Assembly: GCA_963843375.1 (NCBI GenBank)
Contig: CAWJKT010000009.1
Span: 96,001-160,000 of the forward strand
Reading direction: 5' to 3'
Length of the DNA: 64,000 nt
Source: an uncultured Pseudomonadota bacterium
GTDB lineage: Bacteria; Oederibacteriota; Muellerivitia; Muellerivitales; Muellerivitaceae
Under the pieces are notes generated by a model. The model had not been told where the DNA came from. It saw only the letters and a list, made by a program, of their open reading frames with translations, and made no database searches. This document shows, piece after piece, positions 1-64,000 of this stretch. Both the position numbers and the translations under genes were made by a program. Each line of letters begins with the position of its first letter. Position 1 is the stretch's first letter.

Positions 1-223
1 CATCAATCAGCTGGCCCGCGACATCATCGTTCCGCCCAACCGTATCAGCGGCATCGTCAACGCGGGCCGCGCGATTACGGCTGACACCGCTTTGCGTCTG
101 GGGAAGTATTTCGGTGTTTCGCCCGAAACCTGGCTCGCTCTTCAATCGGATTACGACCTTCGCCTCGCCCAGCGCGCCGGTTGGGTAAAGATGGAACCGC
201 GCATACATGCCCATACGGCTTAA
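1..223 (+). CDS. higA: HigA-family antitoxin (5' truncated by window edge)
   Basis: Manual translation from base 2: INQLARDIIVPPNRISGIVNAGRAITADTALRLGKYFGVSPETWLALQSDYDL..., typical HigA HTH with ITADTALRL motif; stop at 221-223. Confidence 0.85.
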   Translation, partial: INQLARDIIVPPNRISGIVNAGRAITADTALRLGKYFGVSPETWLALQSDYDLRLAQRAGWVKMEPRIHAHTA

Positions 224-274
224 CAGCTTGTTAAGCTTAACCCTGGTCCGGGTACACTTTGAAGTGTTTCGGGT

Positions 275-302
275 TGTCCACGACGGGGACCCTTCGTAGC
301 AG
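275..302 (+). repeat. Palindromic putative recombination site 1
   Basis: TGTCCACGACGGG-GA-CCCTTCGTAGCAG; right arm partly degenerate. Confidence 0.85.
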
Positions 303-345
303 TTAAAGCCCCTTTTGAGTCCAGGTTTAACCAAAGTGATATCAA

Positions 346-885
346 ATGAAACCTATCGAAACCCAACGTCTTGTGCTTCGCCAGTGGAACCCTTCGGATC
401 GGGAAGCCTTTTACAAAATGAATTCCGACCCCGTCGTGATGGAATATATGCCAAAAATCCTTACCCGTGAGGAAAGCGACGGGCTGATGGCCCGGATTGA
501 AGAACATTTTGATAAACACCATTTCGGCCTTTGCGCGGTCGAGGAGAAAGAAACCGGAGCCTTAGTCGGCTTCATGGGCCTTTCCGTTCCCCGTTTTGAG
601 TCCCACTTCACTCCCTGCGTTGAAATTGGGTGGCGGCTGGATAAGGCTTTTTGGGGGAAGGGCTACGCGACGGAGGCCGCTGTGGCCACGTTGGCGGCTG
701 GGTTCAATCTATTTGGCCTGGAAGAAATCGTCTCTTTCACGTCACCTTTGAATCAACGCTCCATTTCGGTGATGAAACGATTAAAAATGACAAGTAATCC
801 TTGGGACGATTTCGAGCATCCGGCGCTTCCGGAAGGGCATCCCTTGCGAAAACATGTCCTTTATAGGATTACCAGATCGGTATGA
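346..885 (+). CDS. GNAT (RimJ/RimL-like) N-acetyltransferase
   Basis: IETQRLVLR start, EIGWRL..FWGKGYATEAA motif. Confidence 0.9.
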   Translation: MKPIETQRLVLRQWNPSDREAFYKMNSDPVVMEYMPKILTREESDGLMARIEEHFDKHHFGLCAVEEKETGALVGFMGLSVPRFESHFTPCVEIGWRLDKAFWGKGYATEAAVATLAAGFNLFGLEEIVSFTSPLNQRSISVMKRLKMTSNPWDDFEHPALPEGHPLRKHVLYRITRSV

Positions 886-893
886 TTATTACC

Positions 894-921
894 TGTCCAC
901 GACGGGGACCCTTCGTGGACT
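894..921 (+). repeat. Palindromic putative recombination site 2
   Basis: TGTCCACGACGGG-GA-CCCTTCGTGGACT, 8 bp after the GNAT stop. Confidence 0.9.
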
Positions 922-1105
922 AAAAAGTCGGATATTATCCAGTGAAAAGCATTTCCCCAAAACAATTCCCGCCTCCATTTCGTTGAACCCGTTCCCATAA
1001 GTTGAAAAAATCCTTTATTTTCGGGCCTTGACGAAAAAAACGAGGGTTCCTAATTGTATTTCCACTAAAGGTGTTGTTTTCAAAAAACAGTAAGGAGGAA
1101 TAACC

Positions 1106-1552
1106 ATGAATGGTTCTGGTCTTTTACCCCAAGGTTTTAAGATGGACAAAAGTCAATGGGGCCGCCTTTTGGACGATGTTTTGGAAATGCGGCCCGGGTT
1201 TAACCTTCAAGGATTTGGGACCGGCTGGGTGCCGCCCTTTGACGTGGAGGAGAACCAGGATGAGTACCGGTTTTACGCCGAAATGCCGGGCATGAAACAG
1301 GAGGATATCAAGCTTTCTTTGGCGGAAAACATCTTGACGGTTTCGGGCGAGAAAAAACCGCCGTATGACACCGAAAAAAGGAATTTCCACAGGTTGGAAA
1401 GATCCTACGGTACATTCCAGCGAAGTTTTTCCCTCCCCCACCTTATAGACACCAACAAAATCAAAGCTACCGTCAAGGATGGAATCCTGGAGATTATCGT
1501 TCCCAAGAGTGCGGAATCGAAACCCCGAGCAATCGCTGTAACCGCTGGATAA
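1106..1552 (+). CDS. Hsp20/alpha-crystallin small heat shock protein
   Basis: PPFDVEE..AEMPG..LTVSGEK..ERSYGTFQRSFSLP..DGILEI.VPK; RBS AGGAGG. Confidence 0.92.
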   Translation: MNGSGLLPQGFKMDKSQWGRLLDDVLEMRPGFNLQGFGTGWVPPFDVEENQDEYRFYAEMPGMKQEDIKLSLAENILTVSGEKKPPYDTEKRNFHRLERSYGTFQRSFSLPHLIDTNKIKATVKDGILEIIVPKSAESKPRAIAVTAG

Positions 1553-1561
1553 TCAAGGGTG

Positions 1562-1598
1562 AGGCAGGGCATTGCGGTGCCCTGCCTTCCTTTCTGTT
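1562..1598 (+). terminator. Probable intrinsic terminator after hsp20
   Basis: AGGCAGGGCA-TTGCGG-TGCCCTGCCT followed by a T-rich tract. Confidence 0.6.
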
Positions 1599-1829
1599 TA
1601 AATTTCTGGTTCAAGGAGGAATTATGAACCTTCTTCGATCAACTGAATTAACACGACGCTTTCTGCAACACCGGCGCTTGAGCCGCCTTCGGGACTTTAT
1701 TTCTCATCCCCGGAAGAAACTCTCCAAAAAAGACGGCAAGGATGAGGATATTCCTAAAAATCCCTTTAGCGGGAACCCGCCTTTCGGCGGAATTCCCGCT
1801 TTGGCGTTTTAACCCACGGTGGTTCGCGA

Positions 1830-2721
1830 ATGTGGCGTTGGATTGATCAATTTTCCATTCAAAAGCTGATTTCCTCTTCCATCTCCAAGAGGCTTGTCGT
1901 CTTTATTTCGCTTTCTTTCCTCCTTCTGATCGATCTCTTGGATTATTTGATTGGCGGATTGCTGCATCTCACGGTCTTTCTCTTGGCACCTGTAGCCTTT
2001 GTCACCTGGAACATCGGCATTCAAAGCGGCCTGTTGTTTTCGGTCCTTTGCGCCAGTTACTTGATGGTGGATTACGCCCTCCATCCTTTGATGTTTCCTC
2101 ATCCCTGGGTCGTATTGTGGGACGACGACCGTCATGACCATTTATTTCTCTGTTATTTGCCTCATTTTGACTTCCCTGAAGAGTGAGATGGACAAGGCCT
2201 TACAAAAGTCCAAAACCGACGCTCTGACGGGACTCATGAATTCGGCGGCTTTTTATGAAATCGCCGAACAAGAAAGGGAACGTTCCAACCGTTACCACCA
2301 TCCCTTCACCCTTTGTTTCCTGGACTTGGACAACTTCAAGAAGGTGAATGATATCTATGGGCACCTGATGGGGGACAAACTGCTCAAAAAGGTATCGTTG
2401 ATCCTACAAGGCCAGGTGCGATCTAGCGACCGCGTCGCCCGGCTGGGCGGGGACGAATTCGTTGTCCTGTTCCCAGAAACTGGGCCGGAGGCCGCTGAAA
2501 GATTGAGCTCGCAATTGCACCAAGCCATTAACACGTGTTTAAAAGAGGAGTTTCCTCTGGTGACCCTCAGTATGGGAGTGGTGACCTATTACGATGTGCC
2601 CGAAAAAATCGACGAGATTGTTCATGCCGCCGACCTTTTGATGTATGAGGCGAAAAAATCCGGTAAAAATTCACTCCGTTGTCAGACGGTCGGCTTGTCG
2701 GCAGAAGCGGCGCGGGAATGA
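1830..2721 (+). pseudogene. Membrane-anchored GGDEF diguanylate cyclase split by a frameshift near 2120
   Basis: Hydrophobic ORF 1830-2186 overlaps ORF 2134-2721, which carries DALTGL, DLDNFKKVND and RLGGDEF; real indel or sequencing error. Confidence 0.7.
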
Positions 2722-2855
2722 ATTTTGCAAAAGCGAAAATGAATGCCGGAAAAATAAACTCTTGATTTTTTTAAAAAAGGTTCCTAATAAAATTTTTAAA
2801 AGTTGGCTGAACAATGAATGGTTAAATTTTTAAAAAGAAGAAAAGGAGGCCTGTC

Positions 2856-3815
2856 ATGAAACGTATATTGATCGAGACAACCGTAGTTGCCGCTGTAGCT
2901 GTTGGGCTAGCTTTCGCGTTACCTTCGCTGACCAATCTAACTTATGGCGGTACCTCGCCGACTCCCGCCGCCCAATCCAACGAAAAGTCTGGCGTGAGCC
3001 AAAAGGTCGGGAACGGTCAAAATCCACAGGGGCAAGTCGCTGACAAAAGGAAGCAAATTACTTCCGAGGCCATGGCCGCTATTGAGGAAACCAGGAGCGC
3101 CTTGAAATGCCTGGATGAAAATAAGAAGGACGAGGCCCTTCATGCCCTTGAGCTGGCCACCGGAAAATTGGACTTGATCCTGGCCCGGGACCCCAATCTG
3201 GCCCTGGCTCCAACCCGCGTGAGCGAAGCGACCTATGATGTTTACGCCGATATTGACAAGGTAAAGACCGCTCGCGGGGACGCGGAGGCCTTTTTGGTGG
3301 CTGGGAAAGTCCCGGAAGCCCGCCAGATTCTGGACGCCCTTCGCAGTGAGACGGTCATCAGCGTCTCGAATATTCCTCTGGCGACTTATCCCGATGCCAT
3401 CAAAAAAGCCGTCAAATTCATAGACGATGAAAAAATGGAAGACGCGAAGGATACGCTCCAAACGGCTTTGGATACGCTGGTCGTGACCGATACGATCATC
3501 CCCCTCCCAGTAGTTACAGCCCAGGATATTTTGAAAGACGCGAAACAATTGTCGGAGAATGACAGCCGCTCTGCGGATGATAATAAAAAACTGAGCGAAC
3601 TGCTGGCTGAAGCCCGTTCAAAATTGGAATTCGCCCAAGCCCTCGGATACGGTACCAAAAAAGATTTTAAGGACTTATACGGTGAGCTGGATGTGATTAA
3701 GGAAAAAACTGATTTTGGCAAGTCGGGAAAAGGGTTTTTTGACGATGTGGAGGCTTCTCTCAAGAAGCTGTTCGAAACCTTACAACCCATTAACCATTTT
3801 TCCTCTAAGGGATGA
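2856..3815 (+). CDS. YfdX-family protein (secreted)
   Basis: Signal peptide; LELATGKLDLILARDP, IPLATYPDAIK and LEFAQALGYG motifs. Confidence 0.8.
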   Translation: MKRILIETTVVAAVAVGLAFALPSLTNLTYGGTSPTPAAQSNEKSGVSQKVGNGQNPQGQVADKRKQITSEAMAAIEETRSALKCLDENKKDEALHALELATGKLDLILARDPNLALAPTRVSEATYDVYADIDKVKTARGDAEAFLVAGKVPEARQILDALRSETVISVSNIPLATYPDAIKKAVKFIDDEKMEDAKDTLQTALDTLVVTDTIIPLPVVTAQDILKDAKQLSENDSRSADDNKKLSELLAEARSKLEFAQALGYGTKKDFKDLYGELDVIKEKTDFGKSGKGFFDDVEASLKKLFETLQPINHFSSKG

Positions 3816-3881
3816 TCTGATACAAATTGGAAAGGGGGTGGGATATGAATTGAGTATAGGCATAACACAACTTAATGATTG

Positions 3882-3920
3882 AAACTCCAGCGCTTTTAGC
3901 GCTGGAGTTTTTTATTTTTT
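3882..3920 (+). terminator. Intrinsic terminator
   Basis: AAACTCCAGCGC-TTTTA-GCGCTGGAGTTT plus poly-T. Confidence 0.8.
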
Positions 3921-3966
3921 AAGGTCTAAGTTTAGAAAACGAATCAAAGATATAATTGAAAACCGT

Positions 3967-3994
3967 TGTCCACTTCGGGGAGCCGTCATGGACA
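3967..3994 (+). repeat. Palindromic putative recombination site 3
   Basis: TGTCCACTTCGGG-GA-GCCGTCATGGACA. Confidence 0.8.
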
Positions 3995-4012
3995 AGATCG
4001 GAAAGGGGAACT

Positions 4013-4267
4013 ATGAAGAAATCTGTAACGCAGCGCCTGAATAAAAAAATGGTCACACAGGCTGGTGGTCCGAATACAGGGATTGAATTCTTAAAAATCC
4101 CCAAGCCCGCGCAAAGAGCCCTTCTCAACAACGGCATCCATAATATTGCCGATCTTTCAAAAAGAACGATTGAAGAGGTAAAAGAGTTTCATGGGATCGG
4201 GCCTTCGGCCTTTCCGATTTTGAAACAAGCGCTTCAAAAGAACGGGCTGACTTTTAAAGAGTCTTAA
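4013..4267 (+). CDS. Small helix-hairpin-helix / RNAP alpha-CTD-like DNA-binding protein
   Basis: KPAQRALLNNGI..IADLSKRTIEEVKEFHGIGPSA; ATG 4013 after RBS GAAAGGGG. Confidence 0.75.
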   Translation: MKKSVTQRLNKKMVTQAGGPNTGIEFLKIPKPAQRALLNNGIHNIADLSKRTIEEVKEFHGIGPSAFPILKQALQKNGLTFKES

Positions 4268-4296
4268 TAACCTGCTGTTTTAAACTCGATGGAAGT

Positions 4297-4324
4297 TGTC
4301 CACGATGGGGACCCATCGTGGACA
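4297..4324 (+). repeat. Palindromic putative recombination site 4 (perfect 13-bp inverted arms)
   Basis: TGTCCACGATGGG-GA-CCCATCGTGGACA. Confidence 0.92.
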
Positions 4325-4346
4325 GCCAAAAAAGAAAGGTGATCGA

Positions 4347-4532
4347 GTGAATATAAAAGGATTTAAATATTCCATTGTAGACTTCTTCCAAAATATCCTT
4401 TTTGTTGGTTTGCTTGCCATAATTTCAATTGTTTATGTCAAGGAGGCCCTTGGCCTAGATCACCATGGAAGAATCTCTAATGGAATTCTTTGGCTGGTAA
4501 TGCCCTTACCCCAAAGTTCGATCCAAATTTAA
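4347..4532 (+). CDS. Small AT-rich hypothetical membrane protein
   Basis: GTG start after GAAAGGTG; one hydrophobic segment. Confidence 0.4.
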   Translation: MNIKGFKYSIVDFFQNILFVGLLAIISIVYVKEALGLDHHGRISNGILWLVMPLPQSSIQI

Positions 4533-4869
4533 GTTAGTTAAGGCCCGACTTTTCAGCCATTGCTTTCATCGGAGTCTTGCCACACAAACTGTTGTGACAC
4601 CCGCGCCGTCCAGTGGTCCCTCGCCACGTTGATCGGGCTAAAAAATCTTCTCCTGCATAATCCTCAAAGCCTTGGGTGTTTAATAAAAGAACATTGTGCT
4701 TTTATCGACTGAAACCCGGCGTTTTTGTCCCGATTTGTTGAAAAAACCGGAAACCGCTTCGCAAACCGATCCTAAACGGGAAATGAACATTTCGATTCTT
4801 TTCAAAGCTTCGGTTTTGTTCATGCTGGGCATCCTATCGTTTGCGACTGGATTTCAAAATAACCAACTG

Positions 4870-4885
4870 GGTGACTTAAGTCACG
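4870..4885. promoter_or_regulatory. Crp/Fnr-family (HcpR-like) operator
   Basis: GGTGA-CTTAAG-TCACG upstream of the DUF2249 operon; near-identical context at 14879. Confidence 0.65.
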
Positions 4886-4949
4886 GCGTTAAAAAGGTCT
4901 GTGCCATAAACTGGAACCATCGTTGAAGATTATCAAGGAGGAACTAGTC

Positions 4950-5774
4950 ATGGGTAATACGGTCCAATTGGATGTCAGGAATATAATGCCGCGAGAGCGA
5001 CACCCGAAGATTTTCGATATGTTCGACAAATTAAAGGAAGGAGAGTCCTTTGAACTGGTCAATGACCATGACCCTAAACCCCTTTATTACCAGTTCGTGC
5101 ACGAGCGGCCCAACCAGTTCAAGTGGGAATACCAAGAAGAAGGCCCCGAAGTTTGGAAAGTATCTATCCTCAAAACGTCCAATTTTTCCAAGGCAGAAGT
5201 CTCCCCCCAAACCGAAGTTAAACCCAAATGGGCAGCTTCTCTCGACTCGTCCCATGAAGTCTTGTTAGATGTTCGGCCCATGATTGAAAAAGGAGAAGAA
5301 CCCTTTCAGGCCATCATGAAGGCGGTCAAAGGCCTTGGGGATGGCCAATATCTCCGATTGGTCAACTCTTTTGAGCCCGTACCTCTTTACGCAGTATTGG
5401 GCAAGCAGGGATTTGAGATTTTCGCCGAAACAAAAGACGGTATCTGGAATATTTATTTCAAAAAACCTTCTGGTAAAGGTTCGGTCCCACCGGCTGGGGT
5501 GAAAACCGATTCCCCTTCGGATGACCTCTTTGACCGGATGGTGGTTCGCAAGCCACGGGTGGAAGTGGATGTTCGGGGGCTTATGCCGCCCGAACCCATG
5601 ATCCGGATTTTCGAGGAGTTGAACTCTCTCCCTCCGGGTGGAGTGATTTTTGTGCATCATCACCGGGAGCCGGTGATGTTGTACGACAAATTAAGGGAAA
5701 GAGGTTATGAGGGCGTAACCCGCAAGTTGGGAGACTCGGACTACAAGGTCCTCATCTGGAAAAAGGAAGGATGA
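4950..5774 (+). CDS. Triple DUF2249-domain protein
   Basis: Three LDVR...DHDPKPLY / SFEPVPLY / HREPVMLY units. Confidence 0.85.
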   Translation: MGNTVQLDVRNIMPRERHPKIFDMFDKLKEGESFELVNDHDPKPLYYQFVHERPNQFKWEYQEEGPEVWKVSILKTSNFSKAEVSPQTEVKPKWAASLDSSHEVLLDVRPMIEKGEEPFQAIMKAVKGLGDGQYLRLVNSFEPVPLYAVLGKQGFEIFAETKDGIWNIYFKKPSGKGSVPPAGVKTDSPSDDLFDRMVVRKPRVEVDVRGLMPPEPMIRIFEELNSLPPGGVIFVHHHREPVMLYDKLRERGYEGVTRKLGDSDYKVLIWKKEG

Positions 5775-7120
5775 CCATGGAAGACTCCGCTGTTCTTAAA
5801 ACCCAGTTGCCACCACCGGTGCCTTCGGCATCAACGACCATGCCTTCTTTTCAAATGGCACCGTCCTTCCGGTTGGTGGGGTTGTACCTGAGTACAGGCA
5901 TCACTATTTTCATAGTCCTTTGCCTACTTTTGGCGGTTTATTCCTCCGAATTAAAGGGTGAATTTTTTCAGGGGCGGCTCTTAGGTCTCACCCACCTGAC
6001 GGTGCTGGGCTGGGTATCTATGGTCATTTTCGGAGCCTTGTTCCAGCTGGTACCTGTGGTTTTCGAGGCACCTCTGTTCAGCGAACCCCTAGCCTTCATC
6101 CAATATGCCTTGTTCCTGCCGGGTCTTTTGGGAATGGTCCTGAGCTTCTGGAATTTCAAATTGGGGATTCCACTTCTTGTTTCGGCGGCTTTGACGGCCT
6201 CGGGCTTTTTACTTTTCATCATCAACGTAGGCGTCACACTGGCCCGCGCTAAAAGCCGTTCCCTAACCGGTCTTTTCATCGGTACTGGGCTTTTTTACTT
6301 GGCCCTGACCGCCACATTAGGATTTCTCTTGGCCTTGAACCTAGCCTATCCCTATATCGTACGCCGCGACCACTTGGACCTTTTGAAGATCCACGCCCAT
6401 TGGGGGCTGGCCGGATGGATCGGCATGATCATCATGGGCGTGGCGTTGAAACTCATCCCCATGTTCAGCCTAGCCCACGGCTTTTCCACCACGCCAGCCA
6501 AATGGGCCTACGGGCTTTTCAACGCGGGGCTCCTGGGACTGGCCCTGGGCTGGTGGATCAACCCGGAGGGATGGATAGTAAAAATCGGGGGCGCCCTGCT
6601 CGCCTTGGGGGTGGCTTTTTATCTTTACCAGGTATATTTCATCCATCGATCCCGCTTGAGGCGCATGCCCGACGTGGGGATGCGGTACTCGCTTCTGGCA
6701 TTCTCGCTACTTTCCGTGGCGGCGGGAATAGGGCTCGGCCTTCTTTTTTTTAACTTTCAGGATGGATGGCGGGATGGAGCGGTCCTCACTTATGCTTCGG
6801 TTCTACTGTTGGGGGCCTTCTCGCTCCTGATTGTGGGCCAGCTTTACAAGATCGTTCCTTTCCTCGTCTGGTTTCACACCTACTCCAGCCAAGTAGGACT
6901 AAAGCCGGTCCCGCTCCTGAAAGACCTATACAGCGAAAAAGTGGGGAACCGCCAATTCTGGCTGATGAGCGTGAGCCTGCCCTTTCTTTGGGCTGGAATT
7001 TTTTTTAATCAGGACTCCCTGAGGCTGGCCGGATCTATCGGCCTGGTTTTATCGGCCGTCTTCTTCGGCTGGAACATGTTCAACCTTTTCCGTAGGGGGT
7101 TTTCCCATGGCAACAGCTGA
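5771..7120 (+). CDS. Polytopic membrane protein, heme-copper-oxidase-subunit-I-like DUF2249 partner
   Basis: THLTVLGW..FGALFQLVPV, HAHWGLAGW, GQLYKIVPFLVW; many TM helices. Confidence 0.7.
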   Translation: MTMEDSAVLKTQLPPPVPSASTTMPSFQMAPSFRLVGLYLSTGITIFIVLCLLLAVYSSELKGEFFQGRLLGLTHLTVLGWVSMVIFGALFQLVPVVFEAPLFSEPLAFIQYALFLPGLLGMVLSFWNFKLGIPLLVSAALTASGFLLFIINVGVTLARAKSRSLTGLFIGTGLFYLALTATLGFLLALNLAYPYIVRRDHLDLLKIHAHWGLAGWIGMIIMGVALKLIPMFSLAHGFSTTPAKWAYGLFNAGLLGLALGWWINPEGWIVKIGGALLALGVAFYLYQVYFIHRSRLRRMPDVGMRYSLLAFSLLSVAAGIGLGLLFFNFQDGWRDGAVLTYASVLLLGAFSLLIVGQLYKIVPFLVWFHTYSSQVGLKPVPLLKDLYSEKVGNRQFWLMSVSLPFLWAGIFFNQDSLRLAGSIGLVLSAVFFGWNMFNLFRRGFSHGNS

Positions 7121-7403
7121 GGAAATCCGCCAGGCCCTTACCTGGGTCATTGACCCCGAAATCGGTCTCAACATTGTCGATTTAGGCCTCGTCTACAACA
7201 TCGAGATTGAGGAAAAAAAAGCCGTTATTACCATGACGCTGACTACCCAAGGCTGTCCCATGCACGACAGCATGAAGGTGGCCGTAGAGAACGTGGTCAA
7301 ACGCCTGGAACCGGACAAGGAAGCGGAAATCCGGGTGGTATGGGACCCGCCTTGGACACCGGAAATGATGACTCCGGGTGCCAGGAACTACTTGGGTGTG
7401 TAG
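7107..7403 (+). CDS. DUF59/SufT-PaaD-like metal-sulfur cluster assembly factor
   Basis: VIDPEIGLNIVDLGLVY..MTLTTQGCP..VWDPPWTPEMM. Confidence 0.9.
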   Translation: MATAEEIRQALTWVIDPEIGLNIVDLGLVYNIEIEEKKAVITMTLTTQGCPMHDSMKVAVENVVKRLEPDKEAEIRVVWDPPWTPEMMTPGARNYLGV

Positions 7404-7449
7404 GGCTCCGCAATGGGGTGAATATCTCTTAGGAATGAGGAAAGTTTTC

Positions 7450-8895
7450 ATGAATGAACCGATGATTATTCAAGGAGGCATGGGGATCGCTGTTTCCAAT
7501 TGGAAACTGGCTAGGGCCGTAGCCCTATTAGGCCAATTGGGAGTTGTCTCCGGGACGGCATTAGAAAATGTCATGGCCCGCCGGCTTCAATTGGGGGACC
7601 CGGATGGTGCCATGCGCTGGGCCTTAGAACGTTTTCCAGGTAAAGGCATCGCCCAAAGGATACTAAAGCGATATTTTATCGATGGCGGCAAAGCAGATGG
7701 GGTTCCCTTTAAAAACGCCCCCATGTTCTCCCTCAATCCGCCCCAGGAACTCCTGGAGCTGACCGTCGCGGCTAATTTCGCGGAGGTTTTTTTGGCTAAG
7801 GAAAACCACAAGGGGTTGGTGGGCATCAATTATCTTGAAAAAGTTCAGTTTCCCACCCTGCCATCCCTCTTCGGGGCGCTCCTGGCAGGCGTGGATTATG
7901 TCCTCATGGGCGCCGGAATCCCAAGGGCGATCCCGGCCATATTGGACAAACTGGTTTCACACCAGGAAGTAAAGTTGAAAATCAACGTGCATGGAGCCGC
8001 GTCCGGGGACGATTTTCACGCAACCTTTAATCCAAAGGACATAATAGTTTCCCCTCCGGTTAAATTAAAACGCCCCAAATTCATCGCCATTGTATCCTCC
8101 GAGGTGTTAGCGATGACCCTGGCCAAAAAATCCACGGGACGAGTGGACGGGTTCGTCATCGAGGACCCCACGGCGGGTGGGCATAACGCCCCACCAAGGG
8201 GATTGCTTCAGCTGAACGACAAGGGCGAACCCATTTACGGTTCTAAAGACAAAGTGGATCTGGCGACATTCCGCAAGCTGGGATTGCCTTACTGGCTGGC
8301 CGGTTCTTGCGCGGACCCGAAAAAATTAAAAGAGGCGCTGACCCAAGGCGCGGCGGGCATCCAGGTGGGAACGGTTTTCGCCTATTGCGAGGAATCCGGA
8401 TTGGATGAAAGCATTAAGAGAAAGGTATTTGAAAAAGCCTTAAGGGGGAAGGCGGAAGTTTTTACCGATCCCGTGGCATCACCTACGGGTTTTCCTTTCA
8501 AAGTTGTCCGACTGGAAGGCACCTTGTCCGAGGTGGAGGAGTATGCGGCCCGGCCCCGGATTTGCGACTTAGGTTACTTGCGTATAGCTTATAAAAGAAA
8601 AGACGGTTCGGTTGGTTACCGCTGTCCAGGGGAACCGGTGGAGAGCTACCTGCAAAAAGAAGGAAAAAAAGAGGACACAAAAGGAAAAAAATGCGTTTGC
8701 AACGGACTTTTTGCGGGAATTGGATTGGCACAGGAACAAAAGGACGGGTATAAGGAAAAACCACTGGTGACCTCGGGGGACGATTTGTCGCGTATTACGG
8801 CATTCTTAAAAGGGAAGAAGCTTTCCTACAGCGCGGCAGATGTGATTGAGTATCTTTTGAATTCTTCAGAATTTTCGTTGCCTCACGTTGTTTAA
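7450..8895 (+). CDS. Nitronate monooxygenase-family flavoprotein
   Basis: PMIIQGGMG, GAGIP, AGGHN and GIQVGT motifs. Confidence 0.8.
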   Translation: MNEPMIIQGGMGIAVSNWKLARAVALLGQLGVVSGTALENVMARRLQLGDPDGAMRWALERFPGKGIAQRILKRYFIDGGKADGVPFKNAPMFSLNPPQELLELTVAANFAEVFLAKENHKGLVGINYLEKVQFPTLPSLFGALLAGVDYVLMGAGIPRAIPAILDKLVSHQEVKLKINVHGAASGDDFHATFNPKDIIVSPPVKLKRPKFIAIVSSEVLAMTLAKKSTGRVDGFVIEDPTAGGHNAPPRGLLQLNDKGEPIYGSKDKVDLATFRKLGLPYWLAGSCADPKKLKEALTQGAAGIQVGTVFAYCEESGLDESIKRKVFEKALRGKAEVFTDPVASPTGFPFKVVRLEGTLSEVEEYAARPRICDLGYLRIAYKRKDGSVGYRCPGEPVESYLQKEGKKEDTKGKKCVCNGLFAGIGLAQEQKDGYKEKPLVTSGDDLSRITAFLKGKKLSYSAADVIEYLLNSSEFSLPHVV

Positions 8896-9023
8896 GCTGA
8901 ATCGGGAAAGCGAATTGTGCGGTGATCACTGTTTCTTGGGCCGGTTGCTGTCCCTTACGCACCGCCAACTCGGTATTGCGTATGAAGATTTATCTAAAAA
9001 AACTAATGAAAGCGGGGTGCAAG

Positions 9024-9467
9024 ATGAAACGCGAGAAATTTCTTTGGCCATTGAGCCAATCCCATCACGACGCATTGTTATTGACAAGGAAAATAAGGGA
9101 AAGCTTTTCTGGTCCGAAACATGATGATAAAAATAAATTCTTTCAAGAACTTTCAGTTGAAGCAAACAAGTTTTTCAAGGATGAGCTAATTCAACACTTT
9201 TGGGATGAAGAAAGAATATTAGGTCTTTTTGAGTTGAGGATGGGAAACGGCGATCCTGACGTTGAAAAGATTAGAAAAGACCACCGCTTTCTGGAGTCGC
9301 TCCTGTCTCATAACACCCAAGAAAGCCTTCTTGATTTCGCTGAAACGCTTACTTCCCATGTCCGTTTCGAGGAGGATTTATTTTTCGGACGGATCGAGAA
9401 AGTCTTTAATGAGTTGGATAAGAAACTCGCGGGGGAAATTCTCAAACACCAGCCCACTTTATCGTGA
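9024..9467 (+). CDS. Hemerythrin-domain protein
   Basis: HH..L, HFWDEE, DH, HVRFEE motifs. Confidence 0.75.
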   Translation: MKREKFLWPLSQSHHDALLLTRKIRESFSGPKHDDKNKFFQELSVEANKFFKDELIQHFWDEERILGLFELRMGNGDPDVEKIRKDHRFLESLLSHNTQESLLDFAETLTSHVRFEEDLFFGRIEKVFNELDKKLAGEILKHQPTLS

Positions 9468-9508
9468 TCTGGACCTGGTTTCTGGACAGGTAGTGTCATA
9501 AAGAGGCG

Positions 9509-10609
9509 TTAATTTTCACCAGAAAAAACCTTCTTGTGAAGGTATTTTCCCTTGAGTATTGCCAGGATTGTATTGATGAAAAAGATTAAAAGGGCTAATG
9601 CGTTGAGAAGCGCGCCCCAGCGGCGCAGGGGGACCGACTCCAGCATATCTCCGCCTACCCTGGTTATCAGGGAGGCTTGTAACAAAACCCAGTGCGCGTA
9701 AAAAAACGGATGAAAAGGCACGGGGGTTTTCAGAACGCGCGGCAACAGAAGAGGAGCGTGGCTGAATACCATGAAAAAAACAAAACCCAAAAATAGCGCG
9801 TGAAGAAAGGCGTCGTAAGCGAAACCCGAATCAGTCGGCGCGGCCCACAAGCCCACGAGAGAACAAACGATTAGCCAGAGGTAGGCTGACAGCAGGCAAA
9901 ACTTTGCATAAATTTTCCATTCGCCTAATTTTTGATTTTTCCAGCCGTTATCAAAAATCAACAGAAGCAACGCCAACGACAAGTAACCTAAGGACGCCGT
10001 TCGAATGCCGACAGCCGGATAAAAGGGCTGCCATACCGCGCCAAGAACCAGCGAACCGACTGCCAGGGTGAGGATCAGGGACTGAGCGGAGGACGGTTTC
10101 CAATGAACAGCCTCCAGTCTTTCTGAGGCGATGGTCAGTACAAACAACAGCTGCCAACCGGTCATCACATGGGGAATGGATTCTCCCCGCCACCAAAAGT
10201 AGTTGGCCCACGCCCATCCGCACCCGCCCGCAAGCGCCAAAGCGGCGATGTAAAAGGGTTGTTTTTTGAAAAAACCGATAGAGACAATCAAATAACCCGA
10301 GCTAGCCAGCAAAAATAAAAGCGCGCCCCATTTTTCAGGTCCGCCTAAAAGAAGCGTCCAGGCGCCCAGCGCAGTTGCCAGGGGCACCATCAGGCCGGCT
10401 TTGGATTTGAGACCATTGGCGCGGGCTAGCCCGATGATCGTTCCGAAAAAACCGTTCACCATCAGGGGACCGTGAAAGGAAATCCAGTTGGCCTCGGGGA
10501 TCGGCAGGGCCCATTGCAGCCGCAATAATCCGCCCCACACGGCGAAAAGAAGGGTCAATAAGGCAGACAGAGCCAAAGGAATCCGTTTGAGAAAGGTCAT
10601 TGGGGGCAA
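9509..10609 (-). CDS. NnrS-like membrane protein
   Basis: HGPLMVNGFFGT, LTIASERLE, YDAFLHALFLGFVF..HAP; nitrosative-stress gene context. Confidence 0.6.
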   Translation of the reverse strand: MPPMTFLKRIPLALSALLTLLFAVWGGLLRLQWALPIPEANWISFHGPLMVNGFFGTIIGLARANGLKSKAGLMVPLATALGAWTLLLGGPEKWGALLFLLASSGYLIVSIGFFKKQPFYIAALALAGGCGWAWANYFWWRGESIPHVMTGWQLLFVLTIASERLEAVHWKPSSAQSLILTLAVGSLVLGAVWQPFYPAVGIRTASLGYLSLALLLLIFDNGWKNQKLGEWKIYAKFCLLSAYLWLIVCSLVGLWAAPTDSGFAYDAFLHALFLGFVFFMVFSHAPLLLPRVLKTPVPFHPFFYAHWVLLQASLITRVGGDMLESVPLRRWGALLNALALLIFFINTILAILKGKYLHKKVFSGEN

Positions 10610-10716
10610 CTCCGGACAAGATGTGGATTGACTAGACTAAAACGACGATCTAAAAAAAATAGCCGAGTCTTTAAAAACCCGGCTAACGGATGTCAGTCAA
10701 CACACTTAAACTAACT

Positions 10717-11493
10717 TTATTTGGCGCTAAAGGTAAAGTTGACCGTCTGGGTTTCCCCGTCCTTGATAGTGACGGTCTGGTCGGAAGTGCCGTATTTTTC
10801 ATGCCACGCTTCCAACGTATAGGTTCCTGCGGGAAGCTCGCTGATCTTAAATGTCCCGTCGGTTCCGGTGACGTTGTAAAAAGGGTTGCTCACCACGCCG
10901 ACATAACAATGCATCCAGCCGTGGACATCGCATTTTACAGGGACCATAATTTCAGGTTTTGAGAAAACTTTTTCGGATACCATGTCCTGAACGGGCTGCC
11001 CCAAGTTGAAAGCATCATTAATCGCAGCCATGAAATGCACGTTGTGCATGGTTGCGTCGGAGTTGAGGATTTCAAATTTTTGCCCCGCCTGAACACCAAT
11101 CACGTGGGGATTGTACATACAGCCTTTTTGCTGAAGTGTAACCGGCGTGCCCGGGACGGGATAATTTCCGGCGCCGCTTTTTACGTAAATGAACACGTTT
11201 TGCAGGGTGCCGTCCGGATTTTGAAGGACAGTCTGGTCCGTGACGCTGGTGGAGTGCTGGGCTTTACATATCGGATCAGCCGACATGTCAATTTTAGCCG
11301 AGGCAGGGGCTTTGCCGTTCAAGATGACTTTGCCCGATAAGACCGCCGTTCCTTTTACCGCCGAGGAGGCGGCGGATCCAGCGGATTTATTGATCGCCGC
11401 GGCTAAATCATCGTCATCGCTTTTTTGGCCGCATCCCGCCGCCAGAAAAGCTCCGGCGAGAATGATTCCTAAGTATTTCCATGAATTTTTCAT
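10717..11493 (-). CDS. Lipoprotein with cupredoxin-like and carboxypeptidase-regulatory-like domains
   Basis: Lipobox LAAGC; QKGCMYNPHV, HNVH, KCDVHGWM, GTYTLEAWHE. Confidence 0.7.
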   Translation of the reverse strand: MKNSWKYLGIILAGAFLAAGCGQKSDDDDLAAAINKSAGSAASSAVKGTAVLSGKVILNGKAPASAKIDMSADPICKAQHSTSVTDQTVLQNPDGTLQNVFIYVKSGAGNYPVPGTPVTLQQKGCMYNPHVIGVQAGQKFEILNSDATMHNVHFMAAINDAFNLGQPVQDMVSEKVFSKPEIMVPVKCDVHGWMHCYVGVVSNPFYNVTGTDGTFKISELPAGTYTLEAWHEKYGTSDQTVTIKDGETQTVNFTFSAK

Positions 11494-11590
11494 TTTTTTC
11501 TCCTTGTGAAAGATAAATTTAAGATGATAAAAGGGCCTTTTTTAAGAGGCTTGTTTAAACGATTTAGGTGCCTGTTATCCTCCTTCGATC

Positions 11591-12637
11591 TTAGAAAGTT
11601 TCTTCAACTTGCAATGTTTCGCTAGTGGTATTCAGGATGTCGCTTGTGCCAATAAACGACAGGTCAAAGGACACGCGGGTTTTATCCCCGGACCAAAAAT
11701 TGACTCCCGCACCCAGGCTATTGGCGATTCCCGGAACGCCTAAATTGTTGACCACTCCCGAATTGGCGTTATTCATGGTCTCAAACCAAACCAGCGGCTC
11801 AAACCAGGAAATCGGTTTGATGGATAACTGGGCGTCGAAACCGCTGGCGTTGTTCGGGGCCAAGATCATTTCCGTCCTGAAATCCAAGGATTCGATCATC
11901 AACCGGCCATAAGCGTCAAACCAGTCTTGTAACGAGGTGAAAGTGTAAGCGGCGGTTTGCCCGCCTTTGCCGTAGTAATTCGAAATACCCAAAATGAAAT
12001 GGGTGTCTTTCCATTCGGCCCTGGCGGTGAAGTCAATCGTGTTATTGGGATCGGCCGTCACATTGGGACCATCGCCCTGAATCGCGTCTACCTGAACAGT
12101 CAAAGCGTCGATTTGTTCTTTCACTTCCAGGCCTAAATCCCAGGCTTTGGCCGTGGCGTTTCCGGGAATCAAGGCGTCCGTTATGTTGTACGTCGTGCGC
12201 TTTAACTGCTGGGGCAGCAGGTATCGGTTATCGCCGAAAGCATATTTGAATTGTCCGGCCATAACCGACAATCCGTTGATATAGCCGAATTTATGGACAC
12301 CGTAAGCATCCAATAGAGTGAAAGTCCCGATCGCGTAATCCGGCATGATCGCCAAGCTGTTTTCCGAATCCAACACGATAACGCCTCTCACTCGGACATG
12401 CGCCAGGGACAAGGCCTCCGCGTTCCCGTTGTTTGTCCAGTTATCCTGTGCTTGGATCACGCCACTCCAAACTACTGCGGGTTGCGTGGGATTCAGAGTA
12501 GGTGTTGCGGTTTCTGTCGCCTGCGCGTTGTCCGAATCATCGGCCGCGTTGGCCTGCATAAAATGAGCCATACCTAACAGCATTATTCCCGCGATCATCG
12601 ATTTTAGAATCCATTTTTCCTTATTTGAAATATTCAT
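11591..12637 (-). CDS. Putative outer-membrane porin (OprO/P-like)
   Basis: Signal peptide, LLDAY..AGQFK motif, terminal Phe. Confidence 0.55.
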   Translation of the reverse strand: MNISNKEKWILKSMIAGIMLLGMAHFMQANAADDSDNAQATETATPTLNPTQPAVVWSGVIQAQDNWTNNGNAEALSLAHVRVRGVIVLDSENSLAIMPDYAIGTFTLLDAYGVHKFGYINGLSVMAGQFKYAFGDNRYLLPQQLKRTTYNITDALIPGNATAKAWDLGLEVKEQIDALTVQVDAIQGDGPNVTADPNNTIDFTARAEWKDTHFILGISNYYGKGGQTAAYTFTSLQDWFDAYGRLMIESLDFRTEMILAPNNASGFDAQLSIKPISWFEPLVWFETMNNANSGVVNNLGVPGIANSLGAGVNFWSGDKTRVSFDLSFIGTSDILNTTSETLQVEETF

Positions 12638-12717
12638 ACGATAAATTTCCTTGCGTTTTAATTTCGTAGCTAAACTTAAAAATAAAAGCGGGCTCTTTCG
12701 AGCCCGCCGGTTCAAAA

Positions 12718-13773
12718 TCAGGGATGGATTTTGCATCCCGCGCAAGCTTTGGCGTTCGGATCGGCGAAGAAAATGTCGTCCCGGGGTTTGCCGGTGACTT
12801 GCAGGAATCCCACCGCGCCTTTCTCGATGCGGAAAATGGCGTGGTCCACAATGGTGAAGGTTCCTGGCACTGGCAGCTTGATTTCAACGGCAACCGCGCC
12901 TCCGCAGGGTACGGTCGTGGTTTGGATGCCTTCCTCGGGCGGGCTCGACATACCGCCTTCGCGGTAAACCTTGTCGAAGATGGTGCCTATCACATGGAAC
13001 GAGCAGATTTTATTGGGGCCGATGTCGCCGAAATAAATCCTGACCGTTTCTCCGGTTTTGGCTTTAAGCGCCCCATCTCCAATCAGGGAGCCGGTTCTGC
13101 CGTTGAACATCACGTAAGTCGGATTTTCCGCCAGACCCAGAGCGTGTGAATATTCCAAAAGGTTTGGATTCTTTTTGGATTGAACGGCGTAAAGCTCGCT
13201 CTGCATGACGTAGTATTCGTGATCCACTTTGGGGAGACCGCCTTTGGGCTCGACCAGGATAAGGCCATACATGCCGTTGGCGATGTGATCCATCACCGGC
13301 GGGGCCGCGCAATGGTAAACATAAATGCCGGGGTAAAGCAGTTTGAACCGCGACATGGGATGATCGCCCGGCATAACGGTTGTGCAGGTGGCGCCTCCCC
13401 CGGGACCGCTGACGCAATGCATATCGATGTTGTGCGGTTTACCGCTGGGGTCCGAATTGGTCATATGAATTTCAAGATAGTCGCCCACACGGGCGCGGAC
13501 AAAAGGTCCGGGAACATGGCCGTTGAAGGTCCAAAACTCGTATTTTTTGTCCCCGTCCACCGGAAGAACCACTCGTTCAGCAGTCAGGCAAACTTTGACG
13601 GTGGCTGGCAGTATCCGATTTATAGGAGGGGGAACTTCAGGGGCATAGGTCTCAATCGCGTCCTCTTGCAAAAGAGTTGTCTGTTGATTGCCGCAACCTG
13701 CGAATGAGAAAACAAGGAGTAATGACAAACAACCTAAAAGAACCGGATTCCGTGCGAAGATCAACTTTTTCAT
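12718..13773 (-). CDS. nirK: Copper-containing nitrite reductase (AniA-type lipoprotein)
   Basis: WTFNG..PGP, HNIDMH, YHCA..HIANGMYG, SFHVIG, VDH; lipobox FAGC; an in-frame upstream ATG exists at 13989. Confidence 0.9.
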   Translation of the reverse strand: MKKLIFARNPVLLGCLSLLLVFSFAGCGNQQTTLLQEDAIETYAPEVPPPINRILPATVKVCLTAERVVLPVDGDKKYEFWTFNGHVPGPFVRARVGDYLEIHMTNSDPSGKPHNIDMHCVSGPGGGATCTTVMPGDHPMSRFKLLYPGIYVYHCAAPPVMDHIANGMYGLILVEPKGGLPKVDHEYYVMQSELYAVQSKKNPNLLEYSHALGLAENPTYVMFNGRTGSLIGDGALKAKTGETVRIYFGDIGPNKICSFHVIGTIFDKVYREGGMSSPPEEGIQTTTVPCGGAVAVEIKLPVPGTFTIVDHAIFRIEKGAVGFLQVTGKPRDDIFFADPNAKACAGCKIHP

Positions 13774-13805
13774 GATGGAGTTCCTTTCCAATCGACCTTG
13801 ATTAT

Positions 13806-13822
13806 AGCAAGTGCGGTGCCAA
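13806..13822 (-). promoter_or_regulatory. Sigma54-type promoter upstream of nirK
   Basis: Minus strand TTGGCACCGCACTTGCT matches TGGCAC-N5-TTGC. Confidence 0.65.
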
Positions 13823-14046
13823 AGGTGATTGGCTGAAAAAACAGGCGTTTTCGTGAAATGAAAGGGGACGAATGAAAGATTTAAGGAGTACCTGCTATGG
13901 CACCCGCGCCATAGGTGGAGGGCGGAATGTTTTAAACTCCTTCGACCTAGTTTGATTGAGACGGATGCCCGTGATTTATCGTGCTTCATAACAGCCTCCT
14001 TTTTGATCCTGCGATCATTAGGATGCGCTGTTGAAAAGTTAAAGGC

Positions 14047-14062
14047 TGTGACTTATGTCACG
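14047..14062. promoter_or_regulatory. Crp/Fnr-family operator
   Basis: TGTGA-CTTATG-TCACG. Confidence 0.6.
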
Positions 14063-14161
14063 AATTGAACAAAATGACGAATTATCCGAGGATGTTTTTA
14101 CGATTATTGATTTGAGGATGGGCTTGGTGATCCGATCAAGCCGCCGAGCATTTTAAAACGT

Positions 14162-14842
14162 CTACTTTCCCGTGTAATCCGCGAGACCCTGGGCATCCAA
14201 TAGGGACACCTCGTGTTTACCATCGGTTGATATCAACCCCGCCTGTTCCAGTTTGGCGAAAGAGCGGGAAACCACTTCGCGGACCGACCCCAATCGGGAA
14301 GCGAGAATCACGTACGAGGGAACGGTTATCTTTTTGGTTTTTTTCTCTTTAAATTCAGCGATGAGAAACGCGGCCAATCGTTGATCCACTTCTCGCAGGG
14401 AAAGAGACTCGACCAGAGCGGCGGTTTTGCGCAGGCGTTCAGCCAAAAGCTTTAAGGCGGACAGGGCGATGGCAGGGTATTTCAAGCAGAGTTTTTTAAT
14501 ATCCGTTTTCGAAATGAAAAGCACTTCGCTGGTTTCTTCGGCCATCGCAGTGGAAGGATAGGGTTTGTCGTCAAAAACCGGGACTTCCGCGATGGTGGTT
14601 CCCATCTTTTCCACGTGAATAATTTGTTCCCGTCCCTCTTCATTGGCGCGAAAAGCCCGCAACGAACCGCTGGCGATCACGTAAAGGCCGCGAGACTCCT
14701 CACCGGCGGTAAAAAGAATTTCTCCTTTTTTCAACCTGTGTTCAACGCAGGTTTCGGCCACGCTATTTAATTCTTTGTCGGTTAAACGTCCGAACATTTC
14801 GGTTTTTTTCAGAGCCTCAATTTTTTTCATGACGGCCATCAT
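14162..14842 (-). CDS. Crp/Fnr-family transcriptional regulator (HcpR/DNR-like)
   Basis: cNMP-binding domain plus HTH LASRLGSVREVVSR; no Fnr N-terminal Cys cluster. Confidence 0.9.
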   Translation of the reverse strand: MMAVMKKIEALKKTEMFGRLTDKELNSVAETCVEHRLKKGEILFTAGEESRGLYVIASGSLRAFRANEEGREQIIHVEKMGTTIAEVPVFDDKPYPSTAMAEETSEVLFISKTDIKKLCLKYPAIALSALKLLAERLRKTAALVESLSLREVDQRLAAFLIAEFKEKKTKKITVPSYVILASRLGSVREVVSRSFAKLEQAGLISTDGKHEVSLLDAQGLADYTGK

Positions 14843-14878
14843 ATCTTTCGTGGCTGGATACTTCAAGATAACCAACTG

Positions 14879-14894
14879 TGTGATTTAAGTCACG
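14879..14894. promoter_or_regulatory. Crp/Fnr-family operator between the divergent regulator and ric
   Basis: TGTGA-TTTAAG-TCACG. Confidence 0.65.
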
Positions 14895-14954
14895 GCGAAG
14901 CGAAACCGCTTACGGTAAGTTGGATTCGTCAGAGAAACACAAAAGGGGGCGGTT

Positions 14955-15711
14955 ATGCAAACTATAGAAAAGAAAGAAAACATCAAAATCGAAGCTACTC
15001 AATGGGTGGGGAAAATTGCTGTCTGCGATGCCAAGTTCCATACAATTGTTTGAGAAGTTAAAAATTGATTATTGCTGTGGCGGGAACCGCGCCCTTCAGG
15101 AAGCTTGTCAACTGGCCGGTGTGTCTTTGTCGGAAACCCTTTCGGCATTGAAAAAGTTGCAAACCGAAAACAGGACCATGGACACGACCGATTGGCCAAA
15201 CAAAACTATGACCGAACTGATCAACCACATTCTGGACAAACATCACGCTTATACCCGGGAGCAATTGGCCCGGTTAAAGAAATTGTCGGCCAAAGTGAAA
15301 GCCGTCCACGGCGCTCATCAGCCCGAATTAGACCGGGTGGATAAAATTGTCCAACTCATGGCCGAAGAGATGGATGGCCATATGGGCAAGGAAGAAGAAC
15401 AGGTATTTCCTTATCTCAAGGCGGTGGAGACGGCTGGCGGCAAAAAAGACGGCATTGCCGATCCTTTTTTGCGCGAGTCAGAGGATACCCATCCCCTGCG
15501 GATTCTCATGTGGGAACACGGCATGACCGGCGAGGAGTTTGTGGAATTGAATCAGCTGACGAATAACTTTGAGCCTCCCGAGGACGCCTGCAATTCTTAT
15601 CGGGGGCTTTATCACGGCTTAAAAGAACTGGAACAGGATTTACACCAGCACGTTCATTTGGAGAACAACATCCTTTTTTCCAAGGCCGAAGCGGCAGGAA
15701 TTTTAGATTAG
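14955..15711 (+). CDS. ric: Iron-sulfur cluster repair di-iron protein (RIC/YtfE/ScdA), apparent +1 frameshift near 15010
   Basis: IDYCCGG, HILDKHH, HMGKEE, EH, HVHLENNILF; ATG 14955 is out of frame with the body across GGGGAAAA. Confidence 0.85.
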
Positions 15712-15804
15712 TTTTAAAAGCCTGTGACACCGCGCATCTTTTTTCCATCCAACGCGCGGCGCGCAATCACTAAAGCGATGGATTAATTGAAAGAGGAGGA
15801 ATCT

Positions 15805-16263
15805 ATGAAAAGGGAAAAATTCTTGTGGCCCATAACCCATGCCCACCATTTCGGGCTGATGACCGCCAAAACAATTCAACGGTTGCTAAACCAAAAACCA
15901 TCCAAGAAGGAACTGGAAGATTTGAGGCGCAAGGCCGAAAAATTCTTCAAGTCGGACTTGGAAGCCCACATCGGCGTGGAAGAAAAAATGTTGGACCAAC
16001 TGGCTTACCACAAAGGCACAAATGATCCGTTGCTGGTCCGATCCAGGCAGGAACACAAGGAGTTGCACCAACTTCTGAAAACGAAGGATTTAAAATCCCT
16101 GAAATTATTTGCTGAAAAGCTCATCCAGCATATTTATTTCGAGGAAGATAAATTATTTCCCGAAATCGAGGACCAGTTCACACAGGAGGAAAAAGAGTGG
16201 GTGGAGACTGAAATTCAATTCAACATCCACGATTGGCCCAAAATACCCGCGTTTAAAAATTGA
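15805..16263 (+). CDS. Hemerythrin-domain protein (paralog of 9024-9467)
   Basis: Starts MKREKFLWP; HH, HIGVEE, EH, HIYFEE. Confidence 0.75.
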   Translation: MKREKFLWPITHAHHFGLMTAKTIQRLLNQKPSKKELEDLRRKAEKFFKSDLEAHIGVEEKMLDQLAYHKGTNDPLLVRSRQEHKELHQLLKTKDLKSLKLFAEKLIQHIYFEEDKLFPEIEDQFTQEEKEWVETEIQFNIHDWPKIPAFKN

Positions 16264-16272
16264 GGAAGCTTT

Positions 16273-16620
16273 ATGCAACCAGAAATCCCATCCAAACATA
16301 AAGGCCTTTCCGGTGCCGAAGTCGTGAAGGCCGCTGAGCTAGTGAATTACCAGGACGGCTCTATTGTCAGCCGGGAAATTGTCAAGAAGTCGACCGGAAA
16401 CGTGACTCTGTTTGCTTTTGATGAAGGGCAGGGCTTGAGTGAGCATACAGCCCCGTTCGACGCGCTCGTGCAGGCGATCGAAGGCGAGGCGGAAATCAGC
16501 ATCGCTGGCAAGCTCTATCACCTGCATTCCGGCGAGATGATCCTGATGCCCGCGCAAAAACCGCACGCACTTAAGGCGTTGAAGCGTTTCAAGATGATCC
16601 TCACGATGATCCGATCTTAA
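16273..16620 (+). CDS. Cupin-domain protein
   Basis: TLFAFDEGQGLSEHTAPFDA..PHAL. Confidence 0.85.
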   Translation: MQPEIPSKHKGLSGAEVVKAAELVNYQDGSIVSREIVKKSTGNVTLFAFDEGQGLSEHTAPFDALVQAIEGEAEISIAGKLYHLHSGEMILMPAQKPHALKALKRFKMILTMIRS

Positions 16621-16645
16621 GCCTTAACCAAGGGAGGTAAAGACC

Positions 16646-17311
16646 ATGCGCCAAATACTCATTGTTCATAGTTCCGTAGATGAGCGTTTTGAGGTATTTT
16701 TCTCAAAGGTATTTCGGGAGGCGGCGGTTAAAACGGTTTGGGAAACCTATAAGGGCCTCGCGGGAGGGCCTGCCGCGAAAGATAAAATCCAAAGAGAAAT
16801 CCTAGAGTCAGACGCCTTGTTTTTCGTCCTCAGCAAGGATGAGGAAGTTTTCGCGCAAGCCAAGGACTGGTTCCCGTGGGCTACCATCCTGGCTAAGGAA
16901 AAGGATATTTGGGTTTTTGAGCATTGCGAGGACTTGAAACGGGTTCCTGTTTTGATTCTCAACCTTGGGCACTATGTAGCTTGTTACATTAGCAATGCCT
17001 GGTGCGATTACGTCACGAAGATCGTCGAAACCTACGAAAAACCCAAAGTCGCTGGGACAGTCTTGCCCGAGGCCTTATTCAAAAAGCTGACTCCGGTGGA
17101 AGAAGATTCATTCTTTGATCCCTTCAATGGGTTCGCCTTATTCGACGATTCGACTGCCAGGGCTACCGGCTTGAAGGCCGTTTGCCCGGCCTGTTCCGCA
17201 GCCTACGACCTGCATGTTCCCACCGAAATGAAGGTCATCAGGTGCCCTTCCTGCGGCCATATTTCTGGAATCCAACAACCGTCTAAGGTACCCGTGCCTG
17301 CAAAAGGATAA
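16646..17311 (+). CDS. Hypothetical protein, TIR-like N-terminus and C-terminal Zn ribbon
   Basis: ILIVHS..IQREILESDALFFVLS; CPAC..CPSC. Confidence 0.5.
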   Translation: MRQILIVHSSVDERFEVFFSKVFREAAVKTVWETYKGLAGGPAAKDKIQREILESDALFFVLSKDEEVFAQAKDWFPWATILAKEKDIWVFEHCEDLKRVPVLILNLGHYVACYISNAWCDYVTKIVETYEKPKVAGTVLPEALFKKLTPVEEDSFFDPFNGFALFDDSTARATGLKAVCPACSAAYDLHVPTEMKVIRCPSCGHISGIQQPSKVPVPAKG

Positions 17312-17362
17312 GTGGGTTTTTCCAAAAAACAGCTATAACATCGAAAAGATCAGGTTGAAACC

Positions 17363-17390
17363 TGTCCACGACGGGGACCCTTCGTGGACA
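17363..17390 (+). repeat. Palindromic putative recombination site 5
   Basis: TGTCCACGACGGG-GA-CCCTTCGTGGACA; 27/28 identical to site 2. Confidence 0.92.
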
Positions 17391-17467
17391 AAGAAAAAAC
17401 ACCGATTGGTTATTTAATGTTTGGAATACGGTAGTTACAAACAGTGGTTCTTAAAAGGATTTTTTTA

Positions 17468-17851
17468 ATGAAAAGTAATTGGTTTTATATTTTTAATATT
17501 CTTAACTTCTTAATTTTTCCAGTGATTATTCCTTCGCTAGGTATCTATTTTGTCCAGAAGAAAAAAAGTATTTTTAAATTTACTGGAAATAAGTTTTTGA
17601 TTTTATGTTTTCTGATATTTTTTGTGTGGGCGTATTTCAAATTAACGAATGCGGACTCTCCGTATTTTGTAGGAACCTCCATGAGAGCATATTTTCAAGA
17701 ATCAACGTTATTGTTTGGACCTTTAGTTTTTTTCTATATCGGGGTTTATTCATTTTTTGAAAATAAATTGTGGCTCAAAGTCGCTGGTGGTTTAGTGGCA
17801 TTGTTCAGTTTATTAGTTTTCTTGGCGTTTTCTTTGATGGGCACCCCGTGA
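17468..17851 (+). CDS. AT-rich hypothetical membrane protein (about 4 TM)
   Basis: Hydrophobic ORF filling the interval between sites 5 and 6. Confidence 0.65.
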   Translation: MKSNWFYIFNILNFLIFPVIIPSLGIYFVQKKKSIFKFTGNKFLILCFLIFFVWAYFKLTNADSPYFVGTSMRAYFQESTLLFGPLVFFYIGVYSFFENKLWLKVAGGLVALFSLLVFLAFSLMGTP

Positions 17852-17874
17852 ATGGATTGAGGTTACAAAACCTT

Positions 17875-17902
17875 TGTCCACGATGGGGACCCGTCGTGGA
17901 CA
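17875..17902 (+). repeat. Palindromic putative recombination site 6
   Basis: TGTCCACGATGGG-GA-CCCGTCGTGGACA. Confidence 0.92.
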
Positions 17903-18084
17903 ACCCTTTTCCTCTCGACTTACCCGATTTTACTCTTTTTGATCGCTCTCATTTTGATAAATCTGCCAGTGGGGGAATCTTGAATAATAAATAGTTTCGA
18001 ATTCGGCAGGTTTAATTTTCAAACCAGGCTATAGTGACATAAAGTCCACGCAGAAGAAGTTGGCCTCGTTCGGGTTGAGGAATA

Positions 18085-19308
18085 ATGAAGGAGTTGGCGA
18101 TGAATCCGTCTGAACCCCGCATTTTGACCATCAATGGCGGCTCATCAAGTATCAAGTTCGACCTATTTGAGATTGGCGACCCTTTAAGCCGGATTCTGGC
18201 GGGCAGGATTGACCGGATTGGATTGCAGGATGCCACCTTGTGGGTCAAGGGACCGGCCACTTTGGACAATTTTACTCGACCAGTTAAGACGCCCGATCAC
18301 AAATCGGCGGTAGGCGTACTAATGGATTGGATAGGAGAACGCGGCGGTCGTGACGCCTTGGCGGCAGTAGGACACAGGGTAGTGCATGGAGGACCGAATT
18401 ATAGCGACCCGAAAATAATCACAAAAGAAATGATCGAGGAATTACGGCAACTCACGACTTTCGATCCTGAACACTTACCGGAAGAGATCATGTTGATTGA
18501 GGCTTTTCATCGCCAGTTTCCCGACTTGCCCCAAGTGGCCTGTTTCGACACGGCTTTCCATAAAAATTTGCCGCGCGTGGCCCGGATGTTGCCGATTCCG
18601 CGCCGGTACGAGGCAAAGGGGGTGCGCCGATATGGATTTCACGGGTTGTCATATTCGTACCTCATGGGGGAGTTGGCCCGTTTGGCCGGGGCGGAGGCGG
18701 CTCAAGGACGGATCATCCTCGCCCACCTTGGCAATGGCGCGAGTCTGGCGGCGGTCCTGGAAGGAAAGTCCCTGGACACAAGTATGAGTTTTACACCCGC
18801 AGCCGGTGTGCCGATGGGCACACGTTCCGGGGATATTGATCCCGGATTGTTTGGATACCTGGCGAGCGAAGAGGGACTCGACGCAAAAGGATTCAATGAA
18901 ATGGTTAATTTCGAGTCCGGGCTCGTCGGGGTTTCAGAAACCAGTTCGGACATGAGCGATTTGTTGAAAAGCGAAAAGACGGACCAGCGGGCGTCGGAGG
19001 CCGTAACGTTATTTTGCTACCAGGTCAAGAAATGGATCGGCGCTTTCGCGGCGGCGTTAGGCGGCCTGGACACGCTGGTATTCTCCGCTGGTATCGGCGA
19101 AAACGCGCCCACGGTCCGGGCCCGGATTTGCGATGGACTGGAATTTCTGGGGATTGAACTTGAGGAAAAACGGAACACGGCGAACGAGGGAGTGATATCC
19201 CGAGACAAAAGCAGGGTTAGCGTCCGCGTCATTCGCACGGACGAGGAATTCATGATCGCCAAAATGGTTTGCCGCCTTCTCGACATCGGCCGAAAAAGGG
19301 GGATTTAA
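18085..19308 (+). CDS. ackA: Acetate/propionate kinase
   Basis: [43 protein letters not shown]. Confidence 0.92.
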
Positions 19309-19309
19309 A

Positions 19310-21675
19310 ATGGGGACCGAAACACTTTCACCTGAACTGCTCCGCAAAATGGATGCCTATTGGCGCGCCGCGAACTATCTGTCGGTCGGCCAGATATACC
19401 TTTATGACAATCCGTTGCTGAAGGAGCCCTTGAAGCTGTCCCACGTTAAGCCCTTGGTGGTCGGGCATTGGGGCACGACCCCCGGCCAGAACTTCATCTA
19501 CGTTCACCTGAACCGGATCATCAAAAAGTATGACTTGGATATGTTTTATGTCGCCGGTCCCGGCCACGGCGGGCCGGCCCTGGTTGCCAATACTTACCTC
19601 GAAGGCACCTATAGCGAGGTTTACTCCAACATCAGCCGGAACGAAGAGGGCTTAAAAAAACTTTTCACGCAATTTTCATTTCCTGGCGGGATTTCCAGCC
19701 ATGTCGCCCCGACGACGCCGGGATCGATCCATGAGGGGGGCGAGTTGGGGTACTCGCTCAGCCATGCATTCGGGGCCGCCTTCGATAATCCAGGCCTCAT
19801 CGTTGCCTGTGTTATCGGGGATGGCGAGGCGGAAACCGGACCCTTGGCGACCGCTTGGCAGTCCAACAAATTCCTCAACCCCATTTCCGATGGGGCCGTC
19901 TTGCCAATTCTTCATCTCAACGGCTACAAGATTTCCAACCCCACCGTCCTGGCCCGGATCGAACCGGAAGAATTGGAAAAATTCTTACGGGGGTGCGGCT
20001 GGACGCCTTATTTCGTGGAGGGAGATGACCCGGAAAAGATGCATCAACTGATGGCGGCTACCCTCGAACAAGTGGTCGAGGAAATCCGGCAGATCCAAAA
20101 GAACGCGCGGGGCAATAACGATACCACCCGGCCCCGCTGGCCGATGATCGTCCTCAGGTCGCCAAAGGGGTGGACGGGACCGAAGACCGTGGATGGTCTC
20201 CAAGTGGAGGGCACGTTCCGGGCGCACCAGGTTCCGCTCCTGGTGGATTCGGAGCATCCCGATCATCTCCACGAATTGGAAAGCTGGATGAAGAGCTATA
20301 AGCCGGAAGAACTTTTCGACAAAAATGGATGTCTCGTGCCGGAATTGGCCGAGTTGTCACCCAAGGGCGACCGGCGGATGGGCGCCAATCCCCACGCTAA
20401 TGGGGGGTTACTGCTTCGAGACCTGCGGATGCCGGATTTCCGTGTCTATGACGTGAAGGTGCCGTCACCTGGAGCCGTTAACGGCCAGGATACGATGGTG
20501 CTTGGAAAGTTTCTTCGGGATGTGGCCAAGATAAATATGGATCAAAACAATTTCCGTATCTTTGGCCCCGATGAAACCCTCTCGAACCTTCTGGGTGCGG
20601 TCTTTGAGGAAACCAACCGTCAGTGGGATGCCCGAACCGAAAAGAACGATGAATTTCTCTCGCCCGCCGGGCGGGTGCTGGACTCGATGCTGAGCGAGCA
20701 CCAGTCGGAGGGCTGGCTGGAGGGTTATCTGCTCACGGGGCGGCACGGACTTTTCAATTGTTACGAGGCATTCATACATATTATCGATTCGATGTTCAAC
20801 CAGCACGCCAAGTGGTTGAAGATCACCGCTGAATTGCCCTGGCGGAGGAAGATCGCGTCGTTGAACTACCTTCTGGCCTCCCACGTCTGGCAACAGGATC
20901 ACAATGGTTTCACCCACCAGGACCCCGGCTTCCTCGACCATGTGGTGAACAAGAAGGCCGATATCGTTCGCGTTTACCTTCCGCCCGACGCCAACTGCCT
21001 CCTTTCGGTTTTTGACCACTGCCTGCGGAGCCGTCACTATGTGAACGTGGTGGTCGCGGGGAAACACGCTCTTCCCCAATGGCTGGACATGGACGCCGCG
21101 GAAAAGCACTGCACGGAAGGTATCGGCATATGGCAATGGGCTAGCAACGACCAAGGTGCCGAGCCCGATGTGGTCCTAGCTTGCTGTGGGGACACACCTA
21201 CCTTGGAAACCCTTGCCGCCGTTTCCATCCTTCGCCAACATTTGCCCGAATTGAAAATCCGGATGATCAATGTGGTCGATCTGATGAGATTACAGCCGCA
21301 AACCGAGCACCCACATGGGCTGAATGATACGAATTTCGATTCGCTTTTCACCAAGGATAAACCCGTCGTCTTCGCCTTCCATGGATACCCCTGGCTGATC
21401 CACCGGTTGACCTACCGCAGGACCAACCGGAATATCCACGTCCGGGGCTATGTGGAGGAGGGCGCAATCACCACGGCTTTTGACATGAGGGTGTTGAACA
21501 AATTGGACAGGTTCCACCTAGTACAAGACGTTGTGGACCGCCTACCAAAGCTGGGAACGAGAGGGGCTTACATCAAGCAGATGGTCAAGGACAAACTCGT
21601 CGAGCACAAGCTTTACATCGATAAACAAGGCCAAGACATGCCCGAAATCCGCAAATGGAAGTGGAGCGTCACTCA

Positions 21676-21679
<4 letters not shown>
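19310..21679 (+). CDS. xfp: Phosphoketolase (Xfp)
   Basis: [38 protein letters not shown]. Confidence 0.95.
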
Positions 21680-24726
<3,047 letters not shown>

Positions 24727-24734
<8 letters not shown>

Positions 24735-25056
24735 AAAACCCGAAACCGAACAGGGGAAAGATACGACAGGGTTCAGCCGGGAGGTCGGCGAGAAGGCGGT
24801 ACGCAAGATCAGGGCCCAACGGAATCCGGTCAAGGGCGTCTGGTTTGGTTTGGGAATGATGGGGCTAATCGGCTGGTCGGTGGTGGTGCCGACCCTCCTT
24901 GGCGCGGCACTTGGCCTATGGTTGGACAAACGGCATCCGGGCGGGCATTCCTGGACGTTGGCCCTCATGGCGGCGGGACTCGCGATTGGATGCATGAACG
25001 CCTGGCATTGGGTGGCCCAACAGGACAAGGAAATGGGGGAGGACCAAAATGACTGA
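24727..25056 (+). CDS. N-ATPase AtpQ (AtpZ/AtpI family)
   Basis: GLGMMGLIGWSVVVPTLLG.ALG.WLD; operon position. Confidence 0.8.
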
Positions 25057-25369
25057 TTTTTTAAAAATGGGGATGGCTTTGGCGGGTGGCGTCTTGATAG
25101 GCGGAATATTTTTTGGCGGCCTCTGGTGGACGGTTCAGAAAGGGGTTTCGATCAAACGGCCCGCCCTTTGGTTCCTCGGCAGCCTGTTGTTAAGGATGGG
25201 GATCACCTTGGGTGGCTTCTATTTCATCGCTCACGGACATTGGGAGAGGCTCCTGGTATGCCTGCTGGGGTTTTTAATTGGCCGCTATATCGTGACGCGG
25301 CTTACGGGTGGGGTGGAAAAACCGAAAATCCTGGCACAGGGGGTCGGCCATGCGCCTTACTCCAGATGA
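25049..25369 (+). CDS. N-ATPase AtpR
   Basis: FFGGLWWTV..S.LLR; operon position. Confidence 0.8.
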   Translation: MTDFLKMGMALAGGVLIGGIFFGGLWWTVQKGVSIKRPALWFLGSLLLRMGITLGGFYFIAHGHWERLLVCLLGFLIGRYIVTRLTGGVEKPKILAQGVGHAPYSR

Positions 25370-26147
25370 GATGATCTTTTGGCATCATGGTTTTCTCAAA
25401 CTCAACGGAACCATTGTTTTCACTTGGGGGCTCATGTTTATCCTGACGGTGGGTTCCAAGATCCTCACCCATAAGCTTTCGACGGGGCCGGACCGTTCCC
25501 GGTGGCAAAACCTGCTTGAAATTGTCGTTACCGCCATCGAAAAGCAAATCCAAGAGGTGGGTTTGAGCCGGCCCGAGAAATATATTGGCTTCCTTGGCAC
25601 CCTTTTTCTTTTTGTCGCCGCAGCCAGCCTTTGCACGGTCATCCCCGGCTACGAGCCCCCCACCGGATCGCTTTCGACCACAGCCGCGCTCGCCTTGTGC
25701 GTGTTCGTGGCCGTGCCTTTCTTCGGAATCGAGGATCAAGGGTTGGGAAACTACCTCAAGTCCTACATGAAGCCCACCTTCATCATGCTGCCTTTCAACA
25801 TCATCAGCGAACTTTCGCGCACCTTGGCCCTGGCTGTCCGTTTGTTCGGCAACATGATGAGCGGGGCGATGATTATAGCCATCCTGCTCACGATCACGCC
25901 GTTTGTTTTCCCGATCATCATGATGGTCCTCGGCCTTCTCACCGGAATGGTTCAGGCCTATATCTTCAGCATCCTGGCAGGGGTTTATATCGCGGCGGCG
26001 ACAAGGGTTCGAAAGCCCAAGCCTGAAACGGATTCAAAACCGGAAGGCAAGGGTGGGGCGAAGGCCGGGATAAAAGCCGACCCGAAACCTGGGACCGAAA
26101 CCGAAAAGGAGGTCGTGGCCGATCATTTGCCCGTTTTGAATCATTGA
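25350..26147 (+). CDS. atpB: F0 subunit a
   Basis: SRTLALAVRLFGNM, QAYIF; PKE-rich tail. Confidence 0.92.
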   Translation: MRLTPDEMIFWHHGFLKLNGTIVFTWGLMFILTVGSKILTHKLSTGPDRSRWQNLLEIVVTAIEKQIQEVGLSRPEKYIGFLGTLFLFVAAASLCTVIPGYEPPTGSLSTTAALALCVFVAVPFFGIEDQGLGNYLKSYMKPTFIMLPFNIISELSRTLALAVRLFGNMMSGAMIIAILLTITPFVFPIIMMVLGLLTGMVQAYIFSILAGVYIAAATRVRKPKPETDSKPEGKGGAKAGIKADPKPGTETEKEVVADHLPVLNH

Positions 26148-26179
26148 AGAAAAAAACATAGTAAATAAAAGGAGGACGC

Positions 26180-26461
26180 ATGGACAGCTTAACGATTATC
26201 GCGGTGGCATCGATTGTCATCGCGGGGATAACCACCGGTTTCGGGACGATGGGGCCCGCCCTGGCGGAAGGGAGGGCGGTCGCGACGGCCTTGACTTCAC
26301 TGGCCCAACAGCCGGATGCCTCCGCCACCATCACCCGGACTTTGTTCGTGGGACTGGCGATGATCGAGTCCACTGCCATCTATTGTTTCGTGGTCTCGAT
26401 GATTCTCATCTTCGCCAACCCCTTCTGGAACCACGCCATTGCCCAAGTGGCGGGAAAGTAA
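26180..26461 (+). CDS. atpE: F0 subunit c (N-ATPase type)
   Basis: PALAEG..QQPD..MIESTAIY. Confidence 0.95.
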   Translation: MDSLTIIAVASIVIAGITTGFGTMGPALAEGRAVATALTSLAQQPDASATITRTLFVGLAMIESTAIYCFVVSMILIFANPFWNHAIAQVAGK

Positions 26462-26465
26462 ACCC

Positions 26466-27611
26466 ATGCTCATCGATTGGTTCACTGTCATCGCCCAGGC
26501 GCTCAACTTCCTCATTTTGGTGTGGCTGATGAAGCGCTTTTTATATAAGCCCATCCTCAACGCCATCAATGAGCGGGAAAAGAGGATCGCCGCCGAACTC
26601 GCGGAGGCGGACAAGAAGAAGTCCGAAGCCCAAAAGGAGGGCGACGATTTCAAGCGCAAAAATGAGGAATTTGATCGGCAACGAGCCATGCTATTGAACC
26701 AGGTAACGGTCGAGGCCCAGGCTGAACGCCAACGGCTTCTCGTGGAGGCGCGAAGGGCCGCCGAGGATTTGAGTTATAAACGGCTGGAAGCCCTGAAGGC
26801 GGAAGAACATAACCTGCACCAGGCCATCCGGCGTCGGACGGGCAAGGAAGTATTCTCCATCGCGCGAAAGACGCTATCTGATCTCGCTGGTACGGGTTTG
26901 GAGGAGCGAATGGCTGACCTGTTTATCAACCGTTTGCGGAAGATGGAAGGCCAGGCGAAAGCCGACCTTGCCGGGGCCCTTCGGACGGCTCCTGAACCCG
27001 CGCTGGTTCGAAGCGCTTTTGACTTACCCATGGAGCAGCGAGCTTCCATCCAAAAGGCGCTGAACGAGACTTTTTCATCCGAGATTCGCGTTCGTTTCGA
27101 AGCCGCCCCGGAATTGATCAACGGTATTGAACTCACTACAAATGGACAAAAGCTTGCATGGAGCATCGAGGATTACCTGGTGTCGATGGAAAAGGGTGTT
27201 GAGGAGATCCTGAAAGAGAAGGATAAAACCGCGAGCAAGGCATCGTCCGATTTGACGCCACGGATCGCCAAGCGCGCTTACGAACTGTACGAGATGCATG
27301 GTCGCAAAAACGATTCGGCGATCCAGGACTGGAGTCAGGCGGAGAGGGAGGTTCGGAAGACGGGTATCAAAGCCGAACCTAAGCCGGAAGCTAAAGTCGA
27401 ACCTAAAGTTGAGCTCAAAGCACCGCCAAAGCCCGAGGCCAAAGCCGAGATCAAACCTGAAGAAGAGGTAGCGCTTAAGCCTAAAGCCGAAGTAACCCCT
27501 AAACCTGAAATAAAAAATGGACCAAAAACAGAAGTTAAAGCCGAGCCTGGGCCGGAAGTCAAAGTGGAACCCAAGCCGGAAAAAGTCAGTCCGGGAACAA
27601 AGAGCGCATGA
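26466..27611 (+). CDS. atpF: F0 subunit b/delta fusion with DUF2934-like insert and PKE-rich tail
   Basis: [44 protein letters not shown]. Confidence 0.88.
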
Positions 27612-29302
27612 ACATGGAAACCGAAAACCTTGAAAGTGTTTTTGAAATCGCGTTTGCCGGAATAGGCCAAACGCTGGAAGCGACCAAGCCTCAACTGATG
27701 CCACGAGAGGTTGGAACGATCATGAGTGTCGGAACCGGTATTGCCAAGGTTTCGGGTCTTCCGGGAGTGGGATTTGAGGAATTGATCGAGTTTCCGGGCG
27801 ACGTGCTCGGAATCGCCTTTAACGTCGACGAGAACGAAATCGGCGTAGTCCTGCTCGGGGAATACTGGCATTTGCGGGCGGGGGATGAAGTCCGGCGGAC
27901 GGGCCGGGTCATGGATGTGGCCGTGGGCGAGGGATTGCTGGGCAGGGTCATTGATCCGCTGGGACGCCCCCTTGATGAAAACGGACCGGTGGCCTCCAGC
28001 GGGCGCCTGCCCGTCGAACGCCCCGCCGCGCCCATCATGGACCGGGCACCAGTCACGGTCCCGCTCCAGACTGGCCTCAAGGTCATCGACGCGCTTATCC
28101 CCATCGGGCGGGGCCAAAGGGAGTTGATCCTCGGCGACCGGCGGACGGGGAAGACAGCCATCGCCATCGATACCATCCTCAACCAGCGGGACCAGAATGT
28201 ATTGTGCGTTTATTGTTTCATCGGCCAGCGGGCATCCGCCGTCGCGAAGGCGGTGGCGACCTTGCGGGAAAAAGGCGCGATGGATTACACCGTGGTCGTC
28301 GTGACGGAGGGTAACGATCCTCCAGGCCTCACTTACCTCGCCCCCTACGCCGCCACCAGCATCGCGGAGTCCTTCATGGAATCGGGCCGGGATGTTTTGA
28401 TCGTTTACGATGACCTTACCCATCACGCGCGCGCCTACCGCGAACTCTCCCTCCTGCTGAACCGTCCGCCAGGCCGGGAAGCCTTTCCGGGCGACATCTT
28501 TTATATCCATTCGCGGATGCTCGAACGGACGACGCATTTGGGAAAGGAACTCGGGGGAGGTTCCCTTACCGCGCTCCCCATCATCGAGACCCAGGCCCAG
28601 GATATTTCCGCCTATATTCCCACGAACCTGATTTCCATAACGGATGGGCAGATTTACCTCTCGCCCTCGCTGTTTGAATTGGGAGTACTGCCCGCGGTCG
28701 ATGTGGGGAAATCCGTTTCAAGGGTTGGGGGAAAGGCGCAACGCGAGGCCTACCGGGTGGTGGCGGGAGACCTCAAGCTTGCCTATGCGCAATTCGAGGA
28801 ACTTGAGACTTTTTCCAGGTTCGGCGCAAGCCTGGATGAAAACACCCACAAAGCCATTGAGCATGGACGACGGATACGATCCTGCCTGAAACAGCCGGAA
28901 GGGGCCCCGGTGTCGGTTCCCGCGCAGATTGCCGTCCTGTTGGCGTTGGGGGAGAAACTCTTCGACCTAATCCCATTGGACCGAATGAAGGACGCCGAGA
29001 GATCCCTGCTTGAAGCCTCGGCGAAACTGCCGGGGGAGGTTCGAGGGAGATTGGAGTCCTCCGAAAAATTGAGCGGCAAGGACCGTGAAATGATTATCCA
29101 AACCGCCCGCGATTCGCTTGCCCCCTTCCAAGCCAAATCCGAGCCAAAGACGGCAGTCAATACGGAAACCCCAGTCAAGCCCCGGTCGGGGTCCAAGCCG
29201 GAAGCCAAGACGGAGATAAAGCCGAAACCCGAACCTTTGATCCAGCCGGAAAACAAAACGGAGGCAAAAGAAGGCCCGGACCCGAGGTTAAATCGTGAGT
29301 AA
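27608..29302 (+). CDS. atpA: N-ATPase alpha subunit
   Basis: [34 protein letters not shown]. Confidence 0.95.
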
Positions 29303-30188
29303 CACAACCGCCAGCCTTCGTCGAAAGATCGCCGGTGCCGGGGATCTTCAATCCGTCGTCCGAACAATGAAGGCCGTGGCCGCGTCCAGTATCGGGCAAT
29401 ACGAGAATTCGGTTCTAGCCCTGGCCGACTACTATCATGCCGTTGAACTGGGTTTGGGTGTTTGCTTCAGGGCAAGCGGGCCGGTTTCCGATGTCGAGGT
29501 AAGGAACGGGAAACAAAAAGTGGGAGGCATTGGGGCGGTCGTTTTCGGCTCGGACCAGGGCCTGGTGGGTCAATTTAACGAAGTGGTTGCAGATTTCGCC
29601 GTAAAAACCCTTTCGGCATTTCCATCCAAAGCCGAGGTCTGGGCTGTCGGGGAACGTGTTTACGCGCGGCTTACGGAAGCGGGCCTGCCGTTGATGGGGG
29701 TATTAACCGTGCCGAATTCCGTCAAGGCCATAACACCGCTCGTCGGGCAGATCCTCATGGAAAGCGAGGCGCGCCGGGACAAGGGTGAAATCAGCGAACT
29801 CCACCTTTTCTACAATCGCCCGACATCCGGGGCCGTTTACGCGCCCGTGACCCAGCGGCTTCTGCCACTGGACGAAAACTGGAGACGCAAGCTTGCCGGC
29901 CTCGCCTGGCCGACGGGATTCCTGCCCGAGGTCATGGGCGTGGGCGCCGAGACTTTACGGGCGTTCCTGAACGGATACCTTTTCGTTTCCCTCTTTCGGG
30001 CCTGCGCCGAATCCCTAGCCAGCGAGAACGCCAGCCGCCTGGCGGCGATGCAACGCGCGGATAAAAACATCGACGATTTGTTGGAGGAACTCAACGTTAA
30101 TTTCCATCGGTTGCGCCAAAGCGGAATAGATGAGGAACTTTTCGACGTCATCTCTGGATTCGAGGCCTTGAACGGCAAGGGGAAATGA
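29295..30188 (+). CDS. atpG: N-ATPase gamma subunit
   Basis: [38 protein letters not shown]. Confidence 0.92.
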
Positions 30189-30229
30189 TGGTTGTCGAAT
30201 AAACTTATAACCGGCCAAGTTTAGGAAGT

Positions 30230-30257
30230 TGTCCACACTGGGGACCCGCATTGGAAA
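30230..30257 (+). repeat. Palindromic putative recombination site 7 (diverged)
   Basis: TGTCCACACTGGG-GA-CCCGCATTGGAAA, between the atpG stop and the convergent transporter stop. Confidence 0.75.
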
Positions 30258-30269
30258 GGGAAGTGTTTT

Positions 30270-31028
30270 TTACTTGTCTTTCTTTTCTTCAGGCCCCCAA
30301 GTCCAATAAAGCCCCAAATAGCCGACGGTTTGGTCGTCGCCGACGATGGAATGACCGCCTGAAAAGAGCAGGCTGAAATCTTTCGAGAAGTTGAATTGAC
30401 CGCCAATGTTCACCAATAGAAAGCCCTGATCAGCAGTCGTGTCAGACCCCTGAGCGAAAAGCTCACCGCCTAACGTCAACTGATCGCTCAAATCTCTTTG
30501 TAACAACCAGCCGCCAAAGGGGTAGTTGCGCATACCAGCCGCCGCGTTTAAGGCGTAACCGCCTCCGCCATAGGTGGTCCAGGGTCCCCAGCTTTTTTGT
30601 ATCCACAGGGGTAGCTTGTACCAGGTCAGTCCATTGCCTAATCCTTGGGCAGAGTTGCCAGTTGAGACTTCTGCCAGGGGAAAGATACCCATTTGAAAAT
30701 CGTTATCGCCTTCCTTCACAAACCGAAATTTGACGCCCAACTCAGTGTCGCCCAGTCCGTAGGCGGAAGGCCCGCTGATAGGGGAAAAATAATTCAGAGA
30801 AGCGATGACGTGAAGTTGCACGTCCGGTAGGGCACCCCAGTTGAACTCAACGGCGGGGGCTTGAACCATAACGTTTCCGCTAAAACGGTCCAGGGTTTGA
30901 AACTCGTAAAATTCAAAATGGTTGAGATCGACCGGTTCCGGATCATCCGTTAAAAAGGGAGGTCCTGCCCAGGCGGGAAGCGTCGTCAACATTAGTAGAG
31001 CGGCTAAAGGCACAGGCCATTTTTTCAT
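30270..31028 (-). CDS. Putative outer-membrane beta-barrel (MetA-pathway/transporter family)
   Basis: Signal peptide, GPPFLTDDPEP, GLGDTELGVK. Confidence 0.6.
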   Translation of the reverse strand: MKKWPVPLAALLMLTTLPAWAGPPFLTDDPEPVDLNHFEFYEFQTLDRFSGNVMVQAPAVEFNWGALPDVQLHVIASLNYFSPISGPSAYGLGDTELGVKFRFVKEGDNDFQMGIFPLAEVSTGNSAQGLGNGLTWYKLPLWIQKSWGPWTTYGGGGYALNAAAGMRNYPFGGWLLQRDLSDQLTLGGELFAQGSDTTADQGFLLVNIGGQFNFSKDFSLLFSGGHSIVGDDQTVGYLGLYWTWGPEEKKDK

Positions 31029-31041
31029 TCGTTGCCCCCCT

Positions 31042-32265
31042 TTAAACTATTCCCAGGCCTGTCAAAACTCCCGCCAGAATAACAACCAGCCAGGGCGGCA
31101 CCCGCCAAAAGACCAATGAAATAAAAGCCACAGCCGCCAGACAAAAGTCGACGGCGTTCAGAATAGCACTGGTCCAAACCGGATTATAGAAGGCGGCCAG
31201 TAAAAGGCCGACGACCGCCGAGTTAATCCCCATCATGGCTTTTTGCATTCCGTTGTAATGTCTGAGACGTTCCCAAAAGGGCATGATTCCAATGACGAGA
31301 AAGAAGGACGGCAAAGATATAGCGACCAGCGCGATGACGCCGCCTACCCAGCCGGTAGGAACTTGATTAGAAACCGCGCCCAGGTAGGCGGCGAAAGTAA
31401 ATAATGGGCCGGGCAGGGCTTGGGCCGCGCCATAACCTGCCAGAAAAGTATCGTTGGAAACCCAACCCCTCGGCACAACCTGGGATTGAAGTAAGGGCAG
31501 TACCACGTGCCCGCCACCAAATACTAAAGAACCTGTCCGGTAAAAACTATCAAACAGTTGAACCGCGTAATTGCCCGAATCCAACGCGAAAACAGGAAGA
31601 AAGAAAAGCAGAATAAAGAAAAGGGAAAGCAAAATGAAACCGGTTATCCGGTTATTTTGGGTGGGAATGAAACCTTTGGTTGTGATAGGGAGTGCGGGAA
31701 GGCAGGCCCAGCCAAAACAACCGCCCGCCACAATGACGCCGATGGGAGCGAGAGGATTGGGAATAAAAGCCACTAACGCGGCGGCGCAAACCGTTAAAGT
31801 CGCGCGAAGTTTATCAGGGCTCAAATTTTTACCCATGGCCCAAAGGGCCTGGGCCAACACCGCCACGGCGACTAATTTAAGGCCGTGCAACCAGTGGTTT
31901 CCCAGTTGAGAGCCGAAGAGTGGCAGGCTATAAGCGAAGAGAATCATCGCCATGGCCGAGGGTAAGGTGAAACCCAGCCAGGCTAAAAAGGCTCCGAAAA
32001 CGCCGCCCCGCGATAGCCCGATGGCGATGCCCACTTGACTGCTGGCGGGGCCTGGGAGAAATTGGCAAAGCGCCACGATATCCACATAGGCGTGTTCGCT
32101 TAACCATTTTTTGCGCGCGACAAATTCTTGGCGAAAATATCCCAAATGTGCGATGGGACCGCCGAAAGAAGTTAATCCCAGCCGTAAGAAGGTCAGGAAG
32201 ATTTCAAATACATGGGAATGTTTTTCATCCCTCGGCGCTATCATTTTGATTTTCGTTTGGCTCAT
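31042..32265 (-). CDS. chrA: Chromate efflux transporter
   Basis: GLTSFGGP, CQFLPGPASSQ, FGGGHVVLP, AQALPGPLF. Confidence 0.92.
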   Translation of the reverse strand: MSQTKIKMIAPRDEKHSHVFEIFLTFLRLGLTSFGGPIAHLGYFRQEFVARKKWLSEHAYVDIVALCQFLPGPASSQVGIAIGLSRGGVFGAFLAWLGFTLPSAMAMILFAYSLPLFGSQLGNHWLHGLKLVAVAVLAQALWAMGKNLSPDKLRATLTVCAAALVAFIPNPLAPIGVIVAGGCFGWACLPALPITTKGFIPTQNNRITGFILLSLFFILLFFLPVFALDSGNYAVQLFDSFYRTGSLVFGGGHVVLPLLQSQVVPRGWVSNDTFLAGYGAAQALPGPLFTFAAYLGAVSNQVPTGWVGGVIALVAISLPSFFLVIGIMPFWERLRHYNGMQKAMMGINSAVVGLLLAAFYNPVWTSAILNAVDFCLAAVAFISLVFWRVPPWLVVILAGVLTGLGIV

Positions 32266-32348
32266 CGCACCTATGCCCTATCTTTTAATTCAAAACCCGT
32301 CCTAAAGTATAAGGGATTTAAGATGACCGCAACGGCAAAGGAGCGTTT

Positions 32349-32765
32349 ATGAAAATGGATAAAGCGTTGATTTTAATCCGTCTGGCTGTCGGAGCCGTTT
32401 TTCTTTCAGAGGGCATTCAAAAATTTCTGTTCTCGGAAACTTGCGGAGCGGGAAGGTTCGCCCAGATCGGCATCCCCGACCCCAATGTGATGGCGCCTTT
32501 TGTGGGTGTGGTGGAAATTGTCTTTGGAGCTTTTATTATTATCGGTTTCCTGACCCGCTTATCTGCTATACCGCTTCTCATCGACATTAGCGTGGCCATC
32601 GCGACTACCAAAATTCCTATCCTGATGGACAAGGGGTTTTGGGCCATGGCCCATGAAGCCCGGACGGATTACGCCATGTTCATGGGGCTTTTGTTTTTGT
32701 TGATAGCGGGCGGCGGTGACTTTTCGGTTGGTTCTGTTTTGAAGTCAGGGAAAAAGAAGCGGTAA
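32349..32765 (+). CDS. DoxX-family membrane protein
   Basis: RLAVGAVFLSEGIQKF..GVVE..GFLTR. Confidence 0.85.
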   Translation: MKMDKALILIRLAVGAVFLSEGIQKFLFSETCGAGRFAQIGIPDPNVMAPFVGVVEIVFGAFIIIGFLTRLSAIPLLIDISVAIATTKIPILMDKGFWAMAHEARTDYAMFMGLLFLLIAGGGDFSVGSVLKSGKKKR

Positions 32766-32807
32766 AGCTGAAGGGTTTAATCGTTAACTATCCATCAGGG
32801 AGAGCGT

Positions 32808-33356
32808 ATGTCAACTTTTGAGAATATCGACGTTTCTATTTTTCGATGGATCAATTCAGATTGGTCAAATCCTGTTTTTGATAAAGTTTTCAGCTTATTT
32901 AGCGATCTTCCGGTTCTCCTGGTTCCCGTTGTCATTTTAATCCTGTGGCTTTTAGTGAAAGGGGGAAAAGCAGGCTGGCTTTTTGTGTTGAAACTGATAT
33001 TGGCAGTGGCAGCTGCCAACGAAATCACGGAGCTTATTTTCAGACCCTGGATCGCCAGGGTGAGGCCCTGCGTCGCTTTGCAGGGGGTGAACACCCCCGA
33101 TGGGATATTGACGTCCTATTCTTTTCCCGCCGGTGCGGCGGCGCTAGTGGCGGCGGGCATGTTGGTTTTGACTTTTCGCTATCCCAAGTACAAATGGCTT
33201 TTTCTTTTTCTGGCGATAATGGTAGGCCTTTCTCGAATTTATTTGGGTGTTCATTATCCAACGGATGTTTTAGGCGGGTTTGCGGTGGGGATTCTGGCAG
33301 GGGGGATGGTAGAGTGGGTTTTTAAGATTGTGAAAAAGTTAATCAAGCGCGCATAG
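32808..33356 (+). CDS. PAP2-family phosphatase
   Basis: R.RP, SFPAG (canonical PSGH altered), SRIYLGVHYPTDV. Confidence 0.8.
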   Translation: MSTFENIDVSIFRWINSDWSNPVFDKVFSLFSDLPVLLVPVVILILWLLVKGGKAGWLFVLKLILAVAAANEITELIFRPWIARVRPCVALQGVNTPDGILTSYSFPAGAAALVAAGMLVLTFRYPKYKWLFLFLAIMVGLSRIYLGVHYPTDVLGGFAVGILAGGMVEWVFKIVKKLIKRA

Positions 33357-33407
33357 TTCAGGTTTTACCGGTCGTTCGCGAAAACGAATCCTTGAAAGGA
33401 AAATAAA

Positions 33408-33782
33408 ATGCAAGATTTGCTTTTGTACCTCGGGGCTTATCTGATCGGTTCTATCCCAGTGGGTTTTTTGATATTAAAAACGTTTAGGAATATCGACATG
33501 AGAAAAGTGTTCGATCGTCCTCTGACCCTATCGCAGAAACTGAAAATAACAGGCATTCCCCTGGGTCTGTTGGTCTTAGCGCTTAATGTGTTGAAGGGCG
33601 TCGCGGCCATTCTTTTAGCCCGCACTCTTTCCCCGACCGATCAACCGGATTGGATATTGGCGGGATTTCTTACCCTCTTAGGCGATGAGTTTCCGGTATT
33701 TCTAAAATTCAAAGGCTATCGGGATATCGGCGTCAGTGTGGGGGTTTTCGCTTCGCTTTTGTTTTGGATGATGACAAAATAA
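33408..33782 (+). CDS. Short PlsY-like (glycerol-3-phosphate acyltransferase-like) membrane protein
   Basis: YLIGSIP, LKG, FPVFLKFKG; shorter than PlsY and motifs degenerate. Confidence 0.55.
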   Translation: MQDLLLYLGAYLIGSIPVGFLILKTFRNIDMRKVFDRPLTLSQKLKITGIPLGLLVLALNVLKGVAAILLARTLSPTDQPDWILAGFLTLLGDEFPVFLKFKGYRDIGVSVGVFASLLFWMMTK

Positions 33783-33796
33783 ACGGGCGAGGATAC

Positions 33797-35026
33797 ATGA
33801 ATAAAATTTTTTTGAACTACGCTGCCGGGATGGTCTTGGCCCTGTCTTCCATACCCGCTTTCGCGGATATGCCGACAATCTCCCCGACTCCGACCAACAC
33901 ACAACCGACATTTGCATTTGGCGGCATGGTGGACGCTTACTATTCCTATAACTTCCCTAACGCTTCGGATAACACGGTGGGTCAAGGCAACAACTCCAGC
34001 GTTTATTTTTATAACGGTAAAGACGACAGCCTGGCTTTGGGGCTGGCAGAATTAACCGCCAACGCGACCCAAGGTCAAGGAAGTATTCATTTAGTCTTGG
34101 CGGACGGTATCAGTGCCTCCCCCAGCGCGGGCGGGGCGGGACTCAATCCATCCAACCCCCAGGGCATCGATGTGCTTCAAGCTTATTTTTCTTATAAACC
34201 CTCGGACTGGATCCTCAGCGCGGGAAGGTTTGTGGGCTGGACGGGAGCGGAAGTCATCGAAAGCCAGTACAACTGGAACTATACCCACTCGCTTCTTTTT
34301 CAATACACCCGTCCCTATTGGACCACCGGCCTTAGCGCGGCCTATCAACCGGACTCTGTTTTTAAAATCACGGGTTACGCGGTGGATGGTTGGAACAACG
34401 CCTCGGGGGCGGGCATCGGCAAGACTTACGGTTTTCAAATGGGCTTGACGCCTGACTCGGTTTGGAAATTCACGTTGAATGGCCTCATTGGTCCGGGTTC
34501 GGGCACTTCCTACGTCAATTTCGCCGGAACGAACGCCGCCAATTTTGTGGGGGAGGCCATTGTCATGTTCAAGGCCACGGACAAGCTTTCCTTCGCCCTA
34601 CAGGCGGACTATGTCGGCCAGGACGTGACCGGCGCTTCGACTCGAGATGTTTGGGGTTCGGGCGTGGATGCATGGGGTATGGCCCTTTATGGCCGTTATC
34701 AGTTTGAAAAAGATTGGGCCTTGGCTTTGAGAATTGAAAATTTGGAAGACAGCGAAAACATGTTCGGCCTCTTCGGAAACAATTTTATGCTTCCCGGCAA
34801 CTCGCTGGCGGTGGCCCCTGCTAAGGATGTGGAAGCCCAAGAATTGACCGTGACTATCGAACACAACTTGATGCCGAATTTAGTATTTAAAGTGGAAGGC
34901 CGAGCGGACGAGGCTTTGTCCGGCAACCAGGAAGTTCCCCTCACCAAAGGACCCTTTATCCCCGGCAGTGTGAACGATCAGGGCGACGAATTTACCTGTA
35001 CAGCTAGCGCGGTCTATAGCCTCTAA
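33797..35026 (+). CDS. Outer-membrane beta-barrel/porin
   Basis: Signal peptide; G.VDAYYSYNF, QAY..Y, G.EVIES..NWNYT.S.LF. Confidence 0.7.
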   Translation: MNKIFLNYAAGMVLALSSIPAFADMPTISPTPTNTQPTFAFGGMVDAYYSYNFPNASDNTVGQGNNSSVYFYNGKDDSLALGLAELTANATQGQGSIHLVLADGISASPSAGGAGLNPSNPQGIDVLQAYFSYKPSDWILSAGRFVGWTGAEVIESQYNWNYTHSLLFQYTRPYWTTGLSAAYQPDSVFKITGYAVDGWNNASGAGIGKTYGFQMGLTPDSVWKFTLNGLIGPGSGTSYVNFAGTNAANFVGEAIVMFKATDKLSFALQADYVGQDVTGASTRDVWGSGVDAWGMALYGRYQFEKDWALALRIENLEDSENMFGLFGNNFMLPGNSLAVAPAKDVEAQELTVTIEHNLMPNLVFKVEGRADEALSGNQEVPLTKGPFIPGSVNDQGDEFTCTASAVYSL

Positions 35027-35108
35027 TTTCGTTTGAGAATTCTTTTCTAGCGTTGCCTTCCACTTATTTGGTTTAGAAACGCCATTAAAATCATCAAAAA
35101 ACTTACCC

Positions 35109-35140
35109 TTGACTCTGGAGTATACTCCAGCACCTATACT
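35109..35140 (+). promoter_or_regulatory. MerR-type promoter/operator
   Basis: TTGACT-20 bp-TATACT with the perfect palindrome CTGGAGTATACTCCAG in the spacer. Confidence 0.85.
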
Positions 35141-35156
35141 CGCGATTGGAGCGGAT

Positions 35157-35537
35157 ATGAAAACTAATGAAACTGTTTTGCAAATTGGACAAGTTTCCAA
35201 AAAAAGTGGAATGTCCATCGACACCATTCGTTATTACGAAAAGGAAGGTTTACTGAAAAAGCCGTCCCGGAGCGAAGGCGGTTTCAGGGTCTATTCCCAG
35301 GAAGCGGTAGACCAATTGGTTTTTATTCGAAAAGCCCAAGCTATGGGACTGACGCTTAAAGAAATTAAAAAAATTATGTGTTGCGGAGATAAAGGGCTTG
35401 AACCTTGCTGTGACCTGACGGTTGATTTGTTCGCGGCAAAAATCAACGAATTTGAAACCAAAATCTCGGAACTCGAAGAGATGAAGAAAAAGTTAAAGAC
35501 CGTATTGGGTGGTTGGGTAACAAAAAAGAGGAAATAA
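35157..35537 (+). CDS. MerR-family heavy-metal-responsive regulator
   Basis: IGQVSK..TIRYYEKEGLL..R.EGGFR.Y; Cys pairs CC...CC. Confidence 0.9.
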   Translation: MKTNETVLQIGQVSKKSGMSIDTIRYYEKEGLLKKPSRSEGGFRVYSQEAVDQLVFIRKAQAMGLTLKEIKKIMCCGDKGLEPCCDLTVDLFAAKINEFETKISELEEMKKKLKTVLGGWVTKKRK

Positions 35538-35547
35538 GGGGGCTGTT

Positions 35548-35985
35548 ATGGCGCTAAAGGTTTTGATTTTATGCACAAAGAATTCCTGTCGCTCACAAAT
35601 GGCGGAAGGTGTATTGAAACATTACGGTGGCGACAAGTTCATTGTAGAAAGCGCGGGTTTAGAACCTACACACGTTAATAAGAACGCCATCAAAGTCATG
35701 AAAGAAATCGGTATTGATATTTCCAATCAAAGTTCAAAGAACGTTGTAAGTTTCTTGGGGCAGTATTTTGGATTCATTATCACGGTTTGTTCTGATGCGG
35801 ATATGAGATGCCCAATTTTCCCAGGCGTGGCACAGCGGCTTTATTGGCCGTTCAATGACCCGCCCCAAACGGAAGAAGAGTCGGCTGAAATACTGGATGA
35901 ATTTCGTAAAGTTCGTGATGAAATTCATGTGAGATTCAAAGAAGTGGCTGAGAAGGGGTTTGGCGCTTTCACGGCTAAGAAGTAA
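35548..35985 (+). CDS. arsC: Arsenate reductase (LMW-PTP type)
   Basis: CTKNSCRSQMAEG, ITVC..CP, W.F.DP. Confidence 0.9.
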   Translation: MALKVLILCTKNSCRSQMAEGVLKHYGGDKFIVESAGLEPTHVNKNAIKVMKEIGIDISNQSSKNVVSFLGQYFGFIITVCSDADMRCPIFPGVAQRLYWPFNDPPQTEEESAEILDEFRKVRDEIHVRFKEVAEKGFGAFTAKK

Positions 35986-35986
35986 C

Positions 35987-36187
35987 ATGACCGGCGAGAT
36001 GGCGTTGTTTCGATGGTTTTTGGGAATGGCACAAATAACAGGCTCGACTATGGCGTTGGTGTTTTTGTTTAGAACTGGTTTGAGTCCGTTGTTCTGGGTG
36101 ACTTTTGCGGTCACAACTATTTTTACCATCACCAGCCGAATCCTATTTTGGCGGGGAAAGCATTGGAAGTCGTTCTTTACGGAATGA
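35987..36187 (+). CDS. Small membrane protein
   Basis: Two hydrophobic segments within the ars operon. Confidence 0.45.
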   Translation: MTGEMALFRWFLGMAQITGSTMALVFLFRTGLSPLFWVTFAVTTIFTITSRILFWRGKHWKSFFTE

Positions 36188-36209
36188 TTCAAATTGAGGG
36201 GACATAACG

Positions 36210-36614
36210 ATGAGAGTTCATGTATCGATTAACGTCAAAAACGTCAGTGAATCGGTTGAGTTCTATGAAAAGGTATTCGGCGTCAAGCCACAAAAGCAGA
36301 CAGCCGATTACGCTAAATTTGATCTGAAAAAACCCGCTCTCAATTTTTCAATGCAGTCTCATTCAGACAGACCCATTAGTCGGGTTACCCATTTCGGGGT
36401 TGAAGTTGATTCGCCTATGGAACTTCAGGATTTTCAAAATAGGCTTAACGCAAGTGGTATTGCCGTAGAGGAAGAAAAACAGACTGCTTGTTGCTTTGCC
36501 CGTCAGGATAAAGCTTGGTTCAAAGACCCAGACGGCAATTCCTGGGAAATATTTCACGTGTATGAGCAGTTGCCAATTCATCCTTCTTCCAATTCCAGTC
36601 AGTGTTGTGCCTAA
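36210..36614 (+). CDS. ArsI/CadI-family VOC metalloenzyme
   Basis: RVHVSINV, HFGVEV, CCFARQDK.W..DPDGN.WE. Confidence 0.88.
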   Translation: MRVHVSINVKNVSESVEFYEKVFGVKPQKQTADYAKFDLKKPALNFSMQSHSDRPISRVTHFGVEVDSPMELQDFQNRLNASGIAVEEEKQTACCFARQDKAWFKDPDGNSWEIFHVYEQLPIHPSSNSSQCCA

Positions 36615-36641
36615 TTAATCCATCAGATAAAGGAAATGTAA

Positions 36642-37703
36642 ATGAGTGATCTTTCTAAAAAGATGAATGTCTTTGAACGTTACCTCACCCTTTGGGTTGT
36701 GCTTTGTATGGTGTTGGGTGTTTTGATTGGCAAAGTTTTACCCCAGGTTGTTACGGCGTTACAGCAAATGGAATTTGGCACAGGTAGCCATATCAACATT
36801 CCTATAGCTATTCTGATTTGGTTGATGATCTACCCGATGATGTTGAAGATAGACTTTGCCTCAATTAAGAACGTCGGCAAGCGTCCCAAAGGACTCTTGG
36901 TAACCTTGTTTGTTAACTGGCTCGTGAAGCCTTTCTCAATGGCTTTTTTGGGATGGTTTTTCTTTAAGGTGCTTTTTGTGCCCTTCTTGGGAGCGGAAGT
37001 GGCTAACCAGTATTTGGCAGGTGTCATCATCTTAGCCGCCGCACCTTGCACCGCTATGGTATTTGTCTGGTCTTATTTAGCGGGCGGGGATGCCGCTTAC
37101 ACGTTAGTTCAAGTATCGGTTAATGACCTGATTATGCTGGTCGCTTTTGCTCCCATTGTTCGGTTCTTGGTATCGGGCGCGTCGGGGTTGGAAGTTCCTT
37201 TCCAAGTTCTTTTATATTCAGTCCTTATTTTTGTAGTTATTCCACTCTTACTAGGCGCTGTCAGTCGTTGGCTCCTCATCCAAAAGAGTGGAGCCAAATG
37301 GTTCAATGAAAAGTTTTTGCCCGTATTCCAACCCATCACCATATTGGCTTTGCTGGCTACTCTGGTTTTGATCTTTGCCTTTCAGGCTCAAAACATTACG
37401 GGTAGGTGGTTGGATGTATTTTTAATCGCGATTCCCATTCTTATCCAGGTTTACTTTAACGCGGGGCTTGCCTATGGTTTGATGAAGCTTTTGAAAGTGC
37501 CTTATTCAGTGGCCGCGCCTGGCGCGTTGATTGGTGCCTCGAATTTCTTTGAATTGGCGGTCGCTACTGCGATCGCTTTGTATGGCCCGGGCAGTGGAGC
37601 GGCTTTAGCAACGGTAGTGGGGGTATTGGTCGAAGTGCCTGTCATGTTGTCGGTTTGTTCCATTTGTACTAATACAAAGGGTTGGTTTGGAAAGGAAAAA
37701 TAA
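36642..37703 (+). CDS. acr3: ACR3 arsenite efflux transporter
   Basis: FERYLTLWV, NWLVKPF, APCTAMVFVW, GASNFFELAVA, LVEVPVML. Confidence 0.95.
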   Translation: MSDLSKKMNVFERYLTLWVVLCMVLGVLIGKVLPQVVTALQQMEFGTGSHINIPIAILIWLMIYPMMLKIDFASIKNVGKRPKGLLVTLFVNWLVKPFSMAFLGWFFFKVLFVPFLGAEVANQYLAGVIILAAAPCTAMVFVWSYLAGGDAAYTLVQVSVNDLIMLVAFAPIVRFLVSGASGLEVPFQVLLYSVLIFVVIPLLLGAVSRWLLIQKSGAKWFNEKFLPVFQPITILALLATLVLIFAFQAQNITGRWLDVFLIAIPILIQVYFNAGLAYGLMKLLKVPYSVAAPGALIGASNFFELAVATAIALYGPGSGAALATVVGVLVEVPVMLSVCSICTNTKGWFGKEK

Positions 37704-37706
37704 ACC

Positions 37707-38126
37707 ATGAAAAAGATTCTTTTTCTTTGCGTCGCGAATTCTGGCAGAAGTCAAATGGCCGAAGGAATCGCAAAAGAACTTTGGGGCGATAGCGCCCTTA
37801 TTCAAAGCGCCGGGTCAAAGCCATCATTGGTGAATCCCTATTCCATCAAGGTTCTGGCAGAGATTGGGATTAATGCTTCAGGCCAATATTCCAAGTCGGT
37901 GGCGGATATCGACCCTTCAACAGTGGATACGGTTATTACTCTTTGCGCCGAAGAAGAGTGTCCTGTTTTCTTGGGTAAGGCAGAGAGGATTCATTGGCCC
38001 TTGCCCGACCCTGGTGTTGGGGCCAATAGCGAAGAAGAAAAGCTTCAAAGTTTTCGTAAAGTTCGCGATGAAATAAAAAGCCGATTGAATAAGTTTAAAA
38101 ACGAAATGGGCGTTAAGGCAATTTAA
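37707..38126 (+). CDS. arsC: Arsenate reductase (second copy)
   Basis: CVANSGRSQMAEG, ITLC..CP, HWPLPDP. Confidence 0.88.
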   Translation: MKKILFLCVANSGRSQMAEGIAKELWGDSALIQSAGSKPSLVNPYSIKVLAEIGINASGQYSKSVADIDPSTVDTVITLCAEEECPVFLGKAERIHWPLPDPGVGANSEEEKLQSFRKVRDEIKSRLNKFKNEMGVKAI

Positions 38127-38161
38127 TAAAATTTAGTTCAAAAATACCAAAGAACTAACCT

Positions 38162-38189
38162 TGTCCACGGCGGGGACCTGTAGTAAACA
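38162..38189 (+). repeat. Palindromic putative recombination site 8 (diverged right arm)
   Basis: TGTCCACGGCGGG-GA-CCTGTAGTAAACA, 35 bp after the arsC stop. Confidence 0.78.
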
Positions 38190-38537
38190 ATAATTTTTTC
38201 ACCATTTTGACCGTTTCCTCATTTTTCCCTGAACCTTTTCCCATAGTTTCCCGTAACACTTCGCTCCATGTGTAACATATTAGGAATTTTATTCCCCCCA
38301 GCTTCAACCACAATGGTGAAACTATGCAACGAGACTATCGAAGTGATAGCGACGACACCTGAAAATTTGTCCAAGGAAATGGGATTGAAATAATCAGTGT
38401 TTGTGACTCGGATCATAATGTGAGCCCCCAAAAATCATTTAAAATAATTTTCAGAATAATTTATTTCGCTGTGATCGGGGTCATATTCCCCTGTTACATT
38501 TCGAAGTGAATTCACTAAACCCAAAAAGGAGGAATTT

Positions 38538-38708
38538 ATGGCAAAGACAAATGACAAGGAAGCGACAAAGAAATCGGAGAAGGATGTCTCGAAGGATAAC
38601 CTGGAAGTGGCGGCATATTACCACTGGCAGCAACGGGGGTGCCCAAACAATGATGAATTGTGCGATTGGGTGGAAGCGGAAAAGGAATTGGTCGGAGCCT
38701 CAAAATAA
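38538..38708 (+). CDS. DUF2934-domain small protein (56 aa; not in ORF track)
   Basis: RBS AGGAGG; ...LEVAAYYHWQQRGCPNNDELCDWVEAEKEL. Confidence 0.75.
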   Translation: MAKTNDKEATKKSEKDVSKDNLEVAAYYHWQQRGCPNNDELCDWVEAEKELVGASK

Positions 38709-39110
38709 ATCTTAATAAATAAATTGCTTTATACGACGCCGCTTGAATCAACCGTGTCCCAAACCCTTGTGGACACGGTTTCGAGCTTAAAGAGCAAACC
38801 GATACAAACGGGAGGCGGAACATGGTTGACGCCGTTATAAAGAAATACGGGCCTTTTTTTGAAAAATTGATACTGTGGGTAATAGAAGGTAAAAAATCCC
38901 CTTTTTGTCGGGACTATCCCCCAAGGTTGAAAACAACTCAAAAATCTTTTCGGAAAATGCGCAATAAAAACAAAGCCTTGGCTGTTCTGGCTCACGCTCC
39001 AATCCACCAAAAAGCTTAAAATGATTACTGGAAGAGGTTCTTGATAGGATACCGAGAAGGTGCCAGCGGAGTTATTCTGACGTGGTAAGAAAAAGAATCC
39101 TCCTCTAGAG

Positions 39111-39149
39111 GAACCCCGGATGGTTGTTAATCCCGGGGTTTTTTATTTT
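39111..39149 (+). terminator. Intrinsic terminator just upstream of site 9
   Basis: AACCCCGG...CCGGGGTT followed by TTTTATTTT. Confidence 0.65.
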
Positions 39150-39165
39150 AGGGTTGTCCACGACG

Positions 39166-41106
39166 GTGCGTCCAGAAAAGGCAGGTGTGTTCAGCAAGAG
39201 ATAGTCTTGCATGGGTAATAGCCAAAGCCCATTAGCTAGGATGGCAGGCAAGCGGGAAACCTAATGTCTGAAGCCCATCAACAAAGCCATCGAAAGGATG
39301 GTGAGCGAGTCGTCGGGCCGTAACGAAAGTAAATGCACAGGTGGCCCCGAAAACAATTGCCTCGAAGGCCGAGTCCGCCGTCGTGGGACGAAGGCATCAT
39401 GGGCCAGCGCAGAGATATGGCTGAAGCGCTGGAACACTTCGGCGGGGTGATAGCAACGGCACGATGACAAGGACACGCCAAGCAACTGGAGAAACCCTCC
39501 TTGCCCCAAGCAGAAATGCTTGGAGAAGGGTAAGCCGTATAACCGTGACGCGGGAAAACGGCTGAAGGCGAGAGGGTTTAGGATGGGTTCATGGTAGCGA
39601 CGAAGCGTGGTAATGCCCGTGGAGCGAAGGAACCCTGCTGCTGTTAAGTCTCTCGACAAAACGGAAGGCAGTGACGGTATGAAAAAAACGTCTATCAACC
39701 TGCAAGACCTGAGACGAGAGATATACGTCAAAGCGAAGGCTGAAAAGAACTGGAGTTTCTGGGGACTGTACACTCATGTTTGCAAGATGAAAACGCTTCA
39801 ACAGGCATACCGGATGGCTAAGGTAAATAACGGAGCCCCAGGAATAGATGGGGTAACGTTTGATGCCATTGAGGGAGCTGGAGTGGAGCCATTTCTGGAA
39901 AGCATCCGGGGTGAATTAGTTCAAGGCACGTATAAGCCCGCTCGAAATCGGAAGAAGGAAATACCCAAGGGAAATGGGAAGGTAAGAGTCCTTGGGATAC
40001 CGAACATTCGGGATAGAGTAGTCCAGGGAGCGATGAAGCTCATTCTGGAGCCGATTTTTGAGGCCGATTTTCAAGAAGGGTCCTATGGGTATCGACCCAA
40101 GCGGACCGCTCATGCGGCTGTGAACAGGGTAGCATCAGCAATCGTTTGTAGAAAAACCCGAGTCATCGATGTAGACCTCAAGGCATATTTCGACACGGTA
40201 AGGCATGACCTGCTGATGAAGAAAGTTGCCCGAAGGGTTGAGGATGAAACGGTGTTGGGATTGTTGAAGATGATCCTGAAAGCCAGCGGCAAAAGAGGAG
40301 TCCCGCAGGGAGGGGTTATTTCTCCGCTTCTGGCAAATCTCTACCTCAACGAGGTGGATAAGATGCTGGAAAAGGCAAAAGAAGTGACCCGGCAAGGGAA
40401 GAACGACTATATCGAATATGCGAGGTTTGCTGACGATATGGTGATCCTTGTTAATGGATATCCGCAATGGGAATGGTTGGCAAAGGCTGCCTACCGAAGG
40501 TTACTTGAAGAGTTGACCAAGCTCGACTTACAAATCAACACGGACAAGACACGGATAGCAGACCTAACGAAAGGAGAAAGTTTCGGATTTCTGGGGTTTG
40601 ACTTTCGACAGGTGAAAACCCGTCGAGGGAAATGGGGAGTGAAGTTCACGCCGAAAATGAAGGCTCGGACAACACTTTTAGGCAAGCTCAAGGAAACATT
40701 TCGAAGCTTTCAATCCCAGCCGGTGCAGAGGGTGATTGAGCTGATCAATCCCAAACTGCGTGGATGGGTCAATTACTTTCGGATAGGAAATTCTAGTCGT
40801 TGTTTTAATTACGTGGAAAGATGGGTCGAGAATAAAATCAGAAGGCACATGATGCGTGCGAAGAAGCTTGATGGTTTTGGGCGGAATAGGTGGAGTAGGG
40901 AATGGATAAATAAGTATCTGGGGTTGTACAGAAGTTACCAAATACGTTATTACCAAGAACCGAAAGCACTACCAGTCCAATAAGTCACATAAACTTTGAC
41001 ATGAAGACAACAGGTGAGCGTAGTGCGGGAAATCCGCACGCTACGTTCGAGGAGGCGGGGACTGGAAACGGAGCCAGAAGGCCACCGCACCAGCCCTCGA
41101 CCCTAC
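39166..41106 (+). mobile_element. Group II intron (AGC catalytic triad, IIB-like)
   Basis: 5' GTGCG; domain V GAGCGTAGTGCGGGAAATCCGCACGCTACGTTC at 41016-41048; 3' end CCCTAC; internal RT ORF. Confidence 0.92.
39679..40983 (+). CDS. ltrA: Group II intron reverse transcriptase/maturase without endonuclease domain
   Basis: GAPGIDG, RVLGIP.IRDRVVQ, SYGYRP, PQGGVISPLLAN, RFADD, FLGF, LRGWVNYF. Confidence 0.93.
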   Translation: MKKTSINLQDLRREIYVKAKAEKNWSFWGLYTHVCKMKTLQQAYRMAKVNNGAPGIDGVTFDAIEGAGVEPFLESIRGELVQGTYKPARNRKKEIPKGNGKVRVLGIPNIRDRVVQGAMKLILEPIFEADFQEGSYGYRPKRTAHAAVNRVASAIVCRKTRVIDVDLKAYFDTVRHDLLMKKVARRVEDETVLGLLKMILKASGKRGVPQGGVISPLLANLYLNEVDKMLEKAKEVTRQGKNDYIEYARFADDMVILVNGYPQWEWLAKAAYRRLLEELTKLDLQINTDKTRIADLTKGESFGFLGFDFRQVKTRRGKWGVKFTPKMKARTTLLGKLKETFRSFQSQPVQRVIELINPKLRGWVNYFRIGNSSRCFNYVERWVENKIRRHMMRAKKLDGFGRNRWSREWINKYLGLYRSYQIRYYQEPKALPVQ

Positions 41107-41159
41107 AGGAGCCATCGTGGACACCTAATTTCCTTGCTTGAGAATAACCCCAAGTGATT

Positions 41160-42005
41160 TTAGGATTTACGGCCCTTGACCGCCGAGTTCCTTTTTAAAA
41201 CCCTCTGAACCTTATCCCAAAGCTTCTTCGATATGAGGGGTTGGTATTTGCCCTCGTAATGTTGTCCCTTCCATTGGAATGTTCCCGAATACATCTTGTT
41301 GGTGAGGATTTTGTGAACCGTACTCCGGGGAAGTGGCTTATTGCTTTTGCGAAAGACTAATCCCTTGGCTTTGAATTTCTCCGTTATCTCGTTGAGGGAA
41401 TAATCCCCTGAAGAATAGGTTTTGAATAGACGGATTACAAAAGGAGCCAAACGGCGATCCGGTTTGATGGTTCTTTTTCCCGCCTTTCCCAAAATGTTCT
41501 TATAACCCATGGGAGCCACCGAAGGCCAAATCCCCTGTTCCGCTTTTTCCGTCATGCCTTTACGAGTCTCTTCCGAAAGGTTATCCACGTAGTTCTTGGC
41601 CATCAAGACCTTAATCCCGTGGATGAACTTGTCGGCGGATTTGGAGTGGCTTGAAACGACGGCCCCTTCCTTGACCAAATGGATCTCAATGTCGATATCC
41701 TCCAAACAGACGTAATCTTTGAAATTGCGGTATAGGCGGTCGGTCTTCTCGACCAGCAGGTACTTGCAGTTGGAGTTGTTGATTAGGAAATCCACCATCT
41801 TCGCGAAGCCTACCCGACCCGATTGTTTGGCGGTTTCCACGTCGCGGAATTCCTTCACAATCTCGAAACCCTGGGTTTGACCATATTGACGAAGAAGCCT
41901 CAACTGGGCGGGGATTGAGAAGCCCTGCTTTTCTTGTCCCTTCGAGGACACCCGGACATAGAGGACGGCCTGGATGGCTCGACTGACCTTGCGATTTGAT
42001 TTCAT
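41160..42005 (-). CDS. Serine recombinase (catalytic plus recombinase domain; no zinc-ribbon/coiled-coil)
   Basis: YVRVSS catalytic Ser, DRLYR, APMGY, ILTN.MY.G, PLISKKLWDKVQ, then stop after 281 aa. Confidence 0.9.
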   Translation of the reverse strand: MKSNRKVSRAIQAVLYVRVSSKGQEKQGFSIPAQLRLLRQYGQTQGFEIVKEFRDVETAKQSGRVGFAKMVDFLINNSNCKYLLVEKTDRLYRNFKDYVCLEDIDIEIHLVKEGAVVSSHSKSADKFIHGIKVLMAKNYVDNLSEETRKGMTEKAEQGIWPSVAPMGYKNILGKAGKRTIKPDRRLAPFVIRLFKTYSSGDYSLNEITEKFKAKGLVFRKSNKPLPRSTVHKILTNKMYSGTFQWKGQHYEGKYQPLISKKLWDKVQRVLKRNSAVKGRKS

Positions 42006-42082
42006 TTATTTCCTCCGGTAGATAAGTTAAGGCATAAAGTTTCCATTTCAGAGGATAGGACCTGAGAGGAATAAGGCGAAAT

Positions 42083-42439
42083 GGAGTTCAATCCATTTGA
42101 ACTCAAAAAGTGGTTTTAGAGATTATTTATGGCGGGTTTCCAAAATTTTTGGAACGTAATGATGGAAGTTATTGGGAAGGTTTCTCACGACTTTATGGGA
42201 CTAAGTGGTTTATTGGGGTAAGTCTGAAGGGAAAGGACTCGTGGCGCAAGTGAGTGGCATAAAGGCTATAAGAATCAGGGATGAATGAGGACGGTGTAAG
42301 TTCTTAGGACAAGCTGGCGGATAAAGCCCAGAGGAAACCAGCGGCAGTGGAGTGAGTGTTGGGTGTTTTTGTCCATTCCAAAGGAGTTCAATTCATTTGA
42401 ACTCAAAAAGTGGACTTGAACCTTATTCAAGGCGGGTTT
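42083..42439. repeat. Two ~57-bp imperfect direct repeats 300 bp apart, each with palindrome GAGTTCAA-N5-TTGAACTC
   Basis: 42083-42139 and 42383-42439: GGAGTTCAATYCATTTGAACTCAAAAAGTGG...GGCGGGTTT. Confidence 0.8.
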
Positions 42440-42531
42440 TTCCATGCTCCGATGGCGAACCCCCCTATCTACGCATCAATAGAAATGCGTAAACCGATAG
42501 GGGGGTTCGCCCTCTCCGCATGGAAAAACCC
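42434..42531. other. Long inverted repeat / stem-loop
   Basis: GGGTTTTTCCATGC..GGCGAACCCCCCTATC..GATAGGGGGGTTCGCC..GCATGGAAAAACCC. Confidence 0.75.
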
Positions 42532-42815
42532 TTAAAAGTTATGAAACAGATTTGATGCGTAGATAAAAGAGTAATTGAATAGGAACAAGATTAAAGACAA
42601 AGACAGACATAGAGATTGAGGTGGGAGGACGGGAGTGAAGTGGTGGGGGAATTGAAGGGGAGCAGGAAAGACAGACCGTTATTGATGGAATGAGTGGGTG
42701 GTGGAAGATGAAGGGGTAGCGGGGGGTCAGTGGTAGGAGTGAAGTGGGTGTGGGTACGGTAGGGGGAGCAGGAAAGACAGGCCGTTGGGGAGCAGTGGTT
42801 GGGGTGAATGGCAGA

Positions 42816-43415
42816 TTAGTTTTGGATTTTCCGGGACCAGGCTTTTTCAGGATCTTCCAGGTCGCGGTTGACGAGGGACAGGTCGAATTCCTCGGGGTCA
42901 TAGGGTCTCCCGAACCACTCTATTAAATCCTCTCGATCCGGGTGGTTGGGATTCTTCATGGCTTCCACCAGGTTCTCGTATCCGGTGGTGCTTCCACAAT
43001 CCTCAGGGGGACAGGCGCGGGCCCCGGAGAGGCAGAGGGGGTATGGGCGGAGGGGATCAGAGGCTAGAACATCCTCTAAGACGATGTCATGTTCCCAGGC
43101 GTCCCCAAAGTCATAGAGGTATTCCAGGCGGTCGCCGGGTTTAAAAAGGACCCTTGAAAGGGGCACCTCACGGGAGTCGGTGTACTCTTTATCGTCGTAG
43201 CGGTCGTTTTCCGGGTCGGGTAGCTGAAAATGGGTTTCGTCCTTGATGAATTCGTGCAGGTGGCTGTCCGACCAGCCCATAGCCAGTTGAAGGACCTCAT
43301 GGAGTTCGTGAAGGGTAGTGGTGGGGGAAACCAGCAGTTGTCTCCAGATGGGCGGGTGAATGTCCTTGAGGGTGACTTTGAGCCGGTAGAGGCGTTGGGT
43401 TTTGGAGGGTGTCAT
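42816..43415 (-). CDS. Plasmid pRiA4b ORF-3 family protein
   Basis: PPIWR.LLV..TL.ELH..LQ.AMGW.DSHLHEF, YLYDFGD.WEH, G.RACPPEDCG. Confidence 0.88.
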   Translation of the reverse strand: MTPSKTQRLYRLKVTLKDIHPPIWRQLLVSPTTTLHELHEVLQLAMGWSDSHLHEFIKDETHFQLPDPENDRYDDKEYTDSREVPLSRVLFKPGDRLEYLYDFGDAWEHDIVLEDVLASDPLRPYPLCLSGARACPPEDCGSTTGYENLVEAMKNPNHPDREDLIEWFGRPYDPEEFDLSLVNRDLEDPEKAWSRKIQN

Positions 43416-44323
43416 GAAATTTCCGTCCTTTATGAAAGGGTTTTGGTTTTTTTGGTGGCCGTTTAAGGCCGGGTGCAACGGAATCGAAATATAACATCAC
43501 AAGGCACGAAAGAAAATAACCTTGGGGATGATTCATTAAGGGGGCTTCCAGGAAAACCACCAGGAAGCCCCCTTTTTTTTGAGTGGATGGAAGGGGATGG
43601 GGTAGTTAAGGGAAAACGGACTTATTCCAAGATAAAAAAAGGTATGTAATAAAAAACAGACTTGAAGACAACACTCAGAATCAAGAAGGCCATTTAAGGG
43701 GGAACGAAAAAGGGAAAGCACCTTTTTCGTGGGCCTTCCCCCTGGGTCAAGCTACCCGCTCTGCCAATCGCAAATGGCGATTGGCACAACCAAGGCTCTG
43801 GTGCCGTCTTGTGGACGGCACCAAGGTGAAAACCGCGGGCATCTTGACCCACCCCTATCCTCAGGGGCTTTGCCCCCGAACCCCTTACCAAAATGGAATT
43901 GCCCCTTTTGGAATTCCCGGAACCGTTGGTGGGGATTGAGTGGGAGCGTTGAAGATCCCTTTCCTTTTCCAGCGGGGACCCCACCAAGCCGTAAGCCCCC
44001 TCACCGTCTTGCAATCCTTCCCAATTATTTTAGCTCTTCTTGGAATAACGTTTTGGGGGCTACACAGCCGTTCGGCTGCAAGCCGGCGTGGGGGCTTACG
44101 GATTGGTACACCCCCGCTGGCACAGTCCCGTCTGGGCGACGAACAAATGCCGCCCTGACAGGACTGCGATAAAGGAAAGGGGCGTTTGAGTCCTCAGGGC
44201 CGTTTCCAGAAAGCCAAAGTTCGGCGTAGGCCAAAAAGATACCGCCTCGGTTTGTCTTTCTGGAAAGGGTCCCCCTTCCCCTGACGGGGAAGCGGCGCTT
44301 CGGGTGGAGAGGATTCAAAATCT

Positions 44324-44371
44324 AGGACTATTCAGTCGAAGGACTGTTCAGTCAAAGGACTGATCAGTCCA
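44324..44371. repeat. Three tandem 16-bp units AGGACTRWTCAGTCVA
   Basis: aggactattcagtcga / aggactgttcagtcaa / aggactgatcagtcca. Confidence 0.75.
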
Positions 44372-44856
44372 AGGATTGGTGAATGGATGAAAGCTGACAG
44401 CTAAAGCTGTCAGCTTTCCTGATACTGGTTGTTATTTTTTCTGAGGATCACATAGGGTTCGTGAGTGGTAGTTCCTTCCTGAAGTTTCTTAAGTCATCCC
44501 CTACAGCCAACCTAGAGTTCCGGTAGTTGAGGTATTTGGACGATGGTCAGTTTCGGGAGTCCGTCCCGAGGCCTCATTGCGGTTTTTCTTGATTCCACGG
44601 CCACCCTTGCAAGGCAACTTTTGCGCCAGCCGAAGTTCACGGCTGTCACAAAAGTTAAGGGTGTCCTTCGTTTTTTTGTTCCTCATTAGTTCCTGAATTT
44701 TCCCACGCACGAACTCCCCAAACTCCGGCTTTTGCCTTCTCCCTCCCCCCTCAGGCTTTTGAGGGGGGAGGGGGAAGGCGGTTTTTAAAAGGCGAAGTCC
44801 TTTCGGACAAAGTCCCTTCGAACTAAGCCCAAAAAACAAAAAGGAGGTGGTGGGAG

Positions 44857-44994
44857 ATGACGGAGGAACAGGAAAAAAAGGAACCGAAATGGTGGGAGGC
44901 CGAAGGGAAGGAGCCTTTGGGCTGGAAGGTCAGGGAAGAGGAATTGGACTTGGCCTTGAAGAAGGTTTTGCAGGAATGGATGGGCGAGGCATGA
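44857..44994 (+). CDS. Small hypothetical protein (45 aa; not in ORF track)
   Basis: RBS AGGAGG; MTEEQEKKEPKWWEAEGKEPLGWKVREEELDLALKKVLQEWMGEA. Confidence 0.4.
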   Translation: MTEEQEKKEPKWWEAEGKEPLGWKVREEELDLALKKVLQEWMGEA

Positions 44995-45100
44995 ATGCCC
45001 GGCATGACATGCCCCGTATGACATGCTTCGCATGAAACCCATTCAACCTTTTGACTTTAAGGAACTCATTCACTCACTAACCAACACAGGAGGAAAAACC

Positions 45101-45979
45101 ATGAAGAGGAATATAGCGGAAGAAATTACGGGCAGGATTTTAGAGGACTTGGAAAAGGGAGTTTTGCCTTGGGAAAAACCCTGGAAAGCGGGACGGGGTT
45201 TGCCCCTGCCGATGAACGCCAGCACCCAGAAGCACTACCGAGGAATTAACGTCTTTGTCCTTTGGGACGAACAGGCGAGGCGGGGATTTTCTTCCCCGGC
45301 TTGGGTGACCTTTAACCAAGCCAAGGCTTTGGGAGGAACCGTCAAAAGGAGCGAAAAGGGAACGGGGGTTGTTTTCTACAAGCGACTCGCCAAGACCAAT
45401 TCTTTGAACCTCGACGATGAAGTCATGCTGGAAGAACAGACATTTTGGGTCTTGAGGACTTATACGGTCTTTAACCTCGACCAAGTGGAGGGGCTTGACC
45501 ACCTGAAACCCAAAGTTGAAACGGTGAAGCCTTTTGCCGCCATCGAGAGAGCCGAACGGCTCTTGAAGGATTCGGGAGCGAAGATCATTCACGCCGCCAT
45601 TGACCGGGCTTTTTATGAACCCAAGGGGGACTTGATTACCCTTCCCTTGAAAGGGAGCTTCAAAAATCCGGAAACCTATTACTCCACGGCCCTGCATGAA
45701 TTGACCCACTGGACCGGAAACGAGGCCCGATTGAATCGGCAATTCGGGAAGCGGTTTGGGGACCAAGCCTACGCTTTCGAGGAATTGGTGGCCGAAATGG
45801 GAGCGGCATTTCTTTGCGTCTCTTGCGGCATTCCTTATGACACCCAGCACGCCCGCTATATCGGTGACTGGATGAAAATTTTGAAGGACCACAAGCGGGC
45901 CATCTTCACGGCGGCGGCAAAAGCCCAGGCCGCTATGGACTTTGTGTTGAAAACCCAATTTGAGGAAGCGGTAGCCTGA
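45101..45979 (+). CDS. ardC: ArdC anti-restriction ssDNA-binding/zincin protein
   Basis: PW.KPW, YRGIN, W.TFNQA, VFN.DQ, LHELTHWT, YAFEELVAE. Confidence 0.9.
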   Translation: MKRNIAEEITGRILEDLEKGVLPWEKPWKAGRGLPLPMNASTQKHYRGINVFVLWDEQARRGFSSPAWVTFNQAKALGGTVKRSEKGTGVVFYKRLAKTNSLNLDDEVMLEEQTFWVLRTYTVFNLDQVEGLDHLKPKVETVKPFAAIERAERLLKDSGAKIIHAAIDRAFYEPKGDLITLPLKGSFKNPETYYSTALHELTHWTGNEARLNRQFGKRFGDQAYAFEELVAEMGAAFLCVSCGIPYDTQHARYIGDWMKILKDHKRAIFTAAAKAQAAMDFVLKTQFEEAVA

Positions 45980-45993
45980 AAGGAGGCGGAACC

Positions 45994-46471
45994 ATGAATA
46001 AGCAATTGGCCTTGAGATTTAATTTGGAAAATTTGCCCGTTCCAACGGTTCCGCCCATTTCATGGGCGGAGGCCAGAGAATCGTACAAGCGGGGTCCGGT
46101 GGTGAGCGCTCCACAGGATGCGGCGGATTATTTTCGCAGGTATATCGGGGGAAAGCCCAATGAGTCTTTCCTCTGCATGTATCTCGATCACCGCAACCAT
46201 GTTTTGGACGTGGTCTTGGAAAGTGAGGGAACGGTGGATCATGCGGCGGTCTATCCCCGGCAAATTTTAAAACGGGTTTTGGACTTGGGGGGTACCGGAA
46301 TCATCCTGTCCCACAATCACCCGGCGGGGAGCTTGGAACCATCGGAGGGGGACAAGGCTTTGACCCGGCAGATTTTAGCCGGAGCGCCGCGCCCTGGGGG
46401 TTTCCATTCATGATCACTTGATTGTCACACATGAGGGGCACTTTTCGTTTCGGCAGGCGGGGTTGTTATGA
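45994..46471 (+). pseudogene. radC: RadC/JAB-domain protein with +1 frameshift near 46387
   Basis: E.F..MYLD, GTVD..VYPR, HNHPAG..PS..D; the IHDHLIV..FSFRQAGLL tail is in another frame. Confidence 0.8.
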
Positions 46472-46607
46472 AATCGCCTTGGAAAGGAGGCCGACCGCCT
46501 CCTTTGCCGACTTGTCTTCGTGACCAAAGGGGGCGGCGCTGGGGGATTGGTTACAAAAATGAAAAATTTGGTTTTTTTAGGGGTAGCTCCGAGGGCGACC
46601 CCTTATT

Positions 46608-47222
46608 TTATTTCTTGAAGGATTTTTGAACACGCCCAACCCGTTCAGCCTTGTTTCCGGGATTGTCGTCCACTTCCGGTGGGAATATTTTGGAAGAATA
46701 TCTGTCCAAAACCGAATCCAGGGGGATTCTTAAATCCGCGGCTTTGACAAGCTCACGGTTTTGGTTGTCCTGGAAAGTAGCGATTTCAACGTGACGGCCA
46801 AAATCCTTGACGTTCTCCAGGGCTGAGGAATACATTCCGTCCTCGGTTACGACGATTGCGGTATCAAAGGTTTTCTTGGCGGCGTGAAAAACCAGATCAG
46901 AGGCGAATAAAACATCCATTCCCTTTTCGTGGACCCTTCCGTCCGACGTGGTATAGAGGCGTCCCAAACGCAGTTCCAGATGTGGCGTTTTATCGAGTGA
47001 ATCGAGAAACGAAATTTGGGTTTTGGCTTTGTCGGGAACGAGGTCTTTATCGTAGGCCACGTTGTAGTAATAGGTTTTCACCAGCTGCCGGTCGGGACCG
47101 GCCAGGGCGAGGCTTAGCTGGTAATAATCGACCCGGGTGACCCGGTTGTTACGCTTGAGGCCGAAATAAAAATTGTTTCCATCGATGAAAACACAGACAC
47201 GTTCCATATACCGATCAACCAT
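46608..47222 (-). CDS. NYN-domain (LabA/DUF88) PIN-like protein
   Basis: VFIDGNN, EKGMDV..ASD, EDG. Confidence 0.85.
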   Translation of the reverse strand: MVDRYMERVCVFIDGNNFYFGLKRNNRVTRVDYYQLSLALAGPDRQLVKTYYYNVAYDKDLVPDKAKTQISFLDSLDKTPHLELRLGRLYTTSDGRVHEKGMDVLFASDLVFHAAKKTFDTAIVVTEDGMYSSALENVKDFGRHVEIATFQDNQNRELVKAADLRIPLDSVLDRYSSKIFPPEVDDNPGNKAERVGRVQKSFKK

Positions 47223-47251
47223 TCTTGTGTTAATAAAATACCGGCTTTGGA

Positions 47252-47479
47252 TTAGGAAGTTATTTTCATAAGCTTCCAGGGCTCCACCCCTACCACTTCT
47301 GACGCGCGAAGGAAGGATTCTAAGCTCATGGGATTTCCAGTTTCCAGCAAAACCCAGCGTTTGGGCGTACAGCCATAGGCTTTGGCGGCCTTGGAAATGG
47401 AAAGGCCCGCTTTTTTCCGGGCCTTGCGGATGTTCTGGCCGATTTTCTGGTGGAATTCCTCGCGGTTCATGACACCCAT
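47252..47479 (-). CDS. XRE-family HTH regulator
   Basis: IGQNIRKARKKAGLS...LETG. Confidence 0.75.
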   Translation of the reverse strand: MGVMNREEFHQKIGQNIRKARKKAGLSISKAAKAYGCTPKRWVLLETGNPMSLESFLRASEVVGVEPWKLMKITS

Positions 47480-47589
47480 ACTAGGCTGATTTTCAGAAAC
47501 CTACTTAGCCAGTAAATACTACCTAGGTAGGAAATTCTGGGTTAAAATGGCCTTGTCGATAATTGATATGGTCGATTTAGGGCGAACCT

Positions 47590-47853
47590 ATGGATAACCT
47601 CATGCGGGTTAGTGAAATACTATCATCCTGCCTCACAACCGAAGCCGTCCTAAGCTTACGGCCAGTCATACAACCTGAAATGGCCTCTCCAAAAGAGGAA
47701 AAAGAGAGTGTCAAGAACCAACTCTTTGTGGAACTTCTCGAACACGCCGGGCAAATTGTGATGGGAAAATTGAACCGGGAATTGGCACCCGATGAGGTTA
47801 TGTTGGTTTATAACCGGGTCAAGCAGTTCATGACGGCCAGGGGATATGATTGA
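47590..47853 (+). CDS. Hypothetical protein
   Basis: ORF divergent from the XRE gene; no recognised motif. Confidence 0.35.
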   Translation: MDNLMRVSEILSSCLTTEAVLSLRPVIQPEMASPKEEKESVKNQLFVELLEHAGQIVMGKLNRELAPDEVMLVYNRVKQFMTARGYD

Positions 47854-47981
47854 GTGGGTTTTGATCTTCTGGGGAAGTGGGGAAAGTGGCGGAGTTTTTA
47901 AATATGGTCTGCATTTCAAAAACTTGCCTCAGGTTAAAAACAGATTTATTCTAATAGTAGAAAGTGAAGAGGGAGGTTGCT

Positions 47982-48401
47982 ATGAAACTTTTACCCGAAT
48001 TATTACCACACCTTTTTACTTTTGGTCTTATTGCAGTGGGTTGTCTATTTGGGTTCGTTATTCTAGTTTGGGCATTTGGGCTCACTATTCTTCCGATTCA
48101 CTGGGTAATAACAAGAATCACTGATACCCGTTGTCCCGAGTGCAAAGGGTTCTTTACACGGAAGCTAATGAATTGGGAAGTCACGGACGAGAGGGAAGTT
48201 TTACGGACCGTTGACCGCGTGGATGAAGGGATTGTTTATTCCAACCACCTTTTGGAACCCAATCACGTCATAGAGATCAACCGCAGGGAGCAAGTGACTT
48301 TCGTGGAAAAAACTATCCTCAACCATTGGGCTTGTAAGAATCCCCTTTGTGGACATGAGTGGAAGTCCGAAGAATCAAATGAATTCGAAGGTTCCTTATG
48401 A
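47982..48401 (+). CDS. Hypothetical membrane-anchored Zn-ribbon protein
   Basis: RBS GGAGG; N-terminal TM, CPEC and C..C.H. Confidence 0.55.
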   Translation: MKLLPELLPHLFTFGLIAVGCLFGFVILVWAFGLTILPIHWVITRITDTRCPECKGFFTRKLMNWEVTDEREVLRTVDRVDEGIVYSNHLLEPNHVIEINRREQVTFVEKTILNHWACKNPLCGHEWKSEESNEFEGSL

Positions 48402-48422
48402 AAGCTGTCGTTATAATGCGGC

Positions 48423-49385
48423 ATGGCACTCGACCTAGAACGTAAATTAGCCCTGTTGACCTTGTTGGCCAAATCCAAGCAATCCTTGGATTGCCGGGAA
48501 ATATTTCAAAACCTACCCACTTTTTATAACGATCAAAAACGCCAGTACAGTTCCACTAAAAAAATGTTCGAGCGGGATAAAGAAGAACTCATCGACGCGG
48601 GGTTTCTTGTCCTGGCCGAACCCATGGAAGTGGACAACGAGTTTCGTTACCGCTTGCATAAACCAGGGGAAATTCTCGACCGTCAATTCACGTTTACGCT
48701 AGAGCAAACCCAAATTCTTCGATCTCTTTTAGAAGACCCGCTATTTGTTGGGCAGGTGCCTGGCATAGCCTTAGCCGCGATCAGCAAATTATTGTCCTTT
48801 CATGGCCGGCTGGATGTGCAGTCTAAAACTATCGCTGCCAGCATTAAAAAAGAAGACCACAACCTAACCTTGGCCCTACAAGCGGGGCAGGTGAGTAAAG
48901 CCATCGAAGTGGAATATCCATCCCATTTGACTGACAAAATGGAACGACGGGTGTTTAGCCCCTACGGAGCCTTTTTGCGCACGGGCAAGACCTATCTAGT
49001 GGTTTGGTGCCATCGAGACCATGTACTGAAGGTTTTAGACATGAAACGCATGGGTACCATTCGCATCGCCCGAGAAAATTACCATGAAGCCCCAGAAGAA
49101 TTGACCATTGAGAATTTTTCCCAAACCCACAACTGGATTAGTGTGGAAGGCCGGGGCCATAAAATTATCCTGAAAGTCAAAGACAGCCAGGCCCATCGGA
49201 TAAAAGAGCATCACCCCTTCGCGGTGACACAAGAAAACCCAGATCATTCCATTTTGGCGGTTTATTTTGTGACCAACCTGCCCCGATATTTTAAATATGT
49301 GCTTTCCTTTGGCCGGGACGCGGAGATTTTAGAACCGCCTGATGTGCGCCAGTCCTTTCTCAAGTTTTTGGTGCAGAACACATGA
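48423..49385 (+). CDS. WYL-domain regulator, PafB-like
   Basis: wHTH KKMFERDKEEL; R..SPYG..TYLV.WC..D; WCX tail FGRDAEILEP. Confidence 0.85.
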   Translation: MALDLERKLALLTLLAKSKQSLDCREIFQNLPTFYNDQKRQYSSTKKMFERDKEELIDAGFLVLAEPMEVDNEFRYRLHKPGEILDRQFTFTLEQTQILRSLLEDPLFVGQVPGIALAAISKLLSFHGRLDVQSKTIAASIKKEDHNLTLALQAGQVSKAIEVEYPSHLTDKMERRVFSPYGAFLRTGKTYLVVWCHRDHVLKVLDMKRMGTIRIARENYHEAPEELTIENFSQTHNWISVEGRGHKIILKVKDSQAHRIKEHHPFAVTQENPDHSILAVYFVTNLPRYFKYVLSFGRDAEILEPPDVRQSFLKFLVQNT

Positions 49386-50356
49386 AAACAAAAAAGACCA
49401 AAGTCGATTGGACGGTTTCGCGCATGGTCGGGGTTTTTGCTGCCCTCAAGGAACCGATCAGTGTGGCCGAACTTAAAAAGCGATATGGCATAGGTATGCC
49501 CGAACTTCGCGAACTGGAATACAAAGTGTTAGGCAACGCGGAAGAAACCAGCGCCACAGGCAGTCTTCATTTCAGTTTGGAGTTTCAAACCGAAAACGGC
49601 CAAACCATGGTCAAACTCTTGACCCAACCCATTCTGGCTAAATCCGTTGGGGTATCCCTTGCCGAGGCGCACCTGGCCCAGCAAACTCTTTCCTTGGTCG
49701 AACTGCCTGAACCCCGGCAAAAGGCCTTAAAAGAAATTGTCCAGGCTCTGGGTGCGGCGGTTAAGAAGGGGAAGTATGCCCCGTCTTTGGACTTTTTATT
49801 GACCGCGCCTCATCTCCCATTTTCTGATAAGAACGCCAAACAGTTGGCCCAAGCCGTGCAAGATGAAATGGAAGTGCGATTTCTTTATGGCCGCAAACAA
49901 CAAGCTTGGCGCTATGTGCAGCCCTTTAGCCTGCGGCGGGACCAGGGCGAATGGCGTCTACTGACTTATGACCTAGAGCGTCAGGGGTTGAGGGTGTTTC
50001 TTCTGTCGAAGATCAAGCAGGTCAAGGTGGGCGAAAAGTTTGAATGGCCTCTTCGCTATACCAAAAGCCATATGAAGTCGATGGATTTGAGCCGTTACCG
50101 ACCCAACGGAACTGAAGTTGAAGTTCAAATTAAAATACGAAATCCGGCCTTTGAAAAGTTTCAAAGCCTTTTTCCTTATGTTCACATCGCACAGAAAGAC
50201 CGCGCTTGGAAGAAGTTGTCCATTTATAGCGCTGATCCCCAATGGGTGGCTCGTACCTTTTTATTTGGTTTGGGTGATGTCGAAATATTGGGGCCACCTG
50301 ATTTTAAACAAGCCTGGCTTGCGGAAATTAATGCGGTCAAAGCCCTCTACACCTAA
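49382..50356 (+). CDS. WYL-domain regulator, PafC-like
   Basis: RYVQPFSL..WRL.TYDLERQGLRVF.LSKI; GDVEILGP; overlaps the upstream gene by 4 nt. Confidence 0.82.
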   Translation: MKTKKTKVDWTVSRMVGVFAALKEPISVAELKKRYGIGMPELRELEYKVLGNAEETSATGSLHFSLEFQTENGQTMVKLLTQPILAKSVGVSLAEAHLAQQTLSLVELPEPRQKALKEIVQALGAAVKKGKYAPSLDFLLTAPHLPFSDKNAKQLAQAVQDEMEVRFLYGRKQQAWRYVQPFSLRRDQGEWRLLTYDLERQGLRVFLLSKIKQVKVGEKFEWPLRYTKSHMKSMDLSRYRPNGTEVEVQIKIRNPAFEKFQSLFPYVHIAQKDRAWKKLSIYSADPQWVARTFLFGLGDVEILGPPDFKQAWLAEINAVKALYT

Positions 50357-50383
50357 ACCCTTTCGTTACCACCATTCCAGCCT

Positions 50384-50405
50384 TGTCTGTGCCAAACCTT
50401 ATCCT
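50384..50405 (+). promoter_or_regulatory. PafBC/RecA-NDp-like promoter motif
   Basis: TGTCTG-N10-TATCCT. Confidence 0.6.
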
Positions 50406-50434
50406 TTCCTTTCATCAAAAAAAGGGAGGGTTTT

Positions 50435-50929
50435 ATGAATCTGACCAGCCAATTCGAGGAAATATTAGGAAAAAAAGACAACGATACGATGTTCAAGTGG
50501 ATCATGGAAAAGCTTTTGCTGAATCCCGATTCGATTGAGCTACGTGGAATGGCGGCCTTCGCCTTTTTGGTCCTCGATAAAACTTGGGTGGCCCGTGAAA
50601 TGGCTGAGACGGTTTTGAAAGAAAATCCTGACGAGACATGGTCCCTCGCCGCCCTGTTCGGTTCCTACCGGTACGACGATGTCACACGAAACGCCCGCTT
50701 CTTCGAGGATGAGTTTTTTAAACTGGGTCCCGAATGGATTCCCCGGTTCGCCAAAGCCTTCCATGACCAAACCGCCGAAAAGTTAATTTATTGCCTGACA
50801 CTTTACGGCACCCCTGCCCAAAAGTTTCTGTTGCTGGAAAATTACTTGGTTACGCCTGCTGATCCGCCCCTTGGGCAGTTGTCGCTTCCAATTGAGAATC
50901 TACCCAAAGAGCAAAAAAAGCGGAAATAG
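50435..50929 (+). CDS. Hypothetical protein (TPR-like helices)
   Basis: RBS GGAGG; helical sequence. Confidence 0.55.
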   Translation: MNLTSQFEEILGKKDNDTMFKWIMEKLLLNPDSIELRGMAAFAFLVLDKTWVAREMAETVLKENPDETWSLAALFGSYRYDDVTRNARFFEDEFFKLGPEWIPRFAKAFHDQTAEKLIYCLTLYGTPAQKFLLLENYLVTPADPPLGQLSLPIENLPKEQKKRK

Positions 50930-50959
50930 AAAAGCCTTTAAAACAGCCATTTATAATCC

Positions 50960-50981
50960 TGTCCGTACCCGTTCCTATTGT
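50960..50981 (+). promoter_or_regulatory. PafBC/RecA-NDp-like promoter motif
   Basis: TGTCCG-N10-TATTGT. Confidence 0.6.
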
Positions 50982-51010
50982 AGGGGTGAAAGGGAAAGGA
51001 GGCGGTTTCA

Positions 51011-51256
51011 ATGGGAACACCATGGTTTACTTATGTGGTGGTTTGGGAGTATGACGAAGCCAAGAACACACAAACGGCCATCAAAGCTGAATTTGTTTCA
51101 GATCAAGAAGCGGAACAACTTGAAAAAGAATATCCCTATCCCCGTTACGGTGTAGATGTGTTGAATTCTTCCGACCGGGACGATTGGGGAATTCAGGTGG
51201 GGAGGGTTGAGGAGATGGGTTTCGACCCCTACATCAGTAATGATGCGTTCGATTAA
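51011..51256 (+). CDS. Small acidic hypothetical protein
   Basis: RBS AGGAGG. Confidence 0.55.
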   Translation: MGTPWFTYVVVWEYDEAKNTQTAIKAEFVSDQEAEQLEKEYPYPRYGVDVLNSSDRDDWGIQVGRVEEMGFDPYISNDAFD

Positions 51257-51351
51257 AAAGGAGAGGGAAACAAAGTCGTTTGGCGGATTTACCACTTGCC
51301 CCGGCCAAATTCTTGAAAAGGAATCAATAGGGACTAAAAAGGAAAATTAAT

Positions 51352-51843
51352 ATGAGTCACAATATACCGTTTGAAAATTTTGAAAATATTCATCAAGACA
51401 TACCCAGGGCTTTTAGTTTGCACAAGATGAAATTGATCACCTTCGCGTTTATACCAAAACGGTTTGAGGTGTTTGACCGACCGGAGTTGAATGACTTTCC
51501 CCGTAGTATTCTTTTTGCCAATACGGTTCAATTGGGGCGCTATGGCCAGTACCGTTTAAGCCTTTATGAGCCTGATTTATCAACCTATAAGAATTTAAAC
51601 GGCCAACAACAAATGCTTTATCGCAATGCCCACGGCGGAAACAGCCAGGTGAAGGTGCTTCGCCATGTGAAAGGCTATTATTCTGCGGCGAAAGTTTTTG
51701 ACGGGGTTGAAAACGAGTTTGCCTCGGGGGAGAGCTGGAAAAGCTTTTTCCTTTACTTGTCTTTGCTGGGCCGCCACCAGGATGAGGCGGGGGTAGAGGT
51801 GTTGGGTGGTGAGATATTGGATGCTTATCCGCCCAAACCATAG
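51352..51843 (+). CDS. Hypothetical protein
   Basis: ORF in the co-oriented run. Confidence 0.5.
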   Translation: MSHNIPFENFENIHQDIPRAFSLHKMKLITFAFIPKRFEVFDRPELNDFPRSILFANTVQLGRYGQYRLSLYEPDLSTYKNLNGQQQMLYRNAHGGNSQVKVLRHVKGYYSAAKVFDGVENEFASGESWKSFFLYLSLLGRHQDEAGVEVLGGEILDAYPPKP

Positions 51844-51872
51844 GCCGTTATTAAAAATAAGGAGGTGCAAAT

Positions 51873-52346
51873 ATGATCGAATTAGAAGAAGAGAAAACTA
51901 AAAAAATCCTCTACATCGATATGGACGGGGTATTAGTTGATTTTCATTTGGGCATTCAACGGCTGACCAAAGCCGAAGCTCAAGAATACGCCGGTCGGCC
52001 CGAAGATGTTCCGGGCATTTTCGCCCGTATGGACCCCATGCCTGGGGCAGTCGAAGCCTTTGATGTTCTGGCGGATCATTTCGACACCTATATTCTTTCG
52101 ACTTCCCCCTGGGAAAACCCCACAGCCGCCAGTGATAAAGTGAAGTGGGTCAAAAGCTACTTGGGTCCCAAAGCCAAAAAACGACTCATTCTGAGTCACC
52201 ATAAAAACCTCAACCGAGGGCACATCATCATTGATGACCGGTTAAAGCATGGGGTGGATGACTTTCAAGGCGAACATATCCACTTTGGTCAGGGCCAATT
52301 TAAAACCTGGAAAGCGGTATTGAAGTACCTTCTGCCCAAAGCCTGA
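51873..52346 (+). CDS. 5'(3')-deoxyribonucleotidase (NT5C-like HAD)
   Basis: YIDMDGVLVDF, P.PGA.EA, ILST.PW, K..L.G..IIDDR. Confidence 0.85.
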   Translation: MIELEEEKTKKILYIDMDGVLVDFHLGIQRLTKAEAQEYAGRPEDVPGIFARMDPMPGAVEAFDVLADHFDTYILSTSPWENPTAASDKVKWVKSYLGPKAKKRLILSHHKNLNRGHIIIDDRLKHGVDDFQGEHIHFGQGQFKTWKAVLKYLLPKA

Positions 52347-52374
52347 AACCCTTTAAAAGGGCTATTTTGGGCTT

Positions 52375-52396
52375 TGTCTGTACCCTCTTTTAAGAT
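52375..52396 (+). promoter_or_regulatory. PafBC/RecA-NDp-like promoter motif
   Basis: TGTCTG-N10-TAAGAT. Confidence 0.6.
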
Positions 52397-52510
52397 TTTA
52401 CCCGTTGGTAAATCGAAAAAGGAGGGAGCCATGCATCATGGGATCCTGACAGTTGTATTCATAATGGGGTTTGTTTTGTTCGCCTGTTGTTTGATCGCGG
52501 ATAAAAAAGA

Positions 52511-52852
52511 ATGAAAAAGTCGAACAAAGCGAAGGATCTTCAACGGCTTTTGGATTCCCTCGGGCCTGGGCCAAAGCCACTTCAAGACTATGTAGAAAGA
52601 CGGATTCGGGGCCAGGTTTGCCCCCGGTGCGGGTCAACTCAATTAGCTTATATCCTGCGAGGTTTGCAGGCAATGAACCCCCTTCTCGAAATGTTGATGT
52701 TGGTGGAAAAAGTGGTCTTCGGAGGTTGCATGGTAGGCTCCGGGGACAAAGAGTTATACTGCAACCAATGCGAGATGGAATTTGACCGCCAAAAGTTAAA
52801 TGTCCGAAAATCTATTGAAAAACGAGGGAAACATCTAATTGACTGGGCGTGA
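52511..52852 (+). CDS. Hypothetical Zn-binding protein
   Basis: CPRCGS..I.RG..GGC..CNQC. Confidence 0.55.
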   Translation: MKKSNKAKDLQRLLDSLGPGPKPLQDYVERRIRGQVCPRCGSTQLAYILRGLQAMNPLLEMLMLVEKVVFGGCMVGSGDKELYCNQCEMEFDRQKLNVRKSIEKRGKHLIDWA

Positions 52853-52984
52853 ATAGAATTTGCTGATATCAAAGGAATTGAGGAATTTGGGTGTAGGGTC
52901 AGGTTAGAATTGGGCAGGTTTAATTAAACAGAAATATTCACTTTATCATTTAGAAACTTATGTTAATAAAGGTCAGGTTAAATA

Positions 52985-55900
52985 GTGAGACATGTTTTTA
53001 TTTCCGATTTGGTTAAAGAGTTACTCGGACCAAGAAATGGCGCAACAGAAAAATTTAAAACTAATATTGATGATCCCCGTAGTGAGTACACCACCGGCCA
53101 GTTGGAGCCCCCAAAAGCAAGTTTGAATGAAAAAGATATAGATAATGAGGACGGATTAGGTGAAGGCACCGCATCGGCAGAGGAAGATAACGAGGATCAA
53201 GTAGCGGGACTTTTAAATCAGGCTTTCATTGGTTCGGGTGAAAATTTCAGAAGAGTACCTTCTTCAATGGGTATTTCATTTGCGATGAATGAAATGCCAC
53301 AAGATGGCGATTTTGATGTGTGTGTAACTTGGGCCAGATACGTAAAAAACGAAGAAGAATGGGTTAGAAATCCTAGTTTTTGGATCGTGAAATTCAAAAC
53401 CGCTTCTTTACAAGAGGGTGTTGTTTCAGAAGATAAAACTTTATCTCTGTCTTACTACATTACGAAACTAGCCACCGGTGAATCCAAAATTTCTATTTAT
53501 TTAAGTTCGTTAATAAAAAAAGAAGACGCGGAGTTTACTCAAACAGAGGAAATAATTTTTCAGCCCGAAATCAGAGTTGTTCTTAAAAACAAAAATTCTC
53601 TTATCGAATTGGGCGATTTGAGTTTTTTTACCGATGATCCTGAATGGCGTATTTCAACTAGGCAATATGATCGTTTTAAAATTTTTGCCCGCGGTCACCT
53701 TTGCGGGGCCTACTGGAAAGACATAGACCCTCAGCGTCCTTATGAAGAGAAAATAAAACTAAACCCAGATTTACCTTTTAAGTGGATCGATGGCCTTCAT
53801 TTTTTAAGTACCAACCCTCAATTAGGACCATTTATTTATTCAGACTTACGAACGGATTTCATCCCCTTATATTCCTCGCCAGAAGCGGATAGTGGTTTGA
53901 AATTAGAACTTTATGCGGACTTAATCGCGAGCTGTGAAAATTTTGAGGCGTTAAAAAATATTCTCGAACCAATAATTATCGAATATGAAAATTGGGTCAA
54001 TCAAATTAAGGATGATGCGGCCACTAAAGAAATTGACGGCGAAATAATCAGAAGACATAAAGAGGCGATTGATAGAGTTAAGAAAGGTTTGCTTTTTATT
54101 AACAAAGACAAAGATGCCTTTTTGTCATTTTTATTTATGAATAAAGTGATGGCGAAACAATATTCATGGGGACGACAAGAAGATAAAAAAATGCGTTGGA
54201 GGCCATTCCAGCTTGTTTTTATTTTGTTGGCGCTAGAATCGACAGTTAATAAGGATTCTTCAGAACGTGAAATATGTGACACTATTTGGTTTCCTACAGG
54301 TGGCGGAAAAACAGAAGCTTATTTGGGGTTGGCCGCGTTTGCTTTGGCTTATCGACGCCGTACATCAGATACAGAATCAGATGGTTCAAAATCAGGTGAG
54401 GGTACTTGTGTTATTAGTCGCTACACTTTGCGTCTGTTAACAATTCAACAATTTAGACGCGCCTCAAAAATGATCATGGCTTGCGAAATTTTGCGTTGTG
54501 AGACTTCGAAAAGCGATTTTATTGGTTGGATGCCAAAAAGCTATGCAAATCAAACCGGTTTTGTTTGGGGCAGAACGCCATTTTCTATAGGTCTTTGGGT
54601 TGGAGGTGGTGTCACACCTAATGGGATGGAAGGTGCTGGCTTTAAGGACATACCACCGGGAGCAATTCATTTGTTGAACAAACCAGCACAAGATGATGGT
54701 CCGGATCCAGCCCAAATTATAAATTGTCCATGTTGTAATAGTGTTTTGTCGTTCCCATCAGACGGTATTTCCAGTGGTTCGTTAACATTAAAATTAATTA
54801 CAAATAAGAAGCCAATAGGTGTTGATCTTGAGAATTCAATTTCTAACGATAATTTCAAGGTCAGCAAAATAAGCTTTACACCTCATATTTCAAATGTATG
54901 TGGTTATTTAAAAATTGATATGGTTTTGACTTCCCCCGCAAAAGCCCTTGATATACATGAATGGTGGGTAAATGTAGCCGGTCCTACTTTGGGCGTTCAA
55001 CTATTATCATTTAATGCCTCTCGGCCTGGTTATTTTGGTATCCAAGGTGGATTACACGGAAAAATCACTGATTATGAAATTCGTTGTCCGGATCAGACAT
55101 GTGAGATTAACGCTGAATTTTATAAATTCAAACAACCTGGTACGGGTAGGGATTGGGAATATTCTTTAACACATCCAAGTTTTTCGTTACCGAGAGATCC
55201 CCATACTTCCAAAGGTTTGTGTATATCAGCTGAGACAGTTGACGAAAAACTTTATTCGTATCCACCATCGCTGCTCATTTCAACAGTTGATAAATTGGCT
55301 GGAATGGCATTTACGAATGAATCCGCGGCTTTATTTGGGCGTGTGCGAACGTTTTCATCGAAAAATGGCTTCTCTCAAGAAAACTCATCAAAAATAAAAG
55401 TTCTTCAATTTCAAACACCTTGGCTGATTATTCAAGATGAATTACATCTATTAGATGGACCGCTTGGCTCATCATTTGGTTTGTTTGAAACGGCGATTGA
55501 AGCTCTTTGTGATAAACCGAAATATATTGCCTCTTCGGCCACAATTAGAAACTCACTTGAACAAGTTAATTGTCTGATGGGGAGAAAAAGTAAAGTTTTT
55601 CCACCGGTTAATGTTGACGTAGGCGATGGCTTTTTTTTGAAGTTAAAAGAAGAGCATCCGCTAAAGGAAGACAAGCCAGGCCGTTTATTTATGGGTCTCG
55701 CGTTTCCTGGTAGAGCGCCTCAACGGCCTACAGCCCGTGTTTGGGGAAGACTTTTACAAACGGCACAAGATCAATTGAAAATAGTTGAGGAAATATCAGA
55801 TGAAAAGGTAAAAGCGGACACGCTTAGCGTTCTGGATAATTATTGGACTTTGATTGGTTATTTTAATGCTGTTCGTGAATTGGCGCAGGCAGAAACTCTT

Positions 55901-56761
55901 TACCGACAAGACATGCCAAATTATTTAGATAGATTAATGCGACAAAATCCAAATTCGATCAAGCGTGATTTAGATTCATCAAAGTTTAGAAATCTTTCAA
56001 GTCAAACGCGATCAAGTGATTTGCCTGGGTATTTATCAAAAATGGAACTCACAATTAACCATGTCGATTCATTAACAGCGGTCGCTTCAACTTCTATGTT
56101 TGGGACAGGGGTTGATATATCTAGACTTTCTTTAATGGTCGTTCACGGCCAACCAAAGTCAGCGTCACAATATATTCAAGCTGTGGGTCGCATAGGACGT
56201 GAAAGAGCGGGACTTGCTGTTGTTTTTTTCAGGGTTTCAAAACCAAGGGATTTGAATCACTATGAATATTTCACTGGTTATCATAGAAAATTGGCCGTAG
56301 CGGTTGAACCCATCACAGTAAAACCCCTTGCCCCTAAAGCATTAGATAGGACAATTGGACCCTTATTAGCGGTTTTACTTAGAAACTGGAATTTATCAAA
56401 ACCAGAAGTGCCGAAAGACATCGATTTAGATGTGAATGGCGGTCTTGTTACGATGTTAAATTCCGAAATATTAAATAAATTTCAAGAGATATTTAATCGC
56501 AAATGGGATCAGCAAACACCAGAACGACGACCATATCCGGACAAAAAACAATTTTTGAATTTCATTATTTCTCAAATTCAACGTTGGCAGGAATTCGCAA
56601 GGCGTCAGACTGAAAAAGGGAATGTTCTTAAATACAAGCCGGACAATAAAGCTGAGATTGTGGTTTTAGGTAGCGATAATTCAAACAGTGCGGTGTTTAC
56701 GAATGTGCCGCGATCACTTAGGGAAGTTGAGCCAATGATAAATCTCTCGGTTAGTAAATAA
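52985..56761 (+). CDS. drmA: DISARM helicase DrmA-like
   Basis: WRPFQL, FPTGGGKTEAY, YTLRLLT.QQF, IIQDELHL, SATI, GVD.SRL, QYIQA.GR.GR. Confidence 0.85.
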   Translation: MRHVFISDLVKELLGPRNGATEKFKTNIDDPRSEYTTGQLEPPKASLNEKDIDNEDGLGEGTASAEEDNEDQVAGLLNQAFIGSGENFRRVPSSMGISFAMNEMPQDGDFDVCVTWARYVKNEEEWVRNPSFWIVKFKTASLQEGVVSEDKTLSLSYYITKLATGESKISIYLSSLIKKEDAEFTQTEEIIFQPEIRVVLKNKNSLIELGDLSFFTDDPEWRISTRQYDRFKIFARGHLCGAYWKDIDPQRPYEEKIKLNPDLPFKWIDGLHFLSTNPQLGPFIYSDLRTDFIPLYSSPEADSGLKLELYADLIASCENFEALKNILEPIIIEYENWVNQIKDDAATKEIDGEIIRRHKEAIDRVKKGLLFINKDKDAFLSFLFMNKVMAKQYSWGRQEDKKMRWRPFQLVFILLALESTVNKDSSEREICDTIWFPTGGGKTEAYLGLAAFALAYRRRTSDTESDGSKSGEGTCVISRYTLRLLTIQQFRRASKMIMACEILRCETSKSDFIGWMPKSYANQTGFVWGRTPFSIGLWVGGGVTPNGMEGAGFKDIPPGAIHLLNKPAQDDGPDPAQIINCPCCNSVLSFPSDGISSGSLTLKLITNKKPIGVDLENSISNDNFKVSKISFTPHISNVCGYLKIDMVLTSPAKALDIHEWWVNVAGPTLGVQLLSFNASRPGYFGIQGGLHGKITDYEIRCPDQTCEINAEFYKFKQPGTGRDWEYSLTHPSFSLPRDPHTSKGLCISAETVDEKLYSYPPSLLISTVDKLAGMAFTNESAALFGRVRTFSSKNGFSQENSSKIKVLQFQTPWLIIQDELHLLDGPLGSSFGLFETAIEALCDKPKYIASSATIRNSLEQVNCLMGRKSKVFPPVNVDVGDGFFLKLKEEHPLKEDKPGRLFMGLAFPGRAPQRPTARVWGRLLQTAQDQLKIVEEISDEKVKADTLSVLDNYWTLIGYFNAVRELAQAETLYRQDMPNYLDRLMRQNPNSIKRDLDSSKFRNLSSQTRSSDLPGYLSKMELTINHVDSLTAVASTSMFGTGVDISRLSLMVVHGQPKSASQYIQAVGRIGRERAGLAVVFFRVSKPRDLNHYEYFTGYHRKLAVAVEPITVKPLAPKALDRTIGPLLAVLLRNWNLSKPEVPKDIDLDVNGGLVTMLNSEILNKFQEIFNRKWDQQTPERRPYPDKKQFLNFIISQIQRWQEFARRQTEKGNVLKYKPDNKAEIVVLGSDNSNSAVFTNVPRSLREVEPMINLSVSK

Positions 56762-56763
56762 TT

Positions 56764-58578
56764 ATGAGTCAAGGCATTAGACCATCGCAATTTATTACGA
56801 CATTTGGCCCTGGTGCGATTATTGAGACCCCTTTAGGGCCACACGTTTTGTGTAGTACGGATGACGTTCTTAAAAGGATTAAAGATTCTGGAATTAAAAT
56901 GGAGGATTTGGCGATAAGGGATATTCGTCTTCAATGGGGACTTTTAAAGGGGAAGAGAATATTTAAGCTTCCTGATAGTCAAAATAATGATTGGAAAAAT
57001 TTCAGCTATCCGACAAGAAAATTCCCTTCTTGGAACCTTTGTGTGAAACACCATGTAATTCATAAGGCGTTAGATGGTTGTCCAAGATGTGTGAATAAAG
57101 ATAAACCAGAATCAAAGTTAAATAAATACGCTATCAGATTTTTAAGAGCTTGCCCGGAAGGGCATATGGATGATGTTGATTGGTGGTGGCGGGTGCATCA
57201 ACGAAGCAATCATTCTGGGGGAGTACGATGTACTAGTCAGTTTTTTAATTGGTCAGGGGCAGCTTCGTCCTTAAGTTCGATAATTATTAGTTGCGGCGGC
57301 AAAGGTTGTAATGCAAGTTGTTCGTTGGGTGATATCTACTCCTCAGAATCCGATTGTAAAGGTAACAGACCAGAACAACTTCGCAATAAAAGTGAAAAAA
57401 CTTGTGATAAAAGAATGCAAGTTTTTCAGAGAGGTTCGTTTGGTTTAAGGTTACCTGAGGTAGTGGCATCAATGACTATTCCGCCTCTTGTAAGCGAAGT
57501 TCACAAAAATCTGCAAAGAGAAGATGTGAGAAGAATGGTAGATTTGTTGAAATACAACAACATCTTAAACGAAGAAAATTTTTGGAAGAATTTAAAGAGA
57601 GATATTGAAGAAAAACGTATTCCGGAATTTATACAAGAGCAATTGAGATCATGTACTTGGGTAGAATTAGAAGAATCAATTACCCAAATCGAAAAGGCTA
57701 AAGTAGCGACAACGTTAACTGAATATCTTTGCCAGGAACATAAATCTTTAATTGATGTTGTCGATACTGGTTTCCCCCCTTATCCATATGACAATGAAAG
57801 AAGACCAGGGGAACCAATCAACTTTCAGGTTGAGGCAACAGCTATAAGGAGAAATGTATTAAGCCCATCCAAGAAGTTTACTTTTCGTGTTATGCCACTG
57901 GAGAGACTTAGGGTTGTATTGGTTCAAAGAGGTTATCGTCGAGTTGAATATAAGGCACCTGATTCTATTTTGACTTACAACGATGGAACATTTGATTTAA
58001 GTCCCCAAGATGTTTGGCTGCCTGGTGTTGAGCAATTTGGGGAAGGCATTTACATTGATCTAGACCCAAATTTACAAGGGCAAGAAAATTGGTATCCGAG
58101 CGGTGAGGCTGCCGTTAAGTGGGATAGTACAATCCCATCAAGTGCTGGGGTAAATGAACTTGTTTTATGGAACGCACTTTCCGTGTGGTGGCATTCTTTA
58201 TCTCATCGTTTAATAAACGCACTGGTAATACATTCTGGCTATAACTCATCTTCAATTAGGGAACGGTTATATTTAACTAAAACCCCAAAAGGCGAGCTTA
58301 GAGGGGGTGTTTTACTTTATACAACCCAACCTGGGGGTGATGGAACAATGGGCGGTTTAACTTCCCTTGTTCCCGAATTTGAAGATATTTTGAAAATCGC
58401 ATTGAATAATATAGACAGGTGTAGCAATGACCCGCTCTGTGAACACGCCGAAATTGACAAAATTTCAAAACTTGGCTCAGCTTGTTATTCATGCGAGATG
58501 GTTTCTGAAACGTCTTGCGAACATTTTAACGGTTATTTGCATAGAGGACTTTTACTTGAAAAGGCAAACAGGCCCTGA
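56764..58578 (+). CDS. drmB: DISARM DrmB (DUF1998)
   Basis: IRPSQFITTFGPGA, AC..GH.DD, HSLSH.LI, GY..SSIRER, CSNDP.C..ACYSC..SETSCE..N. Confidence 0.88.
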   Translation: MSQGIRPSQFITTFGPGAIIETPLGPHVLCSTDDVLKRIKDSGIKMEDLAIRDIRLQWGLLKGKRIFKLPDSQNNDWKNFSYPTRKFPSWNLCVKHHVIHKALDGCPRCVNKDKPESKLNKYAIRFLRACPEGHMDDVDWWWRVHQRSNHSGGVRCTSQFFNWSGAASSLSSIIISCGGKGCNASCSLGDIYSSESDCKGNRPEQLRNKSEKTCDKRMQVFQRGSFGLRLPEVVASMTIPPLVSEVHKNLQREDVRRMVDLLKYNNILNEENFWKNLKRDIEEKRIPEFIQEQLRSCTWVELEESITQIEKAKVATTLTEYLCQEHKSLIDVVDTGFPPYPYDNERRPGEPINFQVEATAIRRNVLSPSKKFTFRVMPLERLRVVLVQRGYRRVEYKAPDSILTYNDGTFDLSPQDVWLPGVEQFGEGIYIDLDPNLQGQENWYPSGEAAVKWDSTIPSSAGVNELVLWNALSVWWHSLSHRLINALVIHSGYNSSSIRERLYLTKTPKGELRGGVLLYTTQPGGDGTMGGLTSLVPEFEDILKIALNNIDRCSNDPLCEHAEIDKISKLGSACYSCEMVSETSCEHFNGYLHRGLLLEKANRP

Positions 58579-59126
58579 TGGAAAGAAATTACGATGAAAT
58601 GCCGCAAATATTAGTAACCGGGCGATATTGGTTGGGTGTGGCAGGTGCGCGTTTAATTGGCGCTGAAGTCATTGATATGATTAATTCGGCAAAAAGGGAA
58701 ATCATAATTGTTGCGTATCGCTTAACAATCTCTGTTAACGAAATTAATCAAGCGCTCGAGAAAGCATTGGAACGTGGTTGTAATGTGCGAATTATTCGTA
58801 ATGGTGCCGATCAGATAGTCCGATCCGAGGAAAATTATTTAGAAAATCTTTTAACGAAATACACAACGTTATCAGTTTGGGATTTTAAAGAGACTGATGC
58901 GCAAATGTTTGGTATTGCACTTCACGCAAAAATGATAATTGTTGATAGGAAGGTTGCGGTAGTGGGATCAGCTAACTTTTCTAGAAACGGAATGATAGAA
59001 AATCATGAAATTGCCGTGCGATTATCGGGACCTGAAGTTAAGTCATTAGGTATGGCTTGTGAAGAGTTGTTAAAGAACGGTCGTAGTGATGGTGTTGTGA
59101 CTCAATGGAAGAAAAAAGATGTCTAG
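58578..59126 (+). CDS. drmC: DISARM DrmC phospholipase-D-family nuclease
   Basis: Single HKD motif LHAKMIIVD..VGSANFS..N.E. Confidence 0.85.
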   Translation: MERNYDEMPQILVTGRYWLGVAGARLIGAEVIDMINSAKREIIIVAYRLTISVNEINQALEKALERGCNVRIIRNGADQIVRSEENYLENLLTKYTTLSVWDFKETDAQMFGIALHAKMIIVDRKVAVVGSANFSRNGMIENHEIAVRLSGPEVKSLGMACEELLKNGRSDGVVTQWKKKDV

Positions 59127-61506
59127 GTCATGGCATCTTGAAGCTAAATTTAACGAAAATTTATTTTCCTTAAATTGGACAGCTGATTCGACAAAACTCC
59201 TTCTAAATTTATTCAAGTATTTAGATTCAGCAAATAAACCGATATTAACAATGCTACCCCCTAATGTGAGTCCGGCCGCTGCCGCTGTTGTGGCTTCTTT
59301 GTATTTTCTGCCTGGTATGTCTAAACCACCTGAACCTCATTGCCGCATTGCTTTGTATCCAGGCTTACATTTTGTAAATCAATTAAAAGAAATTGCGTTT
59401 AAGGCGAATGATTTAACTGAAGCTGCGAGAATTTGCCGATTAATGGGTAAAGGCTCACCGAGGTTAAATGGCCCCTTAGAGAAACTTGGGGAACCGATTT
59501 ATAAAAGCATTGACGTTAATTATCATTGGATATTTAAGACCGCAAGAGTTTGGGATTTAAATTTTAAAAAACAAGAACGTATATTTTCACCACGCGGAAA
59601 TAATCATTATCATTTTGGTAAAAATGATCTTTACGATTCTTCGATCGACCTTTTTTTAACTGATCGTCTTGATTCAATCGTCGATAACAAAAAGCCATAC
59701 GACTTATTAATTTACTGTCCATCATTCCATTCTACGACATTGAGTCAGTCGGATGCGGACATTGATAACACGTTGAAAAAAGTTTTAACATTTCCAGCGG
59801 ATCGCAAATTAATTGTAGTTCGTAGTCCTTACGACCATTGGGCGTATTCTCTTGAAAAAAAGATGAAAATCGAAGGTATAGGTTTGTCATCACAAGTTAG
59901 TGCCGATAAAACGGAGGTTACTAATCGCAAAAACTTAACCTTTAAAATAGTCGACCAAATAATAAATCTGGAAGAGGCATTTGTACTATTTGATGAAATT
60001 AGAAAAATTTCTAAGAAACCTGAAACGAATAAGATTTCGCTAAATGAATTGCGCCGCATATTAAAAAGACTTTTGGTCGGTCTTGATCCTAAATATTTCG
60101 ATGATGTTTATCAGTTCGAAGACTTACCAGGACTAATTGAAAGGTTTGTGGATTCTGTAAATATGACCAAAGAATCTCTGGCATGGAAGGTAATAGATAA
60201 GATTAAAACCTCAATAATTTCTGGGAATTTGGTTACCAAAGTCGATGAAATTCGAGAAATTTGTGGTTCTGAAAAAGTGGAGGTTTGGGTAACAAAAGAA
60301 TTGGATAGACGAATAATTGAAGAGACGGTGGAGACAAACCAACTTGATACTAAAGTTAAGTTAGCGGACAGGTGGTTAACGCCTGGTGCGGATGAGTCGA
60401 ATAGATCAGTATTACTTTCACGAATCGATCGTGAGGTTGATTTGAATTTAGTTGCGTATTTAAAACCAGGGGATTTAATTGTAATGACAGCTTGGGAGGC
60501 GGTATTAAAGGGTTATGCGGAAAATGGTGGCAGATCTTCAATATTGAAATCATGGGAAAGATCAGAAAAATGGCGCCAACACGCTAACAATATAGGTATT
60601 ACACCTTTTGAAGTGGGTGTTACGTATGCGGATCCTGTATTAGATTTGGCTAATTATTTAGAATCTATACTTTCAACTTTAAATAATAAAACATTAAACG
60701 ACAAATCCGTGGTGATGGAAGAAGAGAAAAGTTGGTGGGATGAAGCGAATAATGAATCAGCTTATGAAACGGCTTTGGATCGTGCACAAGCGGTTGAGAA
60801 AACGGGCGACAATACTTATTTATGTAAAGAGGTGCTTTTTGATGGTGGATTAGGCATGTTTGTTCGCGAAGATGATGAATTCCAAATCATCTCCGAGGAG
60901 GAAGATGGTGCTGAAATATCACTAATTCCGGTAAAAAACTTAAGAGTTGGTATGATTGTGTTGCTTTTTAAAGACACTGAAAGAAATTCATTATTTGATC
61001 TGTTAATGGATCAATTGGAAAGATCCCCCCAGTATCAAACGGATGTACGGGTTGTAAAAGATTGGAAAGCAAAACTGAAAGCCCATGTACGGTTGAATAA
61101 TTTAAAAATCTCAGAAATAAAAGGTATGTTACGTTTAAGAAATAAGGCGTTCGATCATTTTACAATTCGATCTTGGGTATTTGGTTCCACAATGGCTCCG
61201 CAACATAAGGAAAACCTTGTTCTACTTGTAAAGGCTTTAGGTTTAAATACCGTTAAACCGGATGTTGTTTTTAGAAGTGTTAAGAATTTACGTTCAATCG
61301 CTATAACCCTTGGCAGAGCATTAAATCAAGTAATACTGCGCAAAGATTCGGATAAAATTGATGCCAGCGTTAAAGAAGCGCTCTTAGATGCCGGCATCGA
61401 TTTTGAAGAGCTTTCTGATGTTGTAGAGCCAAAATCGGTTATAAGTGTAACCCCCCAAAGCTTAGAAATTGAGGGAAGAAAGATACGTAAATTGTTTAAA
61501 GTATAA
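59119..61506 (+). CDS. DrmE-like protein
   Basis: 795-aa gene inside the drmABC plus C5-MTase locus; assigned mainly by size and context. Confidence 0.55.
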   Translation: MSRSWHLEAKFNENLFSLNWTADSTKLLLNLFKYLDSANKPILTMLPPNVSPAAAAVVASLYFLPGMSKPPEPHCRIALYPGLHFVNQLKEIAFKANDLTEAARICRLMGKGSPRLNGPLEKLGEPIYKSIDVNYHWIFKTARVWDLNFKKQERIFSPRGNNHYHFGKNDLYDSSIDLFLTDRLDSIVDNKKPYDLLIYCPSFHSTTLSQSDADIDNTLKKVLTFPADRKLIVVRSPYDHWAYSLEKKMKIEGIGLSSQVSADKTEVTNRKNLTFKIVDQIINLEEAFVLFDEIRKISKKPETNKISLNELRRILKRLLVGLDPKYFDDVYQFEDLPGLIERFVDSVNMTKESLAWKVIDKIKTSIISGNLVTKVDEIREICGSEKVEVWVTKELDRRIIEETVETNQLDTKVKLADRWLTPGADESNRSVLLSRIDREVDLNLVAYLKPGDLIVMTAWEAVLKGYAENGGRSSILKSWERSEKWRQHANNIGITPFEVGVTYADPVLDLANYLESILSTLNNKTLNDKSVVMEEEKSWWDEANNESAYETALDRAQAVEKTGDNTYLCKEVLFDGGLGMFVREDDEFQIISEEEDGAEISLIPVKNLRVGMIVLLFKDTERNSLFDLLMDQLERSPQYQTDVRVVKDWKAKLKAHVRLNNLKISEIKGMLRLRNKAFDHFTIRSWVFGSTMAPQHKENLVLLVKALGLNTVKPDVVFRSVKNLRSIAITLGRALNQVILRKDSDKIDASVKEALLDAGIDFEELSDVVEPKSVISVTPQSLEIEGRKIRKLFKV

Positions 61507-61560
61507 TTAGTATCTTGACTTTCAAGACAGAAAATAAATTTCCAGGAATTTGTAAATTAA

Positions 61561-62823
61561 ATGAAAAAAAGAGTTTTATCCCTTTTCTCCGGCTGTGGTG
61601 GAATGGATTTAGGTTTTGAAGGCGACTTCAATGTTTTGAAACGTTCTGTTGGCGAAATGTTTTTATTAACCAATAAAATTTCAAACACTAAAGATAAATG
61701 GGTTCACTTACCAAAAACTTCCTTTGAAACAGTCTTTTCAAATGACATTCTTCGAGGCGCTAAGGCGGCCTGGATTCCATATTTTAAAACCCATAGACAC
61801 AGCAAAGGTGAGTTTCACCTTGGTAGCATTGTTGACTTAGTAAAGGCTTTTAGAGCAGGAAATAAGAGTGTCTTCCCAGCTAGCATAGACGTAGTCACGG
61901 GCGGGTTTCCATGTCAGGATTTTAGTTTGGCTGGCAAAAGAAAAGGTTTCAATTCACACAAAGGGCACCATGGCGGTTTATTAACGGAAGCTGATGAGGC
62001 AAAGGAAGAAAACCGCGGCAAGCTTTATATGTGGATGAAAGATGTGGTTGATATTACTCGACCAAAAATGTTCATAGCTGAAAACGTAAAAGGTTTAGTG
62101 AGCTTAGAGAATGTTAAGCAAATTATTGAGGATGATTTTCGAAAAATAGGTGGCGGGGGATATGTGGTTGTTCCGGCGCGAGTATTACATGCTGCTAATT
62201 ATGGTGTTCCGCAAACAAGAGAAAGAGTTTTGTTTTATGGCTTTAAGCGTTCCGCGTTAAAGGCTGAAGCTTTAAAAGCCTTAACTTCTAAATCTGTTCC
62301 GGGTGAATACGATCCATACCCAGTAGCTACCCATAAAAGCAGCGCTAATCGTAGCGAGTTAATAACTGAGATGGATTTATTGCCAGTTGTAACTATTAAA
62401 GAAGCTTTAGCTGGATTGCCAGAACCGGAAGTGGCAAAAGAAGAGTCTCAAAAATGGTATTCAAAAGCAAAATACTACGGCCCGCATTTACAGGGGCAAA
62501 TTGAAGTTGATCCCAATAAACCTGGTCCCACGATTAGATCTGAACATCACGGGAATATTGAGTTCCGCCGTTTGGCAAAGAATCATGGTGGGAAGAACCT
62601 TGACGAATTGAACAAGGGCCTAAAAGAGCGTCGTTTAACTGTTCGCGAGTGTGCCAGAATTCAAACATTTCCAGACGACTACGAATTCGTTCGTAAAAAT
62701 GGCGAAAACCCTATTAGTTCTTCAGAAGGTTATAAGGTTATAGGGAATGCTGTGCCGCCGCTCTTGGCTTATCATGTAGCTGCTCGTTTAGAAAAATTAT
62801 GGCCTAAATTATTTAGGAGCTAA
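61561..62823 (+). CDS. DNA cytosine-5 methyltransferase (DrmMII-like)
   Basis: LSLFSGCGG, GGFPCQDFS, ENV, Q.RER, RECARIQTFP, IGNAVPP. Confidence 0.93.
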   Translation: MKKRVLSLFSGCGGMDLGFEGDFNVLKRSVGEMFLLTNKISNTKDKWVHLPKTSFETVFSNDILRGAKAAWIPYFKTHRHSKGEFHLGSIVDLVKAFRAGNKSVFPASIDVVTGGFPCQDFSLAGKRKGFNSHKGHHGGLLTEADEAKEENRGKLYMWMKDVVDITRPKMFIAENVKGLVSLENVKQIIEDDFRKIGGGGYVVVPARVLHAANYGVPQTRERVLFYGFKRSALKAEALKALTSKSVPGEYDPYPVATHKSSANRSELITEMDLLPVVTIKEALAGLPEPEVAKEESQKWYSKAKYYGPHLQGQIEVDPNKPGPTIRSEHHGNIEFRRLAKNHGGKNLDELNKGLKERRLTVRECARIQTFPDDYEFVRKNGENPISSSEGYKVIGNAVPPLLAYHVAARLEKLWPKLFRS

Positions 62824-62825
62824 TC

Positions 62826-63899
62826 ATGGTTTTTGGGACAAATCCAGAAGCGGATGCGAAAGAGTTTGAAGGTGTTTTGAAAAAGGGGCTAACTCTTTTG
62901 ACGGGCGATGCTGAGGCGAATGTTAAACACTTCATGGGTGAAAGTTCCTCGAATTTTGAGGAGATGGTTTATGAAGCCTTAAAAAAATCGGCCATTGGCA
63001 CCAATTTTGAAAACTACATTGAAATGGTTACAGGACATAAATTTCCAGACATTGTGTTTAACAATCGCTTTTACGGTGTTGAGGTTAAAAGCTTAAAACA
63101 CGATGGATGGAGTACCTTTGGTAATAGTATTTTTGAGAGCACCAGAGTCAAAAATATAGATCGTATCTATATTTTGGCGGGTAGATTGTCTGACCCGATT
63201 GAGTTTCGCTATAAAAAATACGAAGAATGTATCGACGACATTCAAATAACTCACTCACCTCGTTATCACATTGATATGGATGTAAAAGCAAAAGACACGA
63301 TTTTTACCAAAATTGGCCAAACCTATGACGAGTTTCGGAAATTAGAAAACCCACTTGGCCCATTGCGTGAATATTACAGGTCAAAACTAAAACCCGGAGA
63401 AGGTTTGTGGTGGCTTGAAAACGATGTGGAGAAAATTGGCAACAATAATTTAGTTGTGAAGGTTCTGAATGATTTGCCAGACGATGAACGAGAAGAAATA
63501 ATGATTGAAGGATTCGCGAGGTTTCCAAAACTTCTAAGCACTGACCAAAGTCGATATAAGAAATTCGCGACATGGTTAATTGTTGAGCATGGGCTTGTCT
63601 CGCACAATGTTAGGGACTTTTTTACAGCGGGCGGCCAAGAAGAAATCAAAGTAGGGGGCAAAACATATTTTGAAGTACCTCAAATTTTTTGGAGTCTGCA
63701 AGGTCGTATTAAGAAAATAAAAAAAGAAGTTGAGAAATTAAAACCGATCACCATTGTTGAAAATTGGGAAATTGAGGATAAATACAACCCGAAGAAATTT
63801 GAAACTTGGGTTGATTTAGTTGAAAGCCATTCTAAAAAGAAGTTGGAGAAATGTGGATTGCCGTTACGCAAAATGATTATGGATGAGTTGAAAAAATAA
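62826..63899 (+). CDS. Putative type II restriction endonuclease (PD-(D/E)xK)
   Basis: FPDIV..GVEVKS, THSPRY; directly after the MTase. Confidence 0.65.
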   Translation: MVFGTNPEADAKEFEGVLKKGLTLLTGDAEANVKHFMGESSSNFEEMVYEALKKSAIGTNFENYIEMVTGHKFPDIVFNNRFYGVEVKSLKHDGWSTFGNSIFESTRVKNIDRIYILAGRLSDPIEFRYKKYEECIDDIQITHSPRYHIDMDVKAKDTIFTKIGQTYDEFRKLENPLGPLREYYRSKLKPGEGLWWLENDVEKIGNNNLVVKVLNDLPDDEREEIMIEGFARFPKLLSTDQSRYKKFATWLIVEHGLVSHNVRDFFTAGGQEEIKVGGKTYFEVPQIFWSLQGRIKKIKKEVEKLKPITIVENWEIEDKYNPKKFETWVDLVESHSKKKLEKCGLPLRKMIMDELKK

Positions 63900-64000
63900 A
63901 GGTTGATAGATGCGGACTAAAGAAATTACTTATCGAATAATGTCCGCCATAAAATCAAAAAACACCCGCCCCGAAAAACTGTTTGAAAAAGAATTAAGAA

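Follow-up and report, generated by a model that had tools for sequence, protein, structure and literature searches.

A 28-bp palindrome, TGTCCACGAYGGG-GA-CCCNTCGTGGACA, appears to bound mobile gene cassettes in a system confined to a single family within the uncultured phylum FCPU426, as supported by comparison of sequences from its genomes, and the copies of this palindrome are very probably the crossover sites of the cassettes. In the most far-reaching interpretation, to which we assign a probability of roughly 0.45, the arrays would constitute a serine-recombinase counterpart of the integron, in which a short serine recombinase (SR) captures, excises, and reshuffles cassettes, the site at the 3′ end of its own gene serves as an anchoring attI-like site, and ICE-like islands spread the arrays between genera. 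To our knowledge, integrons are the only well-understood bacterial system that stockpiles and reshuffles single-gene cassettes; their operation requires a single specialised tyrosine recombinase and sites folded from single-stranded DNA. The palindromes would represent a second, unrelated solution in an uncultured soil phylum, with short duplex sites exchanged at the centre, and the cassettes moved between genera would include a 12-kb phosphoketolase-pathway/N-type ATPase block and metal-resistance blocks. No description of such a system was found in the literature searched, in line with the original prediction, which had recognised no described system in it.

The window, i.e., the whole 64,000-nucleotide stretch analysed, belongs to the 80%-complete MAG of a peat-soil bacterium (G000) and contains nine co-oriented copies of the palindrome (four near-perfect, four degenerate, and one interrupted by a group II intron), all at the places originally predicted and with GA on the + strand. 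These are site 1 (275..302; 4 mismatches, with the end of the right arm decayed), site 2 (894..921; 1 mismatch), site 3 (3967..3994; degenerate, 4 mismatches), sites 4, 5, and 6 (4297..4324, 17363..17390, and 17875..17902; 0 mismatches each), site 7 (30230..30257; 6 mismatches), site 8 (38162..38189; 5 mismatches, right arm decayed), and site 9, which is split into its first 11 nt (39155..39165), forming the 5′ exon of the intron, and its last 17 nt (41107..41123), and which shows 2 mismatches when rejoined without the 1,941-bp insert. The intron (39166..41106, + strand, boundaries ±2 nt; Rfam RF02003, 119 bits) lies between positions 11 and 12 of the site and contains an RT/maturase ORF (39607-40983; Pfam RVT_1 and GIIM). 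With at most 3 mismatches allowed, the pattern gave four good copies (0 expected from 100 shuffles), and a profile built from 30 genomic copies recovered all nine places, three of them weakly. The same profile found no match from window position 41125 to the window end, as had been claimed for the region right of the recombinase, and its next match on the contig lies ~105 kb beyond. The predicted distance of 36 bp between the end of the last site and the stop codon of the recombinase gene was also reproduced.

Assignment of the genes by Pfam bore out the claim that the sites lie at boundaries between functionally unrelated blocks. From left to right, the window contains a single-gene cassette for a GNAT acetyltransferase (346..885, + strand; PF13302), a three-gene block of Hsp20, GGDEF, and YfdX (1106..3815, + strand), and a 13-kb block (4696..17311) with genes for DUF2249/TusA, Fe-S assembly, NMO-like, hemerythrin, multicopper-oxidase-like, Crp-type regulator, ScdA-like, and cupin proteins. 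There follow a single-gene cassette with a 135-aa ORF of no Pfam family (17444..17851, + strand), a 130-bp cassette remnant (17903..18033), a 12-kb mobile block (18033..30243, + strand) carrying acetate kinase, phosphoketolase, class I aldolase, and an N-type ATPase operon, and an 8-kb block (30270..38126) with a chromate transporter, DoxX, PAP2, porin, MerR, two LMW phosphatases (ArsC-like), glyoxalase, and an SBF/ACR3-like carrier. Beyond the SR gene (41160..42005, − strand) lies an adjoining island without sites (42539..64000, extending past the window end), with genes for PRiA4_ORF3, ArdC, RadC, NYN, and two WYL regulators as well as DISARM-like genes.

Comparison with the congener G001 supports the view that the arrays of congeneric genomes differ exactly at the sites, a behaviour in relatives that the original prediction had named as a check. 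The array of 29.6 kb that G000 has between conserved polysaccharide genes corresponds in G001 to 705 bp, and the break falls at a degenerate site. The 12-kb block is 95–100% identical to G001:C1:382841-395056, located in a different array; its identity breaks on the right just past the site centre, and the unusual left arm of site 7 is common to the G001 copy while the right arm is not. Peat contigs terminate or diverge at 17387/17397, around site 5. Two observations count against the cassette system as a whole: on its left, the 12-kb block ends within decayed sequence resembling a right arm and not at a clean site centre, and polarity relative to the flank is flipped in two cases, one at locus L168 and the other at the 130-bp remnant, the relative of which in G001 is inverted across a site.

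The position of exchange was mapped using flank pairs at least 95% identical. Among the pooled copies, G at position 14 and A at position 15 are each found in 335 of 338, and two inverted 13-bp arms surround this asymmetric central dinucleotide, as in a serine-recombinase crossover site. Flanks up to 100% identical between genomes end inside the site. In 12 pairs only the left flank is common, and the right arm differs in nine of them and the left arm alone in none; in another 12 pairs (non-intron) only the right flank is common, and the left arm differs in four and the right arm in none. In 34 control pairs with a common intron downstream of the site, both arms vary. Rare variants of the left arm follow the DNA upstream of the site and those of the right arm the DNA downstream of it, and one site (L150) is a recombinant with its join between positions 11 and 19. 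Because arm variants are linked to the flank on their own side, the sequences support an exchange within the central six bases of the palindrome, positions 12–17 around GA, where the cut may be staggered by 2 bp at GA itself, as is typical of serine recombinases, which form a 5′-phosphoserine link. Neither an excision circle nor an empty junction was seen among the assembled contigs examined.

The linkage of arms to flanks could also come from exchange within the longest identical stretch, as would be expected if the palindromes were REP-like or 3′-UTR hairpins with an RNA or structural role and the cassette pattern arose from occasional homologous or microhomology recombination during transfer among relatives. 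Good copies do fold as DNA hairpins (−10.7 to −14 kcal/mol), they occur in the sense orientation shortly after stop codons (a co-directional ORF ends at most 30 bp upstream of 123 of the 200 sites with flanks; median, 18 bp), and group II introns begin directly after 19 of 294 sites; such introns home beside stem-loops (PMC1702495). However, the paired positions 10 and 19, mismatched in ~40% of the sites, vary independently with no covariation, and the hairpin is followed by an A-rich flank with no T-run. The 28 nt are near-identical over 12 genera in which orthologous DNA is 65–82% identical. Furthermore, 28 bp is at or under the length usually required for RecA-type exchange. The genomic distribution also speaks against hairpins of this kind, which we regard as an improbable explanation: the 46 sites in G000 fall within a few co-oriented arrays (33 of 36 adjacent pairs co-oriented, three not), with one site per gap and none of a genome-wide scatter between core genes. 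Their median nearest-neighbour distance is 1,290 bp versus 37.7 kb by random placement (smallest of 1,000 trials, 12,969 bp). Typical REP/BIME elements lie between core genes across the whole genome in either orientation, frequently several to a gap, and flank a cognate RAYT (Y1 transposase). REP-like dispersal, named in the original prediction as counterevidence, is absent, and classification as a REP/BIME element is disfavoured by the clustering (1.3 kb vs 37.7 kb), the single copy per gap, and the common orientation.

Of 24 family genomes, 18 contain the motif, versus 0 of 16 genomes outside the family, and the 80 listed of 112 exact-match stretches (185,579 species) belong to FCPU426-type or unnamed MAGs. 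The single-gene cassettes, which share an orientation and in which toxin-antitoxin, GNAT, and unknown genes abound, could be those of a classical integron or CALIN (attC cluster) with an overlooked IntI. That origin is very unlikely: the IntI model (NCBIfam TIGR02249) scored above its cut-off in none of the 31 family genomes, a 99%-complete one included, with a best score in G000 of 47.5 bits versus the cut-off of 265, and near-perfect palindromes with a central crossover are unlike attC.

The SR protein (281 aa) consists of a catalytic domain (PF00239, 4e-21) and a recombinase domain (PF07508, 2.5e-15), and its fold corresponds to the N-terminal and recombinase domains of large serine integrases (4KIS aligned to the recombinase domain with a root-mean-squared deviation of 2.7 Å over 132 columns). 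The motifs YVRVSS and DRLYRN align to TP901-1 and 3GUV, and the catalytic motifs are intact, the nucleophilic Ser and the conserved Arg/Asp residues included. The zinc ribbon/coiled coil (PF13408) is absent from SR and its 19 closest homologues (275–283 aa), and the more distant homologues are longer and contain it. A dN/dS of 0.05–0.16 among eight SR copies indicates purifying selection. In every SR locus examined (G000, G001, G022, three copies in G042, G045, a fragment in G018, and loci L056, L168, L170, and L171), the 3′ end of the gene abuts a site at ~15–110 bp, and a site in G021 adjoins a ~110-bp SR remnant. Four unrelated left flanks are joined to four closely related SR 3′ ends. Full-length relatives (505–529 aa) overlap a tRNA-Asn gene at 7 of 11 loci, and in two family genomes the genes overlapped are those of tRNA-Gln and tRNA-Ser; the attachment site of these relatives adjoins the 3′ end of the integrase gene, the same place as the site of SR. 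In the LI integrase structure (PMC3783163), the recombinase domain and zinc ribbon cover a 25-bp half-site, of which the zinc ribbon occupies the outer part; a 13-bp half-site would therefore fit a protein without the zinc ribbon. The anatomy of the site, its adjacency to the SR 3′ end, and the attachment site of the full-length relatives thus link SR circumstantially to the palindromes.

SR is, then, the best candidate for the enzyme of exchange, and the association with recombinase homologs envisaged originally holds at every SR locus examined, though not for most arrays, which lack an adjoining recombinase gene (5 of 6 in G000). Short SR is found in just 5 of 31 family genomes. Five others (G005, G021, G023, G010, and G016) have 20–49 pattern hits each (about half as many sites) with no Resolvase domain and no tblastn match at E ≤ 1e-3, and owing to these site-rich genomes we put the assignment to SR at about even odds. 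The G+C-rich centre is also unusual for known serine-recombinase crossover sites and counts against SR. The proposed integron analogue with a serine recombinase accordingly stands as to mobile cassettes, central exchange, and the lack of IntI, and is weakened as to its enzyme.

The same cassettes and central crossover might be served by another enzyme, either a tyrosine recombinase (11-6-11 Xer/dif-like or 10-8-10) or a plasmid or element enzyme outside these MAGs, SR being then the integrase of its own island landing in an array site, or a passenger. This is a possible, if doubtful, alternative. Genomes devoid of serine recombinases commonly contain arrays, and the crossover window of positions 12–17 is equally compatible with the 6-bp overlap of a tyrosine recombinase. 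A family of ~370-aa tyrosine recombinases is present in 26 of 31 family genomes, with one copy in G001 ~5.5 kb from an array and another heading an island of the window's type. This family also occurs, however, in the site-free genomes G017, G009, G004, and G007; its copy number does not track the number of sites, and 5 of 6 arrays in G000 adjoin no tyrosine recombinase. SR itself belongs to an island-integrase family and is the sole recombinase of the 40-kb G001:C2 island, but both there and in G000 its gene is placed at the array end, not at the outer border of the island. Since an SR able to land in one 28-bp site should recognise all of them, this alternative largely merges with the assignment of exchange to SR.

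In the mechanism envisaged for SR, a cassette of one to about a dozen genes would begin with the right arm of one site and end with the left arm of another, the latter usually ~18 bp past a stop codon. Two sites would recombine within their central six bases, around the asymmetric GA; a cassette would thereby be excised, inserted, or swapped, and the arrays would stay co-oriented. SR may shuffle anything from single genes to 12-kb metabolic operons within one genome, in arrays placed in ICE-like islands (such as that of the window) and chromosomal hot spots, and cassettes would move between genera. SR is assumed to have descended from tRNA-targeting large serine integrases with the attachment site at the 3′ end of their own gene, and to have lost the zinc-ribbon/coiled-coil module that discriminates attP from attB; with this module lost, all 13-2-13 sites would be treated alike and both excision and integration could be run by SR. 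If SR is the enzyme, it would illustrate the conversion of an integrase into a general cassette shuffler through loss of its directionality module, and the 281-aa protein and 28-bp site would form a directly testable pair and possibly a compact recombination tool.

The attC site of integrons is an imperfect palindrome of 57–141 nt that contains extrahelical bases and recombines at one of its ends (R′ box). The present arrays resemble integrons and CALINs in that the cassettes share an orientation, mostly look promoterless, and are functionally unrelated, with many toxin-antitoxin or unknown genes among them; further resemblances lie in the single recombination site per cassette directly after the ORF and in the recombinase gene found at the end of some arrays and missing from many. 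In both, the sites are targeted by group II introns, of which IIC-attC introns are the integron example (PMC3001079). In contrast to integrons, no IntI is present in the 31 family genomes, the site is a duplex palindrome that is near-perfect and free of bulges, and some of the "cassettes" are multi-operon blocks of 8–13 kb. A serine recombinase is the candidate enzyme, and its gene lies convergently at the downstream end of the array, a position that differs from that of intI. Because the crossover is at the centre of the site, cassettes here carry half-sites at both ends.

In Acinetobacter plasmids, 28-bp core sites (pdif) of XerC/XerD delimit dif modules that are shuffled between replicons (PMC6449649, PMC13141974, and PMC10132070). 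In these plasmids, too, short recombinase core sites split accessory DNA into modules with no dedicated recombinase beside them and are targeted by insertion elements. However, pdif sites alternate in orientation, unlike the largely co-oriented sites here, and the present arrays are chromosomal or ICE-borne in an unrelated phylum. By eye, the site bears no likeness to dif, given what we take to be the dif consensus.

Sites of small serine recombinases (res site I, hix, and gix) are 26–28 bp long, with 12–13-bp inverted arms and a 2-bp asymmetric centre that sets polarity. The palindrome shares this arm length and asymmetric 2-bp centre, although the latter is G+C-rich, no accessory sites or enhancer were seen, and the protein has a recombinase domain of the large-serine-recombinase type in place of a C-terminal helix-turn-helix. 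With large serine integrases (LI/A118, SPbeta, Bxb1, and phiC31) and their tRNA-targeting relatives, SR shares the catalytic and recombinase domains in sequence and fold, and a crossover site adjoining the 3′ end of the gene; it differs in size (281 aa vs 505–529 aa, without zinc ribbon and coiled coil) and in its putative target, a repeated 28-bp palindrome and not a distinct attP/attB pair of ~40–50 bp. In CIME/IME arrays and SCC, units without an integrase accumulate in tandem at a single attachment site and depend on a trans-acting enzyme for their movement, which in the case of SCC is the Ccr serine recombinase. Unlike such accretions, the units here are as small as one gene, the sites are identical palindromes, and the arrays occupy many loci per genome.

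The sites of the window belong to a real, lineage-specific cassette system whose palindromic sites undergo a central crossover. The nine copies of the 28-bp site (two 13-bp arms around GA) proposed in the original prediction lie at the predicted positions, all with GA on the + strand. Those at 894, 4297, 17363, and 17875 are perfect or near-perfect, and exactly these four were recovered from the window with the pattern at ≤3 mismatches (0 in 100 shuffles); those at 275, 3967, 30230, and 38162 are decayed, mostly in the right arm. The ninth site exists in two pieces, its first 11 nt at 39155 and its last 17 nt ending at 41123, separated by a 1,941-bp group II intron (Rfam RF02003, 119 bits) that starts with GTGCG directly after site position 11 and carries an ORF (39607–40983) with reverse transcriptase and maturase domains. 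Group II intron families were the only Rfam matches at gathering thresholds in the whole window. Just 5′ of the intron-split site, a terminator-like hairpin (CCCCGG...CCGGGG, 39112–39149) is followed by a T-run, ~17 nt past which the intron starts. The last site ends 36 bp from the stop codon of a 281-aa serine recombinase (short SR; 41160–42005, − strand), and, as also predicted, no site follows to the right: a profile of 30 genomic copies gave zero matches from 41125 to the end of the window, and none for ~105 kb past it.

The source genome (G000), an 80%-complete MAG, contains 46 sites (nhmmer, E < 1e-3) spread over 7 of its 32 contigs. Their median nearest-neighbour distance is 1,290 bp versus 37.7 kb at random placement, the smallest median among 1,000 random site sets being 12,969 bp. 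Adjacent sites ≤15 kb apart have the same orientation in 33 pairs and opposite orientations in 3, and 14 of 36 spacings measure 496–940 bp, the size of one small gene. Searched at ≤2 mismatches, the motif turned up in 18 of 24 further genomes from the family (Muellerivitaceae, phylum FCPU426), covering 12 genera; it was absent from all 16 genomes representing other families within the order or phylum. An exact motif scan of one genome per species (185,579 species) gave 112 stretches, and the 80 of these listed lie in MAGs titled candidate division FCPU426, Firestonebacteria, or unnamed or mis-named bacteria; IMG/VR viral contigs gave 0 exact matches. With its sites clustered, co-oriented, and restricted to a lineage, the motif does not have the REP-like, genome-wide dispersion that had been named as the alternative. 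On contig C18 (44–62.6k; L166), an integrative element at tRNA-Ser has five mostly degenerate sites, together with a 516-aa integrase-like ORF, a DUF5906 protein, and giant unknown proteins.

Among 294 distinct sites pooled from the arrays of G000 and its congener G001 and from fetched loci, the left arm is near-invariant, with variation at positions 9 and 10 only, the right arm is more variable (positions 19–22), and the central GGGGACCC is fixed. Positions 10 and 19, the would-be hairpin pair, vary independently: position 19 is G, A, and T in 57%, 27%, and 14% of the sites with C at position 10, and in 55%, 29%, and 14% of those with T, and the two positions mismatch in ~40% of sites. Selection for a hairpin was rejected on this lack of covariation, the sites folding as hairpins solely because they are palindromic, and so was a terminator reading, since the sequence downstream of the sites is A-rich and lacks a T-run. 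In a plain ORF scan (≥50 aa; 200 sites with ≥600 bp on either side), a co-directional ORF ends ≤30 bp upstream at 123 of 200 sites (median, 18 bp), and the next co-directional ORF starts at a median of 48 bp downstream. The genes carried by the arrays are the usual cargo of cassettes (PIN, MazF/PemK, Phd, and BrnA modules, GNATs, AraC regulators, and small unknowns), and large blocks, such as those of 12–13 kb in the window, are also present. At 19 of the 294 sites, a group II intron (RF02003, RF00029) starts 2 nt past the right arm, matching the described behavior of class C introns, which insert at terminators, other inverted repeats, and attC sites (PMC1702495, PMC3001079). The intron of the window differs in lying inside the SR-proximal site, not after the right arm. 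Site-targeting introns of two fetched loci, L071 (three copies) and L069, extend only ~0.8 kb from the 5′ domain to the domain V/VI matches and are probably ORF-less derivatives.

The position of the crossover emerged from an all-against-all comparison of the 400-bp left and right flanks of every site, in which 39 site pairs are alike on the left flank only and 127 on the right flank only, some flank pairs being 100% identical over 400 bp across different genomes. The arms were analyzed in filtered pairs with flanks ≥95% identical, below which point mutations blur the arm pattern; flank pairs are not independent events. In 12 left-only pairs, the right arm is different in 9 and the left arm alone in 0; in 12 right-only non-intron pairs, the left arm is different in 4 and the right arm in 0, the shared right arm being unchanged even where it is a rare variant. 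As a built-in control, 34 pairs sharing a group II intron 3′ of the site vary in both arms, as expected from insertion next to unrelated sites. Among rare variants, position 11 follows the left flank and position 18 the right flank, and L150 is a recombinant site with its left part from one relative and its right part from another, joined between positions 11–19. The segregation of arm variants with their own flanks places the inferred crossover, as read from the sequences, within site positions 12–17.

Consistent with the predicted turnover of cassettes, the arrays of G000 and G001 differ with breaks at sites, one of which is degenerate. The segment 18033–30248 of the window corresponds to G001:C1:382841–395056, within another array, with 95% identity over the first 2 kb and 100% over the remaining 10 kb between these two species of one genus; its neighbours are elsewhere or absent in G001. 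At the right end of this 12-kb block, identity extends across an unusual left arm, the GA, and CCCG before it stops; the less clean left end is a decayed right-arm-like stretch 130 bp right of the site at 17875. The unit, which moves whole, encodes (18085–30188) an N-type ATPase operon with AtpR and ATPase_gene1, acetate kinase, phosphoketolase, and class I aldolase. In peat metagenomes, the block and its flanks were found on contigs of different samples, with contig ends or loose ends near 17387/17397, 18036, and 30230/30252, which indicates no more than that the blocks are found separately from sample to sample; no joints at sites were seen in the assembled contigs of four of 24 public runs, uncovered parts being uninformative. 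A second array of G000 (C9:242.5–272.2k, 29.6 kb) sits inside a polysaccharide gene cluster; in G001, this cluster is contiguous save for 705 bp that hold a single small ORF with a decayed site on either side, and the break between the two genomes falls at a degenerate site. Furthermore, G000 and G001 have a 654-bp one-gene cassette in common that is 88% identical over its full site-to-site length and sits in different arrays of the two genomes. A T-loop-like string where the second array begins (C9:242.5k) suggested a tRNA, which was rejected, none being found by ARAGORN. A 105-kb SR-carrying island across both C9 arrays was also rejected, because the polysaccharide genes by the second array are backbone common with G001.

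On one side of the window's array is a TraG-like fragment (C9:~91k), and on the other an island that encodes ArdC, RadC, NYN, and WYL regulators and includes DISARM-like genes. Two islands of G001 share these flanks, hold other cassettes, and lack an SR; a third, of 40 kb on C2, is inserted relative to G000:C7 and has an SR as its only recombinase, again facing a short array. At the attachment of the C2 island, the sequence in common amounted to no more than a short TTATTATA-like core, the right junction being blurred by an IS. By these contexts, the arrays travel in ICE-like islands and occupy chromosomal hot spots as well. Positions 52985–63899 of the window contain five co-directional genes in DNA of much lower G+C (0.37–0.41), encoding a 1,258-aa helicase, a 604-aa MrfA/DUF1998-type Zn-domain protein, a PLD nuclease, a DrmE-like protein, and a C5 cytosine methylase, the gene composition of a class 2 DISARM defence system.

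The short SR consists of Resolvase and Recombinase domains without a zinc ribbon or coiled coil; its catalytic motifs are intact, and its predicted structure (mean pLDDT, 73.6) matches the N-terminal and recombinase domains of the SPbeta, Bxb1, phiC31, and LI integrases. The 19 closest homologues (69–98% identity) are all 275–283 aa long, and those at ≤61% identity are mostly longer, with the zinc ribbon present. The dN/dS among eight short copies is 0.05–0.16 where dS is measurable, showing that selection maintains the short form. All loci that contain a short SR, complete or fragmentary, have a site ~15–110 bp past the SR 3′ end: in the genomes G000, G001, G022, G042 (three copies), G045, and G018, in the fetched loci L056, L168, L170, and L171, and in G021, where a ~110-bp remnant of the SR 3′ end is beside a site; the sequence of L169 ends inside a site arm beside the SR. 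The site is antisense to the SR gene in all loci but L168, and the SR-side arm is often decayed. Since four closely related SR 3′ ends are joined to four unrelated left flanks, the SR–site junction recombines. The G021 remnant (L108; C4, ~54.3k) lies between one perfect and one degenerate site, which suggests that recombination at pseudo-sites can truncate even the SR gene.

In a metagenome scan with the SR, 4 of 80 loci contained close relatives (≥78% identity), all on contigs ≤3.1 kb, and the 76 with relatives at ≤61% identity gave no convincing site, only two weak half-site matches. Full-length relatives, a widespread family of serine integrases of 505–529 aa (L172–L187, L026, L030), end inside or against opposite-strand tRNA genes. 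The gene concerned is tRNA-Asn for 7 of the 11 metagenome loci that were examined, tRNA-Gln for G012, and tRNA-Ser for G001. Their attachment site is therefore within the integrase gene's own 3′ end, and it is a family trait that the recombinase gene has the crossover site at this end. In the LI integrase, a 25-bp half-site is spanned jointly by the recombinase domain and the zinc ribbon, the latter moving between bp 16–24 and 11–19 (PMC3783163). By extension, a protein that lacks both zinc ribbon and coiled coil should require no more than the inner ~13 bp and would not be expected to discriminate attP from attB (see also PMC5499577).

Several observations count against the short SR as the enzyme. 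It is present in 5 of 31 family genomes, and the site-rich G005, G021, G023, G010, and G016 (20–49 pattern matches each) gave no Resolvase domain and no tblastn match to the SR. In G000, no recombinase adjoins five of the six arrays; the sixth cluster, located on C18, is part of the element with a tyrosine integrase at tRNA-Ser. Polarity is flipped at two flanks. A ~370-aa tyrosine recombinase family occurs in 26 of 31 family genomes (1–10 copies); its phyletic pattern was rejected as a pointer to the enzyme for lack of discrimination, the site-free G017, G009, G004, and G007 carrying the family too. A 369-aa tyrosine integrase is 100% identical between G000:C9:31181–32287 and G001:C4:244739–245845, suggesting that another element was transferred very recently. 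Altogether, the cassette platform with palindromic sites put forward in the original prediction is upheld by the central crossover and by array gain and loss, and its assignment to a serine recombinase, a link new here, stays unproven at about even odds. A word search of open-access text found no description of an FCPU426 or serine-recombinase integron-like cassette system, which does not prove absence.

With the integron-integrase model, the best score in G000 was 47.5 bits versus a cut-off of 265, and 0 of 31 family genomes exceeded it; the cassette system is not an integron. In integrons, attC clusters without an integrase are common, and the arrays without an adjoining recombinase resemble this situation.

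Follow-up and report, generated by a model that had tools for sequence, protein, structure and literature searches.

The window, the whole 64,000-nucleotide stretch of DNA analysed here, comes from an uncultured soil bacterium of the candidate phylum FCPU426. On its + strand lies a complete group II intron of 1,941 nt (39166-41106; ends GUGCG...CCUAC) that splits the ninth copy of a 30-bp palindrome, TTGTCCACGAyGGG-GA-CCCnTCGTGGACAA, and beyond it, on the opposite strand, a gene for a short serine recombinase. The features are:

274..303, + strand: palindrome copy 1, unoccupied
893-922, 3966-3995, 4296-4325, 17362-17391, 17874-17903, ~30229-30258 and 38161-38190, + strand: remaining palindrome copies
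39152..39165, + strand: 5' exon end, left arm of palindrome copy 9 (IBS2 39152-39157, spacer C 39158, IBS1 39159-39165)
39192..39328, + strand: part of domain I, matching Rfam group-II-D1D4-4 (RF02003) over the full model, 1-138
39353..39358, + strand: EBS2 ACAAUU, with its core ACAA pairing with TTGT (from covariation)
39373..39389, + strand: EBS1 stem-loop, stem GUCC/GGAC, with EBS1 CGUCGUG at 39379-39385 (from covariation)
39679..40983, + strand: intron-encoded protein of 434 aa in domain IV, RVT_1 and GIIM (maturase X) by Pfam
41015..41049, + strand: domain V with AGC triad and the 5-nt loop GAAAU (from the D5/D6 fold)
41051..41106, + strand: domain VI, a long stem in which A41100, at -7 relative to the 3' splice site, is predicted to bulge
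41107..41124, + strand: 3' exon start, remainder of palindrome copy 9 (AGGAGCC ATCGTGGACAC)
41160..42005, - strand: short serine recombinase of 281 aa, Resolvase and Recombinase domains by Pfam, its stop codon about 35 nt from the palindrome

The intron opens with GTGCG at 39166 and closes with CCTAC at 41106, in keeping with the GUGYG/AY ends of group II introns, and its boundaries are in register with 78 homologous loci. An Rfam search matched domain I to RF02003 at 119.3 bits (gathering score 49; E=4e-26), domains V and VI fold with an energy z-score of -3.93, and the ribozyme minus its open reading frame measures about 636 nt. The protein carries RVT_1 (E=1.8e-33) and GIIM (E=4.2e-16), the only domains that the Pfam search returned; a D/En endonuclease domain was absent. 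Its motif, YARFADD, recurs in 108 of 135 collected proteins, almost all being RT homologues. Ends, D5/D6, covariance-model match, RT-maturase and the EBS1-IBS1 pairing described below are together those of a mobile group II intron. The first-pass annotation had placed the intron at 39166-41106, two nucleotides before the central GA of the ninth palindrome, and all of its coordinates proved correct when re-checked.

The exons, once joined, read TTGTCCACGACG/AGGAGCCATCGTGGACAC (the slash marks the insertion point) and make up one copy of the palindrome: the intron entered its 5' arm, 2 nt before the central GA. The symmetry is 14-2-14 around that asymmetric GA and near-perfect by eye, with a conserved GGGGACCC core. 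Eight further copies lie in the window, every one on the + strand, and the pattern GTCCACN8-20GTGGAC was seen 4 times where 0.02 would be expected by chance. The genome as a whole holds about 67 sites, in co-oriented arrays, and the core motif was found in 26 of 30 further genomes of the family; the abundant, conserved target that had been supposed from the window is borne out at both scales.

How the intron might recognise this site is indicated by base pairing. EBS1 (CGTCGTG) is complementary over 7 bp to CACGACG, the last bases of the 5' exon (-1 to -7), and is the sole complement of CACGACG within the intron (simple arithmetic gives about 0.1 expected by chance per 1.9 kb). EBS2 (ACAATT) faces GGTTGT (39152-39157; -9 to -14) with four Watson-Crick and two G-U pairs, which is weak; EBS2-IBS2 pairing is described as dispensable for in vitro splicing of IIE/IIF introns (PMC3753933). 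Both pairings had been proposed in the first-pass annotation, including the two G-U pairs, and both covary across 30 relatives: all seven EBS1-IBS1 pairs have changed on both sides (84.3% paired), as have all five EBS2-IBS2 pairs (76.8% of cells paired), and the stem of the EBS1 hairpin covaries too, at 99.2% paired. The placement of the two elements in domain I holds up as well: each covaries with the 5' exon, and EBS1 sits in a hairpin loop. Two controls were applied. First, 85.8% of cells are paired with the true partners versus 31-43% with slid partners. Second, on four of five measures all 500 shuffles fell short of the observed value, and on the fifth one of 500 attained it.

The same pairing extends to the unoccupied sites. 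Sites 1, 2 and 5 (CACGACG at 279, 898 and 17367) carry the IBS1 of copy 9, and site 1 has GGGTTGT besides, both as originally noticed; in the genome, 53 of 67 sites pair 7/7 with EBS1, counting Watson-Crick and G-U pairs. A G and a U of EBS1 stand opposite the arm's two variable bases (-2, C/T; -3, A/G), so wobble lets one EBS1 serve most variants of the palindrome. All palindrome insertions are in sense orientation, and in nine of nine other loci an upstream same-strand ORF (at least 70 aa) ends before the insertion. No bottom-strand insertion was seen, yet 30 of the 67 sites present a full IBS1 on that strand, so orientation must be set by something beyond EBS1 and EBS2.

Copies in related genomes place the insertion point in a wider setting. 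Intron DNA was detected in 9 of 30 family genomes, and close copies with a CGTCGTG loop and a readable 5' junction number 20, from 8 of the family's genomes. When their flanks were compared, a check proposed with the first-pass annotation, 15 of the 20 sat at CACGAyG/G of other palindrome copies, with differing outer flanks. The MAG CAVYRH01 (G067) is the richest source: its form is 95% identical to the present intron at the nucleotide level (97% for the protein), and 10 of 12 copies lie at TTGTCCACGACG/GGGAnCC with at least eight different flank pairs. One insertion in G070 (L013) reads CACGATG/GGGACCC, ORF-less derivatives in G066 and G049 occupy the same palindrome site, and the 5' junction of a copy in G051 falls at that left arm too. 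Two G067 copies lie outside the palindrome, after GGTGTCGTCGACG, which matches the copy's own EBS2 (ACAC) and five nucleotides of EBS1. Other relatives have been retargeted altogether: L083 (81% nucleotide identity) pairs an EBS1 of GAAGGG with the target CCCTTC, and further EBS1 and target combinations are GGGTCT with AGACCC, TGTCTC with GAGACA and ACTTTT with AAAAGT. Distant relatives (63-75% RT identity) sit mostly in other group II introns, at the D5/D6 junction. Different targets accompanied by matching EBS1 changes support a base-pairing programme and do not count against it. A clade of 81-95% nucleotide identity with three different targets is a natural example of EBS retargeting, and the FCPU426 clade has switched its target from intron D5/D6 junctions to the cassette palindrome.

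We therefore read the element, with considerable confidence, as an intact-looking retromobile IIB-like intron whose EBS1 and EBS2 have come to target the left arm of a cassette-junction palindrome. Excised intron RNA would reverse-splice after ...CACGAyG, two bases ahead of the asymmetric GA, and cDNA synthesis would presumably be primed at replication forks, like in other endonuclease-less introns. Splicing and retrohoming may be active at present, and the palindromes would offer a landing pad that is harmless, abundant and horizontally travelling. With 1.9 kb between its two halves, an occupied palindrome would no longer serve a site-specific recombinase, in line with the DNA-level block of the recombinase-proximal site that the first-pass annotation had suggested.

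It is also conceivable, though we think it unlikely, that the targeting programme is real and the intron here is a recent arrival or an already immobile passenger. The intron is single-copy in this genome and 53 of the 67 sites, all competent to pair, are free; its +1 exon base is A, where the other palindrome insertions have G; a second intron lineage survives in this genome (G000) only as fragments; and a hairpin and T-run (+ strand, ~39105-39148) lie immediately upstream of the insertion and could limit read-through transcription. The promoter/terminator scan did not call that + strand structure, the loop being too long, and called a terminator-like site on the - strand instead (39112-39098). 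Set against a passenger are the intact 434-aa frame with its family-typical YARFADD, the intact D5 and D6, and the 95% identity to a form present in at least 10 copies in G067, while a single copy means less in an assembly that is 80% complete and in which repeats assemble poorly. The exact intron sequence also occurs in contigs from soil and peat DNA and from two metatranscriptome runs. These contigs do not reach the flanks in the window and showed neither a spliced junction nor an empty site, and they are uninformative on splicing.

The class of the ribozyme bears on a different account of target choice, in which the palindrome is recognised as a DNA hairpin, in the manner of IIC or IIC-attC introns, and complementarity to the EBS is secondary. 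The ribozyme does not belong to IIC and is IIB-like, as the first-pass annotation had held from the AGC triad, which D5 carries. IIC introns are described as lacking EBS2 (PMC3753933) and as having a short EBS1, whereas here EBS2-IBS2 covaries and EBS1 is 6-7 nt long; they insert just downstream of a stem-loop, whereas this insertion is inside the 5' arm; and IIC-attC introns lie opposite to cassette transcription, whereas this one is on the strand of the site-associated ORFs. Its variety is probably the class F-related "g2": an RT-X protein without D/En, a small ribozyme, a 5-nt D5 loop and a long D6 are features described for class F-related introns (PMC3753933). D. acetoxidans DSM 771 has a 434-aa protein to which the RT shows 73% identity, and a 434-aa RT-X IEP of that strain, possibly the same protein, is classed as g2 (YP_003191293; Table S2, PMC3552965). 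A class call from solved RT structures was rejected: GsI-IIC RT ranks first among the handful available (188 bits) and the RNA features contradict IIC.

Hairpin recognition can point to that same nearest solved RT, to a palindrome that is a perfect hairpin-former, to an 83%-identical copy (G052, L016/L082) directly after a terminator stem and ahead of a T-run, and to distant relatives directly after D5 hairpins. It nevertheless seems very improbable: the insertion lies within the 5' arm and not past the stem, a 7-nt EBS1 and an EBS2 both covary, the two non-palindromic targets in G067 retain IBS1- and IBS2-like sequence, and even the G052 terminator copy retains GGCGGCG/C, partly G-U pairable with EBS1.

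Retargeting to the palindrome also has to be set against spread by duplication or horizontal movement of intron-bearing cassettes, with no repeated homing. Cassettes do travel between genera. Three blocks of homology are bounded by palindromes: window 892-3993 matches G044 at 96% identity, 304-908 matches G049 at 92% and 4001-4324 matches G067 at 86%. Blocks shared between genera at 86-96% that start and stop at palindromes mark these as cassette junctions, and by such comparison of sequences the palindromes are the junctions of gene cassettes that move horizontally in one FCPU426 family. Some G067 loci share flanks (L010/L014, L002/L008, L004/L011), as hitch-hiking would predict. Yet at least eight G067 loci differ on both sides past the 30-bp site, the arms of occupied sites vary (left GACG/GATG; right GTCG/ATCG/CTAT/GTGA/TGAT), and occupied sites are found in six genomes (G000, G067, G070, G066, G049 and G051) from five genera of the family, a spread that makes passive carriage alone scarcely credible. 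The palindrome halves were considered as terminal inverted repeats of an intron-bearing transposon as well, a reading rejected because uninterrupted palindromes occur in 26 of 30 family genomes versus intron DNA in 9 of 30, and EBS pairing explains the junction.

The closest parallel to base-paired homing into a cassette junction is found among integron-invading introns. In a 2015 review the target specificities of bacterial group II introns are of three types, namely ordinary homing sites, sites downstream of terminators and attC sites, and only class C is credited with the latter two (PMC4424553). Like the IIC-attC introns (S.ma.I2 and others; PMC4424553, PMC3001079), the present lineage has many copies at a fixed position of a cassette-separating site. 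There are multiple distinguishing characteristics, however: IIC-attC introns belong to class C, are described as lacking EBS2 and having a short EBS1, recognise a stem-loop, target IntI integrons and enter the bottom strand of attC, opposite to cassette transcription, while the present intron is IIB-like, pairs through a 7-nt EBS1 and an EBS2, and enters in sense orientation inside an arm of a palindrome from a non-integron cassette system. UHB.I2 (IIB1/CL1, near attC; Sonbol and Siam, 2021; PMC7923331) is likewise a non-IIC intron in a cassette array and in cassette orientation, but is reported as a single copy after attC whose homologues lack conserved flanking exons; here 15 of 20 share the insertion point and the EBS covary.

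Other likenesses concern mechanism and kinship. RmInt1 of Sinorhizobium meliloti, which homes into ISRm2011-2 (PMC1802570, PMC8914252), is also En-minus and retrohomes by base pairing into a repeated element; it reverse-splices into ssDNA at the replication fork, and probably provides the model for the mechanism here. It differs in having a class D IEP and a target inside an insertion sequence, and mobility of the present intron is a prediction. The IIF/g2 introns (Pe.th.I2, Ge.ur.I1, Mx.xa.I1 and that of D. acetoxidans; PMC3753933, PMC3552965) share the RT-X of about 430 aa without En, the small ribozyme, the 5-nt D5 loop, the long D6, and EBS1 and EBS2 in domain I (PMC3753933); the targets given for them in Table S2 of PMC3552965 are non-coding sequence, transposase/IS and a few other genes, with no palindromic cassette site among them. 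The distant relatives, lodged in other introns, resemble twintrons such as those of Methanosarcina acetivorans (PMC4424553); the D5/D6 junction at which they sit is another hairpin target that is abundant, conserved and harmless. Our literature search returned no intron homing into such a palindrome and no description of serine-recombinase cassette arrays; the nearest item in it is Pseudomonas putida, with two of nine intron copies near REPs (PMC1525189).

What distinguishes this case is a non-C, base-pairing lineage specialised on a cassette-junction site: its insertions are many and independent, a formal analysis shows covariation, and wobble pairing absorbs the site's variants. It is a parallel to integron-invading introns with a different intron class, mechanism and target. 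The intron also identifies the palindrome as a conserved and abundant sequence that travels horizontally, and so gives independent support for the FCPU426 arrays as a mobile-cassette system.

The recombinase that moves the cassettes may be the short serine recombinase beside the occupied site. A palindrome lies at the 3' end of its short-form homologues in six of six further loci, versus none of four full-length homologues, and the arrangement here (dyad symmetry, an asymmetric centre and an adjoining gene) has the architecture of a serine-recombinase site. An 11-8-11 reading of the palindrome as a tyrosine-recombinase site is equally possible. None of the genome's 14 Phage_integrase matches adjoins the window's array, so an IntI-type integrase was not found there; the C18 array has a single weak match 2.5 kb away. 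The short recombinase had no match in G044 (29 motif matches) or G047 (27), and many family genomes are alike in this. The same-genus genome G054 shares with the window only the recombinase gene (75% nucleotide identity) and one 245-nt stretch, with no orthologous array.

A bolder and rather improbable proposal is an undescribed, integron-like cassette system made up of the palindromes and the short (~285-aa) serine recombinase, and parasitised by two intron lineages whose insertion locks junctions. Each of the two dedicated lineages would have its own position, one inside the left arm and the second at the right edge. By parting the two half-sites, an inserted intron would freeze the junction at the DNA level while transcripts could still be repaired by splicing, a change reversible at RNA and irreversible at DNA that might act as a brake on cassette shuffling. 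New junctions could arise, too, through homologous recombination between copies of the intron. Whether intron occupancy suppresses cassette exchange becomes a testable question. For the second lineage, whose 5' boundary is provisional, a plain complement search for EBS1 found nothing; alignment to the D1 of the present intron gives a candidate EBS1 loop, GUGUCU, which would pair with GGACAU through two wobbles.

The ninth copy of the cassette-junction palindrome is split by a group II intron that starts with GTGCG and ends in ...GACCCTAC. Splicing it out in silico gives exons reading TTGTCCACGACG/AGGAGCCATCGTGGACAC (a slash marks the junction), which is palindrome copy 9. The intron and its reading frame are:

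39166-41106, + strand, group II intron
39679-40983, + strand, intron ORF, 434 aa, RVT_1 and GIIM domains

Positions 39192-39328 are a full-length match to Rfam group-II-D1D4-4 (119 bits, E=4e-26), and folding of the last 99 nt (z=-3.9) gives a D5 that has a 5-nt loop and the AGC triad, followed by a long D6 in which the A 7 bases before the 3′ end is unpaired. A domain search found no D/En-like domain in the 434-aa protein. The source genome, G000, holds only this one copy. The first-pass annotation had located an EBS1 stem-loop and EBS2 in the intron, and CACGACG at sites 1, 2 and 5; all of these positions were exact when the sequence was re-checked.

Covariation between the intron and its 5′ exon points to target recognition by base pairing. 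Thirty relatives were aligned over 20 nt of exon and 240 nt of intron, and three proposed helices were scored. In helix IBS1-EBS1, both sides had changed in 7 of 7 pairs and 84% of cells were paired; the values were 5 of 5 pairs and 77% for IBS2-EBS2, and 3 of 4 pairs and 99% for the stem closing the EBS1 loop. Over all three helices 85.8% of cells were paired, versus 31-43% with the partners slid by 1-3 columns, and column shuffles matched the observed value in 0 of 500 cases on four of five measures and in 1 of 500 on the fifth, although both controls are somewhat too favourable because the aligned sequences share ancestry and also served to derive the structure. Matched loop and target changes in individual retargeted introns are hard to explain otherwise and argue for pairing: AACCGT occurs with ACGGTT, GGGTCT with AGACCC, TGTCTC with GAGACA, ACTTTT with AAAAGT and CTTAAT with ATTAGG. 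A retargeted 81% copy in G049, another genome of the family, has the loop GAAGGG and is located after CCCTTC (L083; a further G049 copy, L090, is cut off by the contig end). RNAalifold places EBS1 in a hairpin loop in this region of the alignment. This fold and the covariation of both elements with the 5′ exon bear out the EBS assignments made earlier and indicate that the intron uses EBS1 and EBS2 and is therefore not IIC.

Insertion points indicate the same target. The RT protein was searched against one genome per species, giving 78 loci whose intron ends were placed by BLAST with the window intron termini. G067 (MAG CAVYRH01, another genus of the same family) has 12 intron loci at ~95% nucleotide identity. 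Ten of these loci lie at TTGTCCACGACG/GGGAnCC..., three of them running off the contig on one side, and the outer flanks are distinct in at least 8 of the ten; the remaining two occupy GGTGTCGTCGACG/TGG, a target without the palindrome that matches EBS2 (ACAC) and 5 bases of EBS1 of its own G067 intron copy. In G070, from another genus, a copy of 94-95% identity (L013/L081) sits at CACGATG/GGGACCCATCGTGGACAA, and in G052 an 83% copy lies behind a terminator stem at GGTGGCGGCGC/GGGTTTTTT. ORF-less derivatives lie within palindromes in G066 and G049 (family-wide DNA search), in G048 a truncated copy at a palindrome shows an aberrant junction, and G051 has an ORF-less tandem pair whose first copy begins at the left arm of a palindrome. 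Of 20 copies in which the loop reads CGTCGTG and the 5′ junction is readable, 15 sit at the identical base of a palindrome, so the flanks of close homologues agree with the target first proposed. Both copies of the G051 pair (L085/L091, G051:C7:117202-118492) start with GCGCG, not GUGCG, and the second follows the terminal CCCTAC of the first without a gap. Distant relatives (L017-L079, 63-75% RT identity) were found in Desulfobacterota, Nitrospirota, Rhodothermales, Acidobacteriota and others, mostly inside other group II introns, at their D5/D6 junction (twintrons): a crude motif test classed 37 of the 52 readable 5′ flanks as D5-like, and inspection by eye added ~3. Many are multiple copies within a single genome, and one Rhodothermales chromosome carries 17 of the 78 loci.

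A fuzzy search of G000 (4.05 Mb, 80% complete) found 67 palindrome copies. The G and U of EBS1 face the arm's two variable positions, so that 53 of the 67 can pair 7/7 with EBS1 (29 perfectly, 24 with one wobble). The full IBS1 is also present on the bottom strand at 30 of the 67, yet all palindrome insertions observed follow the orientation of the site core, and the intron is oriented as the upstream ORF in 9 of 9 loci checked, so something else must help to set the orientation, for example exon positions from +3 on, replication polarity or a need for transcription.

With a handful of proteins compared, the nearest solved RT is that of GsI-IIC (188 bits; T.el4h RT 128, LtrA 122). A 434-aa protein from Desulfofarcimen (Desulfotomaculum) acetoxidans DSM 771 shares 73% identity with the window RT. 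For DSM 771, Toro and Martinez-Abarca (2013; PMC3552965, Table S2) list a 434-aa RT-X IEP in a 2,006-nt intron of group g2, a group that includes Mx.xa.I1, class F in the Zimmerly database; L017, a 74% relative, is likewise 2,006 nt long. Presuming that the 73% homologue is the listed IEP, class F/g2 introns would be the closest relatives. The features that Nagy et al. (2013; PMC3753933) list for IIE/IIF introns are a IIB-like type, 450-700 nt without the ORF, a 5-nt D5 loop, EBS1 plus EBS2 and, in IIF, long D6 stems. The window intron fits all of those listed (IIB-like, small, 5-nt D5 loop, long D6, EBS1 and EBS2), which, with the covariation, upholds the initial reading of it as IIB-like.

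In behaviour the intron most resembles the IIC-attC lineage, and in mechanism RmInt1 and other base-pairing En-minus introns. The parallel with IIC-attC introns drawn in the first-pass annotation thus holds as a likeness in behaviour; the EBS1/EBS2 covariation sets the intron itself apart from IIC. In a literature search, UHB.I2 (plus fragments) was the one published case of a non-IIC intron within cassette arrays, reported to lack conserved targets (PMC7923331), and no account turned up of intron lineages that home into such a palindrome. Cassette-site introns and base-pairing introns are already known; their combination in a lineage homing into a cassette palindrome is apparently new, in that we found no description of one.

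In the mechanism we propose, the RT/maturase would bind the excised intron RNA, which would pair through EBS1 and EBS2 with the palindrome left arm and reverse-splice behind CACGAyG. Public sequence contigs (soil and peat DNA, and two metatranscriptome runs) contain the intron as an exact match without the window's flanks, and yielded neither a spliced junction nor an empty site. Since the IEP has no endonuclease, cDNA would most likely be primed from nascent strands at the replication fork, the route given as established for RmInt1 (PMC8914252). A sense-oriented intron after stop codons can be removed from read-through transcripts, and might cost the host little. At the DNA level, the half-sites of an occupied site would be 1.9 kb apart, and it follows logically that the site should be disabled for any recombinase needing both.

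A second, distinct lineage of group II introns (1,972 nt, RT with YADD) lies directly after the palindrome right arm, at ...GTGGACAT/CGTGCCAG (5′ boundary approximate). It has this position in 5 of 5 G048 copies examined (L103, L105, L108, L099 and L094; 10 matches in that genome) and at several G067 sites (L143 and the 3′ flanks of L002, L008, L010 and L014); some G067 palindromes contain both lineages. Fragments occur at G000:C9:252564-253211 and G000:C6:12680-12831. Its EBS1-homologous loop, GUGUCU, could pair with GGACAU through 2 wobble pairs.

A repeat search found 8 further palindrome copies in the window, all on the + strand, 7 of them within ~150 nt downstream of a listed + strand ORF. 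The G000 copies cluster in a few stretches of contigs C6, C9, C10 and C18, with near-uniform orientation per stretch and spacing often of 300-1,500 bp. The core motif occurs in 26 of 30 other family genomes versus only 2 of 68 genomes of the remaining phylum; with 67 copies in G000, the palindrome is the abundant conserved target it had been taken for. Positions 1-4400 were searched against the family, and the shared blocks are bounded by palindromes:

892-3993, 96% identity to G044, site 2 to site 3
304-908, 92% identity to G049, end of site 1 to site 2
4001-4324, 86% identity to G067, end of site 3 to site 4

Neighbours differ for each block. Together with the block ends, this makes the palindromes junctions of units moving independently between genera. 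The inner 4-nt linkers of sites vary between genomes even beside the 96%-identical cassette, and the cores of bounding sites sometimes differ too (window 274-4325 versus L139, L141 and L143), so the inner part of a site travels with neither of the cassettes beside it. Right arms of G000 sites, including window ~30229-30258, recur as ...CCCGTCGTGGACAA (palindromic) versus ...CCCGGATTGGACAA or GCATTGGACAA (non-palindromic), which suggests two classes of half-site. Large inter-site units are also present: 17904-30223 (12 kb), which includes a pair of similar ATPase-subunit-like stretches (repeat D13) and has an ATP synthase gamma-subunit gene at its end, and 30259-38160 (8 kb), which ends with genes for an SBF-family transporter and a low-molecular-weight phosphatase (ArsC-like). 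An imperfect ~100-nt repeat (78-92% identity) at 4785-4888 and 14792-14897, upstream of two + strand ORFs, has a third partial copy at 38137-38172 overlapping site 8, and may be a shared regulatory region.

A possible cassette recombinase is encoded next to the intron-split site:

41160-42005, - strand, serine recombinase gene, 281 aa, Resolvase and Recombinase domains

Short homologues (~285 aa) are full-length in G054, G052, G048 and G067, with two fragments in G048 and G070. In 6 of 6 short-homologue loci the 3′ end of the gene is followed within ~60 nt by a site in the opposite orientation to the gene, the arm nearest the recombinase being diverged (e.g. CCCAAAAGGAACAC); none of 4 longer homologues (512-570 aa) has a site nearby. 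This pattern supports a link between the short recombinase and the site. Counting against a simple cassette recombinase, the homologue search did not find the gene in several site-rich genomes (G044, G047, G050, G066), and the site fits the 11-8-11 arrangement of tyrosine recombinases equally well; no recombinase of that type was found adjoining the G000 arrays. The layout recurs (window 41126-42005; L110-L113, L116, L124) as a recombinase gene of 281-329 aa, 15-60 nt, then a site, with the cassettes beyond it on the opposite strand and pointing toward the recombinase gene. Past the recombinase are a PRiA4_ORF3-like gene (42816-43478) and an ArdC-N plus zincin metallopeptidase gene (45023-45979), both of kinds typical of plasmids and conjugative elements, so a mobile element may adjoin the array at its recombinase end.

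Follow-up and report, generated by a model that had tools for sequence, protein, structure and literature searches.

Serine recombinases and integrons provide the described systems closest to the locus analysed here. Among small serine recombinases, res site I has a length of 28 bp and hix of 26 bp, and the dinucleotide at the centre of a serine recombinase site sets its polarity. In integrons, attC sites span 57-141 bp and contain R''/L''/L'/R' boxes. Large serine recombinases (LSRs), e.g. the A118-LI integrase, Bxb1, PhiC31 and SPbeta, combine an N-terminal resolvase-type catalytic domain with a following recombinase domain (RD) and use a unique attP/attB pair of about 40-50 bp, with an RDF for reversal. 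Rutherford et al. 2013 (PMC3783163) attribute the reading of the outer att DNA and the attP x attB directionality to the zinc ribbon (ZD) and the coiled coil (CC) of LSRs; in the same paper, the RD-binding region spans positions 1-12 of the half-site, and the ZD motif occupies positions 16-24 in attP and 11-19 in attB. This agrees with the structural premise of the initial annotation of our locus, i.e. that the RD contacts the inner part of each half-site. The locus is located within a 64,000-nucleotide stretch of DNA from an uncultured bacterium, which was analysed as a whole and is referred to as the window. It encodes a protein, hereafter the short recombinase, that shares the two leading domains with LSRs but ends at the linker between RD and ZD, without zinc ribbon or coiled coil, and whose putative site is, in contrast to the LSR attachment sites, a near-perfect 28-bp palindrome present in dozens of copies.

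The features of the locus and of the palindromes within the window are compiled in Table 1.

Table 1 Features of the short recombinase locus and palindromic sites in the window.
Feature	Position	Strand	Remarks
Array site	275..302	+	palindrome match
Array site	894..921	+	palindrome match
Array site	3967..3994	+	palindrome match
Array site	4297..4324	+	palindrome match
Array site	17363..17390	+	palindrome match
Array site	17875..17902	+	palindrome match
Degenerate site	30230..30257	+	7 mismatches (manual count)
Array site preceding the gene-adjacent one	38162..38189	+	5 mismatches to consensus
Left part of gene-adjacent palindrome, 11 nt, TGTCCACGACG	39155..39165	+	parted from right part by intron
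Group II intron	39166..41106	+	between site positions 11 and 12; starts GTGCG, ends CCCTAC
RT/maturase ORF of intron (RVT_1+GIIM)	39607-40983	within + strand intron	carried by the intron
Right part of gene-adjacent palindrome, 17 nt, AGGAGCCATCGTGGACA	41107..41123	+	36 nt from stop codon
Short serine recombinase ORF	41160..42005	-	281 aa; stop codon 41160-41162
C-terminal basic tail RVLKRNSAVKGRKS (aa 268-281)	41163..41204	-	Cys-free; position of RD-ZD linker in long relatives
Recombinase domain, RD (aa 187-273)	41187..41447	-	PF07508 Recombinase, E 2.5e-15 (Pfam)
Resolvase-type catalytic domain (aa 13-159)	41529..41969	-	PF00239 Resolvase, E 4e-21 (Pfam)

The ORF of the short recombinase, which starts with ATG and carries GGAGG eight bases upstream, was confirmed as a real 281-aa reading frame with a catalytic domain and an RD and without zinc ribbon or coiled coil, as the initial annotation had described it. 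PF00239 and PF07508 were the sole Pfam domains of the protein, the latter covering profile positions 4-102 of 102, i.e. a complete RD, and PF13408 (zinc ribbon) gave no Pfam match. The protein does not stop right after the motif PLISKKLWDKVQ, as had been stated; it continues for another 14 residues (RVLKRNSAVKGRKS). At the same point of the alignment, the long relatives proceed with FAFSGLxxCGHCGC..YYHC..C, i.e. with the zinc ribbon. The tail of the short recombinase is free of cysteines, so that the lack of a CxxC continuation was correctly observed, and the coiled-coil motif is absent, as the protein ends upstream of its position. Only 36 nt (41124-41159) separate the stop codon from the nearest palindrome, which leaves no room for a zinc ribbon. 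A tblastn search with the zinc-ribbon/coiled-coil halves of five long relatives against the whole assembly, which is 80% complete, gave no match (best E 0.5). A split gene was rejected, since no coding remnant of ZD or CC was found in the assembly.

Within the catalytic domain, Y16, R18, S20, D89, R90 and R93 are invariant across 46 aligned sequences. A phmmer search against PDB sequences returned matches to the catalytic domain only (3guv, TP901-1 3bvp and ISC1926 6dgc, which likewise matches only the catalytic part). An AlphaFold2 model, for which the 46-sequence alignment was used as input, reached a mean pLDDT of 81.5 and a pTM of 0.50, with block means of 82-96 over residues 151-270, and displays the RD fold from about aa 168 to 279. 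The top Foldseek matches of this model were full-length serine integrases, namely 9dxd_A (E 1.4e-13), followed by 9y66, Bxb1 9iu2 and PhiC31 9rah, and the PhiC31 fragment 4bqq, consisting of NTD and RD, was matched with an E of about 1e-9. The RD of the model alone could be superimposed on the LI integrase structures 6dnw_A and 4kis_A with an rmsd of 2.0-2.6 over 131 columns, and its catalytic domain matched 1gdt, 1zr2 and 5cy1.

To place the short form among its relatives, a collection of 5.8 billion proteins was searched at lengths of 154-492 aa, which gave 3775 matches, of which the best 120 were examined. The nearest 19 protein clusters (P0001-P0019, 69-98% identity) are without exception 275-283 aa long and contain PF00239 and PF07508 only. 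Among the best 120 of 3775 matches, PF13408 turns up from 59-61% identity downward, and the nearest full-length relatives, which share 53-61% identity and are mostly 505-550 aa long, are ordinary LSRs. Homologs of 450-550 aa, which the initial annotation had considered as possible closest relatives, thus appear only at 61% identity or less. The contigs of one genome per species, from which 80 loci of 263 relatives were kept, gave a corresponding picture: one locus (L003, 77% identity) harbors an ORF of 278 aa, and the other 79 (53-60% identity) comprise 76 ORFs of 428-971 aa, mostly 505-550 aa, and three exceptional ones of 310-349 aa, one of which runs off its contig. A tree of 46 rows, based on the region common to all of them, groups the 19 short proteins into a single clade (support 100/99, stem 0.47), which is nested inside the LSRs of ~520 aa.

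The short recombinase genes of five genomes (G000, i.e. the genome of the window, G012, G010, G006 and G025) show pN values of 0.075-0.195 and pS values of 0.54-0.78. For seven of the ten pairs dS could be computed, resulting in dN/dS ratios of 0.08-0.16, and the remaining three pairs were saturated; where computable, both the catalytic part and the RD are constrained. Purifying selection on both domains together with the invariant catalytic residues argues for retained catalysis. By these measures, the short recombinase is a naturally shortened form under purifying selection and not a recent truncation, and the expected conservation of a length of ~280 aa among homologs was indeed found. Because many core genes on the contig look indel-split, one might suspect a pseudogene, a truncation of recent date or a frameshift caused by an assembly error. 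Such an explanation would have to account for the same length in 19 clusters from several sources, in four other genomes of the order and in four metagenome contigs, for a dN/dS of about 0.1 and for the lack of a zinc-ribbon remnant downstream or elsewhere in the assembly; we regard this explanation as extremely improbable and, on the sequence comparisons, as refuted.

The palindrome that adjoins the gene belongs to a family of 28-bp sites with the layout 13+GA+13 and the consensus TGTCCACGACGGG GA CCCGTCGTGGACA. When up to five mismatches were allowed, 58 copies, far more than expected by chance, were counted on eight contigs of the genome of the window, which contains one copy of the short recombinase gene. 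According to a crude ORF calling, 45 of these 58 copies, as well as the split copy described below, are intergenic, and the other 13 overlap an ORF call. The sites usually begin 5-50 nt past the stop codon of a gene that is located on the same strand as the GA orientation of the site. This central GA is asymmetric, and all sites within an array are co-oriented. In the alignment of the 58 sites, conservation is limited to about 30 nt without any flanking signal; the arm on the side of the upstream gene is nearly invariant, and the opposite arm varies at its inner four bases (0.7-0.9 bits). Two other classes of repeated palindromes were considered and rejected, i.e. intrinsic terminators, because no T-run follows the hairpins in the 58 aligned sites, and REP elements with a RAYT, because the Y1 transposase PF01797 is absent (E<=1e-5) from G000, G002 and G028, which carry 40, 35 and 76 sites, respectively.

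In two dense clusters, the genes between the sites encode toxin-antitoxin pairs (YafQ/RelB, several VapBC, HicB, BrnA), GNAT acetyltransferases, aldo-keto reductases, PhyH and the like. Larger site-bounded units in the window are a chromate and arsenic resistance module and a module with ATP-synthase and phosphoketolase. Single site-to-site units of one array of this genome (L083) were found again with 75-94% nucleotide identity on unrelated contigs of five other genomes (G006, G010, G012, G025 and G028), and the homology stops at the sites. Judging by these comparisons, the site-to-site units are mobile cassettes. Duplicate cassettes within the genome of the window, which were sought in order to map the crossover, were not found.

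The short recombinase gene takes a fixed position relative to these arrays. In all five genomes with the gene, the stop codon is followed by a site after 8-36 nt, the centre of this site reads TC on the strand of the gene, and it is the last site of an array that converges on the gene (5/5). The metagenome contigs L123 and L124 show the same arrangement with the site located 9 and 34 nt past the stop codon, respectively, and contig L122 ends inside the site. The one exception is L121, in which the nearest site, a consensus site, is 110 nt away and lies in the orientation of the gene itself. Altogether, the arrangement is present in seven of nine full-length loci, and in an eighth the contig breaks off inside the site; the link between homologs and similar palindromes that had been anticipated from the window therefore exists, and it does so in one fixed orientation. 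The sites that directly adjoin the gene are exclusively of the 28-bp kind. G006 contains two additional, 5'-truncated copies of the gene, one of which again shows the same arrangement. The adjacency of gene and site may represent one inherited arrangement instead of a repeated association.

The gene-side arm of the adjacent site reads (C/T)GTCCCCTnnGGG in G012, L122, L123 and L124, TGTTCCTTTTGGG in G006, TGTTCACTTTGGG in G025 and TGTCTACTACGCC in G010, and represents a distinct type that follows the lineage of the protein. The cassette beside the gene-adjacent site differs in every genome. On the 5' side of the gene, ArdC is encoded nearby in G000, G006 and G025 and RadC in G000 and G025, with XRE regulators or toxin-antitoxin genes in the vicinity, and neither of the two is found in G012 or in L122-L124.

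A comparison of two of these loci gives an impression of how such a site could be filled. In L123, the site behind the gene consists of two lineage-type arms (TGTCCCCTCAGGG TC CCCCTAGGGGACA) and is directly followed by an XRE-like gene. In G012, the recombinase gene is followed by a site composed of a lineage arm and a family arm, a cassette, a consensus site, a second cassette and a site composed of a family arm and a lineage arm (CCCCAAGGGGACA), behind which the same flank as in L123 begins. This common flank comprises ACCwTT, ATTTTACACC and the XRE-like gene at 68% nucleotide identity. The layout of G012 would be expected if cassettes had been inserted into the gene-adjacent site at its centre; the comparison represents a single case, in which the flank of G012 carries an additional ORF of 264 aa. 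A pattern search of four genomes for the far-end hybrid sites expected from the arms of G006 and G025 found none.

These observations also bear on a different origin of the arrangement, in which an integrase of ~520 aa was cut by an array site that landed in the zinc-ribbon region, the remnant was kept for another role, and the adjacent site is merely the scar of this event. The short clade arose once, on a long stem, and almost all of its members have a site immediately past the new stop codon, as would be expected from such an event, and the studied LSRs depend on ZD and CC. However, both domains are under strong purifying selection with invariant catalytic residues, the adjacent site is recombinationally live, given that its neighbouring cassette differs per genome and that cassettes were received at its centre, and the surroundings of the gene revealed no other repeated candidate site in two or more genomes. 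We therefore consider the scar explanation rather improbable. The roles that have been suggested for such a remnant are dimer resolution at another site or that of a DNA-binding regulator.

In the window itself, a group II intron of 1.94 kb, which had been overlooked in the initial annotation, interrupts the gene-adjacent palindrome ('site 9'). Rfam RF02003 matches at 39192-39328 with 119 bits, and at the gathering threshold Rfam found nothing in the window beyond this D1-D4 element of the intron. The possibility that the intron cuts the recombinase ORF was rejected, as the ORF ends 36 nt short of the site. In a public contig (run X19, record 22), which shows 26 differences and nine gaps over 1539 nt, the gene is present as well and its site, TGTCCACGACGGGGAGCCATCGTGGACA, is not interrupted; past the site, the sequence of the contig differs from that of the window. 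The public contigs do not cover 38.2-39.1 kb and 40.7-41.0 kb of the window, and most of the small joints among them were left out of consideration because of their short sides and low likeness. The uninterrupted site and the differing flank indicate that the intron is a local insertion and that the sequence neighbouring the site varies. Since the intron breaks the putative entry site for cassettes as DNA, the cassette platform in the window is probably disabled.

Next, we consider how sites and gene are distributed. With at most one mismatch, sites occur in 24 of the 31 genomes of family f1 and in none of the 68 other genomes of the phylum; with up to two mismatches, they were detected in 28 of the 32 genomes of the order, in all of which a reversed control pattern gave 0 matches. 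The short recombinase is encoded in five of the 31 genomes of the family and in none of the 68 others, and a search at E<=1e-90 found none in 19 of the 24 site-bearing genomes of the family. Genomes with the gene contain 15-69 sites (mean 46) and those without it 0-76 (mean 12), which corresponds to a one-sided Mann-Whitney p of 0.0025 among genomes that are related and not independent. A higher number of sites in the presence of the gene would equally follow if the gene merely targets arrays. Site-rich genomes without the gene include G028 (99% complete, 76 sites at up to two mismatches), G024 (98%, 44 sites) and G008 (99%, 23 sites).

The abundance of sites in genomes without the short recombinase is a reason to consider that another enzyme builds the arrays, either a host Xer-type tyrosine recombinase, which would read the sites as 11-6-11, or an unrecognised recombinase, and that the short recombinase is the integrase of an element targeting array sites. 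The 28-bp sites can equally be read in the 11-6-11 layout of Xer-type tyrosine recombinase sites, and one of their arms is much better conserved than the other, as it is also the case for dif-like sites. Moreover, the ArdC and RadC genes on the 5' side (both in G000 and G025, ArdC in G006) are typical cargo of transferable elements, and in G025 a 7-kb block that holds the gene is flanked on both sides by sites of the same orientation. However, these 5' neighbours are not conserved in G012 and L122-L124, so that the constant unit consists of gene and site only, and the piece inserted in G012 relative to L123 comprises cassettes and not the neighbourhood of the recombinase. In the genome of the window, the nearest candidate for a far-end site, the hybrid-looking C9:242536, is located ~105 kb to the right, with none found nearer. 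An element of 105 kb extending from the gene to this position was rejected because core genes (ribosomal proteins, tRNA synthetases such as MetRS, trp) as well as polysaccharide genes are encoded from about C9:185000 onward, and no tRNA gene is present at C9:242536. Furthermore, searches with the integron-integrase model found no specific tyrosine recombinase linked to the arrays. Overall, we regard the involvement of another enzyme as unlikely.

Against this background, the short recombinase is the most plausible enzyme for the movement of the cassettes, and we judge it reasonably probable from the genomic arrangement that it recombines the 28-bp sites. If so, the protein would be a functional LSR derivative that lost zinc ribbon and coiled coil and kept the catalytic domain, the RD and a short basic tail. 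A dimer would bind one 28-bp site, with the alpha-E helix and the RD of each subunit covering one 13-bp arm. Given that the RD-binding region comprises half-site positions 1-12 (PMC3783163), a protein ending after the RD should cover ~13 bp per half-site, which matches the 13+2+13 layout. The cut would take place at the central GA dinucleotide and would be followed by strand exchange with a second site. The asymmetry of GA is proposed to restrict ligatable products to sites of the same orientation; one-site circles could thus be inserted into or excised from an array, which would remain co-oriented. The asymmetric GA and the uniform orientation of the arrays fit the rule that the central dinucleotide determines polarity. 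The site directly behind the stop codon would be the platform's own entry site, with a role comparable to that of attI in integrons, its gene-proximal arm being specific for the recombinase lineage and its distal arm being derived from the cassette family.

LSRs require their zinc domain to bind DNA tightly, which counts against this mechanism. The same applies to the removal of the coiled coil, which weakens the dimerisation of the LI integrase more than 100-fold (PMC5499577). Further points against recombination of the sites by the short recombinase are that its gene is missing from genomes with up to 76 sites and that, in the genome of the window, one gene copy faces site clusters on eight contigs. 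Taken as a whole, we tentatively propose, with a probability of roughly 0.45, that the locus represents a serine-recombinase counterpart of integrons, in which an integrase derivative without zinc ribbon uses an entry site behind its own stop codon, with GA as the sole determinant of polarity and with neither an attP/attB distinction nor a directionality factor. Of the original view of the locus, the conserved length, the linkage to palindromes and the structural premise were retained. The equivalence of the sites and the free choice of direction, i.e. the claim that any two equivalent sites could be recombined either way, are not supported by the sequence, because the gene-side arm is a distinct, lineage-dependent type, GA is asymmetric and the arrays are co-oriented.

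If the protein does recombine the 28-bp sites, it would be the smallest known working LSR scaffold, with ~280 aa and a symmetric site of 28 bp, as well as a naturally occurring case in which the need for zinc ribbon and coiled coil could be examined. The system would then provide a second, mechanistically unrelated answer to the integron problem of storing and shuffling cassettes, in an uncultured lineage of soil and peat, and a compact recombinase with a short site, either reversible or controlled by polarity, would be of interest to genome engineers. Full-text literature searches, with subscription journals outside their scope, turned up neither a natural RD-only serine recombinase nor a cassette array based on a serine recombinase. 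The PhiC31 fragment 4bqq consists of the same two domains, but it is a laboratory truncation made for crystallography, whereas the short clade is natural and under selection.

Small serine recombinases, i.e. gamma-delta/Tn3 resolvase and Hin/Gin, likewise act as a dimer on a short palindrome with a central dinucleotide, as proposed here for the short recombinase. However, they bind DNA through a C-terminal HTH of ~40 aa and have a total length of ~180-210 aa, whereas the short recombinase contains an RD of ~110 aa within 281 aa and gave no Pfam match to HTH_7. Accessory sites or an enhancer, as known from small serine recombinases, were not seen beside the 28-bp sites, where conservation ends at ~30 nt. 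IS607-type serine transposases differ by their N-terminal MerR-like HTH, which is absent from the short recombinase, whose catalytic domain begins at aa 13.

The comparison with integrons reveals both differences and similarities. A classical integron was rejected, as the best match to the integron-integrase model TIGR02249 in the genome of the window reached 47.5 bits compared to a cut-off of 265; at E<=1e-30, the tyrosine integrase IntI was found with this model in 0 of the 32 genomes of the order, and the control genomes gave no match either. In contrast to attC sites, the 28-bp sites lack R/L boxes as well as flanking conservation, and whereas the integron integrase gene is located upstream of its array and divergent from it, the short recombinase gene is placed at the array's downstream end in convergent orientation. 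On the other hand, integrons (sedentary chromosomal integrons and CALINs) likewise consist of small, co-oriented cassettes that are rich in toxin-antitoxin systems and acetyltransferases and that each carry a palindromic site. A group II intron lineage homes into the 28-bp sites, as group IIC-attC introns (PMC3001079) do into theirs. Finally, the recombinase gene of integrons abuts a special entry site, as it does here, and arrays without a recombinase gene occur in both systems.

On its 5' side, the 281-aa serine recombinase gene is accompanied by genes typical of mobile elements, and two of these associations recur in other genomes, ArdC adjoining the recombinase gene again in G006 and G025, and RadC again in G025. 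The region upstream of the gene holds two direct repeats, each of which contains the palindrome GAGTTCAA-N5-TTGAACTC and which have no further copies in the source genome (G000), as well as a hairpin. Arms related to this hairpin were found at C8:98845 and C6:224286-224346, both at most about 2 kb from tyrosine-recombinase-like genes, and the hairpin may be the end of another mobile element.

Features in the window and at the start of the next array
Feature	Position	Description
12 kb unit, site-bounded	17875-30257	acetate kinase, phosphoketolase, aldolase, complete ATP-synthase operon
Resistance module, site-bounded	30230-38189	chromate-transporter, MerR, ArsC, ACR3
Direct repeats, 60 nt	42080-42139 and 42380-42439	83% identical, 300 nt apart
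Near-perfect hairpin, 100 nt	42434-42533	5' of the recombinase gene; energy of -68 kcal/mol when folded as RNA
Mobile-element-typical genes	42816-47479	PRiA4_ORF3, ArdC, RadC, NYN-domain protein, XRE regulator; 5' side of the recombinase
DISARM-like defence cluster	52985-63899	
First site of the next array	G000:C9:242536-242563	non-family left arm (AATCCAACAAGAG), family right arm

The recombinase gene of G006 is present there in two additional, 5'-truncated copies (L113 on contig C6 and L114 on contig C8), which span aa 106-274 and aa 113-274 and are about 98% identical to the full copy of that genome over the shared stretch, including the bases that follow, and the same terminal site is present at one of the two.

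Certain units between the sites of the window are large. Besides a helicase of 1258 aa, the defence cluster, which is preceded by two WYL regulators, comprises a PLD nuclease, a C5 cytosine methylase and one protein each of the MZB/DUF1998 and DrmE_C types. The site with which the next array begins looks like a boundary hybrid site; it is directly preceded by a polysaccharide gene cluster, and a search for a tRNA gene at this site found none. Several core genes in G000:C9:160001-252000 (loci L116-L120) appear split or shortened, including RmlD (two ORFs), MetRS (356 aa) and IGPS (122 aa), which probably reflects indel errors in the assembly.

The group II intron that splits the site next to the recombinase gene (39166-41106, plus strand) was compared with the copies at L208, L217, L223 and L209, of which the L223 copy has its 5' flank cut by the contig start. 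All five examined copies with at least 94% identity (the window's copy, one copy in G028 and three from among the 9 that G025 carries) sit between site positions 11 and 12 and in the same orientation; the three copies with 80-83% identity (one in G010, two in G007) are located elsewhere. The palindrome itself is the homing target of the intron. Such homing parallels the group IIC-attC introns of integrons (PMC3001079).
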